Below are positions 1 through 64,000 of a DNA stretch of 64,000 nt, piece after piece (positions within the stretch are counted from its first letter, which is position 1; each line of letters opens with the position of its first letter). Source of the stretch: Stegostoma tigrinum (lineage: Eukaryota); contig NC_081357.1 in the NCBI RefSeq assembly GCF_030684315.1, forward strand, positions 42,829,517 to 42,893,516, written 5' to 3'. Position numbers and translations under genes: made by a program. Under the pieces are notes generated by a model. That model worked only from the letters and a program-made list of their open reading frames with translations. It did not search any database and was not told where the DNA came from.

Positions 1-1490
1 GCTCTGTTGTAAGTCTAGTTAAAATTCAAAAAACTAATAAACTGATCTTCAATCCTCTGATAAATTCCTTTATTGCCTTGAAGTGGTATCATAACTGACA
101 AGGGCGTCTTTTTCTTCAACACTATCTGGGTGTCCATTGCCTTTCAGGAGGTTCAGGAGTGGCTAAACTATCCACCTCCTCAGTTAAAGTAATCAGCCCT
201 GTTACGCGGTTACAAGGACCAAGATTTAAATCTAATATTCTGATAACCCTATCCCTAGGGTTTGAGATGACCAGCTGTAAGTCAAAGCTACAGATGGAAG
301 TCATGCCCACGGCTTCTCTTCAACCCTTTCAAGAGAGACAAAATTTTACCCTGAAGTATTTAAGTGACCAATATGTCGGCATGATCCAATTTCTTCAGCA
401 ATCTTATATGAGCTTATGATATAATGAGAACAATTTTATCAGGCGCATATCCATTTGATATGGGAAAGTTTTAATGTGTCCATCAGACGTGAGAAAGTTT
501 CTGACCTGTCCAGAAAGTGTGGGAAAGTGACGTATTGGTGAAGTGTGAGAAACTGTCCAACAAAACTAGGAGGTGTGGGAAAGTAATTGTGTGACGTCTG
601 TGTTGACTACAAAGCATGCTGGCTGATTCAAATTTCACATTCTCAATAAGACAACTAGCCAAGCTCACCAACTGGAAACAAAAAGCTATCATCTCCTAAT
701 TTGCGAAAACAAGAAAACAAGGCCTAGCATTAAGACCACCAATCAGATATCTAAAAAGAAATTCAAATTCCTTTGAACAGGAACGCTGTTTTACCATTCT
801 TCACGCTAAAGTTTGCAATGATATCAATATATTTAATACATAAAATATTCAGCAGGTAAATGTAATCATTTAAAGCATTTGCAAAATGAGCCTCTAAATT
901 ACCTGGTTCTTTTTTTTCAATATGTCCCGTGTCTTCCTCTGAGGTATGCCTCCCTTTTCTGAATGGATCAGTTTTAGCTGAAGCACTGATTCTGGAACTG
1001 GGCTTTTGTTCCCAATGTTCTTTGTGTTTCAATCTCAGTGTCACATTTGTTCAAACTTTTCGAGGTGAACCCTAGCTCTCCTGGGCATCCTGTCATCATT
1101 TTCATACACATTCTCTCCATTACCAGAATGACCACCATCACCCTGTGGAATGGCTCATTCTCCTGTTTGTTTAACAACCTTCTCTCATGTCAGAGTAGCT
1201 ACATAATCCATTGTCCTGAAAAGATGCTAATAGTAAAGGAGCTATAATATCCATGTAAAATGTTGATTTCTAGCCAGTCTGTCTCTATATTGCTCACTCT
1301 AGCTAAATGTTCTCTTTCCCTACACCAATGCTCATGCACTCCAATAACCTCTGTTCCCAATTTCAGCTCCCCTAGTTATCCCATTGCGCCAAATGTTTAT
1401 AGATTCCAGTCACCCACATATTTGTAAGCAGCAGTTCCCTCCATTTCACAGACTCTGACCTTGTTTATGCAAAATAACCCAAGCCATTTC
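1..1490 (-). mobile_element. Decayed Gypsy-type LTR retrotransposon internal fragment (gag/protease remnants, then integrase core)
   Basis: Minus-strand translation gives integrase-like 'PRDRVIRILDLNLGPC' (cf. GIPxVIxSDNGPxF) at ~200-260 and 'KGNGH' (cf. SNGxAER) at ~130-145. A protease-like 'SRISASAK' (cf. IDTGASAN) lies at ~970-1000. Many stops and frameshifts; boundaries approximate. Confidence 0.55.
459..581 (+). promoter_or_regulatory. Homotypic cluster of CSL/RBPJ-like motifs (YGTGRGAA)
   Basis: TATGGGAA 459-466, CGTGAGAA 488-495, TGTGGGAA 518-525, TGTGAGAA 544-551, TGTGGGAA 574-581, all in the same orientation. Function is inferred only. Confidence 0.35.
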
Positions 1491-1739
1491 TTCAGTCTAC
1501 CAAATCACAAATAACAACAAAAGGTGCTTGAGAAGTGCTCGTTCTGGCAGCACATGTGGAGGGAGAAGGAGAATTAATGTTTTGAGTCCATATATAATTT
1601 TTCTTGGGGCTTTAAAAAGGGGCTTGAAAAGCAATGGTTGTTATGCTGTTGATAATGGGACAGATCTGGACAGATCCTAAGCTATGGAATTTTCATATCC
1701 AACATCAACGTTCTCAACCCTTCCCCTGAATAATTAGTG

Positions 1740-2240
1740 ATTTCACATTCCAAAAACTCAGTCTAGCGATTTAGGGATATGGGTTCAAATCCCAGCACAA
1801 CAGCCAGTAGAATTTACTTTCTGGTTTACTAATCTGCAATATAAAGCTAGTCTCAGTAACTGTCATCGTGACAACTATCATCAATTGCCAAAAAGAAAAC
1901 ATTTGGCTCATTAATATCTTTTAAAAAATGACATCTACTGTCCTTGGAGATAGTGAGAACTGCCGATGCTAGAGTCAGAGATAACCCAGTGTGGAGCTGG
2001 AGGAACACAGCGGGCCAGTCAGCATCAGAGGAGCAGGAAAGCTGATGTTTCAGGTCAGAACCCATTTCTAAAGAAGGGTCCCGACCCAAAAGGTCAACTG
2101 ATCTACAGCCCTTGCTTGGTCTGGCCTACATGAAACTGCAGCTCCAGAGAGATGTGGTTGATTTTTAATTGCCCCCTGAATGGCCCTAGCAAGCTACTCA
2201 GTTCAAGGGAAATTAGGAATAAGCAACCTATGCAATATCT
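1740..2240 (+). mobile_element. tRNA-derived SINE (shark family with LINE-like tail), interrupted by a PLE mini-element
   Basis: B-box-like GGTTCAAATCCC at ~1782. Body 'ggtctggcctacatg...atgtggttga' and tail 'gcaagc.actcagttcaaggg.aattagg' recur in related copies at ~3160-3370, 48520-48830, 61270-61490 and 62050-62320. Confidence 0.65.
1947..2100 (-). mobile_element. PLE terminus-only insert (inverted configuration)
   Basis: Reverse complement of the PLE 3' end and tail, followed by a short forward arm 'tctaaagaagggtcccgacccaaaa'. Imperfect TSD atctactgtccttg 1933-1946 / atctacagcccttg 2101-2114. Confidence 0.75.
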
Positions 2241-2708
2241 GTAAACTAGAAAGTAATCAGGGAAATAAAATGTTTTCCCTCCCCAATATCTCATGACTGC
2301 TTTCTCCACCCTTCCCAGTGCTGAAGCTGAGATTTGTCATGCGCTTCCAAATGTCAGAGCCCAGTTTTCCCTGACTCCACCTCTTCCATGAGTCTGTCAA
2401 ATTCCCAAGTCTGCACAGAGATTGCATTAGAACCACCCTACATGTCATCCTATGTCTCATCTTCCTGATTTTCGAGCAGCAGCTGCATCCCCAACTCAAT
2501 CGCAACTCTGCCTTCGTTTTGTATCTCAGCTTCACCTCCACCGGTGCCAAAATCCCATTCCCCACACAATATTCCTACCAGCTGTGAATACTTCTAACTT
2601 TCTCAGACATGCTGCTATTACAGATTTCCAAGGGCAGGTGAGACTCAAATCTTCCAGCCTGGAGGTAGAGACACCACCACTGAACCACAAGGTCCCCTTT
2701 CCAAACAG

Positions 2709-2839
2709 GTGTTGACCTCTATCTTGTACCAATTGCTGAGCTTTCAAGAGAAAGGCAAGAAATAGTTAAACAGCTGGAATTAGAGATGATGAGATATGTG
2801 GAATGGTGCGGACTCATAGGAAATGACAGGCCTAGATAA
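2709..2839 (+). CDS. Putative terminal coding exon of an unidentified host gene
   Basis: Acceptor cccttttccaaacAG. Phase-1 open frame VDLYLVPIAELSRERQEIVKQLELEMMRYVEWCGLIGNDRPR ends in TAA (2837-2839). AATAAA at 2847 and 2861. Sequence is non-repetitive and protein-like. Confidence 0.55.
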
Positions 2840-4529
2840 AGCGTGGAATAAAGAATGCATAATAAATAGGGAGATAGATACATACACAATGTGTGACAAT
2901 GCCAGCAGAAAGACAAAAGAATGGAAAATAAACACTGAACCTATTTAAAAACCAGAGTGAAAAGATAAACAAAAGTCTTCCTCCTTGGCTGCAAGCAGAA
3001 GTATAAATGATCCAATTTTCCTGTTGCAATGTTTGCATTTTTTTCAGGATCTAGTTAAAAAATCATTCACTTGATGGGCATTGTTGTTTGCATGCTACAA
3101 TGCTGCATATATTGTCCATCATAGTGGTGGGCCTTCTTGACTAACCAGCATAAAGTACAGTGGCAGACTGGTCATATTACTGGACTAGTCATCCAGAGAT
3201 CGAAATAATGCTTATCAAAATGGATCAATGGTTCAATTAAAATAAACTCTGGAATAAAAGTGTAGCAATAGGTAACCATGAAATTATAGGACTGCCTTTA
3301 CAACCTATCTGGTTCACTGATGTCCGTTTAGCAAAGTAAATCAGACATAGATGATATGTGACTCATGATACTTAGGAGAAAGGCCCTAGGAATGGATGTT
3401 ACATTCAAATGGCTACACCAACTGGTGGCACAATATTATGTGCAATTCTGCCCCTGCACTGGTGAGAACATTGCACCCCGGGTTAGCAACTTTCTTTGCT
3501 AAAGGACACAAATGACCAAGTTGATTCTATACTGCGCCCCTGTTTTGCAACACACTTCATGGTCCTTTTTACTGATACCAGAATTTTGTAAACTGAATGC
3601 AAACTGCCATGGTACGTTCTGAACATATGCCATCCACCCCAACAGTCCAAGCAGTTGGCAGTGTTGCAGCAGAAGCTGTGTTTTCTTCTTGCAGACACCT
3701 GGGCAGGGAACACAACTCAAATCAGATAAGGTGGGTGTTTCCCTTAAATATTAATGTGGGCAGTGCCTGGGCAAGGGTTGAAGATTAGGGGCAGCTGGTG
3801 GGTCCTGAACACAGTGGCAATCCAAGTTAAAGCACTTCCATTTGAAATGAGGGTCCGAGGTTTCTATGCTGAAAAACGTGTAATGGAAATCACAGAAATA
3901 ATGCAGCAACTTAAAGGTAAGTTTACTTTCGTCATTTCTGAACTTTATTTTCACCTTCATATCATGTGAACCTTTGTGCTAGCTGTTACACGTTATTTAT
4001 TTTACCCCGCAGCACAGTTTCTCGCACCAATGGGTTTCCCAGTGTTTGGAAGAAGTAGAGTATGGAATCGTGCCAGACATGTTTGGCTGCACAACAGATA
4101 CCCTCTCTGCCTGCTGGCACCCACAGCTCCCATTACCAGACACTGAGTGCAGGCAGAGAGTCCTTTGCTCAAATCCCTGGCACATCAAACATAATGACGT
4201 CACTAAGATATGTGATATCAAGCTAGACACAATAGTAGATACTTGCTGACAAGCACCAAAACACTGTTTTCCACTGCTTCACGGACAATGTCTTGCCAGG
4301 GTACTTATGGACTAACACAGCTCGACTAGCCACACCCACCACAGTGCCAGCAGCCTGCGGAAATTGTGCATCTACTTGACAGGAGCTGCAGATTTATGCC
4401 ATCTGCTGTAAAGTCCCCTGTAGCTACCATCTAACAAAGGAATTGGTACATCCAATAAAAGCAGCCATCTGCAGCAATCTCTTGCTTGCCCTCACTTTCT
4501 TCCAGGCAAGCTTCCTGCTAACTTTTAAA

Positions 4530-5225
4530 CCAAGCGGAGGCTCGGGGACCACTTTGCAGAACATCTCCGCTCGGTTCGCAATAAACAACTGCACCTCCCA
4601 GTCGCAAACCATTTCCACTCCCCCTCCCATTCTTTAGATGACATGTCCATCATGGGCCTCCTGCACTGCCACAATGATGCCACCCGAAGGTTGCAGGAAC
4701 AGCAACTCATATTCCGCCTGGGAACCCTGCAGCCCAATAGTATCAATGTGGACTTCACCAGCTTCACAATCTCCCCTTCCTCCACCGCATCCCAAAACCA
4801 GCCCAGTTCGCCCCCTGCCCCCACTGCACCACACAACCAGCCCAGCTCTTCCCCTCCACCCACTGCATCCCATAACCAGTCCAACCTGTCTATGCCTCCC
4901 TAACCTGTTCTTCCTCTCACTCATCCCTTCCTCCCACCCCAAGCCGCACCTTGACCTGTCCGTCTTCCCTGGACTGACCTATCCCCTCCCTACCTCCCCA
5001 CCTATACTCTCCTCTCCACCTATCTTCTTTTCTCTCCATCTTCGGTCCGCCTCCCCCTCTCTCCCTATTTATTCCAGAACCCTCACCCCATCCCCCTCTC
5101 TGATGAAGGGTCTAGGCCCGAAACGTCAGCTTTTGTGCTCCTGAGATGCTGCTGGGCCTGCTGTGTTCATCCAGCCTCACATTTCATTATCTTGGATTCT
5201 CCAGCATCTGCAGTTCCCATTATCA
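4530..5225 (+). mobile_element. Penelope-like element (Neptune-type) copy 1, 5'-truncated (end of GIY-YIG, pLTR, tail)
   Basis: Highly similar to 45160-45882; encodes MSIMGLLHCHNDATRRLQEQQLIFRLGTLQP. Exact 15-bp TSD ctgctaacttttaaa at 4515-4529 and 5226-5240. Confidence 0.95.
5098..5129 (+). ncRNA. Minimal type I hammerhead-ribozyme-like motif in the PLE terminus
   Basis: CTGATGA-A-GGGTC-TA-GGCCC-GAAA-C-GTC-AG: catalytic core boxes, stem II hairpin and GUC site. Stem III is only a CG palindrome and stem I is only ~2 bp. Confidence 0.65.
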
Positions 5226-5769
5226 CTGCTAACTTTTAAAGATGGCTCCATGTAGAGGTATAGGGAACTATTCAAGGCCATCTTTGAAGCATCGCCTAGA
5301 CATCAGCAGCTAACAAGACAGGATGGCAGGTATTCAACAGCATCATTGCTTGCTTGCAGATTTGTCCTGTGCATTAGATTTCTCCTGATTTTTGATTTTT
5401 TATCGTTGCCAGTCACTTCAACCTCAGCATTGATTGTTAATGTAAATCTTTACAGTTTCTCCCAAGTCTTTGAACACGTTTATTATCATATTGCAACATT
5501 CTTTAAAGCTTGTTTATAAACTCTTTCTCTGACACTTCAGTGGTTCCTACCCCTTTCGGGCACTGCACCTGACCAGAACGCAGGTAGTAGAATGACTTAA
5601 ACAAACATGGCTCAAAGTAAATCCAAATGGGAAGAACGAAAGTTTTCTGTGTAAATTGGCATGGTTAAATGGGATGGATAGTATTATCGAAGTTTCTGTT
5701 GTGCATCAGACTGTATCACAACGTGTCTAATTGACAAATTGGAATTCTCACTTAGAGAGGCCAAGGGTT

Positions 5770-6830
5770 GGCGTTGAAGGAATGACATCATAATCTCAGG
5801 TCAGTATGATATATAATTTAAAAGGGAATTTGCAGGTGGTGGTGTTTCCTGGCATCTAGTGCTGTTGTCCTTTCAAGTGGAAAAAAGTCCCAATTTTACT
5901 GTTGAAGGTGCTATTGAAGAAGCATTAGCAAGATCCTGCAACACATGACAGGGAAAGTGAATCAGTGATGGAGGAAGTGACGTTAAAAGTAATGGATGGT
6001 ATGTTGACCAATGGACTAATGTGGTTAGGTAGCACCAGCAAGATCATGGGGCTGACTCGGAAAAAGGACAGTGGAAAAGAGAAACACATGTGTAAAGAAA
6101 CATTGGAGCCACCAAGCAGCTTTACTCTGAGGATTCAAAAATTAGACACTTATCTACAGGATGATGGTGTAGGTGGTAAAAAGGCTTTGGGGTGTAAGGA
6201 GGAGTCACTGCCAGCAATGACTGCTTTTTTCTCCATCACCAGCAACTTACTAAATTTCTTTTGACAGCACCTTCCAAATCCATGGCCACTACCACCTAGA
6301 AAGACAAGGTTGGTAGATGCAAGGGAACACCATACCTGCAAGTTCCCCACCAAGTCATATGCCACCTGGACTTGAAAATGTACCATTTGTCCAATGTCAT
6401 TGATCAATGTCCGTGAATTCTCTTCCAATCACCATTGAGGGTGTCCTTGTATCATGTGGAGAGCATCAATTCAAGATGATAACTCACTACCAGCATCTTA
6501 GGTGAAATTAGGGATAAGTGATAAATGTTATCTGGCCAGTAACTTCCATTTCCTAAGAAGGAGTAAAGTAAAACATGTGTGTGGTACAAATGTTTCTTGC
6601 CACCTAAGAGCCCGAGCCTGAATATTGTCAAGGTCTTGTTGCATGAGGCCATATTTAGCCATTCCTGAATTCATGCCAGGTCAAAATCCTGAAACTCACT
6701 TGCCAGCTGAATTTCACCACAGGCAATGAAGTGGCTTAGGACTCACTGCCACCTACTCAAGAGTAGTTAGGGATGAGCAATACAGGCTGGCCTTGCCAGC
6801 AATGCCCACATCCTATGAATGAGTAAAAAA
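5770..6830. mobile_element. Several decayed CR1-group LINE 3' fragments in both orientations
   Basis: 'gacagcaccttccaaatccatggccactaccacctagaaagacaagg...acctgcaagttcccc' and tail 'ggccttgccagcaatgcccacatcctatgaatgagtaaaaaaa' are shared with 37260-37545 and, reversed, with 56100-56620 and 63310-64000. Confidence 0.6.
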
Positions 6831-7575
6831 AAGTAAACAAACACTGTAACTGGATTAAACATGCATCTGTGGCAGTTTGGGCAAGTTCCCTTTCCCTGGA
6901 ACTGCATTTCAGTTCAAATCAGAGAAAATTGGAATTAGCAGAGATAAACGGGATTACTCACATCTTTTCAGAGGTTTCTTTTCTGCACAGCTCTAGTGTT
7001 CAAAACAAAATCATCTCAGTATGTGACAGGCATGAGTAACAGTCATGATCATTTACTAAGAGCCTGTTATTAAATTCACACCCACTAATTTACCAATAAA
7101 GGAAGAAAAGTACCTCGTTTTAGCATGACAAATATTAAATCCAGCTGTACAAACTACAGAGATCTTTGATACAGATTGTCCTACTTTGCTGTCTCCAACC
7201 TGATGTTTACGATTGCGAATACATGTGATCTTTCAGATAAAATTATGTAATTGTGAGCCGGATAACTGCGCTACCATAGCAACTAACAAGCTGGTAAACA
7301 AGCTTGCTGAAAATCATATAAGTATCATTATATAACGCAATCAATGAATTATAAAACGGATCCAATTTCATAAATGTTAGCAGAATATATGAGCATGCTA
7401 CATCAAAACTGCAGGGTTTTTTTCTATCAATTGTGCTCACCTGTGGATTTTCTTTTCTGAACTACACCCCTAAATAACTGAGTATGTTTCAAACTGTCTG
7501 GAAATTTATTAGTGGTCACACTAGGAAGAAATTTATGGTTCAATCAGTGGAAACAGGTCATTTCAAAAGTCATGA

Positions 7576-7897
7576 GATAACAAAATGTAGAGTTGGATGA
7601 ACACAGCAGGCCAAACAGCATCAGAGGAGCAGGAAAGTTAATGTTTCTGGTCTGGACCCTTCTTCAGAAATGGGACCATTCAGAAATGTGGATTTGGAAG
7701 GATCTCAATGTCTGAATGTAGACATTGTCATGGTTTGGGCCAAATTGGGAAGGATGGCCCATTTCTGAAGAAGGGTCCAGGCCTGAAATGTCAGCTTTTC
7801 TGCTCCTCTGATGCTGCTTGGCCTGCTGTGTTCATCCAGCTCTACACTGTGTTATCTCAGATTCTCCAGCATTGGTAGTTCCTACTATCTCTGAATC
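7576..7897. mobile_element. Fold-back PLE mini-element (two inverted termini, ~80-bp spacer)
   Basis: Left arm 7573-7676 is the reverse complement of right arm ~7758-7859, and only the right arm carries the tail. Exact TSD catttcaaaagtcatga at 7559-7575 and 7898-7914. Confidence 0.9.
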
Positions 7898-8059
7898 CAT
7901 TTCAAAAGTCATGACTGGGGAACCAAAACAGGGAGAAGATGCCTTGCATAACATCAGGATATCTTAAAGCACATCACAACCAATGAAGGACTTTTGAAGG
8001 AGAGTTACGATTTTCCACTGCTTTCTAATCATGCCTGTAACATCAAACTTGTGAAGTAA

Positions 8060-8460
8060 TTCATTTTGGTGAGAACAACATGTAAGTAATATAAAAATAA
8101 AGCAGTCAGCAAGAGCTGTGGGACCTGGTTGTATATCTGCAGATACAATGTGTTTATGAGGCAGTTAATAATGTATATGGTATGCTGGGCTTTGCTAATA
8201 GAGGCACAGAATTCATGAACAAGTTTATGTAAAACTTGTCAAGGATGGTAGTCCTGCTTCAGTTGCAGTATTGCATCACATTCTGGATGCTGCATTTCAG
8301 GAAGGATGTGAAGGCACTGAAGAGAAGGTAGAATAGATAAATGAAAATGCTTCCAAGGATGAGAAATTTCAGTTAACAAGATAGTTTGGAGAAGTTAGCA
8401 CTGTTTTCCTTGAAGCCAGTGAGATTTGATGGAGTTATTCAAAACTATGAGACATCTGGC
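8060..8460 (+). mobile_element. Decayed CR1 LINE ORF2 3' fragment
   Basis: 'cagttgcagtattgcatcacattctggatgctgcatttcaggaaggatgtgaaggcactgaagagaagg' matches CR1 LEYCVQFWSP..RKDV.ALE.VQRR. Confidence 0.7.
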
Positions 8461-9459
8461 TACGGTGATGAAGGAGAAGTCAGAAGGAAAGGTTCGGAGT
8501 GGCTCTCAGCAGAACTTTCACATTCGCACTGCCAGGCCCTTTGATCAGGGACTGAATTATTTTGAACAAAGGACGCCACTAGAAGCCTGCAAGCAAGCTT
8601 GACATGGTTTGCTAGTAAGACTTTCTGCATGGAGACTCTCCAGCACCAAAAGAATGAAGAACCTAAGTATTATTAATTGACTGCTTAAAGTCTTCAATTA
8701 GGGTTAGAGTGGAAGGGCATTCACTTCAGTGGGTAGAGCCAGGAAGGAGGCCAGATTGCCATTTCATGCCCTGATAGCCGACTAAATGCCCTTGCCTCCA
8801 AATCCATCCCAGGGAACCATTAAATTCCACACAAGGGTTTTAAATAGCATCTGGGCAAGAAAGCAATCCACAAACATTTGCTCTGGCTTAATCTTTGAGT
8901 CATGAATTCCAGTTTCTTTCTTGACTCATTGAAAAATATTCTTGCCAACCAAGTTGTATATGAGTCAAAAGAGGTGTATTTTCTAAGTTCCTTCTCTATG
9001 AGTTACCTGAATCAGAACAGAAAATCTCTCCTAACACGCGCATGTACATGAAGAAAGAACTGATGTGCATTGTACCAGCCTTTGTGCCTAAAATGGTGCA
9101 AAGCATTCCAATTTGTGGTCCTGCCTTTGGAATCAATCTACATGCCTTGACCTGAATGGCCATCAATATACCTGAATTAATGAAGGGATAAAGATCAGAG
9201 TTCCAGCTAGTTATCATGTGACTTTTATTGAAGTGCATGTGTGTGTTTGTCAGGTGTAGCCCAATTTGTGAAACCTTTAGTCAAATAGCTTGCAAAGAAG
9301 CAGTGCCTTGGCTCTGGTGTGAGGTACAATTGAGTAGCTGAACCACCAAAACCATGTACCATCGCAAGGAAGAAAGAGGGGAGGTTAACTGGAGAGAAGT
9401 GAAAAGAACATAATCATGTATATAAAAATGTGTATACATGCATACTAACGCTTTGATGT

Positions 9460-9557
9460 TCGAGCTGGTGGGGTTGGTTGCATTGACTTGGTTCGCTGGC
9501 TCGGTGAGCATGTCTACAACCCCATCCACAACCCAAGCTACAAATCATCTCGAAAAC
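9460..9557. mobile_element. Relic of the second PLE family terminus (inverted junction)
   Basis: 'cacaacccaagctacaaatcatctc' resembles the tail of the 36916-37043 insert (cacagcccgagctacagatctactcc). Confidence 0.5.
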
Positions 9558-10479
9558 TTTATACTATTCCTTTAAAAATTTAGTTTAGCTTGGATCAGAT
9601 TCATCACACGTATTCAATAGCAATATAATTTGTTGAACTGACATAATCTTTGAGCCTCCTCAAGCTGCGTAAAGCTGTGCAGCAGCTTTTAACCTTTGGA
9701 CTCTGAGTAGAATGGAAACAGGTAGAATGCGTCATTGTATGATTAGGAGGCTAATCTGTCACTAACCAATTCATCATCAAAGCACAGGATCTAATAAGTG
9801 AAGGTTGTTCACAAACTTGGTAAATATGATGAGTGCTAACTTACGGAGGGCACAATGTGGACCATGTCTTATTAACATATTACACAAAGAATACCAGCAA
9901 AACATTTTTTTTGGCACATTGCTGTACATAAAATGTCTGGAATGTCACAGTGGCTCTGTCACAAATACATTAGTTCTGAAGAATCATGGGATTAGAAAAT
10001 TGCTGCAAACATTAAACTAAATTAATTGATTAAAATCAAAAATGAGCACAGTGATTGTAATATTAATTAATTTACACTGTTGTGCCCGATAGGGATAATG
10101 TGGCAGCGTCGTTCGGTTTTAGACTTAAGAAGGGGTGGCGAGGGGTTTCTTGACAAAATCATGAGTAACCAGTTAAAGCTGACATGCACTATTAAAGCTA
10201 GATTGCACCTCTTAGATGGAAGGTGCATTGTGACTATATCAGTGATCACTGCAGCTCTCATTATAATGTGGAAAAACTGCAATACTGATAATAATTGTAC
10301 CTAATATTTATTGTGCTTAATTATAAAAAGTGATGGGCACTAAGTGGGAATCACTTGTGCCTGTTGATAAGTTTAAACTGCGGTTGTTGAGCAAGGAGGT
10401 GACATGCTTATCATATGTAACTTCAAATATAGGCTTGTAAAAGTGTGTACAGCTTGGCTGAAGTTATACTCTTGAGGCA

Positions 10480-12110
10480 ACAGAGTCCAGGATTTTCAAT
10501 GCCACGCTGAGGGTGTTGATTCAGGAGATGAAGTAGGGAAAAGATGTGCCCTCTCTGCAGGAGGCCAGCATTCCTCCATACAAGCCCTTAGAGGGAGTAC
10601 AGCCAGGCAATCATGGTGACCAAAGCCTTCGAACTCCAAGGATCCACACGCAGTGCTGCAGAAAGTTTAATGACCTCAAATGCATTGCAATCCCATTGAC
10701 CCATTTGTTGGCATCAACATGATTCAAAATCTAATGTCTCAGCTTCAATGGAAGCCACAAAAAGTCAATTTTCTGCCAGGTACACTCAAACTACCAGCAT
10801 CATGGTTACAGATAGCAATGTTCAAAGGGGTTTGCAGGCTGTTATCACAGTCCAAACATCTTTTATCTATCAGATTCCTGGGATTCTGATGCACTGTCTT
10901 GGGAGAGTGACTGTGCTTTGGTGGAACATTAGCCTGATGTTCACTCTCAGGATGACAGAATTTGTCCTCCCACATCTATCACTTCCCAGTGACTTTGCGA
11001 CTGTTGGAAGAGATAGTAGTTCTGAATGGGTTAATGTTCATCTACCACTAATCAACAGAGGAGCCAAAGATAAAGAGAAGACAAAGCAGGAATGGTAGCA
11101 ATGACTACCTCAAGCAACTGTTACATAGTACCACATACTGGTAGGTGGCAAATACCACGAGTAACTCAGGTTGGCCATCTGAAAGCATGACAGTTGTTGG
11201 CTACCAGTCAGCCATCTCGGACTGGCACATTCCATGCTGAGATGATGCAGTATGAAGACTAGTCCTCCAAGGCCATCTGCAGTCTCCTCCACTGAAAGGC
11301 AGTAACCTTCCAGCAGCCATACAGCAACCACAGGAGCATTAGCACAGGCAAAAGCACATGGCAAATAGGCACTTCAAAGAAATGCATAAAGATGACAAGT
11401 TGACAATATGGGAAACTTCAATTCATAAATTTAACTTTTCATGATTATTTTGCATTGATTTGTTTTGGTCCTGCAGCAAAGTAGATCTTGTGATGGTTAG
11501 TAACAGAAGAAACGGAAGGCTTGGGAGATGACATTTGTGTTCACTGGCACCGCGGTCTGATTAGCTATCCATAAGCAGCCCATTCCTCTCATGCAATTGC
11601 TCTGTAATTAGTGACAATGTCTGTGACTTTATAATGGCGCAGTTGTGCTGCATGCAGTGGACCATCATGAATCTTTCCACTCTCAGTTGAATACATCAGG
11701 GCTCCTCAAAACAGTTCAGGCAGAGAAAGCTTCGTTGTGGCATACTGATAGTCCTCTGTATAACATCTTGTATGGCAGCTTTGTTTCCAATGTTTACATT
11801 TTGCCAGATGTATAAATATTATGGATTAGAATTATGCCATCTACGAGTAGTCTGTATCACTCAATCACCACCCTTTGGTTTGCCATGGTTAGTTCATTTG
11901 CCAATGGCACAGTCAATTTCCATTGAATAAAGACATTGTGACTGCAGCCAGATTCTGCCAAGTGAGTGGCATCTGATGAAACATTCATTTGTGGATCATA
12001 GGTGAAGACATTATTGGGATTAGCTGGAAGCTGTCATCTCAGATCAAACGACCTCCTGGCACTCACAATCCCAGTGCACCCATGAAGAAATCACTTGAAT
12101 GGGGTGTCTA
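10480..12110. mobile_element. PIF/Harbinger DNA transposon relic (Myb/SANT ORF on +, transposase C-terminus on -)
   Basis: + strand QCCRKFNDLK at ~10650-10680 (MSANTD-type). - strand GALMYS...CMQHNCAI at ~11630-11705 (cf. GGxLQYxP...ACCxLHNxAI). Boundaries approximate. Confidence 0.55.
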
Positions 12111-13709
12111 TTACGAGACAATTTTCAGTAGGAGTATGTGCAGATGGATGAAAAATTATGAACAAAAAGAAGCATTTTTTATTTCAGTTGTACTGACATT
12201 CAAGTAGAACTGAAGGAAAGAGTAATGTGTAATATATTTATTAGTTTGGATGATTCATGGAAACACTTTCACTAAACTATTAGTCACATTATTGGTTCTG
12301 TGTATCTTCTTATTGCTTAACCATGCCTTAGATTATTGGATTTTCAGCAGGTCTGAATCCTACCAGGAATAAATTATTCAGGGTCTTACTCTAAACAAAA
12401 AGAATAACAATTGAGGGGTGGTGGAAAGAGGAAGGGGGTGCAGCAGTGAACAAAAGGAATAGAAAGATTGTTGAACAGCCAAAGGCCTGACAAGACCAGT
12501 AATGAGGTAAGAGGTTTCAGTGTGTGTAGCTGTTGTGAAAGAATAAGCTACCTCAAGATACTTACACAATCTCTCACTGCAAAGATTGATGGGACATAAT
12601 GCTCTGAGTTTACAGTTGTTTTGACAAGTTACTCAATGTTAACTTGTTTACAATGGCTGGGCAACCATCAAAGGAAGTTGTATTTTTTTCAAAAGGGAAT
12701 TATTTTAGCATTTCCATTCTGGCTGAAGTAAGAGAAGGAAGAAGATGAGCTAATGCAGTTTTAGCTTCTGGATGACCAACTAAAAGGAGCCGAGCTTACA
12801 AGAATCCTTACCATCTATAAGCAAATCACAAGCACTCTCTGAGGAGCAGTGTAAAAGAAGGCTACATTTCTTTCAGAAACAAGTCACAAGTTAATAGTCT
12901 CTGCTGCACCATTTCCACCATATTGGAATGACTTCTTGACAATCTAACACATCTAGCAATTGGTGGTGTGTAAAAAATACTTTCCTTTGCAGGATAGATC
13001 CCTCACATCGGAAGCTGTTCTCAACAGCAAGTCAGAGGCTGAAGGCTAATTTCAGGAAGATACCATATCAAGCATCTTGTGCTATTTATGTTGGAGCACA
13101 CCGTGGCAGAGCTGCTTAAAGCTGGAATGGCACACAAAGAGTAAAAAGCAGATGTCAAACCATCCAAGATAACATATACCTTGTATGCATATGCCATATA
13201 CATCAGTATACCCGATTGGGGCTACCAACAGAAGGACAAAAGAAGTCTGTGTACTCACAAAGGACTGGAGCTTTATTTACATCTAACTCTGGGCTTCATC
13301 TTCCAGGAACTGACTCTCACTCCTTATGATGTTAAATCTATTTCTGTCACCTGGAGGTAGACATGTGGGACACAATATCTTCCACAGATACGTTCATCTT
13401 TTGCACTAGTTCTTCAAAAGCCACATTGTTTGAAAAAACTGGGTTTTTTTGTGTGCGTTTAAGCATATGTTCCCTGGAACTAAAGTGTAAGGATGGAAAT
13501 TGCATGGCGTTGTGCTTTAAAAAAGTATGAGATGCACTTAATGTACCATCACACTAATTCTCTGTCACTTACTTACATCCAGCAAGTCTTTCTGCTTCTC
13601 CCCCTGTGCAAACTTTTAATACATGTAAATGGACTTTTTTGACAATCTTTTAGACCCTCTTCGACCCTCCTCATACTCATATGGCTTCAACAAAAATCTG
13701 GATTCATTT

Positions 13710-13832
13710 CTAAAAATGTTTTTGGCTTAGTTCATAATTCTTGCTCTGTTTGAATTTTGGATCTGCCTTTTCAACATCCCTTATTTTGTTAACTTGAGTT
13801 GTCTCTTGGTTTTCTTTACCATCCCATTCTTT
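13710..13832 (-). CDS. Candidate last coding exon of the minus-strand gene model
   Basis: ttttaacaAG, then KEWDGKENQETTQVNKIRDVEKADPKFKQSKNYELSQKHF-TAG in phase 0. Confidence 0.25.
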   Translation of the reverse strand, partial: KEWDGKENQETTQVNKIRDVEKADPKFKQSKNYELSQKHF

Positions 13833-13994
13833 CTTGTTAAAATATTAACAATATCGATAATAATTAATGCTTTGGCTGGAGGTAATGAACCAAGTGTTAA
13901 AGTAAAACAATCCTTCAGTGACATTGATTTTTTAAAAAATACTTGTTGATTCCAGGTTTGAGAGGAGGTCTATATATTTTCAGTCAAATAGTAC

Positions 13995-14067
13995 CTGGAT
14001 TACAGTTGCTTGTGTAGAATTTCTCTGAGGGATGTTTCTGAAGTTCATCTGGACACTGCTTCTTTGT
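13995..14067 (-). CDS. Candidate exon (phase 2 to 0)
   Basis: atttcaacAG, QRSSVQMNFRNIPQRNSTQATVIQ, GTacta. Confidence 0.25.
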
Positions 14068-15945
14068 CTGTTGAAATATTAAAATTAATATCATTAGTTC
14101 TTGTTTTCTGCCATTTACCCTTCCAGTTCATGTGACATTGTAAGCTATCAAGCAAACAGTTAAGAGCGCCTCCTTACAGTTTACTACTTCCCTGCTCAGG
14201 GCACATGTCCCACAATCGATTGTTTATTTCACACTCCTGTTTGAAAGGGCTGATAAATGATAGGCATATGAGCCCTTTTGAAATATGTAACAAAGACCAT
14301 TAAAGAATACGCAGAGTCACAAAGACATTAGAAATAGACAAGGTGGCTCATTCCCTTTAAATCAGGGTGACGTTCGACCTAATTCAGACATTGTAACCCA
14401 TTAAATGAATTACTTGGCAATGACCAGTATCTGTACAATGATACCTTAGAATATATTAAACAGTTTCATGAGACGAAAGGGGAGAAAAAAATTAGTGATG
14501 TAAAACACCTTCACAGATTTGGTTCTCATGCAGTCACTTTCTCTCACATGGAGAGGAATGCAGAAATTTATCACAGTTCGCCTACCATCCACCTTCAGGA
14601 TGTTACGATCTGGCCCCAGATTTTTATGAGGACTCAGGAAAATCCGACCCACGCATCTTTCAAAACGCTTGCCCATCTTCATGTGTGATTTTGCCCAGCA
14701 CTTGTGTGTGAGGAGTGTGGATGCATAGTGACTCAGTCAGAAGTCACATCTCATATAATCCAACAGAATAACAGAGCTCCTAACATTACTTAGAGTCCCT
14801 GAAACCTCACAGCTCACTGAAATTAAGTCCCTTCATGCTTGCACTGTCACTATTGATAATGACCTAGTAACAGACATGGAACATGCCAAGAGGGAAATCC
14901 AAAAAAGCTAAACCATGACAGTTGCTTGTGGACTCTGGGGAGGTTGGGTGGATGGGGAATTGGGGTGGGGGCTCGGGGCCTAAGGGGCTTATTCAAGGCA
15001 CTCAGCGCACCTCACAGAGGATCTGCCATCTGCCGCCTTGCACTTGCTGCCAATCTCTGACTGACTGTCAGCTTTCAAGGGACCTGGGAATGGGAAGGCC
15101 CACCATTACCCAAATGCCTTGTTGTTGCCGACATTAAAAACTGCCCATGGATATATTCTTGTATGGCACTCCGCAGGTATCTATTAAAAATTCATATGTC
15201 CCAATATACTGACTATATGAACACTATACAAATTATTATGCATTTGACGGTAGGTATTGTCTGAATATGCCAAATGATATGTGCCTCTGGCATCACTTTG
15301 TGCATAGTCAGGTGCACAGATCTATAAAAGAAATAGGAGATATTATTTCAAAGAACCATGAAGCTAAACAGATCTATTTAAGCAGGTGCTTCCTGCACTG
15401 AAAGACCTGATTTGACCCAGGTTTGTCCCTGCGTTCTATTTAGCTGACGCATAGCTCTGGGATATAATACCACAGAAATCAAAAATAATCACTCTGGTAC
15501 TTCTATCAAATAGATTGTGTGTTCTCTGGTAGTCCAGAGATAACTGATTACATTCTGCAGACTGTTCCCTCATTAGATACATTAAGTAACAACCTCCTCT
15601 ACCTGCAGTTATGGCTAGAAACTTATCACTTTTCAACACCTCAATTTGCAGACTCTTGTTATTTGTCTTATGATGAAAATGTCCTGATCTAGCAATATAG
15701 ATAACATTGAGGATTAGACAAATACCTATATGTGTGCATACATATTTTATTGAAACATGGTAACAGAGATAATACTGGAGCTGAGATTTGTAAATATATT
15801 ACTTTATGCTGTCCTGCCTTCATTGTACAACCTTAACAGCTAAATGAAGGCAATAAACTATGTATATACAACCACTAATGTCAATAATATAGTTGATTGG
15901 CTGTAAAGAACTTGAGTATTGCTGAAAAATGACACATTTTATTCA

Positions 15946-16170
15946 AATAACACAGTGTGGAGCTGGAGGAACACAGCAGGCCTGGCAGCATCAGAGGATC
16001 AGGAAAGCTGACGTTTTAGGATAGGATCCTTCTTCAAAAGGGGCCATTTTCTGAAGAAGGGTGCCAACCTGAAATGTCAGCTTTTCTGATCCTCTGATGC
16101 AGCCTGGGCTGCTATGTTCCTCCAGCTCCACACTGTGTTATCTCAGACTCCAGCATCAGCAGTTCCTACT
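15946..16170. mobile_element. Fold-back PLE mini-element
   Basis: Arm 15946-16037 is inverted relative to ~16048-16143, with the tail on the right arm. Imperfect TSD cacattt(t)tatt(c/g)aa on both sides. Confidence 0.85.
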
Positions 16171-16183
16171 AAACCCACATTTT

Positions 16184-16560
16184 ATTGAAGCTATTCGTCT
16201 TGCATTCATTCGGACAATTTTCAAGAATAACAATTCAAAGACAAAATAAAAATTAACACTTGCATGTGATGGAAGATTGGTTGGGAAGTAGACTCTGGTC
16301 GGGCCATTTCCATAAATAATGCACAAATTAGTAATGAGTGATAATTAACTTTCAGGCTTTGTTTACATTTTAAACAGGGAGGGTGATACTGGCAATTAAC
16401 TGCCAGTTATCATTAATTGGTGCATGAAATGGTTTCTTGGCAACACCTCTACCAATTAGCACTTTCTGTTCATGTAGCGAAAATGCTGGCTTTCTCTTCG
16501 AATTGTTATTCTTGTGAACCATCCTGATGAGTTCAGGATGAAAAATTTTGACAATATGCT
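16184..16560. mobile_element. Old palindromic element with hammerhead-like ends (third PLE-like family)
   Basis: The right end 'cctgatgagttcaggatgaaaaattttgac' mirrors the left end, whose reverse complement is 'ccgaatgaatgcaagacgaatagcttcaa'. Imperfect inverted arms extend inward (caagaataacaattc / gaattgttattcttg). Confidence 0.6.
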
Positions 16561-18574
16561 CTTTTTTTAAGGAACATTACTAATATGTTAAGCTTTAAGT
16601 ACTATACTTCTATTTCTGGAGACTGTGCCCAGCCTAGAATGAGGGATAGAAGTAAATTCTGATCGATGATGAAGCCAGAATTTGTGAGTAATGGTGGGTG
16701 GCTTGAATACAGAATTATTCCTGACACATGCTAATTCCCAATCGCTATTCTGGTATGTTTCAGCTCAGAATTCATACAGATGTACTTAAGGAAGTGTTGC
16801 CGATTGTAAGCCTTCCCTAGTGTGTCAATTTATTGAATTGTACAGACTAACGGGAATGCAGAAACTGTGTGTCATTGCAATACAATGTCCACGTGATGCC
16901 ATCAGATGCTTCTAAATTAGTCTGGAAACTTTATATAGCCTGCATTTTAAGGTTTGACATCTAAATCTTTGAATAAATGTTTAACTTGGCAAAATCAACT
17001 TTGTGATTGGAAGTCTCAATATGTTACAGACAAAGATAACCAGAAACAATGTGGTTTCTGCACTTCTTTTTCCTGGAAACAAGCAAATGTATAAAATGAG
17101 TTATGAAGCAGCTTCATGAACCATCGCCGTTACAATTTGCAGTTCCTTTTCAGGAACAGACAATGCGAGCAGAGCTGTAACCTTCCCAGAATTCAGTGGT
17201 GGTGCTCTCAAAACAGCCCAGTGATCACATGTGATCCAGGGTGACCTCTACATCAAGTGTGGCCCTCAGCAATTTTGCTTTTATTTGCACCAGCAGGCCT
17301 CAATTCACTTCTGAAGGAATAAAAAGATATATCGGACTCTCTCCACAGATTTTGTCAGACCTGCTGAGTTTCTGTTTTTATTTGAGGCCTTCATTTGGAT
17401 CTTGCTCGACTGTCAGATGGTGGCTAAGTTGAAACTCAGTATTGTTCTCTTGACTTCAGTTGATCACCAGCAAGACTAAAGAACATTATTAGAAGGCAGA
17501 TTTATTCTAGTTTTCATATACCATGTGAAATTAAAATATTTAACCCTGTACTTGTCAGCTAATGTGTGTTTACCGCCAGAGTTCCACAAGAAGTGTTCGT
17601 CCTCCATCATTTTTCTCGTAACTATTTTGGTCATGTCTGACCTCTCGTTCTTTTAACCTCTGTTCTCACAATAATTTTTACAATTATTTCAGGGTCAGCT
17701 TAACCTCAAGCACAAATCTGTCTATGTATTGTATAATAAAAGTACTGGGCTCTTAGCGCAATATATTTTGAGTGTGTCTTCTCGAAAGTTCCCAAGTATA
17801 TAGTTCTCTGATTACCATAACAGTGTGAAAAATAAACAGTTTGCCTGATTTCAATCATTTTGACTTTTAGTGAAACTGAAAAAATTCAGAAATATAGTTT
17901 TTAGACTGAGGCAATCTACTTTCAGGCGATTAAAGATTGCTTTGTGTTACTCTTCTTTTAATCACAGTGTAATTCTAACTGTCCAGATCCATGAAATAAT
18001 GCTATCATCAATCTTAATTGCTTCAGTGTATTGTAATTTTCCAAACAAATTCTGCTACCAGTGTAACTTTTCTCCTTACATGGTCTAGAAACCTTCTACA
18101 TCTCTCCATTGTTGTGTATTCATGCCTCTGACCTGAAAGACAATATAATTCAGAAAGTCAAACAAAATCTCTCAGAACAATCACAATTCCCGGTACACAG
18201 ACATGTATAACTACTTAGACCATAAGCTGAACTATCCTTCTTATAAAGCCAGATCATGCATTCAGTGTGGTTTTAAATCCAAGGGGTGTGAGGCAATCGC
18301 CCTCAAAAAGTCAAACCATGTCCCTGACTTCAGGAGCATCAGAACAACAGTCAAGTGCCAGCCTGGCTGAAAAAGATTGAAATTATTTTACCTACATTTT
18401 GGAAGTATTTGATAAACAAACTGGCTAGTGTCTTGCATTGTTCATGCTGCTCTGCGGGAAATGGTAAAGGACAATGACATTTTTTTGAACATTTGCTTAC
18501 TGAAAATTTGCCAACTGGTAGCAACAAATGTGTGTCGTGAATGGACCCTGGGTAAAAATGTTACTGGTTGACAG

Positions 18575-18666
18575 TGACGAAGGATCTAGGCCTGAAACGT
18601 CGGCTTTTGTTCTCCAAAGAGGCTGCTTGGCCTGCTGTGTTCATCCAGCCCCGCACTTTGTTATCT
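18575..18666 (+). mobile_element. Solo PLE terminus
   Basis: Starts at the hammerhead box (gacgaaggatctaggcctgaaacgtc) and ends at ttgttatct. TSD ctggttgacagt / ctggttgatggt differs by CpG decay. Confidence 0.8.
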
Positions 18667-19644
18667 CTGGTTGATGGTTATTTGCATGTGGGAGCAATTA
18701 TGCTTTCTGCTGCCTCACTGTGCAACACTGTGCGAGTGCTGAGCAGTATGTCAGGTACGCACTGGTGGGTGGAGGGCACGGTTTTAACCTGACCTGTTGA
18801 GTGTAAGATACTGCAATAGAGTGATACACTGCTTTAAGTCCTGTACAATGTTAACCCTCTGGCTAACTATGAGAAGAATTAAAGAAGGCTGGGTTTAAAA
18901 AAAGAGAGGCATTTTTCCTAGCAATATCCTGAAGGGATATGTTAGATTTTTCCACCATGATTCTACTGCTGCCTGATGCAACGTCTCATCTTGAATGATC
19001 ATTGGCCCCATATTTTCATGACCCAGCCCTTGACCTGTGCAAGAGCTTCTGACCAAATTGGATAGTTTCTCAGAATCCGCAGTAGTTTATCTCTAACAAG
19101 ACATGGGGCAGTGTAATATCACAAAGGTCATTTAGCATTTTGCACAGAAAAGATTGGAAACAGTCACTAACATCAATTATAATAAGATTCAGAGGTATGT
19201 GCTCCAGTCCCTACGTCAGTGAAAGCAGCACATTGCAAAGGTTCACCATTTAAGCTCAGGCTGTGGGCTGCAGCTCATTTCAATAATATTAATCTTTAAG
19301 TTTGAAACATGGAGTACAGCTGGGACAAGAGGATGTGAGGGCCATTAGGCCAGCAGACATTTATTGGCTGAAATAAACAAAAACATTGATATATTTTTCT
19401 AAACAAAATCCACCACTTGTAGTAAACAACTGGCTGGAGTTCTGCATCACGCATTACTCTTCCAAAGCTGTTCATGACAGGTCACGCTACTTTCAATTTA
19501 AAAATAATTGAGACACAGGCACTTTCATTACAAAATTGCATTGACGCTAAATAGTTAGCTACTATCAACAGACACAGAAATTGCAATGTGTAGCTATATT
19601 ATGTCCATTCAGTTTACTATAGACAACAAGCCAAATACCATTAC

Positions 19645-19692
19645 CTTGTACAGCTGCAAAGCTCAGCTAGTGCCATCTTTATTATTAAACAG
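19645..19692 (-). CDS. Candidate 48-nt exon (phase 2 to 2)
   Basis: cacttctAG, CLIIKMALAELCSCT, AG|GTaatg. Confidence 0.3.
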
Positions 19693-22600
19693 CTAGAAGT
19701 GTCAGAAAGTGATCAATATGGTGAGTGTTTAATCTAGTCTCCCTTTATTAAAGCCAGTCTTCTAGTTTAAGGGGTGGGGGGGTGCATGTGGTTATTTGTA
19801 AGAGCTGGCTAAGTAATCCTCAGTTCACAAACTGAAATTGATATATTAAAGGAGAGGGTGGGCTTCAATTCTTTTGAATGCTGCACTGGAACCCTGGGTG
19901 GAGGAGATGGAGAGGAGAAACTATTCAGCCACAAGCTCGGAAGACAGGGGGGAAACACAGCTTATCAGTCACTTTACCGAATGCTGCAGGGCTTGTCCAG
20001 AGTAATGCAGATAGCAGAAGTATTATTTCATCTTGTCAATGGCAATTGTAGCACATTTTGCAGGGCAACAGGGGATTTCATTATCAGTCCCCTACACGTG
20101 ATCACGTAAGTAGAGCCAGGAGCCACATGGTCAGCAGAGAGCCATGATGACCAAGGGCCACAGCATTGATTTGTTGAGGTGATTTGAATGCACCATGCAC
20201 AACAGACTGCCAATGAATGAATATCTTGGGCATTGCCCTGCACAAGTCTCTGCCTCTGTTTACTCACTACGTGGCTGTTGAGGAAGTGGATCCCAATCAT
20301 GGTCAGAGTTGGAATGCAGAGCTGGCAAAGCCTCCCAATTGCAATCGATGGATGCTTGCAACCTGGGCACACCACGATCCCCACAGCTCCATGTTCACGC
20401 TGCCTGATTCTTTCTCTCCACATGTGAAATGTTGTTGGCCCTCATTGAGTTGAGAGGATCTGTGCCTACCCTGCTAGAACAGTGGTTGGTGATATGCTGC
20501 AATTACCAGTTACTGAGGGTAACCTTCACAATCACTGGTAATGTGGCCACTGCCCTGTTCTGAGATGCAGTTATGGCTGCACTGGGGGATAGATTTCAGT
20601 GAAGATGCTCTTCCTGAAGTGCAGAAAATGCAGACAATGTTCCTTACTAATGTCCAGGGCTGTGAATTGCATCATGAACACACTGGGCAGAGATAGCCCC
20701 CTGCCAAGAGCCATCCTCTCTCCCTCTCACTCACATTTCTCTTTCTTTTCTCACTTCCAACGGCTTGACCTATTTCACATGCCCATCTGTTCAATATCCA
20801 GCTTTTCCTGCACTCTGAGAGGAATGCTGAATAGTCTGCCCATTGGATTGAGAGCAATTGGTCTTTGCCGAAGCATTGAAACAGTGAAAAACTCCTTTAA
20901 TGTCTCCCACTGTGCTTTCACAACTTTCAAGCGTTAGAGGCACCAGATGGTTGTTGGATCAAAGCAGCACCCAGTAGAATTTAAGCAGCAAATGGCTTGT
21001 ATTTGGTTAATTCTCATTCTCAGTTGCACTAGTGAGGAGTGTTTTTCAGCTATCTGTTGCTGCACTCATTGGACTACTGAGCTTCAAAATGGCATTGCTC
21101 CTGTCAAATCAGAGTTCTGCTTTATAGGATTGCTATCATGGTCCACCAGCTCTGCGATCCAGGCAGTGGCTGCATCAAAATGCTTGCCTATCAGCTCCCA
21201 GGGAAACACATCCCAAAGGTGGGCATTTGCATCACTGATGCCACTTTGGGCGCCAAACTGCACCAGTAACACTCAAACAATGGCTGCGATCGATGTGATG
21301 TTGCATCCTTGATAAGAGCCTTACAATCAGCATCACGTGGACTGACGGAATAAAATCACTGGGGAATGGGAAAGACAAGTGTGAAGGAAGTTGCTCTACT
21401 GGAATCTAACTTGTAAGTGAAATCCAAAGTCTGCTCAGACCAGGTCATCTGGATTTAATTTATAAAGTCACATTATTGCTAGTGGAGAAAAAAGACTTGG
21501 CATTCAAAAGGCATATTTGAAAGGTTCATGGACTGGGTCTGTCAAGCTCTTAAATAACATATAGAGTAATTTATATAAGCTTCATCATCAATGTATGTGT
21601 TTAAAATAAAACCTCAAAACCTGCCATCTCCTAACTGTCTTGCCAACAAATATATCCAATGATATTGCATTTTTCTTCCATTCACAATTCCTCGATAATA
21701 AAAACCTTAGTCATTGTTGAGGGACAATGGTGGAGCTTAATGGCAGAGAAGACAGATTAATGACTGCAGTGGTAAAAGCCAAAATTAAACATCTGTCAAG
21801 TACACGTACAGTACTAAACCTTTTATCGGGCCTTTACAGCAACATGAAATATTGGCCATGTTTTAGAACAGACTTTATTAATACCTCTGCTATTGCCAAA
21901 TTCCAATGTAAATGTTTCCGTCTGATTTAGAAACTAACTTGCATCTGCTTTGTACAAAGGCAAATGTCTCTTTTTTTAACCCTTTATTTTAAACACTGGG
22001 TACCCTACCTTCTGCCACTCCCGAAAATGAAAAGTCAACAAGAAAGACAAGCCAGCAAAGAAAGCTGTTCCTGTGTTATTTAACAGCAAATTAGTCATTA
22101 ATGGGATGGAGGTGAGATTTTTGCCCCTCTGGGATAGAAAAGCCAGTTTCAGAGAGCTGCCATCCAATTTTAATACGTCCAGCAATACCAACTGAGAGCA
22201 ATGGCAACCGTTGGGACTACAGGTTGTTCCCTAATGGGGATTGTCACTGAAGCTAGGCACCAAGGTAAGTAAGGAGGAAATTTCCCTCCAGTCAGGCTGT
22301 CACAGGGTGAAGAGGGGTTAGGGGTTGAGGTTTAACTGATAGAGAGCAATGTAAAAGAAGAAGTTTGAGCTTGGCAGCACAAGAGACCTACAAAGGAGGT
22401 GCCACCACTTTTGCCCATCATCAGCCTGCACAGCTATGTCTAACAGCCAGCATTTGGTAAGGTCAGCTAAAATAGTGCATGGAGCAGAAAGACCCACTGA
22501 AAGGCCCCAGAAGGCACAAGGGCAGGTGAGACACCTGAAATCTATCCTGTCCTCAACAAATCTCTGACAGGAGGGGTCTAGGGACTGGCAGGTTTGTAAT

Positions 22601-25104
22601 GGGACAGCCAGCCCTCCAAATCTGCTGGTACTGGACTGTAGGTCCAGCTGAGTTACAATGCCATGCATGATATCCAAAAACACAAACCTTTTCATTACTT
22701 CCATATTTGACATCATCTCAAACACATGCTCTCGCCGGTGTAACAGGTATATATCCAATTAAACAAGTTGGCTTTTGGATATTAATTCCTAAATGTTAAA
22801 CATAATGCACAATTTAAAATATGTTTCTTCACCCAGATTGCAAGTTTCTTCCTTCCTATCCTGTAGGTTAGTGCTTTCCTGCACTCCACCAGATGGGCGT
22901 TTGTAACATGCCAAGGTAGACAGCAGATTATTTGACCGTACCTGCCTTTATATCCAAGACTTAGTTACTCTCCATACTTTCCACCATGGATCACTGAATT
23001 GTGATGATGTGGAGGAATTTGAGCTGGTATATTGCCAGACAGAGCATGGTCCAAGACATGAAAGAACTCTACCAATTCAAACCAAACCCAGCCAGTTTAA
23101 TACAGAATCATGAATGCAACGAGAGAAGCCAGGAAAAGGCTACATGTCAAAATGTTAAACACAGACAACAGCAGTTTTCAGCAGTCCCAGCATTAGGGGA
23201 GTACCATGGCAGGATGAAATCTTCCTGGGGAATAAGATAGGCCCACAGCAAGAATTCAACTTCCTTGATTGCACAGACCCACAGGACAGATTTTAGAGAA
23301 ATTGAAGCAAATGACAGAGAGAGTAATCTCAAATTAAATACCAGAGTGAATGGTAAATGTAAATTCTCCTTTTGGATTTTCATGACCATGCATTATAACC
23401 ACACATGTATATAAAAGCGTCATATTGGATATTTTTAATAAAATGACAATAGCCAAGCATTGGCAGTAGATATAAATTCCATGACTGCCTAAAGCGAGAG
23501 ATAGTCTGCGATATCACAACTGGCAAGGAGTCAATGAACCTTCAAAGGGAGAAAATTCAATCAGAACTGAACTGGGATTATCTCAGATTATAAACACTAC
23601 GGTAAAAAAATGACAGTAGTCTAGGCAAGCGACATATTTGTCCTTTCCCCCTTTCAAGAATACAGAGAGACAGGGATTAAATATAAGTTTCAACTCTGGT
23701 TGTGTCCTAAATATGTGGACCAGTGTGCTGTGAGCGTTACTGGTTTGAGAATAGCCAGTTAAACACCCCAGCACTGCAGGTAAAACTTTTCCACTCTGAG
23801 TGCTGTCAGTCAGTACTGCTAAGAGGAATCAGGACAACAGTGTTTTAGCCAATCTACTAAAATAAAAATCTCAAAACTAGACACTCAACTATCAGTGTCA
23901 ACATTACCAGTGACATCCATTGTAATAACCATAATGTTCAACCATCTGCTGTTCCATTTTTTAAACTTTTATCTTTTTAGATCCTCATCATTGCTAAGTC
24001 ATGTGTATGTGTGTTGCATTATTATTTCTTCTTGGATTTAGTGGTTAGTCAACTAACTTTGTTCTTTCAAAAAGGCCTGGCTAAACTGGCTACTTTTAAA
24101 ACAACAGTTCATTTGGATTTGGGAGAAAAGTATCCACAAGATAAATGGATATCCACTTAAAATTAACTTTGTTGTAACCAAGCAAGGGGGAGGTGAATAG
24201 TCAAGGGGAGCTGGCTTATCTCTCCACTCTTGGGAGATTAACACTTTAAGGTATCTCCTCTGGAACTGTGGCAAATTAGGAAGCCGCACCCAGGGCCAAG
24301 TCATAACAGAGTGTTAGCAAGGTTAAGGTCACTAATCCTAAAACTGCAGTCCATTCAACTTTGGGACTGAGGAAATACAAGAATCAAAGTTAGACACCAG
24401 GTGAATGCTATACTTTGTTGCAAAAGGAAGAGATTAAATAGCCTAAAGATATTTGCGTCCAAACTGTGCAAGAGGGTGGAATATTTTACATTTTCAAAAA
24501 TAAACCAGTGCATTCATCATTCATTTATCCCAGAAACTTCAATATTTTTTCTGAACAATTGGATTCAGGGCACCACTGTCCAAAAACCCTGATGTCCCTT
24601 GAGAAGAAATCAAAGAGATAAAATTGTTGACATATTGCACAGAGCCTTTCAAGATGACACAGTGACAGTGATGGTTGGATGAAGAAATCCTTTTACAATA
24701 GAAGGCCAGACCACTAGTAAGAAGCAAGGAAGTAATCTGATCCTTTATTCATTTATTCATTCATGGGATAAGGGTGTCCCTGGCAAGGCAGCATTTATTT
24801 CCCATCCTGAACTGCCCAGAGGCCAGTTCAGAGTCATATAGATTGTCATATATTATCATAATTGCTAACGAAAGCAAGTAAAGTTTTTTTTTAATTCTCC
24901 AGCCAGAAAAGTGACTGTAAACTCTGAGAAATGACATAATGGAGTTAGAAAGAGATCTTCAGTCATACAAGGAAAGCCTGCAAGAACTTCAAAATAAATG
25001 CAAGACCATTGAAGCTTCAGTCAGCAGAAGTTAGTGCATCTGTGGGGGCAAACTTCAATTGGATGAAATTAATATTTAAAATCATGCAGAGAGAATGTCA
25101 ATAT

Positions 25105-25285
25105 AAGTCGGAGAAACTCAGCAAGTCTGGCAGCATATGTGGAGAGAAGACAGAACTGAAGAGGATTATTGGACTCAAAATATTAACTTTGTTTTCTCTC
25201 CACAGATACTGCCAGACTAGCTGGGTTTCTCCAACAATTGCGGGTTTTGTTTGTTTCAGATCTCCAGCATCAGCACTTCTTCATT
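25105..25285. mobile_element. Fold-back relic of a fourth PLE-terminus family
   Basis: ggagaaactcagc..gtctggcagcatatgtggagagaa is inverted to ttctctccacagatactgccagactagctgggtttctcc. The centre holds a decayed hammerhead 'ctgaagagg...ggactcaaaatatt'. Related relics lie at ~1510-1610, 17310-17380 and 39765-39840. Confidence 0.65.
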
Positions 25286-25384
25286 TTATGTAAATGTGAG
25301 TTTGATATTTTCAGAGAAAAGTAACTTCAATCCTCAGCAAAGGCTTATTTGAAGAAGTGCAATGTTTGTTCAGATGAAATATGA

Positions 25385-26850
25385 GCAGAAATGGCCTATT
25401 CAGCACTTTGAACCTAATCCAGCATTCAGCAAGATCATGGTTGATCTTCATGTGCTTTGAACTCCACATTTCTAATTTTCCCCAATGATCCTTGATTCCT
25501 CTGCCTAAGAAGAATCTATTTACTACTGCCTTAAAAATATTAAATGACCATGCCTCCATCCCCTTCTGAAACAGGGAATTCTAAAGTCACACATCCTCCG
25601 AGACAAAACAAATTCTCCTCCTCTCTGCCATGAAAGGATAAACTCCAATGTTAAAATAGTGTCCCCAGCCTGGATTCACTCACAAGAACAAACATACTTT
25701 CAATGTTCACCTTGTCAAGACCATTCAGGATCTTACACACTAAAATCAAGTTACCACTCACTTTTTTAAACTCCGGCTTGTCCAAACTATCCTTGTAAGA
25801 CAAGCCACTCATTACAGATATCAGTCTAATAAACCACTTTGAACTACCTCCAAAGCACTTACATCCTGCCTTAAAAAGGAGACCAAAATGGACACGGTTT
25901 TTTTGAGATATGGACTCAACAAGCTTGGCATTTACTTTTCTGTTCAATTCCTTTCAGAATAAAGGACAGAATCACGTTAGCATTCTGATTTCATTGTGTA
26001 CATGCATACTAACTTCAAAGTAACTCACCTTCAACAACATCCAAATCCCCTTTGTATCTTAGGATTCCACTATCATTCTCTGCTGAAGTGATACTCTTTT
26101 TTTTTATTTTTCCTGCTGAAGTGAATGACTTCACATTTTCCCACTTTATACTCTGCCAGATTTTAGCCCATTCACTCAACCCATCTAATTCCATCTTTAA
26201 CTTACTTATGTCTTCTTAACAACTCACTTTCCTCAGTATGTTGATGTTGTCAGTGGATTTAGCTACCATATCTTTGCTCCCCTCATCTAAGTAATTGATG
26301 TGAATTGTGAAAAATTGAGTCTCCAGACCAGCTCACTGCAGGACTCCAACATCACGACCTGCCAATCAGATGAAAACCCATTTATGTATACTCTCTGAGA
26401 TAGTAGGAACTGCAGGTGCTGGAGAATCTGAGATAACAGGGTGTAGAGCTGGATGAGCACAGCAGGCCAAGCAGCATCAGCGGAGCAGGAAGGCTGATGT
26501 TTCGAGCCTAGACCCTTCTCCTGAAATGGTTCTGCCTTCCTACTCCTCTGATTCTGCTTGGCCTGCTGTGTTCATCTAGCTCGACACCTTGTTATCTATG
26601 TATACTCTCTGTTTTCTGCCAGTTAGACAATCTTCTATGCAGGCCAGTATGTTAGTCATGACACTGTGCACTTTTAATTTTCGTAAAAACCTTTGATGCA
26701 GCTCTTTATCAAATACCACATTTATATCAAAGCATGGTACATCTACAGGCTCTCTTTTATTCATAGCTTGTGTTACTCTTTTAAAGAGGTCCACTAAAAT
26801 GATTAACCCATTGACAAAACTGTGCTGACTCTGTCCAATTAATTCTAAAT
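25385..26850 (-). mobile_element. Decayed CR1 LINE (RT region to 3' UTR)
   Basis: Minus ORFs 'EPVDVPCFDINVVFDKELHQRFLRKLKVH...IEDCLTGRKQRV' and 'GNLILVCKILNGLDKVN'; CR1 3' UTR near 25390-25480. Confidence 0.85.
26398..26596. mobile_element. Fold-back PLE mini-element nested in CR1
   Basis: Tail-bearing arm on - plus a short + arm. Exact 15-bp TSD tatgtatactctctg at 26383-26397 and 26597-26611. Confidence 0.9.
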
Positions 26851-27002
26851 GTACTGTTGTAATCTCCTTTCTTGATTGGTTCTAACACCTTTTAATGACA
26901 GAAAGCTAACTAGTCTTTACTTTATAATTCTAATTCTAAATTCTAAACTAAGAGTCCAGCTGATCGCAGTCAGAAAACACAATCAAGCCTTAAAGGTGAG
27001 AA

Positions 27003-28321
27003 TTAGATTTCAACATGAAACTGTCCTGGTCTTTGTAGCATGGTGTTTACTAGCTGAGCCTCTTTTCATTTGTGATTTAATTATCTCTTTCATGTACTAT
27101 TTACAATGAACGTTAACAAAATTTTGTTCCTAAATCTGGGGTTTAGATAGAGAGTATTTTACTCTAAGAGAAATGTTCAAATTTGGGGCAGGAATCAGCC
27201 ATTTAATTCTTTGAGCCTATGTTGTCATTAATTAAGGTTGTGGCTGATACGATTTTACTCTCAAATGCACGTTCCCGTCTATCCCTGATAACCTTGCATC
27301 CCTTTGCTTATCGAAGGTCTATCAGCCTCTGTCTTAAAAAAAATTCAAGATCTCCTGCCCTTTTGAGGAAGAGAATTCCAAAGATGCATAATTCTCTGTG
27401 AGAAATAATTTTTCCTTATCTTAAATAAACTGTCTCTTATTTTTAATCAATGACTCCTAGTTCTTGATTGTCTCACCTTTCCATGTCCACCCTGCTAAGA
27501 TCCTGAGGATCTTGCATTTTAATCAAATCACCTCTCACTCTTCTAACCATAAGCAGATACAAGCTGAGCCTGTCCAACCTTTCCTCAGTAGACAACCTGC
27601 CTATTCCAGGTATTAACCTTTGAAGCTTTTCTGAACTGCCAGTAACACATCTAGGTACCTATTTAAATAGAGGGGTCATATACCATACTCCAGATGCAGT
27701 GTCCCTAATGCCTTGTATAACTAAAATAACAACATTGTATTAGTTTTCATAATCTCTTGCTATACTTGCATACTAGACTTTTGCAATTCATACACTTGGA
27801 CACCCAAATCTCTTTGCATCTCAGAGTTCTGCAATCTTTCATCAGACAGATTTTTTTGACTAATTGTTCCAGTCAAAAAGGACAAATTTTATCACATTGT
27901 ATCCTATTTGCCATGTCTTTGGCTATTTATAATCTTTTGCATTCTTGTGTTCTCTTCAAAACTTAGTTATTGCAAACTTATACTTAGTGATTTAAACCTA
28001 CCCTCCCAATTGTCTAGCTTTAGTACTTGTTTTCTCATTTGTTTCCCTCTAAAAGGAATAAAAGTGCATTCATTCACTACCACCACAGTCAAATCGGATG
28101 GAAAATAAATACTAGCCTTGCTGAATAGAAACATCTATATCCAGAGAAAGAATGAAAAAAAAAATTCTGAGATCAGATAGCTTAGCAAAGATTTAGATTT
28201 CAACATGAAACTGTCCTGGTCTTTGTAGCATGGTGTTTACTAGCTGAGCCTGTTTTCATTTGTGATTTAATTATCTCTTTCATGTACTATTTACAATGAA
28301 TGTTAACAAAATTTTGTTCCT
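27003..28321 (+). repeat. 129-bp near-perfect direct repeat (27003-27131 / 28193-28321)
   Basis: The two copies differ at only 2 positions and are 1190 bp apart. Confidence 0.95.
27170..27900 (-). mobile_element. Decayed CR1 LINE 3' fragment
   Basis: Similar to 25385-26100 (e.g. 'cctgtccaacctttcctca', 'atactccagatg...cctaatgccttgtataa'). Confidence 0.7.
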
Positions 28322-29552
28322 GCTGAAAATTAGGATGTGCCTTCTTAGACGATGCATGGCCTCCAAGCTACTGCACATGAAGTGTTTGCATTCAGTAAGG
28401 ATCTGGAGCTCATAGCATTGTGATTTTAAAACCACTTGATGCTTCTCAATCCTAATTAAGCATGCAACATCAATCATTTTAGAAATTAAGTTACTTAACA
28501 TTTCTTTTAACCTTATGGCTCTCTTCTGAAACCAGCTAATGAACTTCAAACAGAAAGGAAGCTCTCTTTCAACAACTCAAAGTGAAGCTTCCTTTCTACT
28601 GCTTTGTTTGAAGTCATGTTCCCTGTAACAATAAATGTTCAGTTGATGTACTGTGTGATTTTTGTTAAATTAATACAAATTCTGTGTACATCATGTTGTC
28701 ATACAAAACTGAGAAATTGAATCAGCTAAATGTTTTAAAGCTTCAGACACAGCTCAGAATAAATGAGAAGATTTTTTTTTAAAGAAGTTACAGGTGTAAA
28801 ATAAGAACAGATAATTAAGTATTCATTACTTCTGGAATTATTTAGAGATTCTCAAATGACTGTAGATATCGGTCCCTCTAACAGCACCTTTTCCTTGCCT
28901 ATTAGTCCAAAATAGTCCTTTCTTTGACTGGTTTGTGGAGGAAGTTTTCTGTCCCATGGCTCTTTTGTGGTATTATCCATTTCACAGTCTGATTTAATTA
29001 AGTGTATACTAAAATAACTCCAAACATTAGTTAGACAGCTTAAATTTAAAATGATGCACTTGAATGTACATTTTTCACACATATTGAATATTGTTATGTC
29101 TGCTTATCAAAAACTACAAATAGAACAGCGTACTGACACAAAATTGGTTCACCTTGCTCACAGAGAAAGAACTTTGAGCTTTATTCGCTGGTCCTGAGCT
29201 AATTTAACTGATTTTTGGAAGACTGGTTGAGTGAAATGGCTCTAGATCATGAACAACCAAATTCAGCCCTGGTTTGATCTGTATCACCACTTGTATGTGT
29301 CCCCATTGGACTGCTAGGGTTGGCACTATGGAATTATCAAGGAATAACCCCATTCATGACCTTATTTTGGAAAGCAGGGCATTGATGAATTAATGGAAGA
29401 TCTTGAAGGATCTATGCAGCAATGATTTGGGGCTGCAATGATGTATAGTTCCAACAATCCCAGTGTCCTTACAATATGAGCTGGACAATGGACCCGTATT
29501 TGACATCCATCAATGTTAGTTTTGCTAGGGTTTCTACTAGTGTTGTACTTAC

Positions 29553-29693
29553 TTCAATACTGCATTGATATTGAAGCTATTATCTCTCCTGTCGCATTCA
29601 GCTCCTGTATCCATCTCTGGATCAAGGCTGTGATTTAGTCTGGAACCAGCTGCTGAACTGAGCATCATTGAGCAAATTATCGTTGAGTACGAT
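29553..29693 (-). CDS. Candidate 141-nt exon (phase 2 to 2) overlapping a LINE RT relic
   Basis: tcaaacAG, SYSTIICSMMLSSAAGSRLNHSLDPEMDTGAECDRRDNSFNINAVL, AA|GTAAGT. Another frame reads like LINE RT (NLLNDAQF...ITALIQRW). Confidence 0.25.
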
Positions 29694-30314
29694 CTGTTTG
29701 ATGACACATTTAAAATTCCTTTTCCTGCCATTTTATTGGAGCCTTCAACCTGTTTAAAATAAATAAGTTATCACCTCAGTTAAAGCAGCAGTTGAAGGAA
29801 TTTGAGAAGAACCCTTTGAGTTTTTATATGTTGATGTTAACAGAATATAAGTTTTGATTTTTAATGTCCCTCCACCCAATAATGTAGATTGTACTTGGGG
29901 AATTTAAATTCCTTGGAGGATAGAAGTTTTCAGTTCAAAGATACCAGGTTTTGTATTATTTTTGAAGGGTGAATATTTCATTTGCACCTTAAAGAAAGAG
30001 TTTTACATTTATTAATTCCATGCTGTTCTACTTCAGAACCAAGAGTGTGCAGTTACCCTACTTGATGTGAATGCATGCTCATAATTCAAGTGTTTCCTTT
30101 TATCTCTTTGTATTAATACCATTTTTATTGGTTAGTTTAGAAAAACAACTCACAAACTGAGCTGGGTAACTTTACAAATATTTCACTTTCTAATGTTGGC
30201 TCAGTTTGTCTTCTTTGTTTGCCTCACAACTAACCCCAGTCTATTAAACTCAGAGCTGAACAAAGTGTTCCAGGACTGACAGCATAAGTAACTAAACTGA
30301 CCCAAGACCTTAAA

Positions 30315-30946
30315 ACTCAGGCCCTGTTGTAAATTATGCGTTTTATTACAGCAGGAGTCAACTTTAATCAGGGCTGAGCTCCAAGTGTTCTTCTTACTTT
30401 GACACTGGCCCAACATGAAGCTGAGGAACTGAATTCACAGGTTATGGGAATGGGCAGTCTAGGGGCAGATGCAATTTCGTGCAGAGAAGCACTAGAAAGA
30501 ATGTGGTTGAAAGAATGAGGAGAGACAATATGAATTACATTTGAAGGGGGTTAGGGAGAGCAAGGACACTAAGACCAGTGGTACATGTGCACAAATCACT
30601 GAAGGTAGCAAAGCAGGCTGAAGGTATGGTTTAAGAGGCTTGCAGGATCCTGAGTTTTATAAAAAGGGGCATAGACTGCAAAAACAAGGAGGCTATGATT
30701 AACATTTACAAAACACCAGCTTCTCTTGAAGTACTTTGTCCAATTCTGGGGATAGCACCGCAGGAAGAATGACTGTACTGTCGGTTTAGAGAGTGTAGAA
30801 GATATTTCTTTTCTATTCAGCCATGGTGTGTGGGTGTCAGCTTAATATTGGTTCAGAGTCAAAGTAAGAAGAACACTTGGAGCTCAGCCATGATTAAAGT
30901 TGACTCCTGCTGTAATAAAGCACATAATTTACAACAGGGACTGAGT
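30315..30946. repeat. 110-bp inverted repeat (30315-30424 / 30837-30946)
   Basis: The ORF track gives near-identical peptides on opposite strands (QSKKNTWSSA.IKVDSCCNK.HNLQQGLS). Confidence 0.95.
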
Positions 30947-31350
30947 GTAGAAGGCATTTCTTTCCTATTGAGTCACGGAGTGTGGATATCGCTAGCTGGG
31001 CCGGCATTTATTGCTGATCCCTAGTTGACAACATGAACTGTTCCAGGGATGAAGGGTTTCAGTTGCATAGATAGATCAGAGAAACTTTGGTTCATTGCTA
31101 TAGGGGAAAGTGAAATTTGATAGAAACGTTCAAAGTCATGAAAGATTCAGATGGAGTATGTAGGGTGAAACTGTTCTCATGGAGACAAGAGTTATGAACC
31201 TGAGGACATTGAAATAATGTCATTGGTAAAAGAAGGAAAAATACATTTTTATGCAGTGAGTGCTGCGGATCTAGATTGCACTGCCCAAGAAGTTGGAGGG
31301 AGACTATGGCTTTTAGAAGGGAATCAATAAAAACTTAAAGGGACAGGCTG
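30430..31350 (+). mobile_element. Decayed CR1 LINE 3' region, interrupted at ~30800-31030
   Basis: 'ggcagatgcaatttcgtgcagagaag', 'gaagtactttgtccaattctggg' and 'gatagaaacgttcaaagtcatgaaag' are CR1 ORF2 C-terminal motifs. Confidence 0.75.
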
Positions 31351-32185
31351 TGTAGTTTAGTTTCATGATGATTCATCAATTAGCATCAATATATGAGCTA
31401 GTTCCTAAACGACTGGTTTGCTGCCTCCTAAATATCCATCTTCTCTTAAGAGGCAATTACTGAGCAATAGGAGGATTGTGCAGTGACTGAGGTAAATTTT
31501 TAATGCCTGAACGGGCCTGCTGAGGGTTTATGCAAAATTGGGCCTTCGATTTCATTATCAAATAAAGAGGATAAAATCTGTGCTGTTCCCTTAGGGATTA
31601 GAGAGGGTTCCTGTCCATAAGAAAAGCAATTGTGCTGAATTGCACTTGTGGCAGTAATAGAGGGAGAATGGGCAATCTTCAATTTAATTCTTTCTAAACC
31701 TAATTTTCACTGGTTGGAGGGTGCTACATTTTAAATTCTTCCAATAATGATGATTTCATGTATCATTTCCCTCATTTCCAGATATTTTTCTTCTAACTAT
31801 CCATTTACAAAAGAATAATATGATGCAGCAAAACCCATTGTAAGGATTGTGTACATTGTTTGTGAGGAACATCTGGAATAAGATGCAAATGAGGACAGAT
31901 GAAATAAGAATGCCTCAGTGAGTTCTCATTCTGATATGACATTCTTCCATTCTATCTTGTCAACATTTTCATGCCTTACATGATGTTCAGACTTCTGTGA
32001 AATCCGATTTAATTAAATATATTCCAATTAAATTCAAGAATTAATGGCACACACTATATAGATATGTGATAATACCGGCTGTGGTGAATGGTATGTGAGA
32101 GTACAAGGCAACATCACCTTGTGCTGTGGAAAAAATAAGATGGGTAACATGATTATTGGGTCAGGAATAAAGCATGTTCCGGTGG

Positions 32186-33340
32186 AAGTTTCTGGCGCAA
32201 CACATCCCTCACACCCCACCCCCGCCACAACCGCCCAAAGAGGATCCCCCTCATTCTCACATACCACCCCACCAACCTCCGGATACAACGCATCATCCTC
32301 CGACACTTCCGCCATTTACAATCCGACCCCACCACCCAAGACATTTTTCCATCCCCTCCCCTGTCTGCTTTCCGGAGAGACCACTCTCTCCGTGACTCCC
32401 TTGTTCGCTCCACACTGCCCTCCAACCCCACCACACCCGGCACCTTCCCCTGCAACCGCAGGAAATGCTACACTTGTCCCCACACCTCCTCCCTCACCCC
32501 CATCCCAGGCCCCAAGATGACATTCCACATCAAGCAGAGGTTCACCTGCACATCTGCCAATGTGGTATACTGCATCCACTGTACCCGGTGCGGCTTCCTC
32601 TACATTGGGGAAACCAAGCGGAGGCTTGGGGACCACTTTGCAGAACACCTCCGCTCAGTTCGCAAAAAACAACTGCACCTCCCAGTCGCAAACCATTTCC
32701 ACTCCCCCTCCCATTCTCTTGATGACATGTCCATCATGGGCCTCCTGCACTGCCACAATGATGCCACCCGAAGGTTGCAGGAACAGCAACTCATATTCCG
32801 CCTGGGAACCCTGCAGCCATATGGTATCGATGTGGACTTCACCAGTTTCAAAATCTCCCCTTCCCCTACTGCATCCCTCAACCAGCCCAGTTCGTCCCCT
32901 CTCCCCACTGCACCACACAACCAGCCCAGCTCTTCCCCCCCACCCACTGCATCCCAAAACCAGTCCAACCTGTCTCTGCCTCCCTAACCGGTTCTTCCTC
33001 TCACCCATCCCTTCCTCCCACCCCAAGCCGCACCCCCTGCTACCTACTAACCTCATCCCACCTCCTTGACCTGTCCGTCTTCCCTGGACTGACCTATCCC
33101 CTCCCTACCTCCCCACCTATACTCTCTCCACCTATCTTCTTTACTCTCCATCTTCGGTCCGCCTCCCCCTCTCTCCCTATTTATTCCAGTTCCCTCCCCC
33201 CATCCCCCTCTCTGATGAAGGGTCTAGGCCCGAAACGTCAGCTTTTGTGCTCCTGAGATGCTGCTTGGCCTGCTGTGTTCGTCCAGCCTCACATTTTATT
33301 ATCTTGGAATCTCCAGCATCTGCAGTTCCCATTATCTCTC
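32186..33340 (+). mobile_element. Penelope-like element copy 2, 5'-truncated (linker, GIY-YIG, pLTR, tail)
   Basis: ORF 32517-32987 FTCTSANVVYCIHCTRCGFLYIGETKRRL...; near-identical to copy 4. Hammerhead core at 33212-33239. No clear TSD. Confidence 0.95.
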
Positions 33341-33509
33341 ATGCTGATATTGATGTTGCACTTGAGACGCCCTCTGTCTTTCCTCAAGTAGATTTATCAA
33401 CTTATTCCCTGTATTCCCTTCTCCCTCATTAGCAGGTTAAGGGTGCCCTTAAATGTACCTATATCATCCACTTCAGTTGCTCACTGTTGGAGCAAGTTCC
33501 ACACTTGCA

Positions 33510-33830
33510 CCACTCTGTACCGCTCAGTTGGTAACACTCTCTCTCCTCACAAAGTTCTCGATTCAAGCCCTATTCCAATACTTGAACAGAAAGAGCAAGG
33601 CTGACATTTCTGTTGCGTTACTAAACCAAGGTCCCATCATAATGTAGAAGATCACATGGTACTGCTGAGAGGAAGATGAGGGAATTTGTCCTGGCCAATG
33701 CTGATGCCTCAATGAAAATAAAAAATGGACAATCAGCAGCAATTTTTCAAGGTCGGGTTTGCAGAGCAAGCAATTCACCTGTCTCTGTGTTCCTGCCCAT
33801 GAGCACAAATCCAGGCAGATGCGTTTATAA
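33510..33830 (+). mobile_element. DeuSINE (SacSINE1-like) relic
   Basis: tRNA-like head (gctcagttggtaacactct...gattcaagccc) and Deu-like 'taaaccaaggtccc...gtagaagatcacatggtact...gtcctggccaat'. Confidence 0.55.
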
Positions 33831-35519
33831 ATCTACAGTTTGGCATTCATCATGAATGGGAAGCAGAGGTACAAGCAGCTGTTCTTGAAGTGTCTCACCT
33901 TCAAATGGCCTCGTATTTCAACTGGTAGAACTCATATTTAGTGGAATAAGATGTGTGTCCACATTAAAGTTAAGCAAGAGCATCAACCTCCATGGATATT
34001 TTATAGGTAATTATGAAATTACTTGAATGTTGTAAATATTGAACTTAAGGAAGTTTCTTGACACCCAATCTGGCCTGAGCATAGAACAAGAAAGAAAGGC
34101 AATGAATATTGCCTTACTATGCACTGAACCCAATAAACAAAACAGAAAAAAACATATGCTAAGTAAATTGGGCCTGAATTCTCCAGTCAGTTAAACCAAT
34201 CAAAGCATAAAGTATTATTGACTAGAAAACAATTGCAGTAAGGATTATCATTTTTAATTGTATCTACAGCTGCAATAATAGACGTTGATTGCAGTATATT
34301 CAAACTATTTATGTAACATTAGCAGATGTAAACAACAGTGAATGGGAATCAGAAACTTCAGAAAACTAATGTTTTTCCCTCATTTATCTGTTTCAGTTCT
34401 TTTCTATTTTAACTTAGCTTTCAACAGTACTGCTTGTATATGAAGTGAGTAGTTTATCTTTGTTTAAACTTTTGTTCAGGTATTGGTACAACTGTCAAAG
34501 TACATGGAAGCATTTGCTGCCATCATTAACAAACCTCAAGCAATATCCACTGTAGGATCCACTGCTGAATAAATTTGGAAATAACCTTCCCCCCTTTCCA
34601 AAATTTATTAACAGAGTTGCTTGGACATAAATTATTCATTATACCCAGGCTAACCCAGTATTTGAAATCATGGAAGTTTGTTTAAAACAAATGTCGTCAT
34701 TCCTGAACAGCAAAATCCAAATTTATGTAATAGTTTGGGACATATTACACTGGTCCTAATGATGTGGATTACCAGATTAACTGGAATATCAGTTTAACAC
34801 TTATGAAAGAACATATCCCGTCTGGGACAAGATTGCCTTTCTCCATTTTTCACAAGACAATCCCCGCTACAAGCAATAAATTTCCTGATGATAGACCAAT
34901 GTAGTTGTTCCCATTGGTAGAAGGTGAATTATAATACTTTTCCAAATTGAAATAAATATGTAAGTTACTGTAAGTTTATATATTCAAGTGGCAATTCATT
35001 CTGTTAATCGTCTATAGCATTCTACTGAGTATTGCCTTATAAGGCTATCAAGTTGGTTTACGTCGACTGCCTTGAAATTACTTTAACTAAATATACATAC
35101 ATTCTTGTGGCACAGTGGTAATGCCCCTACCTCTGGGCAAATAAGTCCAGGTCCCAGTTCCACCTGCTTTCCACATGTGTTAGAACAATTGATTAGAATG
35201 ACAGTACACATTTTCCCTTGACTATTATATTAGTTTGCTCAAATATTTTCAATACATACACACAAAATAAATGCTGTGCTCAACAATAACTCTTCAATAA
35301 CCTGAAAGCAATGTTTGTAATTCTATCATTAATAGAGAAATTGTATAAACATTACTGTATTATATGCACAGAATAGCTCTCATAAGATGGCATAATATCA
35401 ATAGTTCTGCACCCATGGCTTGATTTAACTAAACCAGAAACAGCTGATACAAAACCACAAATATTGGAACAGAGGAAATTATTTTAACACAAAAATGCTT
35501 GGATTACACTTCTTTGTTT

Positions 35520-36132
35520 GTTTCAAGATTGAATTAATGTTGTAGAGTAACACTCTGGCTCCTCAATCTGAAGGTTACAAGGTCTAGCATCTGTTTGGGA
35601 TGTGATGAGGTAAGGGCTAAATTTCCATCAGGGTTCTTTGACTTGAAATGGAAGATCTTGGAAAATAGCATTTATAGAAAATCATCCCTGAAATCTGGGT
35701 TGCTACTGCAATGTCATTCTGTACATATCAGCCATATTTCTTTCAGTAGTTTCCCTGTCCCTAATGTTCTGGCACAAAATCAAGGTTGACAGCCCAATGC
35801 AGTGCAGTGTGGGGGAGTCTGGCATGGTCTTGAGGTGCCCTGTTTCCAAACTGTGGCCCCACTTGTCTGCTTTGGTGGATGCAAAGAGTCCCGGGGACTA
35901 CTTGGAAGCAGAACAGGAAAGATTTAACCAGAATTCTGCCCATTGTTTAATCTTTATCAACATCACAAAAACAGATGGACGTGCTATTATCACATAGCGA
36001 TTTGTGGGAATTTTGTGTACGTGAACTGACCGCTGCATTTCCTACTCTGTAATGGTGAGCTAGGTCATTAGCCACAAATTGCTTAGACGCAGCTGGTGGT
36101 TGTGCAAGGCACTATATGAAAACAAGTCTTTT
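35520..36132 (+). mobile_element. DeuSINE (SacSINE1-like) relic with internal insertion
   Basis: Head 'gtaacactctggctcctcaatctgaaggtt', body 'aaaatcaaggttgac...gtggatgcaaagagtccc' and tail 'gcactatatgaaaacaagtctttt'. Confidence 0.55.
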
Positions 36133-36454
36133 CCTTTATCGGGGCAGTGCTTCATTTTTGGAATGCCACCTTTTAAGTGCAGCATTTCATTGACATTTTC
36201 TATGTTGTGAACTTACAGGACTTCAGGCTCTAATTGAAGAGCTCTAGGCCTTCTGACTTTAAGTGACAATATAAAACAGGGATTGGCTGATCATCTTCAA
36301 TTTATATACTTCCCATGATTTTTGGGATAAATATATAACAGGCAACAAGATTGCCCTGACACAAAACTGTTTTACGGCATCCTGCTCGCATTCACCCTCA
36401 ACCAATATAATGAAAATAGATGATTTGATCATCTAAACTGATCACTTACCTCAT

Positions 36455-37545
36455 TTGGTTTAATGGAGAGTGCAGGAGGGCATGCCAGGAGCAACAGCGA
36501 CAAATGGGGGAGTCAACCTGGTGAAGCTACAGAGCAGGACTATTTGCACACCAAACAGCTAAGCAGCAAGTAATGGACAGAGCTGAGCAATCCCACAACC
36601 AATGACTCAGATCTAAGCTCTGTAATCCTCCCACATCCAGTTATGAGTGGTAGTGGATGATTAAACAATTTACTGGAGCAGGAGGCTCCACAAGTATCCC
36701 CATCCTCAATGATGGAAATGCCCAACACATCAGTGCAAAAGATAAGGCTGAATCATTCACAGCAATCTTCAGACAAAAGTGCCAAGTGGCCTCCTCCTTT
36801 ATAGATATCAGTCTTCAGCCAATTCAATTCATTCTACATGATATCAAGAAACGGTTAGATGCACTGGATACAAGTACTTTGGAGCCTGGTAACATTCCAG
36901 CAATAGCGCTGAAGGTTTTTGGAGTAGATCTGTAGCTCGGGCTGTGCACGTAGAGGTTGGTTGGCTCGCCAAGCTGGTTTGTTGTTCTGCAGACGTTTTG
37001 TTACCATGCATGGTAACATCCTCAGTGCAGCCTCTGATAAAGCCAATAGCGCTGAAGGCTTGTACTCCAGAACTTGTCACTCCCCTAAACAAGCTGTTCC
37101 AGTACAGTTACATTACTGGCATCTATCCAACAATGTGGAAAATTACCCAGGTATATCCTGTACATAAAAAGCAGGGCTAATTCAATCTCACCAATTGCTG
37201 CCCTATCAGCCTCCACTTGAACGTCAGTAAAGTGATGGAAGGTGTCATCAACAGCCAACAACTACTACCATCTGGAAGGACAAGGGCAACATGGGAACAG
37301 CAACACCTACACATTCCTCTCTAAGCCATTGAGCATCCTGATGTGGAACTATATCCCCATTACTTCAATGTTGCTGGGTCAAATTCCTGGAATTCCCTCC
37401 CTAATGGCATTATGGGACCACCAAAGCTCATGGTCTGCAACAGTCAAGAAGGCAGCTCGCCACCAGCTTTTCAAGGGCAACTAGGGTTGGGCAATAAATG
37501 TTGGTCTACCAGTGGTGCCCACTGCTCACAAATGATTAAAATATG
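36455..37545 (+). mobile_element. Decayed CR1-group LINE ORF2 fragment with 3' tail
   Basis: SIPILNDGNAQHISAKDKAESF and LKACTPELVTPLNKLFQYSYITGIYPTMWKITQVYPVHKK (RT N-terminal motifs). Tail gggcaactagggttgggcaataaatg. Confidence 0.85.
36916..37043 (-). mobile_element. 128-bp PLE terminus of a second (Poseidon-like) family carrying a hammerhead
   Basis: Exact TSD caatagcgctgaagg at 36901-36915 and 37044-37058. Minus strand reads CTGCA-CTGAGGA-T-GTTACCATGCATGGTAAC-AAAA-C-GTC-TGCAG. Confidence 0.85.
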
Positions 37546-37836
37546 TTGTAATTTATGAAGACCTGTGAATAAATTGTTTATTGTACTTCTCTATAAATCA
37601 GCAGCTCCTGCATTTCAAAGCTAACTGGTTGCTCACCTAAAGTAGAGATGAGCATATTTTTTAAAAATTGCTTGCAAACCTATGACACCTTGGTAACTGG
37701 CTGTGGGCCACATCATGGTATCAGTTGCAGGTAACATCAGGATGAAAATGTTGCACAGTCCACAAAAGAAAGTCTTACAATTTTGATAAAGACAGTTACT
37801 CTTTAAATTAGGTTTGTACAACTTTAGCTGCTATAC

Positions 37837-38037
37837 CTTGGCGTTCTTTCTGGCTTGTGATGATCCGTCAGATTTATGAGTTATATTCGTTAGGCAACAA
37901 TGGCATTCGATCATGGCTGACTGAGCTGCTAATTTAGGGACTTTGCCCATCTGAGATGCACAGGAATCTGATTTGTCTGTCTTTATTGGCAGCAATTCAT
38001 CTGGGTTCAATCTGTCACTCTTCTTCCATCTTCTGAC
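37837..38037 (-). CDS. Candidate 201-nt exon (phase 0 to 0)
   Basis: tttttggacAG, VRRWKKSDRLNPDELLPIK...SSQARKNAK, GTatag. All 67 codons are open; the sequence looks unique. Confidence 0.4.
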
Positions 38038-38384
38038 CTGTCCAAAAACAGCAACAATTTAATGTCCATTTGCAAGGCCACCCAATTCAGTCTATCTTTA
38101 CTTCAGTCTGAAGAGGAAACAACAATAAAATTGCATCAGACTCAGAAAAGACGGGAAGAGAACACTCAACTCCCAGTTGTACTATGCAAACTTGTCATTG
38201 CAAATCAAAGTTAATTGGCAATTCTGGACACGCTACCTTATATACAACACAAAGTTTTCCTTTCGCTGTGAGCACAAGTCAAAATCTTTGGAAAAGACGC
38301 AGAATTGTAACCCATGGTTAATCGAATACTTTCAAGTAACATTAAGAAGCAATGAACACATGCAAGTCACGTGCATTTGACTAC

Positions 38385-38878
38385 TGCAGAAAGGTTGTTA
38401 TTAAACTGGAAAAGATGCAGAAAAGATTTACAAGGATGTCACCACGACAGTTTGAGTTATAGGGAGAGGCTGGACAGGCCAGGGCTGTTATTCCTGGAGT
38501 GTAGAACGCAAGGGGGTGACCTCACAGAGGCTTATAAAATCATGAGGAGCGTGGATAAGGTGAATAGCAATATCTTTTCCCCACAATAGGGGAGTCCAAA
38601 GTTAGGAGGGCATGGGTTCAAGGTGAGGGGAATGATTTAAAAGGGATCTGAAGGGCAACTATTTCTTACAGAGGGTGGTATGTAGCAAGTTACGAGAGGA
38701 AGTGGTGTACAATTACAAAATTTAACAGACATTTGACCAGGTGGATGAATAGGAAATGTTCAGAGGGTTGTAGACAAAATGCAGGCAAAAGAGACCAGTT
38801 CAGTTTGGGAAACCTGGTCGGCATGGGCGAGTTGGTCCAATGGATCTGTTTCTGTGCTGTAAGATTAAGACTCTATGC
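38385..38878 (+). mobile_element. CR1 (HER1-like) LINE 3' end
   Basis: LSYRERLDRPGLLFLECR..GGDLTEAYKIMRSVDKVNS; 3' UTR ending ...tgctgtaagattaagactctatg. Confidence 0.85.
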
Positions 38879-39012
38879 CCACTTAATCCTCATTGTATAT
38901 TTTAAATTACACTAATTCACACCCTCTTGTATCGTAAGCACAAGTATATTATTCAAGTTATTATCAGGAGCAGTGATTTATCAGCACAGGGTTTTGCCTT
39001 GAGGCCTTGAAA

Positions 39013-39760
39013 AACATAGAACATAGAACACTACTGCACAGGAATAGGCCATGTTGCTATTCTAAACTAATCCAAGCTAATCTAAACTAATCCCACCTGC
39101 CTGCAAATGGTTCATGTCCCTCTATTCCCTTTCTGATCATATGTCTGACTAAATGCCTCTCAAACTTTGCTATCATATTTGCTTCTACCACTTTCCCTGG
39201 CAGTGTGTTTCAGAAACCTACCACCTTCCCTCACAAATCTCCGTTAAGCTTACCTCCTCTCACTTTAAGCCTATGCCCCCTAGTATTTGACATTTTCACC
39301 CTGGGGAACAGACTCAGACCTTTTGCTGCTTTTCATAATGTTATGTAATTCTATCTGGTCACTCTCCAGTGTCTGATGGTCTAGCAAAAACAATCAATAT
39401 TTTGTACAACCTCTCCTTTTAGCTACTATACTTTAATCCAGGCAACATCTCAATAAATAGAGATAGTCAGAACTTCAGATGCTGTAGAATCGGAGATAAC
39501 AAGGTGTAGAGCTAGATGAACATTTTTTCTGAAGAAGGGTCTAAGCCCGAAACATCAGCCTTCCTGCTCCTCTGATGCTGCTTAGCCTGCTGTGTCCATT
39601 CAGCCCTACACCTTGTTATCTCAACATCTCAGTAAATGTCTTCCACACCTTCTCCAAATCCTTCCCATTGTGTGCTAACCAGAACTGTACACAGTACTCT
39701 AAATGTGTCCTGAACAAAGTCTCACACAGTTGCAACATTACTTGCCAACTTTTATATATG
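39013..39760 (-). mobile_element. CR1 LINE 3' end
   Basis: (aacatag)n tail at 39013-39030; minus ORF RTHLEYCVQFWLAHNGKDLEKVWKTFT. Confidence 0.85.
39459..39621. mobile_element. Fold-back PLE mini-element nested in CR1
   Basis: Inverted tail arm plus a + arm with ctgaagaagggtctaagcccgaaacatc. 16-bp TSD caacatctca(a/g)taaat at 39443-39458 and 39622-39637. Confidence 0.85.
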
Positions 39761-40172
39761 GTGAGAAAAGGTTTCTGGTTAGATGCCACAGACACACATC
39801 TGGTATCCAGGAGCATTGTGGAGAAGGAATCTGAGAATCTTGAAGTTGGCAGAACGACCAAGAGTCGGTGGCAAAAGGAGATTATAGGGAGGGCTGAAAA
39901 AATGCTCCTGGAGCTGATATTTTACCAGAGATTTTTTAAATGGACAGAGAGGACCCAGATGCAAAAATTTCATCCCATTTCAAGTTGATACAAATTTTCC
40001 CTGTAGTGAAAAGGCAATAGGACATGAATCCATCAACTATGAAGTGCAATGCACTGAAAATAAATGCTGAATTAAAACAGACTTCATTTTTGTTATTTCA
40101 AGGAATTTAATCAGTGGTATGAGAGTCACAAATTTATGGAAGAGATGTAAACATACTTGAGGGGCAGTTAAG

Positions 40173-42076
40173 CCCTGGCCGATCTATTGTCTCCGCCTGG
40201 TCCTGCCCCACTGAACTCATCTCCACATATCTGGACTCCATTTTCTCCCCCTTGGTCCAGGAACTCCCCACCTACATCCGTGACACCACCCACGCTCTCA
40301 ACCTCCTCCAGAACTTCCAATTCCCTGGCCCCCAACACCTCATTTTCACCATGGACGTCCAGTCCCTGGACACCTGCATTCCCCATGCAGATGGCCTCAA
40401 GGCTCTTCACTTCTTCCTGCCCCACAGGCCCGACCAGTCCCCCTCCACTGACACCCTCATCTGCCTAGCCGAACTCGTCCTCACCCTCAACAACTTCTCT
40501 TTCGATTCCTCCCACTTCCTACAGACAAATGGGGTGGCCATGGGCACCCGCATGGGCCCAAGCTATGCCTGCCTCTTTGTTGGTTACGTGGAACACTCCC
40601 TCTTCCGAGCCTACACCGGCCCCAAACCCTACCTCTTCCTCTGTTACATTGATGACAGTATCGGCGCCGCCTCTTGCTCCCAAGAGGAGCTCAAACAGTT
40701 CATCTACTTCACCAACACCTTCCACCCCAACCTCAAGTTCACCTGGGCCATCTCCAACACGTCCCTCACCTTCCTGGACCTCTCAGTCTCCATCTCAGGC
40801 AACCAGCTAGAAACTGATGCCCATTTCAAGCCCACCGACTCCCACAGCTACCTAGAATACACCTCCTCCCACCCACCCTCCTGCAAAAATTCCATCCCCT
40901 ATTCCCAATTCCTCCGCCTCCACCACACATGCTCCCAGGATGAGGCATTCCACTCCCGCACATCCCAGATGTCCACATTCTTCAAGGACCTCAACTACCC
41001 CCCGCAGTGGTTGAGAATACCCTTGACCATGTCTCCCGCATTTCCCGCAAAACATCCCTCACACCCTGCCCCCGCAATAACCGCCCCAAGAGAATCCCCC
41101 TCGTCCTCACATACCACCCCACCAACCTCCGGATACAACGCATCATCCTCCGACACTTCTGTCATCTACAATCCGACCCCACCACCCAAGACATTTTTCT
41201 ATCCCCACCCTTGTCTGCCTTCCAGAGAGACCACCCTCTCCGTGACTCCCTTGTTTGCTCCACACTCCCCTCCAACCCCACCTCACCCGGCACCTTCCCC
41301 TGCAACTGCAGGAAGTGCTACACCCGCCCCCACTCTTCCTCCCTCGCCCCCATCCCAGGCCCCAAGATGACTTTCCATATCAAGCAGATGTTCACCTGCA
41401 CATCTGCCAATGTGGCATACTGTACTCACTGTACACGGTGTGGCTTCCTCTACATTGGGGAAACCAAGCGGAGGCTTGGGGACAACTTTGCAGGACACCT
41501 CCTCTCAGTTCACAATAAACAACTGCACCTCCCAGTCGTGAACCATTTTAACTCCCCCTCCCATTCCTTAGATGAAATGTCCATCATGGGCCTCCTGCAG
41601 TGCCATAATGATGCCACCCAAAGACTGAAGGAACAGCAACTCATATTCCGCTTGGGAACCCTGCAACCCAATGGTATCAATGTGGACCTCACAAGCTTCA
41701 AAATCTCCCCTCCCCCCACTGCATCCCAAAACCAGCCCAGCTCATCCCCGCCTCCCTAACCTGTTCTTCCTCTCACCTATCCCCTCCTCCCAACTCAAGC
41801 CGCATGTCCATTCCCTACCTACTAACCTCAACCTGCCCCCTTGACCTGTCTGTCCTCCCTGGACTGACCTATCCCTTCCCCACCTCCCCACCTCCTCTCC
41901 ACCTATCTTCTCCTCTATCCATCTTTGGTCTGCCTCCCCTTCTCTCCCTATTTATTTCAGAACCCTCTCCCCATCCCCCTCTCTGATGAAGTGTCTAGGC
42001 CCGAAACATCAGCTTTTGTGCTCCTGAGATGCTGCTTGGCCAACTGTGTTCATCCAGCTTCACCCTTTGTTATCTA
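40173..42076 (+). mobile_element. Penelope-like element copy 3 (longest, older, frameshifted)
   Basis: RT motifs FTMDVQSL, GVAMGTRMGPSYACLF and YIDD, with a frameshift near 41000 and then linker and GIY-YIG. Exact TSD tgaggggcagttaag at 40158-40172 and 42077-42091. Lacks the tail. Confidence 0.95.
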
Positions 42077-44221
42077 TGAGGGGCAGTTAAGGTCTGTTTG
42101 TGTGCCATGGTCTAAAGTTATTTAAATTTCCAGTGCTTTATAATTGTAAATGTAGACTATAGCAGTTAATTAAAGTAAATTCACTGCTGAAATGCATTGT
42201 TGACAGTGCATATAGAACAGAAAAATATGACAGCATCTGTTCCCACAGCCTCAATGGATTTCATTATTGATATTTTCAAAGAGTTGTTATTACAGCTGAG
42301 CCGATTATGAATGTGCTGCTGAGTTTCAAAAGGTTCAGGAGGTGAGTGGAATTCAAATTTTGATTGACACCTATAAGGAGCTACCAGGTGATTTGCTGTC
42401 TTTCTGGTCATTCCTGAATGGAGGCTGGTTTCCTTTTCAAGCAGCTTGATAAGCTGAGGTAATTTAATTTATTTCTATGTTAACTATTTGTATGTGAGAT
42501 TCCACCCAATTATCAGAATTTTCTTTTATGTCTCCACATGGTCCCAGAGGTTTACCCATAATGCACGTTGGGTGAGTGGTTATGGAGTTAACATGTATAT
42601 GAGTTGTTTCAGAGGTGACATCTGTATATGAGGTGGTAATGAGGTAATATATGTATACGAGACTGCATGAGTGTGATGGGGTTTTAAAGTGGCACAGAGC
42701 AGTGGATTTGTGAGAGTTAGAGCTAGAGGAATAAACTTATAAAACTACATTGAAATGTCAGAGAACCAGGACAGGCTGATTTGGCACTTTCCAATTTCCA
42801 GAATCATCTCCAAACCGCCATTAGAGATGGCAGAGACATTTTGAAAATTACCTATCTCCCAAGAGTGAAAATTGTGCCTGATGGGACCCTTGATAAACAG
42901 CAGACCTGTGGTCTTGTGAAATTTTCCAACTCAAGATACCTGCCCAGCACCAAAAATTCTACTCCAAGGGTCTACGAGCAACCTGGCTGGGAGTACCAGA
43001 GAATTTCTGTGGATGGAAACTTCACGAATTAGCAGCTTCAGGATGGATTTCTGTTGATTGGAATCCTGGGGTTTTTAAATTGCATTATGAGCCAAGGCAT
43101 GAATGAGTATTTGCTATGATTGACATGAGCAGCAGCCAATCAACCGGAGAAAAGATATTAATCTTCTAGCGAGAATGGAATCATGTGAATGGGTGAGCTG
43201 GGGTAACTAATATTCTCTCTAATGTGTTTACTCAGAAAAGTAAATCCAATGTCAATAAAATTGAATTTTGTTTTCTTTCAGAAAAACAAAGATATACAGA
43301 TGTTAACGATCAGGCATATTTATCAACTGCCTTGGAGGTAACATTTGTCATGTTAATGACTGATTTAATAATCAATTTCTCATCAGGGATTAACTTCAGG
43401 GGATAGTTCATTTAAAACAGTAAAATGTATTATAAGTTATGAAGCAGGCATTAAAGCAGCCTAACTCTTTTTTTTTGTGAGTCGTGTGCAAGCCCACAGC
43501 AGATTAATTGGCAGGCAGTGTCACTACAGCATCATAGCTGCCATTTATTTTAGAGATAGCTATCTCAGGAGTGATTTGCAGCTCCTGCTTGTGTGCAGCA
43601 TGCATCTTCACCTGCTTTTGCAGATGTGTCATTTTCTCTAGCACGGCTTTGAGTTAAAATTATTTTTCTGTATTGTTCCTGCTGAGCCCAATTTGTTTTA
43701 TATGCATGTTGCTCCAGATCTTCCAGTAACCTGGCAATCAAAGCATTGGATTGATAATACAGATCTTGTAGTTCATCTCTTCTTCCTTTTTCAGCTCTTT
43801 GTTCATCTTTATGAGCAGAATAGGTATTCCCTAAAGATGTCATGATGTCATAGGTGTAATTCTCACATTTGGATTTCTCCTCAGCTAGTTATTAGCTTTT
43901 TCCTCTTAAATGTTCATTTATTTTCTTCACAGCAGGGAACTGAGATTTTAGTTCAGAAGAAAGTGTAATACTCCACTCTTCTTTCATATTCAGTTCCACA
44001 ATTGATTCTTGGCCAACCTGCTACAATCTCTCTTTTGTCTCCAATGTATGCCTAATATGACTAGCATCAGGTTATGGTATGCTGGGAGACCAGCAGTTAC
44101 TGGTCCAGCAGTATCTACAATACACAACATCTGCAAAATGCAGGCAAAATGTAATTGCCACCCCAGAACTACTGGTCCTGCACATGAAATTGGTGTTGTT
44201 TGCAGAAAAGCTTACTTTTGT

Positions 44222-45532
44222 AAGGGGGTGGCCATGGGCACCCGCATGGGCCCCAGCTATGCCTGCCTCTTTGTAGGTTACGTGGAACAGTCCATCTTCC
44301 GCACCTACACAGGCCCCAAACCCCACCTCTTCCTCCGGTACATTGATGACTGTATCGGCGCCGCCTCTTGCTCCCCAGAGGAGCTCGAACAGTTCATCCA
44401 CTTCACCAACACCTTCCACCCCAACCTTCAGTTCACCTGGGCCATCTCCAGCACATCCCTCACCTTCCTGGACCTCTCAGTCTCCATCTCAGGCAACCAG
44501 CTTGTAACTGATGTCCATTTCAAGCCCACCGACTCCCACAGCTACCTAGAATACACCTCCTCCCACCCACCCTCCTGCAAAAATTCCATCCCCTATTCCC
44601 AATTCCTCCGCCTCCGCCGCATCTGCTCCCACGATAAGACATTCCACTCCCGCACATCCCAGATGTCCAAGTTCTTTAAGGACCGCAACTTTCCCCCCAC
44701 AGTGATCGAGAACGCCCTTGACCGCGTCTCCCGCATTTCCCGCGACACATCCCTCACACCCCGCCCCCGCCACAACCGCCCCAAGAGGATCCCCCTCGTT
44801 CTCACACACCACCCTACCAACCTCCGGATACAACGCATTATCCTCCGACACTTCCGCCATTTACAATCCGACCCCACCACCCAAGACATTTTTCCATCCC
44901 CACCCCTGTCTGCTTTCCGGAGAGACCACTCTCTCCGTGACTCCCTTGTTCGCTCCACACTGCCCTCCAACCCCACCACACCCGGCACCTTCCCCTGCAA
45001 CCGCAGGAAATGCTACACTTGTCCCCACACCTCCTCCCTCACCCCCATCCCAGGCCCCAAGATGACATTCCACATTAAGCAGAGGTTCACCTGCACATCT
45101 GCCAATGTGGTATACTGCATCCACTGTACCCGGTGCGGCTTTCTCTACATTGGGGAAACCAAGCGGAGGCTTGGGGACCACTTTGCAGAACACCTCCGCT
45201 CAGTTCGCAACAAACAACTGCACCTCCCAGTCGCGAACCATTTCCACTCCCCCTCCCATTCTCTTGATGACATGTCCATCATGGGCCTCCTGCACTGCCA
45301 CAATGATGCCACCCGAAGGTTGCAGGAACAGCAACTCATATTCCGCCTGGGAACCCTGCAGCCATATGGTATCAATGTGGACTTCACCAGCTTCAAAATC
45401 TCCCCTTCCCCCACTGCATCCCTAAACCAGCCCAGTTCATCCCCTCCCCCCACTGCACCACACAACCAGCCCAGCTCTTCCCCCCCACCCACTGCATCCC
45501 AAAACCAGTCCAACCTGTCTCTGCCTCCCTAA
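44222..45532 (+). CDS. PLE polyprotein C-terminal part: RT motifs, thumb, Cys linker, GIY-YIG endonuclease, Pro/Ser repeats (no native start)
   Basis: GVAMGTRMGPSYACLF, FLRYIDD, GTFPCNRRKCYTC and VVYCIHCTRCGFLYIGET; no stops up to 45532. Confidence 0.9.
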   Translation, partial: KGVAMGTRMGPSYACLFVGYVEQSIFRTYTGPKPHLFLRYIDDCIGAASCSPEELEQFIHFTNTFHPNLQFTWAISSTSLTFLDLSVSISGNQLVTDVHFKPTDSHSYLEYTSSHPPSCKNSIPYSQFLRLRRICSHDKTFHSRTSQMSKFFKDRNFPPTVIENALDRVSRISRDTSLTPRPRHNRPKRIPLVLTHHPTNLRIQRIILRHFRHLQSDPTTQDIFPSPPLSAFRRDHSLRDSLVRSTLPSNPTTPGTFPCNRRKCYTCPHTSSLTPIPGPKMTFHIKQRFTCTSANVVYCIHCTRCGFLYIGETKRRLGDHFAEHLRSVRNKQLHLPVANHFHSPSHSLDDMSIMGLLHCHNDATRRLQEQQLIFRLGTLQPYGINVDFTSFKISPSPTASLNQPSSSPPPTAPHNQPSSSPPPTASQNQSNLSLPP

Positions 45533-45882
45533 CCGGTTCTTCCTCTCACCCATCCCTTCCTCCCACCCCAAGCCGCACCCCCAGCTACCTACTAACCTCA
45601 TCCCACCTCCTTGACCTGTCCGTCTTCCCTGGACTGACCTATCCCCTCCCTACCTCCCCACCTACACCCTCTCCACCTATCTTCTTTACTCTCCATCTTC
45701 GGTCCGCCTCCCCCTCTCTCCCTATTTATTCCAGTTCCCTCCCCCCATCCCCCTCTCTGATGAAGGGTCTAGGCCCGAAACGTCAGCTTTTGTGCTCCTG
45801 AGATGCTGCTTGGCCTGCTGTGTTCGTCCAGCCTCACATTTTATTATCTTGGAATCTCCAGCATCTGCAGTTCCCATTATCT
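44223..45882 (+). mobile_element. Penelope-like element copy 4, 5'-truncated, uninterrupted ORF
   Basis: 8-bp TSD cttttgta at 44215-44222 and 45883-45890. Hammerhead core at 45757-45784. Confidence 0.95.
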
Positions 45883-46812
45883 CTTTTGTATGTTTCACCT
45901 TGGTCCCATGTCTGACAATGCACTTAACTTTGCCAATACCCTTTTCTGCCTCATACCTCAAACTTATTGAAAGTTTGTCATTATCTTGGTGCATGCACAA
46001 GGCCAGGAATTTCACGTCATGTTGTGTTTTGGTGTTCTATCAATTGTTTCAACTATCAGGTTTGTACTCAGGGCCTGTAGTCGTCATGCACTTGTAAGGA
46101 CAGCTTTGTGCTTACATCCGTCCTTCTGTAGATCTTCGATGCGAAAATAAGTCTTCAGTAAGTTCAACAAATTCTTCTGGAAACTTTAAGGGTGTATGTA
46201 ATCTCTAACTCAATAATTCTGTTTGCCAACACTCCATTTAAGAAAAAGAGACCTTTTCTCTGCATCTGCTCACGAAGTGGTCTATTTCTCTTCCATTTCT
46301 ATCATGTAGGGCTCTGTCAAAATGAAATGAATTCTAATCAAAGTATATGAAAGCTTAATCTAACTCTGAACTGGTCTGAATTTTGTGATCTTTCAGTTCC
46401 TTAGCTTTTAATCCTGACAATGCTAAATATTCCCAATTACTAAACAAATCATGATCATTTTCTATTTTGCATCGGATACACCCAAATCTTAAGACCATGG
46501 CTCTAAATACTGTTCAAACAACTTAAACTTTGTTAGGAGGTTCTCAGTATCCCATCTTAAACTCGAAAATTTTGCTAACTTTCAAATAACATGTCTCTGA
46601 GCTTCCCATGCTTGCTATCAATCCAGCACACATCCTGATCACTTGCCTTTCTCAACTGAGTTTAAAAGGCCTCTTGACAGGAATTTGGCTCCTTACCAGC
46701 AAGCTGCATTTTTAGTGCTTTCCAACACTGTAACAAACAAAGACATTGAGGGCTGTCTTTTACCTTTAACATGATCTAATGTTGTCAGCCATGTGTTTCA
46801 GCTGTTCATTAC

Positions 46813-46881
46813 CTTGATTGCTGAATACTCAAGATAATAGACGATTTCAGAACAATGTTTTCCACCCCTGTTGATCAAGTC
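46813..46881 (-). CDS. Candidate 69-nt exon (phase 0 to 0)
   Basis: cattaacAG, DLINRGGKHCSEIVYYLEYSAIK, GTaatg. Confidence 0.3.
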
Positions 46882-49556
46882 CTGTTAATGATAATTGTTT
46901 CCTAAACAATCACATGTTAGGGATTGATCAACTCCATGGGTTGCTTTATTTAAAACAGTAAAACACATTGTCAGTAATGAAGCAGACATGACAGAAAATC
47001 AAATGATTTCTGAATGTATAGCTTATGATCCCATCACAAGATAACTGGCTGGCAAATGGATTTTTTAAAGGTGAACTCTCTGAAAGGCAAGGTACATTTT
47101 CAATAAATCGAGCTGTTATTAATTGAAAAAATAGGAGTAACTTATATGCTAAATGTGAAATGTGTTCATAGATGTAAACATCAATAACTTATATATATTG
47201 GAATACCAAAGCAAAATACAAAATTTCACAGCATGGGTCAGTTGCTGATGTGTGTTGGCACAGCTGAAAATGTATTTAGCACCAAAAATAATTTTTTTCC
47301 TGGAGTGTCCATCCTGCAATCTCTGAATAACCTGATTTAAAATCATTGGAAATGACTTTAAAAAGTGAACTGAATCATTTAATAGTTATATTGGTCTCCA
47401 TTAATTAGTTTCCAAGTAAATCAAATAACCTTTCACATAAAAAAGACTTTTAAAACAGTCCTATTAGCACCCAGCTAGTGGTGTCAATGGGTAATTTCTC
47501 ATTTCTAAATACATGTGGCTTCTGAATACAACTATCTTAGACTCAATGTGATGTCTACCAACCAGTATTAATCCAGTGGTGTATTCATTATCTGTGTTCA
47601 GAAATAAAAAGGCAATTGCTTGGATCACACATGAGTAGAGATTGCTACAGATGGAACTCTATAACTGTGTTGCAACATTCAGAAAACAGATATAGGGAGA
47701 AAATGAAATATGAAAAAAATATACTTGGGAATTCAACAGCAAGGTATTAAAGTGCCTTAAACTGTGGCATATAAGCCAGCACATGTAAAAAACAATGTTT
47801 TTTTTTCTAGCCCCAAAAGTCGTTTTCACATATCCTCAGTTGGGCTCACATAAGATTTTCACCCTCAGGTTTTCACTACATAAATGAAAATCTTACTCAG
47901 ATTGTAACTGGGGGACAAGTGATCAAGCAGGCAATGTGAGCTGTGTTGCACAGATGTGTTGGAGTTTAGGAAGCATCCATTCTTTGTGTTTATATACCAA
48001 TGGTGATTCAAAATGGTGACTGCACAAACCTACGTTAGCTGTTCACTTCACAGTCAGTGAATGAGTCAATCCCCATTTGTTGGAGAGATTCAAGCCTTCA
48101 GTGCTTGATTTATTTGTCAACTTTGAGCAGAAAGTTGTAGAAAAAAACATAAGTTAATATTTACTGAATATTTCATTCCCTGGCTTATGTATGATAGTTT
48201 TTACACAAACGTTGTTTACTCATTTGTATCTAATATGTTTCAAACAGAAATCAAGCTTTAATGAAATAAAGCTAAGTGAAATCACTTCAACTAATTGACT
48301 ACTGAATGTTTAAAATTATAATAAAGGAGAAAGTCCAAGATGGAATGAGATAATCTTTACAAAGGGGCAGACTGTATCCCTGTTACAGTCAAAGCACCAA
48401 ATAGTTTTAGAGTTCTGCACGCCCAGAACTTCAAGCAGATATCGGTATTGCCATGGTTACACTTCTAAATGTTTTCCCACACAAATTACATGCCACTGTA
48501 TATTTTGAATGTATTGCTGGCACAGTGGTTATGTAACTGGATTAGTAATCCAGATGCCTGGAATCATAATCTGAGGACGTGCACGTTCAAACCACACCTC
48601 AACAGTTGAAGAAAATAAATTGAATAAAACAATAATAAAAAGTTAATATTGGTAATAGTCTTCAGGAATTGGCTAATAACCAAACTGGTTTACTTCTATC
48701 CTTGTTCAGTCTGGCTTATATGTGTTTCCAGATCCACAGCCATGTGGTTCACATCAAAATAGCTTTGGAAATAGGCTAGCAAGTTATTCAATGACAAAGT
48801 TTAGAAAGTGGCCCACTAGCAAATGCAGAACTTGCTCAATAATTTCGTGACAGTACAGCATTACAGCTCCTCATTTCTTAATCTCTCGTCAAAATATCTG
48901 ACAGCAATCTTTCTGCACCACTCACCCCCTCCACTCCACACACTCCTTACTATTCTGATGCACAATTACGAATACACACTTACTGCTTCCTCACTGTCTT
49001 TATAGCAGCACCAATACAATTCCCCCTTTTTGTCAGTATTGTTTCATGAGTCTTCTTTCACACTCTGGGCCCATATTTTCCAGCTAACATCCCTACCTTG
49101 ATTTCATGTTGCTTCTTCTCCCTCAGCTTGTGTACAGCAAGCAGAAGCTCAGTCATTGATGTTCTTCTCTGTAAGAAATGTTCACTAACTCTCACCATCC
49201 CTTGCTGCTGGACAGCACCATGCACCAATAGAGAGAGGAGTAAAATCTGATGAATTCTTCAATGTTGTGAAGTAAAGGAAGCATCAATTGCTTGCAGTTA
49301 ATAGATCATTATGGACTGCCAGATGGACTTAGGAAGCTTCTCTACTCAATATCTGAATATTACCAGTATCTCTCCAAGAACATCTAGGGGATCTACTGGA
49401 TTGTGAAAGTACCTCAGTGGAGGAGAATCCTCTCAAGAAGATGTCACCCAACACTCTAGACCTCACATACACCTGCACAGAAACTAGGGCCCTGTCTTGT
49501 TTCGAATTAAAGGAGTCTATATGTGGTGAAACTCTCAGCAGCAACAGGAGCTAGCA

Positions 49557-50627
49557 AAAGCAGAAAGCAAAGAGTAGGGGTAAATAGGTGTTTTTCTGGT
49601 TGGTGGTCAGTGGCTAGTGGTGTGCCTCAGGGATCAGTGTTGGGACCTCAATTGTTTACAATTTGCATAGATGATTTGGAGTTGGGGACTAAGTGCGGTG
49701 TGTCAAAATGTGCAGATGGCACTATGGTGATTGGTAGAGCAAAGTGTGCAGAAGACACTGAAAGCCTGCAGAGGGATATAGATAGTTTAAGTGAGTGGGC
49801 AAAGGCCTGGCAGATGGAGTACCATGTTGATAAGTGTGAGGTCAGCCATTTTGGTAGGAATAACTGCAAAAAGGGCTGTGTTTTAAATGGCAAAAAATTG
49901 CAGCACACTGCTGTGCAGAGGTACTTGGGTATCCTTGTGCATGAATTGCTAAAAGTAGGTTTGCAGGCGCAGCAGATAATTAAAAAGGTAAATGGAATTC
50001 TGTATGCCATTGTTAGAGGGATGGAGTTTAAAAACAGGGAAGCAATGCTGCAGCTGTAGAGGGTCCTGGTGAGGCCACACCTGGGTACTGTGTGCAGTTT
50101 TGGTCTCCTTACTTGAGAAGAGATACACTATCACTGGAGTGGTGCAGAGGAGGTTCACTTGATTGATTCCAGAGTTGAGAGGGTTGGATTATGAAGAGAG
50201 GCTGAGTAGACTGGGATTATACTCATTAGAATCCAGAAGAATTCGAAACATATAAGATTATGAAGGGAATAGATATGGTGGAGGCAGAGAAGTTGTTTCC
50301 GCTAGCAGGTGAAACTAGGACTAGAGGGCATCGCCTCAAAACAGAGGGAAGCAGATGTAGGACTGAGATCAGGAGGAATTTCTTCACCCAAAGGGCTGTG
50401 TATCCGTGGAATTCCCTGCCCAGTGAAGCAGTTGAAGCTACTTCGATGAATGTTTTTAAGGCAAGGCTAGATAAATTTTTGAGCAGTAAAGGAATTGAGG
50501 GTAATGGTGAGTGGGCGGGTAAGTGGAGTTAAGTCTCAAATAGATCAGCCATGATCTTATTAAGTGGTGGGGCAGGCTCGAGGGGCCAGATTGCCTACTC
50601 CTGCTCCTAGCTCTTATGTTCTTATGA
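49557..50627 (+). mobile_element. CR1 LINE, 5'-truncated
   Basis: RKQRVGVN...SGVPQGSVLGPQLFTICIDDL...KCADGT; LFPLAGETRTRGHRLK...RRNFFTQR. Tail (tcttatgt)n at ~50612-50627. Confidence 0.95.
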
Positions 50628-51025
50628 ACTGGTGAAAGGGACAGTCCAAGAGACAATTAGTTGGAGAGCAAGATCCTCTGCCAGCTATGCTGAGTAGGAT
50701 AGTATTGTTGACTTTAGGATCCCAACAAGAAAATTGCTTGCTTATGAGAAATGATTATATGAGGCATTTAAAGGCCTGCCTGGTAATTTCTTCGCAATCT
50801 CTGAATGTGAGGAGAAGTTTACTTACAGCCAACATTTTGGCGTCTTTAATTACATCAACTCCCTGGATTCTAACTTTGAAGCGACAGCCACCTGCAGGAA
50901 TGCTGCAGCTCGGGGATCACAAGATTTGATGATCAACCTTTATCATTATTTTGAGTTTTAATTTAGGTTGTCCGTGGTTGTGATCGACAGACACTGCGGG
51001 AGGATAACCTATTGGTAAAACTTAC

Positions 51026-51049
51026 CAGTGATATAATATTGTCTTCTAA
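51026..51049 (-). CDS. Candidate 24-nt micro-exon (phase 0 to 0)
   Basis: Branch-like ctaac followed by ctgttatAG, LEDNIISL, G|GTAAGT. Confidence 0.3.
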
Positions 51050-51402
51050 CTATAACAGGTTAGACAGGACAATAACTAGACAGGATAAAGCTTAGCACAA
51101 GGCTTCATGCTGAAATAATTCCCCATAGAGACTGGTATCATGTGATCTTAGATAACTGATGATTTACACTGTTTATTCACATATTTAAGATGAACCCTTT
51201 ACACTAAATTTGCAGTTTCAATTTCAGTGATCATTTAAATTTCTGCCAGAGATCAACCCTGTGCTTCTTGAACTGATCCACTTCTCCTTGAACACTCTGG
51301 TGGAACAAATGAATGGAAACTTTTATCTTCTGAAATTACTGGAAATGCTGAGTCACAGCCTCAGAGGATCTATAGTCATGAATTCATCTTTCTCTCTCTC
51401 AC

Positions 51403-51529
51403 TTGCTCATTCGCTTTCAGTATTTCTGCTTTCATATCAGCTCTTGGTAAAACCAAACTTTCCACTCCAGGCCCTCTGAGGCTCTGGTTAGTCTGGATTT
51501 CAGTGGCCACAAGCATTTTGAGGGTTACC
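51403..51529 (-). CDS. Candidate 127-nt exon (phase 2 to 0)
   Basis: ttttttctccaaAG, VTLKMLVATEIQTNQ...EILKANEQ, GTGAGA. Confidence 0.4.
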
Positions 51530-51862
51530 CTTTGGAGAAAAAACGGCTTTAAACTGCTGTTTTTAGTCGATGGCACCCATAATGATGTTGATAGTGGTGG
51601 ATTCAGTGATAGTAATGCCATTAAATGCCATGTTCATTCATGCCAATAGTTTTCTGGCTTTCTTTCTTTCCAGAGTGGGGTTCTGATAATTCTTCAGAAT
51701 TCCAACAAAAACATCCATTTTCCTAACACCTGCTTGTTCTCCCCACCCCTCAATTAAATGTATTCATGAGGCACCCTACCCAGTTTCTCGCCAGTTGCCT
51801 CTGACCTGAGTCAGTTCTACAGATATAGTATTGCTCAGCATCTTTACTGGGCACAGAAGTGT

Positions 51863-51955
51863 AAGAAAGGTCTAGGCCTGAAACGTCAGCCTTCCTGCTC
51901 CTCTGATGCTGCTTGGCCTGCTGTGTTCATCCAGCTCCACACCTTGTTATCTCAG
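51863..51955 (+). mobile_element. Solo PLE terminus
   Basis: aagaaaggtctaggcctgaaacgtcagccttcctgctcctctgatgctgc...ttgttatctcag. Confidence 0.85.
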
Positions 51956-53729
51956 TAAAGATTTTAGTTACTTTACACTGGGGAATTTTTAGTAGCTTTT
52001 GTAAGAGTTTGTATCAATTGTAAAGGAATCGATTATAAAGTTTGGATAATTAAACATGTCACATTTTCAGATGTTACCAGCAGCAACGCCAGCGTATGGT
52101 ATTCTGGTTTGGATAGTTTGCATTCCTCCTTTCTGTGTGCTGTGTCTGGAGTCTTTTAGTTATCAATGCTAGAAGATAGGTGACTGGTGCCTCCAAACTG
52201 AAGAGGCACGTGTATTCAATAATAAGATAGATTTATTGCAATAGGTACATTTCACATCTATTTGCTGGACATAATTACTGAGAGATTTCAGGGCTTGTAC
52301 AGAATATGTCAACTTGCTTTGGGTACTTGTGCAGAGCTCAACTATCCCCATCAAAAGCTGTGTGACATTATCAGATTGGGTGGGACTCAATATAATATCG
52401 ATATTAATTCCTTCTGAATTGTCACCACATAAAATGTTTGGGTGACACGATGGCCCTAACTTGGAAGCGTTACCACCAAAAAGGAAATTGAAATACAGGG
52501 GCCATGATGCAGGCAAGAACAGAAAGACCAAGACAAGAGAGGAACTGAAAGTTGAAAAAGTTCCAGAATGAAATGGAGATATTGTGTAGAAGTTCATATT
52601 GTCAGACACTGTTTATAAAGATGCTGCTGGCAGAGAATTGACCAAGATCTTCAAGCAAAGGGACTGGGATTCTGTTTGGAAGAGCTGTAGAGATGAAACT
52701 AGCATCATACAGGAGGAATAGACTAATGTACAAAGTCCATGAGACCATCTTTGTGTTATCCACTTTTCCATATGTAGTATGTTGTTTGCACTGACTGATT
52801 TGCCTATTAACCCTCAATAAATTTGCATCAATTCTGATTTGCATTAAAGTTTCAAAAAGTGAAATCTCCTCTTTTATTTTTATTTCATTTGAATGTTATT
52901 GGGAAAGGTGGCTATTTTGATTTCGAGATCTCCCTGGGGATCACCAGGCATTCATGATGTGCCTTGTTTATCCATGTTTGTACTTTGCTCTTTAGAAGGC
53001 CTGACTCATGTTAGGGCGTGGCTGTGTACTGTATATCAGCTGAGTTGCCATGCTTCAAGCACGTGAATGATAGCAGTCCATCGAGCAAGGGCTGGACTCC
53101 GTTCTACTCTCATCTGATATCCACATAAAGGCAACTTAACAACAATATTCACTGAGTAATTATCGAGACAATAAACTCCAGGTGATTTCTCCTTTAGTCA
53201 AGAGAACACAACACCCAGGCCCAATGTACTTCAATGTCACACCTAAATGTACTTAACACGTTAACATAAATAGATAAGGGCTGACCAAAGGGTAAGTTTG
53301 ATCAGTGGATTGTCAAGTTCTGACATTTCTCCAGAATGGCAAAGCATGTCGGAGGTACAGAAACTGATTTAAAGTTATATAATCGAGCAGATTTTCCCAT
53401 CCTAATTATACCAGAGCTTTTGAATTGATTTACTGTGGGACAAGCCAAAATATACTGGTAAGTTAACCGGCTAAGAGATAGGAACAGGCAGATGAAGTGA
53501 GAAAGTAGAGGTTTTGCTGCTAGGGATGTCCTTGGCTACTGCGGGGATCCTCAGTGGACCACAGAATGCTCAATGGGGAAAATCGTACTAAGTGCCTCAG
53601 AACTTCAACAAGTTGAAAGTCAGGTGTGTGCATGATGCAGTTTGGAGGATGGAGCTCACGCCCTAGTTTAGCCCATTCTGATTTGAACGCCCAGCCGCGA
53701 TGAAGGACAGAGACCCACACAAGGTAAAG

Positions 53730-55365
53730 AGTGTGCATTATGGAAAAGAGGAGGGAACACTGTGAGGCCAAAGGGAGGCAACATGGCCAGGAGGAGAACA
53801 ACAAGTAAGGTCGACCATATGGAGGACATACCAGGATATGACAGAAATCTACTCCAGAAGGAAGCACAAGTTAGCTTGGAAATTGTTCAGATATATATGC
53901 CGTGGTACAATAACTCTCCAGCCTACTAATCTAGAGGACCAGGCTAATGCTTTGCCAATATCATGATAGCTAGTTGAATTTACATTCAGTTAGTGAATGT
54001 TGAATATGAAGTCTCTAAGGTAGTGCCATGATGACCATCATTTGTTCTAAAAGAATGTATTTGCTGACATCAAAGCATGTAAGCTCAGCATCAATTTAAA
54101 TGCTGTGTGCACATACAATCAGCTTGGGGGGAGTGCCCTAGGGGAGCATGGAGAGAGGTCAGGACTTAGGGGAATGCATGGGGGAGAGGAGTGAATCAAG
54201 ACCAAGGAGGTTGGGGGAGGGATCAGGATGGGGGACCCCTGTCCAATTTCTCCATCTTGCCCCACCCTCTCAGCTATCACTTCTCCTTTCACCAGCCCCG
54301 TTTATTCCTTTTCTCTCCCCTCCTCTGCCTCATTCTTTCTCTGTTGCTTTTGCCCACCCCTCCTTGTTTATTCTCCACCCCCACCCTGAGCCCTGTTCAC
54401 TCCCCAGCCCCATCTGATTCCCATTTCAACGTGGTATCTTTCTGTACACATACACAGTGGGGACTTTGCACATGCCACAGTGCCATAGAAGATCTGGAAT
54501 GGTGTGCTTGCATATTCTGAATGATTATCTGTATGTAGTTACAGCTTAAGCAGCAGACACTGCCATTCTAAACACCCACTTGGGTCATTAAGGTGTTTAG
54601 GCAAAGGAAACCTACCATGTTTATGTAATCTGCCTACGGTAGCTCAGTGGTCAGAACTGCTGCCTCACAGCACCAGGAAACTGGCTTCAATCTACCCTCA
54701 GCCAACTGTCTGTGTGGAGTTTGCATGTTCTCCCCGAGTCTGCGTATGTTTCCTCTGGGTGCTCTGGTTTCCTCCAACAGTCCAAAGATGTGCAGGTTAG
54801 GTGGATTGGCCATCGGAAATGATGTGTTACAGCGATAGGGTGGGGATTGGGGCTGGGGATGGTTGGGACTCGATGGGCTGAATGGCCTGCTTCCACAGTG
54901 TAGGGATTTTATGATTGTGCTTGTGACTCCCAAAATCATAGCAATATGATTTACTCTTAACAGTCATCTGAAAAAGCCTAGCAAGCCCCTCAGATCAAGT
55001 GCAACTAGGGTTGTGAAACAAATTCTGGCTTTGCCATGCATCATCAAAAAATGCACACATATTTACGTAAGGATATATATCTGTGACCACAGTCTGCTGA
55101 TCTGCATTCTCTGCTCACACTGGCTCTATATTTTTATGTTGTTGACTCGTTTTGACGCTCACTTGGAGATCTGTGGGGCATCTCACAAATAACAACGCAC
55201 CATTACTTGTAGGCAGTCCCAGATGTCTTCTTTGGTTGAGTGGGCGTGCACATACATGTTTCATGTCACAGATTCAGCGAGCAGGGGCTCTGCTAAATAA
55301 GTTAAACTAGCAGACTTCCCTCACTACAGGGACCATTGACGACATCCACATTGCTATAAAGAGTG
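53730..55365 (+). mobile_element. PIF/Harbinger transposase relic, split by later insertions
   Basis: RTYQDMTEIYSRR at ~53820. LTLALYF...SLGDLWGISQ...AVPDVFF at ~55110-55235 and GTIDDIHIAIK at ~55330-55360 (cf. the GAIDxTHI motif). Confidence 0.7.
54636..54915 (+). mobile_element. HE1-type V-SINE
   Basis: tRNA head, V-domain 'tgtgtggagtttgcatgttctcccc...ggtttcctcc..cagtccaaagatgtgcaggttaggtggattggccat' and CR1-like tail 'gggctgaatggcctgcttcc...tgtagggattttatgatt'. Confidence 0.9.
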
Positions 55366-56099
55366 ATTGAGTGAGGTGGGGTTGATTGACTTCCCTGCTC
55401 TCACTTCAAGCATCTTTTACCTCCCATCAAGATGGTGAAAAAGGTGCCAGGATGGAGGAATAATTGCAAGTTCTAGTCCTGGTGAAATAGTCGTCTACTC
55501 CTTGCCACATGAACAATTAAACACTGGGTGAGAAAATCCAGCACAACAATAACTCAGGCCTTCATGTATCAATGCTGAGCCCCTTGAGGGCTTCACTAAT
55601 CACACCCGCCACCAACCCAAGTAACCTGCCCTCCCACAAAGCAAGAAAACTGGCTGTCATCCTGATTGGAAAACAGTTGCACTCCTGACAACCTGGGGAG
55701 TTAGAGGATGGGGTCCTGAAAGGGCAAATGTTTTTGGCTGGTTTCCTAATAAATGAGGATTGGAATGCAAGGATATGATCTGTGAAAGCCAACTTTACCC
55801 TTGCCTCCATTTCCCCTTATCAGTCTCTCCCAGTGGCCCCAGGAAAGAGCTATTGACTGGATCTCAACCAACAATGTTTATAAGGGGCCGGCCTCTGATT
55901 GGTCAGCAATCTCCCATATTTTGGAGGTTGGCAATTGGCTGAGCAGCTCGATGTCCTGCTCTTAACAATCCAATTGGTTTCTGATAAGGGTGGATCTCTC
56001 AGAGGTCACCGTTGACCTCACTCACCCTCACAAGTTACTGTTTGGAGAATCACAGCCCTTCACTTGTTTGACTGCAACGGGTTTCTCATTTTAAAAGTA

Positions 56100-56620
56100 T
56101 TTTTTTTAATTGATTCATAAGGGTATCACTGACTGAGACAGCATTCACTGCCTATGTCTGGTAATCCTTGAGCAGGTGGTAGTAAGCTGCCTTCTTGTAC
56201 CACTGCTGCCCATTTGGTGCCATCATACCAGCAACATCACTAGGAAGGGCATTCCAGGATTTTGACCCACAATGCTGAAGCCACAGCAAATATAGTTCCC
56301 AAGTAAGGATGGAGAATGACTTGATGGAGAACTTGCAGGTAATGGTGCTTCCATGTATGTGCTGCCTTTGTCGTTCTGATAGCAGTGATCGTGGCTTCGG
56401 AAGGTGCTGTCTAAGGAACACACTGCTGTTAATGACAATTGGTGGTGGAGGGAGTGAATGTTTGTGGAACAAATGCACTGCATTGTCCTCGACGGTTTCA
56501 AGCTTCTTGAGTGTTGTTGGAGGTACATCCATTCAGGCAAGTATTACATCACATTCTTGACTTAGGGCTTATAGTTGGTGAAGAGGCTTTGGGGAAATCA
56601 GGATGTGAGTTACCACCAAC
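56100..56620 (-). mobile_element. CR1-group LINE 3' end
   Basis: Reverse complement of the tail family seen at 37260-37545; minus ORF GSKSWNALP...KKAAYYHLLK. Confidence 0.75.
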
Positions 56621-56899
56621 GTTAATTGTCACTTGTCAGTCTTAAACATTTATATGCTGTAAACATCAAGAGGACCCGTCAGGATTTCTTGAGTTAAACA
56701 ATTAAAGATGTTGGGCTGTTATACTTGACTCAATTTTTTAAAAAATGAAGTCTGCATGGACTTTTGTACACAAAAGCACAGATCGCGTATGACACAAGTG
56801 AGCAGATTACAGAGTAGGGATGAATATATTAACCAAATTAGAGCCCATAAACAAGTAGGAAAGTTTACAGTCAGTGGGAAATGACTTAGTTGATTCTAT

Positions 56900-59540
56900 C
56901 TGGTGGTTTTCTGCTTTAACCATTGAAGTAGAATCGAGACTAAAGCTTTAACATCTGAGGAGAACATGAAAGATGAGGAACAGGCAAATCTTGTCCGTCC
57001 TCATATTCTGACACAATGGAGAAGCGGAGCCAATGGAAGCCCACTGGAGTGACAAGGGAAAACATAAAGCCATAGCAGATCCTTCTCAGGCAGAAAATCT
57101 GTTCATTCAGAGTCAATTCCCCTCAGCTCTTAAAACATCACCAATTACATCAGCTTGATCACTATTGAGCATCTTACACATATTAAACTGTTAGCATAGA
57201 AAGTCAAGAATAATGACAGTATTGATGTGAGATGGCCATGAGAGGGATATCAGCTGAATATTTTGTTGAATCACGCCATGCCAAAAAGCAGTTTGGTCTG
57301 GTCAAGTTGGTGGATAATAAATAGTTTGTGTCAGTTAAAAGGATAACTGCAGAAGATCTCATCAAGTAGACATAATTTGTCAAATAAACTCCAGCAGATG
57401 CTACAAAATCATGACTTTCACAGACCTATGTGAAGGGGCTCCAAATGGCGATACAAAAATAAAACTCTCAAAAATTATGTCAAGTGTCTATAATAACAGC
57501 AGACACGTGCTGAGAGAACACATTACTCTGAAAGCCAATACAATGACAAGAATGAATATCTCGAGTTCCAGATCACAGACAGAATCCAAAAGCCACCTCA
57601 CTCAGCTGGAGCAAATCTGAACCTGAGACTCATAACCTTTAATGTGTCAAGAGATTAACATGTCACAGAGCATTCAGCCAATGACCGCAGTAGAGATCTT
57701 GGACAATACAGCAATGTTTTTACAAGATTTGAATACCTTACTGGAGACTATCATCTCAAAGTAATTTTATTCCAAATGCAAAGGAAAATTCTTTACAACG
57801 CTGAATATGAAGGATAGTTACTGACAAGTGAAGCTTAATGAAAATAGCAGTTTTCAAATTATATTTTAGATTATGTTTGGGGCATACAGATAGTTGCACA
57901 TGTTGTTGGCATCTCCATGGGCTCCAGAGAAATATCAACACAGATTATGTAAGATAGTTTGTTATCTGCCTAAAATGAAAACTATAGTGGGCAGATTGTG
58001 TATGTAGAGACACAATGAAAGAAACTATTGCTGACCACGATCAAATAGCTAGTGAGACTGTTGGACAGGGCTCACCAGATGGTCCTGAAGCTGAACAGGA
58101 AGAAATTGTATTTAAGGTGACCAAAGTCAAGAACATTGCTCAGGTTCTGGAAGCAAAATGTCTCAATCCTGCCTGTGTGAAAGATGTAGCAGCTGTGCAG
58201 CAACAAACTAATGTAAAAACAGTGTAATGCTTTATTGTTCTTCTTTAATTACTTAGAAAATGTCTTTCCCAATTTGTTATCAGAGGGTGTATAATTACAC
58301 CAATTCACTGCCACGGATGGATACTGATATTGGGACATGGAACAAGAAGCAGCGATTACTAACATTAAGCAACTAATAATAACAATGCCAAAGCTGAAAT
58401 GCTATGCTGAGATGATGATGTTAACCCGTAATGTCACAGCAGCAAGACAGAACTTGTAACAACACAAACGGCAGTTAGCAAACCAGTTGCATTTGGATCC
58501 AGAACTTTAATACAAACAGAATAATGTTATGATCAGATCAAAAAGAGTTCCTGGTCATCATCTTCATGGACCTTTTTGTCACTATCAATTCAGGAGAGAC
58601 AAAGTGACAGTTAAGTCTGACTATTAGCCACTGAATGCATTTTCCATAAGGTTTCAGCTCCAAAGTGCCTGCAAAGAATGTTACTCCACTTACAGAGATA
58701 CTATTTGGACATGACATGCAGATGCACATCACTGGCCTATCCTGAAGAGTAATATGCCCTATGAAGAAAGGGAGGATGCCACAAAAGTGTGTAAAATCTT
58801 CCAAATCCAACAAGAAGCATCAGTTTAACATTCAAGTCTCGATCCAACAAAGACGATCAAGCTTAGAGACAAACATCTTGCTCAGATCAAGCAAACTACC
58901 CAACTAGTTGCAACTTTACAAATGTTGGGAGAAGTGGTGATGAAAGATGGCCTGTAAGTATCATGGACTCTACTTGACCACAAGAGCACAAGGAGATGAA
59001 TTTATACCCCATGGTGGTGTGTTGTACAAAAGAAATAATGTCATTATCACAAAGGGGTTGAGAGGAGAGATGCAAAAGTGCATTCCTTCAAGCTACCAAG
59101 GAACTGAGTCAGCTCTGACATGTTCTACAGATCACATCAAGGAGCGCATCAGCCATGATGATGTGAACAAGTTGATATTGTCAGATGCCCATATCTGTTG
59201 CTCTGGATGTACAGCCTATGTTGTTCAGGTTCTGTATATTAAATGTCCTCTGTGTGTAATGAGTGTACAAAGACTGACAAGAATAACAAACTGCTCTTTC
59301 ATGAAATTAGGCGTGTGCACAAGAGGTAGCTTTGTTAACTCAAAATATAAATGGTGTATGGAAAGGGAGATATTTGAAATAAAAATGAAATAATGTACCA
59401 ATTTGTTTCTGGCTTGCCACACTTATATGACCTTTACCATGAGTGGTACATAAATTGAGGGTATGCATTTTGTAACCAGTTAAATAAAGACATAGTGTAG
59501 GCTATGGTGTCTTGGTTTGAACATATAACTTATGAACTAC
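56900..59540 (+). mobile_element. Decayed Gypsy LTR retrotransposon (gag, RT, RNase H, integrase N-terminus, probable PPT and 3' LTR)
   Basis: KFFTTLNMKDSY*QVKLNENSSF...FGAYR...APEKYQ (RT); KPVAFGSRTLIQTE and APKCLQRMLLHLQRY (RNase H); DEFIPHGGVLYKRNNVIITKGLRGEMQ (pre-integrase). Purine run ggaaagggaga at ~59359. Confidence 0.85.
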
Positions 59541-59621
59541 ATTTTGCAATGAAAGGTCCATGATGGGACATCACTTGTACTTTTGTTAACCAGATTAACA
59601 ACTATAACTGCTAATTCTCAC

Positions 59622-59899
59622 CTGGCTTTTTGTTTATGTCTCCTTTCAAGAGCAGAGACATCTCCATTCAGCTCAAACCCAAACTGAGTCACTGTAACCC
59701 TCACTGGAGCAGTCTCAACATGTCCACTACTTCTGGCTTTGGTGGGCCCAATTCCAGCGCAACCTGCCCCAATACCCCTCTTCTGAAGTGAAAATCCAAC
59801 TGTTTGGGCATTCGAGGTTGGGTCTGTGCAATTGCCTTGGGAGCAAAAATTCAGGACCACGTCTGGCAACTGCTTCCCTGTCGCTTTCTCAATCCTCAT
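59622..59899 (-). CDS. Candidate first coding exon of the minus-strand gene model
   Basis: ATG at 59899, MRIEKATGKQLPDVV...ALERRHKQKA, donor AG|GTGAGA (phase 2). Acceptor-like sites lie upstream. Confidence 0.45.
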
Positions 59900-62800
59900 A
59901 CCTACATGCCCATTGTCCTGCTGTACTACAAATTAAAGTGGGTTTTGATAGCCTTTGTAAGCCTTCGAATGCTTGCTACAGTCAAAAAAATCTTTAAAAA
60001 TGGCTTCCAATTTTAAGTGATTAGAACATCCAAAGTTAAAAATTGTATGTCATTGGGAATTGCCATTTTCTGCATTTGCTAAGAAAGGGTATTCCAAAAA
60101 CATGGAAATGTTAAGTCAATATCCACACCCAATTAAAAAAAAGTTACCTGCTACTTTGGATAGTATTTTGCAATATTGTGATAAAGGTCTGTTTTTAAGA
60201 TCAGTTCACCAAGTAATAAAAACTTATGGAGCTGATTCAACAGTGCATGAAAACTATACTGAGCATTTTTATCTTTATAATGCTGATGCACTATAATCTT
60301 TGGAAAAAGACAAGATAAAAAGAATGAACAATACTATTGTGATCTAATTAAGGATCGATTGTCTTTGTCTCAGTTCAAATAGTTTACTGCATAGGAGCAG
60401 GCCATTTGGGCCAACAGGACGATTCTGCTTCCTATGGTCCAAATGAACAAGCCCCACCCCAAACCTGCTTCATTCAACCCCAACAACCCTAGCCAATGCA
60501 TTTGAGCTGTTCACTTCCACTACACACTTAATAATTGTTAGAATGATGTATATAATTTTTAAATAGTTGTGTTAACCTTCTCTGTAAATAAATTTAATTT
60601 CATATTTTGGAGATTTTTTATGGATTTGTTCACAAAAGTTTAAAAACTGAGCTGTTCTTTGCCTATTTGCTCTCAATCAGCTTGCAATTGAGATCCCTAC
60701 ATTTTCATTGAGTTTGCTTTCCCAATCCAGCTTAACATTCACATTCTCACATGATAAAAGGCACATGTGCTCATAATCTACATATTGGAAAAAGGATCAC
60801 ATAAACCATAGAAGTGTGCTACCATTAACAACTCCTACCATTTGGGAAAAAGACTACTGTTGGCTGACTGGGATTTACCATTCCATACTGGCCTCAAAGT
60901 TGTTTGGCGGCTATTTCTACTGGTCCACGAAAGCTGTTTCATCCTTCTGGGGTAGTAGGTTTTATGACACTTGCCTGGGTATGGTGGACAGTGGGCCAGC
61001 AGAACCATGGGAAATACAACACAGATATCAGAGCAGAATAGGTCTTTAATTGTTGTCACCAGGGAAGGGGATTGGCAATCCCTTGTAACCTATCCTAAAA
61101 TCTAGAAGCCTTCAATTAAAATTTCCCTCACGTGACAATAATGCAAACAAAAAATCCTTTCCAAATCTGCAGCCTGACGAATTTATCACAGGATAAGCCA
61201 AGAAGTGAGAAACAAACATGTAAATAAGTGTGTGCTTGAAAGGCCTGGATTGAGATGGAAGTTGCTGTTTAGCTGGGAGGCGTCGGTATAGTGGTAATGT
61301 CACTAGCCTAGTAATACACAACGCTAGGCCATGGCAGATGGTAACATCTGAATTCAATAAAAATCTGGAACTTAAAAGCACTGTATAATTGTGTAAAAAT
61401 GCCCCTTAGGGAAAGAAATCTGCCATCATTACCTCTTGGCCTATATGTCTTTGACCTCACTAGCAATACCATATCCTATGAATAAAAGAAAAATGCACTC
61501 TTGGCCCAGGATAAATAACTAATGGCTCCAGCATCTCATCACCAAAGGCTTTGTTACCCAGGATGCACATTAAGCACATTAACTAGCCATGATAACTAAA
61601 ATGTGAATTAAAATAGCTTCTTTATTTATTCAGTTTTCTGTCTTTATATTCTATGATTTGGTTATTTTTCTGTGTTTTAAGATGGTGCTGGAGACTGGTG
61701 ACACTATATATTTTATAACATTATATGCGTGACAATAAATCAAATCAAATCAAAATTAATAATCAGACCTTCTTCCCACAAAATGTGATAATGTGGCAGA
61801 CAAATACTAGGACACGGTACACATTATCATTTTAATGAACTTAATTTCTGAGCCTGGCACTAATGAAACAGAAATCAGATAAATTGGGAAGTAAGAAGAA
61901 CGGCCTTGTGAAGACCTACATCATTCAAACTCCATAAATCTTCTCAGAGAGTAATCTTCTAAGTGTTAGTACTCTATGGAATTAAATATGCTTTCAGCAG
62001 TGTTTTGTAGGAGTTTGGTCGAATACAGAATATGCTACTTAATCACTATTAATCAAAAGCCTGGCTTAAAGATCTAGAGGTGCGTGTTCAAATTTCACTC
62101 TGAGAACAGGAGAACTTGAATACAATTAATTAAATCAAATCTGAAATAAAATGTTAGCACCAGTAAAGATGCCCAGTAAAAATGACCGGATTATTATGAA
62201 AAGGTGCATGGTAAACCAATGGCTTTTAGGGAAAGAAAACTCTATCCTTTGTCAATATAACAATATGCAAATGGAGGTGGGCAATAAATGTCTTGCCAGT
62301 AAAATTCACAAAACACGAAGGACAGCTTTACAATATTCTCAAAAACAGTGACTGTTTTTGAACAGATACCATGGTAGCTTCTGATGTGCGCACTCAAAAG
62401 CAGTCTTTCAAATTGCCCAGAATCAGCTTTGGAAGTTTCCAAATGTCACTATGCTTGTCAGAAGTGAAATGAAAAAGAAAATTACTTCCTAATGTCATCA
62501 TTATCTTTCTGAGGTGTACTGAAGTGAGAAACTCCACTTTATGGATTTACTCAGCCATTACAGAATGAACTTTTTGCACTCCCTCAACAGAATGGAAAGG
62601 TTAACAGAGAGAGTGGTTCTATAGTATACTGCAGTGGAAATGGGAAAAGAGAAGTGAAGCTGAGAAAACCAATTCCCACATTTTTCATACAGGCACCAGA
62701 AGAGCACACTTGACCTTATCAAGCCTCAGCACTCTACTGACCATTGTACAATCACACCATCAAAGTCCCATTATATTTCTGGCAGGAGGGATACAACACG

Positions 62801-63309
62801 ACAAGAATTGAGCATTCTCTTCCTGTTTTTACCTTTTACATTCCCCATTCTTGCTGGATGCAAACAGTTAAAAGCAGGACTTGAGAGTTTTTTGCTCAGG
62901 TGATCTGGGCCTGACGTATGGTGGGATGCAGATTCCAGAGGTCATTGGGTTTGGGAAGTAGAAATAGTTGGAGATTATATCCCGCTTCTCTTGACATTCT
63001 GTTGTTTCCTACTCTAATTATCAGGAAGGCATGCCACAAGGCCCTCACGTAACTCACCTTGCCCCCTTATTGGGATAAGAAGGTGAAATTATGGAAGGAT
63101 GAAAAATGTGCACAAGACATAATTCTCAGGGCTACCACAACATGGCAGTGAATTCAGTCTCAGCCAATTGTTCCTTCGGAGGACCAACATTGACATTATG
63201 GGCTAAATGTCCTCATTCGGTTCTACAACCATTCTATTCTTCATAGACTCAATTTACAATTCACTTAGCTGTAACAATCTAAACATAGACAAATGCTTAC
63301 TACAGATTT

Positions 63310-64000
63310 CTTTTTTATTCTTTAATGGGATGTAGGAATCACTGGCAAGACCAGAATTTGTTAACCATCCCTCACTGTCCTGAAAAAAGATAGCTATGAG
63401 CAACCTTCTTGAACCCTTACAGTACATGTGATACAGGAACACCCACAATACTGTTATAGAGGGAATTCCAGGATGGTGACCCAATGGCAGTGAAGTCATG
63501 GCAATATAGTTCTAGTTCTGGATGGCATATGGCTCAGATTCAAACTTGCAAGTGATAGTGTTCTTATATGATTTCTAACCTTGTTCTTCTGGGTGATAGA
63601 GGTCACAAGTTTGGAAGGTCCTGATGAAAGAGTTTTAGCAAGTTATTGAAGTGCATCATAAAGATGGTACACACTTCTGCCACTATACATTGGTGGTGAA
63701 GAGAGTGAGTGACTAAAATCTATGGCAGTGAAGTGACCTGCTTTGTTCTGAATGTGTTGCTGGAGCCATACCCATGCAGATAATGGAAAGTTTTTCATTG
63801 CACTCTTGAATTGGGGAGTGATCGAGGAGACAGGAGGTGAGCTACTCTTTGCAGGATTCCTAGTCTCTGTTCCTAGTTTTCGAGACACCATGTTTATATG
63901 ACTAGTCCAGTTCAATTTCTGGCTAGTGGTAATACCCAGAATGTTAACAGTGGGGAATTCAGCATGGTCCATTCTTGTTGGAGATGGTTGTTATATGACA
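63310..64000 (-). mobile_element. CR1-group LINE 3' region
   Basis: Minus ORF TVNILGITTSQKLNWTSHIN; reversed tail at ~63310-63380. Confidence 0.75.

Follow-up and report, generated by a model that had tools for sequence, protein, structure and literature searches.

The hairpins of 150-320 bases that recur in the genome of Stegostoma tigrinum do exist and are very frequent stubs of a Penelope-type element (PLE), each of them a separate insertion; they do not amount to a new ribozyme family. The census covered one genome, namely the whole 64-kb stretch of DNA under study (the window) together with 1.33 Mb sampled elsewhere, and comprised 358 terminus arms (336 scored for 5' ends) and 102 head-to-head pairs. 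Terminus positions 1-135 are those of the terminus that ends the RT-EN copy 44222..45884 (window 45750-45884), in which position 8 is the first C of the CUGANGA box and 34-38 the region of the hammerhead cut site.

Five inserts in the window consist of inverted PLE-terminus copies, arranged head to head with their 3' ends outward and each provided with a TSD, where the first-pass annotation had placed them (Table 1). For flanking TSDs, 73 of 102 sampled pairs scored at least 7 against 1 of 289 shuffled flank pairs, with a modal length of 15 bp. In the insert at 39459..39623 each arm contains sequence missing from its partner, and the spacer between the arms of 7573..7897 was absent from the other 39 scored genome matches. 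The two solo termini, described as starting almost exactly at the CUGANGA box, start just inside it (positions 9 and 12), with the core broken; a TSD was sought at the second and none was found. Unpaired arms make up 154 of the 358, and only 19 of 72 short solos had a TSD. One fold-back of an older, related terminus family had been overlooked.

Table 1. PLE-derived features of the window (coordinates are window positions; terminus positions follow the reference)
Feature	Coordinates	Strand	Arms and terminus positions	TSD	Remarks
Fold-back insert	1947..2100	-/+	tailed arm -, 6-134; 39-nt arm +	14 bp, 2 mismatches	old subfamily; neither arm has an unbroken hammerhead core
PLE copy, 5'-truncated, ORF-bearing	4527..5227	+	tailed terminus		EN end, 3' UTR; young subfamily
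Fold-back insert	7573..7897	-/+	tailless arm -, 1-102; tailed arm +, to 135	17 bp, perfect	83-nt spacer between arms; minimal hammerhead core kept in + arm
Fold-back insert	15946..16171	-/+	tailless arm -, to 98; tailed arm +, 5-130	11-bp perfect core	
Solo tailless terminus	18575..18667	+	9-100	8 bp	hammerhead core cut at 5' end
Fold-back of older, related terminus family	25107..25275	.	one long and one short arm		
Fold-back insert	26397..26597	-/+	tailed arm -, ~4-134; tailless arm +, ~25-100	15 bp, perfect	
5'-truncated ORF-bearing PLE copy	32196..33339	+	tailed terminus		young subfamily
Fold-back insert	39459..39623	-/+	tailed arm -, ~72-135; tailless arm +, 5-102	16 bp, 1 mismatch	
RT-EN PLE copy, longer, frameshifted	40123..42075	+	tailless terminus		left edge approximate
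RT-EN PLE copy, 5'-truncated	44222..45884	+	tailed terminus		carries the reference terminus
Solo tailless terminus	51863..51955	+	12-103		

The variants listed in the first-pass annotation do discriminate the window minis from the ORF-bearing window copies, and they match an older ORF-bearing subfamily, in which 12 long arms with the same variants run into the PLE body, several over RT/EN. The window minis belong to this subfamily, and young subfamilies produce minis as well (short arms: 53 of 70 in the old subfamily, 45 of 124 in the young). Every common variant class contains both long and short arms, and diagnostic sites and distances reveal no lineage apart from the autonomous elements. 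The suggestion that the minis are minimal abortive products of an older subfamily is right in that they are integration products, but some young-type arms are short too, and the ends obey fixed rules instead of being randomly abortive.

RT and GIY-YIG-like motifs are visible in translated PLE copies. The open frame of copy L113 spans at least 881 aa and reaches the locus end, with Pfam matches to RVT_1 (E=1.9e-5) and to GIY-YIG (E=0.05), neither of which reaches the curated cut-off; a PDB sequence search gave no match. The pLTR forms a partial tandem (3' UTR, terminus, then ORF start) in L096, L101, L107, L110 and L113, and the long ORF has its first in-frame Met ~40 nt past the tail. Among the hallmarks of EN+ PLEs, an optional 30-40 bp tail, an inverted 5'-truncated copy and a TSD are present.

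It had been proposed that the hairpins are a non-autonomous family mobilised in trans, that is, elements transcribed and re-inserted whole by PLE proteins, which we now consider very improbable. In its favour are the abundance of short fold-backs (~51 per Mb) and a perfect palindromic joint at position 4 that is common to 888 loci. However, comparison of the junctions showed that 59 of 60 short fold-back signatures in the sample and window are distinct, and tailed and tailless arms differ at no column with p<0.02. Arms are closer within an insert (0.050 in the young and 0.127 in the old subfamily) than between inserts (0.096-0.098 and 0.173-0.175, respectively), and between inserts the distance of like arms equals that of unlike arms. 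Fifteen compared loci with the recurrent joint each carry the variants of their own subfamily in both arms (0.032 within, 0.057-0.062 between). With distinct junctions and arms grouping by insert, a self-copying hairpin family is rejected in the sample.

The 3' ends of the arms cluster at terminus positions ~100 and ~135, and a tailed arm is paired with a tailless one in 85 of 89 classifiable pairs (binomial p 8e-21). Tailless-tailless pairs number 0, and the four tail-tail exceptions are inner joints of arrays continuing into the ORF; the rule also holds in long ORF-bearing pairs (22 of 24 long-long). Length class is coupled in 82 of 85 pairs (22 long-long, 60 short-short and 3 mixed; Fisher p 5e-17), and within long-long pairs the correlation of lengths, whose extents are approximate, is weak (rho 0.42, p 0.05). 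The arms overlap in most short pairs, as only 5 of 58 have a tailed arm that begins at or beyond position 87, and their 5' ends lie within 5 nt of each other in 18 of 58. Among the 58 short pairs, 26 have a tailless arm whose 5' end lies more than 5 nt beyond that of the tailed arm, so that neither can be a copy of its partner. Of 45 tailed short arms, 16 continue into the post-tail bases of ORF-linked copies, against an expectation of 6%. Private variants common to both arms of an insert (45 observed, ~1 expected) support the same source locus for both arms, though not necessarily a single RNA molecule, with gene conversion between arms possible, and show no excess of the A-to-G editing mark (3 A>G, 9 T>C).

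The 5' ends of 70 of the 336 scored arms fall at positions 4-8, with 22 across the 60 positions upstream. This pile-up sits 0-4 nt ahead of the hammerhead core and away from the cut site, and ends set by hammerhead cleavage are rejected, with just 8 arms starting at 34-38. A splice acceptor ~19 nt upstream of the terminus was likewise rejected as the boundary (1 arm starts there). Arms that reach position 8 go on beyond position 1 in 123 of 202 cases. In the young subfamily, the base preceding position 4 is a non-templated G in 5,035, T in 1,602 and A in 806 of 7,443 copies; at the two adjoining bases, hand counts over the first 100 listed copies gave 34 and 33 G. Inspection of 30 loci gave G at 21 of 26 true junctions, and the partner arm may supply part of the excess, given the 888 palindromic joints. 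In L1 and SVA, capped RNA is marked by an untemplated G at the 5' end (PMC4859970). An Inr-type start with cap G was predicted for the old subfamily, which includes the window minis, but the G signal was absent there at the equivalent base (22 G, 59 A and 19 T among the first 100 copies of 951, by hand). The young start, inside a pyrimidine tract, matches seven of eight letters of the TCT initiator, a fly consensus (PMC4102762), which is weak evidence of a transcription start in that subfamily. Of nine copies with a terminus ahead of the ORF start, L114 alone begins at ~position 5, and five reach far upstream of position 4, so that many templates must start beyond it.

The parent terminus is predicted from its sequence to carry a minimal type I hammerhead with an extra base before helix II and a helix I of only 2 bp. 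The inserts had been described as hammerhead-bearing, which fits 4 of 12 window short arms (three with helix II intact) and not the other eight; core and helix II are kept together in at most one arm per window insert. The predicted core with helix II occurs in 22 of 30 short versus 58 of 82 long arms of the young subfamily and in 14 of 51 versus 4 of 19 of the old, with no sign of selection for an intact ribozyme in minis. An Rfam search of the window gave no hammerhead family match; one hairpin gave a sub-threshold miRNA match.

We consider it probable that the hairpins form through priming by both nicked target strands, which use the two RT start sites in the 5' pLTR; the cDNAs would run off a likely capped RNA end before the hammerhead and be joined head to head. 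Judging from the TSDs, the endonuclease would cut the target with a stagger of ~15 bp; one target 3' end would prime at terminus ~135 and the other at ~100, where the arms are seen to end. If priming took place in the 5'-most pLTR copy of the RNA, neither cDNA could exceed 100-135 nt, as in a strong-stop product, and priming at the 3' pLTR copy would make both arms long. The cDNA ends are trimmed and joined via short overlaps or filler, giving the distinct junctions observed, and the hammerhead would be a passenger, with arm ends that are independent of its cut site. For an anole PLE protein, a predicted dimer, the main text of PMC11167929 describes RT starting at two sites that bound the tail, with nicking and extension of both strands.

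Twin priming could be right and the template still a short non-coding, SINE-like RNA from earlier solo or hairpin stubs. Non-autonomous PLE derivatives such as MRC1 are described in PMC8557442, and short arms dominate the old subfamily far more strongly than the young, but long arms exist in every common variant class, and the entry of tailed short arms into ORF-leader bases far above chance would not come from a stub with random flanks; we regard such a template as quite improbable. The pile-up at positions 4-8 might instead reflect RT stalling, either in the pyrimidine tract or where the hammerhead fold begins, followed by addition of a non-templated C, rather than an RNA 5' end. The boundary does coincide with the start of the C-rich tract, most arms that reach position 8 pass position 1, and the old subfamily is without the G signal. 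Stalling is nevertheless unlikely, as the G excess is restricted to a single base and independent stalling of each arm would not yield so few mixed long-short pairs (3 of 85). A single cDNA or antisense template that snaps back and copies itself, with the endonuclease resolving the product and leaving a one-sided tail, is close to the self-priming idea of PMC3846280 and the tail explanation in PMC8557442. It accounts for the identity of the arms, the coupling of their lengths, the private variants that they share and the palindromic joints (the 888 loci and the 18 short pairs ending within 5 nt), yet it is distinctly improbable, because the 26 short pairs whose tailless arm has 5' sequence missing from the tailed arm would need a later asymmetric deletion in nearly half of short pairs.

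The proposed priming of both strands at two fixed sites can be set beside known systems. EN+ PLE insertions as described in the Fig. 2 legend of PMC8557442 and for Pen2a_Av in PMC3846280 show a head-to-head terminus, a one-sided 30-40 bp tail and a TSD, and these papers also describe partial-tandem full-length copies, all as here, with RT followed by GIY-YIG, an order to which the motifs here probably conform. Unlike those published insertions, the inserts here are termini alone at ~50 per Mb, and where the descriptions have a tail at one end "often" or "optionally", here the one-tailed rule is near-strict, lengths are coupled and the 5' stop is fixed. In vitro, Poseidon of Anolis carolinensis (PAc) starts RT at two sites, one on each side of the tail, nicks and extends both strands, and inserts independently of hammerhead cleavage, in line with the passenger hammerhead here; the main text of the study draws no link from this pair of sites to inverted inserts or to the opposite strands of a single target, and the PAc ORF starts within the hammerhead, in contrast to the first Met downstream of the tail here (PMC11167929). 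The ORF-less dual minimal hammerheads of Schistosoma, on opposite strands ~100-700 bp apart, are probably the same kind of object; the text of PMC4209133 gives them one sentence, as truncated PLEs, with no junction, tail or TSD analysis there.

In L1 twin priming, the arms cover adjacent, non-overlapping parts of the RNA and the second priming site is not fixed. Here the two sites have fixed positions with 35 nt between them, most of the paired arms overlap, and an inversion of the L1 form is rejected, with non-overlapping arms in only 5 of 58 short pairs. Priming of two target strands on the element RNA, with a resulting 5' inversion and small indels where the arms meet, is what the proposed mechanism would share with L1 twin priming, a model cited in PMC4859970. 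Non-LTR retrozymes (bioRxiv 10.64898/2026.07.22.740005) are also ORF-less, derived from pLTRs and equipped with a type I hammerhead, but they are head-to-tail tandem repeats with their own consensus, whereas the hairpins are head-to-head one-offs. Identity with retrozymes is rejected for the window inserts, which are head-to-head with core and helix II in at most one arm.

The layout of inverted copies with a one-sided tail is already published for PLEs; three measured rules, of tail, length and 5' stop, point to the proposed mechanism. These quantitative rules are open to direct test in the existing in vitro system, and the stubs place a candidate RNA start to one base. The genome holds an estimated 1-2 x 10^5 hairpins (~160,000), which should not be annotated as MITEs, retrozymes or miRNA precursors. 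Passages in PMC8557442 and PMC11167929 call the origin of the inverted ends and one-sided tail unresolved. We tentatively suggest, at somewhat less than an even chance, that PLEs integrate by obligate asymmetric twin priming, in which each nicked strand is served by one of two fixed sites, 35 nt apart, that an RT dimer uses on a single RNA, and that the hairpins record both sites as well as a capped pyrimidine-tract start before the hammerhead. If true, this would account for the inverted pLTR and the one-sided tail across the PLE class.

The five fold-back inserts and two solo termini of a Penelope-like element (PLE) that the first-pass annotation had placed in the window were recovered at the same positions on re-mapping (see table). 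All five fold-backs consist of two terminus copies (arms) arranged head-to-head with their 3' ends outward and carry TSDs of 11-17 bp, and the window also holds four ORF-bearing PLE copies. Their description as hammerhead-bearing holds for part of the set only: four of 12 short (terminus-only) arms fit the minimal core, with helix II in three, and the remainder gave no match. Predicted folds of the inserts at 7576 and 15946 trap the hammerhead core inside the inter-arm stem. The filler of the 7576 insert has small internal palindromes and partly repeats the arm end, a pattern that we liken to templated-insertion repair.

Terminus coordinates are numbered 1-135 along the PLE terminus found at window 45750-45884; the CUGANGA box has its first C at position 8, and hammerhead cutting is predicted after position 35. 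Tailless arms end at about position 100 and tailed arms at 135. From the 3.2-Gb assembly containing the window, 10-kb stretches were drawn at round-number positions, 134 in all from 24 large contigs; they sum to 1.34 Mb, including 10,200 N bases. Sample and window together yielded 358 terminus arms, of which 154 are unpaired and the others form 102 head-to-head pairs, and the TSD score was at least 7 in 73 of the 102 pairs and in one of 289 shuffled controls (mode 15 bp). Pairs without a long arm, that is, one extending into the PLE body or ORF, number 68 outside the window (about 51 per Mb, a few nested cases included), or roughly 160,000 genome-wide if the sample is typical.

Inserts carry one tail each. 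Leaving out 13 of the 102 pairs in which one arm ends elsewhere, a tailed arm is paired with a tailless one in 85 of 89 scored pairs; none is tailless on both sides, and the four with two tails are internal array joints from which the sequence continues into the ORF. The rule is kept in 22 of 24 long ORF-bearing pairs. In the anole element, the tail is bounded by two RT start sites, and the protein nicks and extends both strands and is predicted to form a dimer (PMC11167929).

The two arms are coupled yet separately templated. Among 85 pairs, 60 are short-short, 22 long-long and three mixed, and private variants are common to both arms at 45 of 13,129 overlapping sites against about one expected; of 55 young-type inserts, 18 have such variants, and nearly all of these inserts are long. 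Among 58 short pairs, 26 have a tailless arm that extends past the 5' end of the tailed arm by more than 5 nt; in 14 it is the tailed arm that extends further, and in 18 the two 5' ends lie within 5 nt. For those 26 pairs simple snap-back copying fails, as each arm holds sequence absent from its partner. Variants common to both arms of young-type inserts have no A-to-G excess, so that one source locus for both arms is supported, and a single RNA molecule as template goes beyond the evidence.

The first-pass annotation had proposed either a non-autonomous hairpin family mobilised in trans by PLE proteins or minimal abortive integration products of an older subfamily. The junctions argue against a self-standing family, because their signatures are distinct in 59 of the 60 one-tailed pairs that have no long arm (19 overlaps, 7 blunt, 22 with filler of 1-10 nt and 12 with longer filler), the single repeated one falling on a natural palindrome axis. 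Arms also group by insert: within-insert distances (0.050 in 13 young pairs, 0.127 in 22 old pairs) are smaller than between-insert distances (0.096-0.098 and 0.173-0.175) in both the young and the old terminus subfamily. Distances between like arms (both tailed or both tailless) are not smaller than those between unlike arms, and among the sampled arms no alignment column was found that separates the two types. The strongest case for self-propagation is a recurrent perfect palindromic joint, present at 888 loci; at the first 15 of these, however, subfamily variants are locus-specific and present in both arms (13 tailed plus tailless, one with a cut arm, one within a larger palindrome), and the case is not supported. 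The annotation's diagnostic variants do mark an older subfamily, which has a divergence of about 0.10 and comprises 12 long arms, 5 intermediate ones and 53 short ones; they are thus not confined to ORF-less copies. In the young subfamily (divergence 0.03-0.04), 73 arms are long, 6 intermediate and 45 short. The sample-wide share of short arms declines from 53/70 in the old subfamily to 45/124 in the young one, either because long copies are lost over time or because the element's behaviour altered. The fold-back is real and abundant, and is a minimal form of the known PLE insertion layout, not a new non-autonomous family.

The 5' ends follow a fixed stop. Outside the window, starts were mapped for 336 arms: 70 start at positions 4-8, 9 at 1-3, 134 downstream of position 8, 22 over 60 upstream positions and 101 further upstream, and only 8 near the hammerhead cut site. 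Exact genome-wide counts of the base before position 4 in the young core gave the templated C 63,872 times, G 5,035, T 1,602 and A 806; hand counts among the first 100 matches listed gave G 34 and 33 times at the flanking positions on either side. Four of 30 inspected loci are point variants of long copies, and G stands at 21 of the 26 true junctions. Untemplated 5' G in L1 and SVA is taken as cap reverse transcription (PMC4859970), but here part of the G is supplied by the partner arm or lies inside the TSD, and the old subfamily has no G excess at the one tested base. Also against the cap reading, copies in which a terminus precedes the ORF start are mostly partial tandems extending further upstream; of nine such copies, L114 alone begins at about position 5. 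The three post-tail bases of ORF-linked copies also follow the tail in 16 of 45 tailed short arms (6% expected), which indicates that their template often extended toward the ORF.

Positions of features in the window and at sampled genome loci (L-numbers)
Feature	Position	Remark
Fold-back insert	window 1947-2100	
Fold-back insert	window 7576-7897	
Filler of 7576 insert	window 7675-7757	83 nt
Fold-back insert	window 15946-16170	
Degenerate inverted arms, 68-nt, spacing 245 nt	window 16178-16558	directly adjoins 15946 insert
Solo terminus	window 18575	
Fold-back of older related terminus family	window 25107-25275	
Fold-back insert	window 26398-26596	
Direct duplication, 133-bp, 98% identity	window 26999-27131 and 28189-28321	1.2 kb apart
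Inverted repeat, 110-nt, 92% complementary	window 30315-30946	spacing 412 nt
Fold-back insert	window 39459-39621	
RT fragment of another retroelement	window 49511-50059	Pfam RVT_1, E=2e-9
Solo terminus	window 51863	
Internally deleted PLE units, tandem and inverted arrays	L115:6765-8434, L142:5250-6183, L184:9214-9628, L185:7431-7879, L130:3149-3489	

The older related terminus family has 84 further matches in the sample, several of them head-to-head with one arm longer (e.g. L059, L135, L143, L166), and the layout thus predates the PLE family under study. The degenerate inverted arms, with a hammerhead-like CUGAUGA motif close to the right arm, have no second copy in the sample; nor has the 110-nt inverted repeat in the 1.33-Mb sample, possibly a local inversion. 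The RT fragment presumably resembles a CR1-type LINE. The internally deleted PLE units measure about 250-450 bp each and contain the terminus, the 87-199 nt that directly follow the tail and the final 29-115 nt of the 3' UTR. Their arrays are retrozyme-like, with a deletion joint that is locus-specific and, in L115, L142 and L184, common to both inverted arms. The accessible part of a retrozyme preprint (10.64898/2026.07.22.740005) has tandem repeats only, whereas the fold-backs here are head-to-head.

An inverted copy and a one-sided tail are already described for PLEs (PMC8557442, PMC3846280), with self-priming on an antisense template proposed in PMC3846280; paired hammerheads on opposite strands are noted in Schistosoma (PMC4209133), and the anole study leaves later integration steps open (PMC11167929). 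Among the titles and abstract openings searched, which cover few subscription journals, none puts forward twin priming or run-off stubs in PLEs; Fig. S2 of the anole paper (genomic ends) and the supplement of the hammerhead paper may bear on novelty.

Structure, TSDs, unique junctions and the three rules of tail, arms and 5' stop are directly observed. We propose that the target DNA would receive a staggered cut, with priming by one strand at terminus position 135 and by its partner at 100. If this takes place at the pLTR copy closest to the RNA 5' end, both cDNAs would run off within at most 135 nt, and their ends would be trimmed and then joined; long pairs would result from the identical reaction at the 3' pLTR copy. 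Short products are likely dead ends, and a transcribed stub could in principle serve as template. The ends of the minimal inserts make the open mechanism of PLE integration testable.
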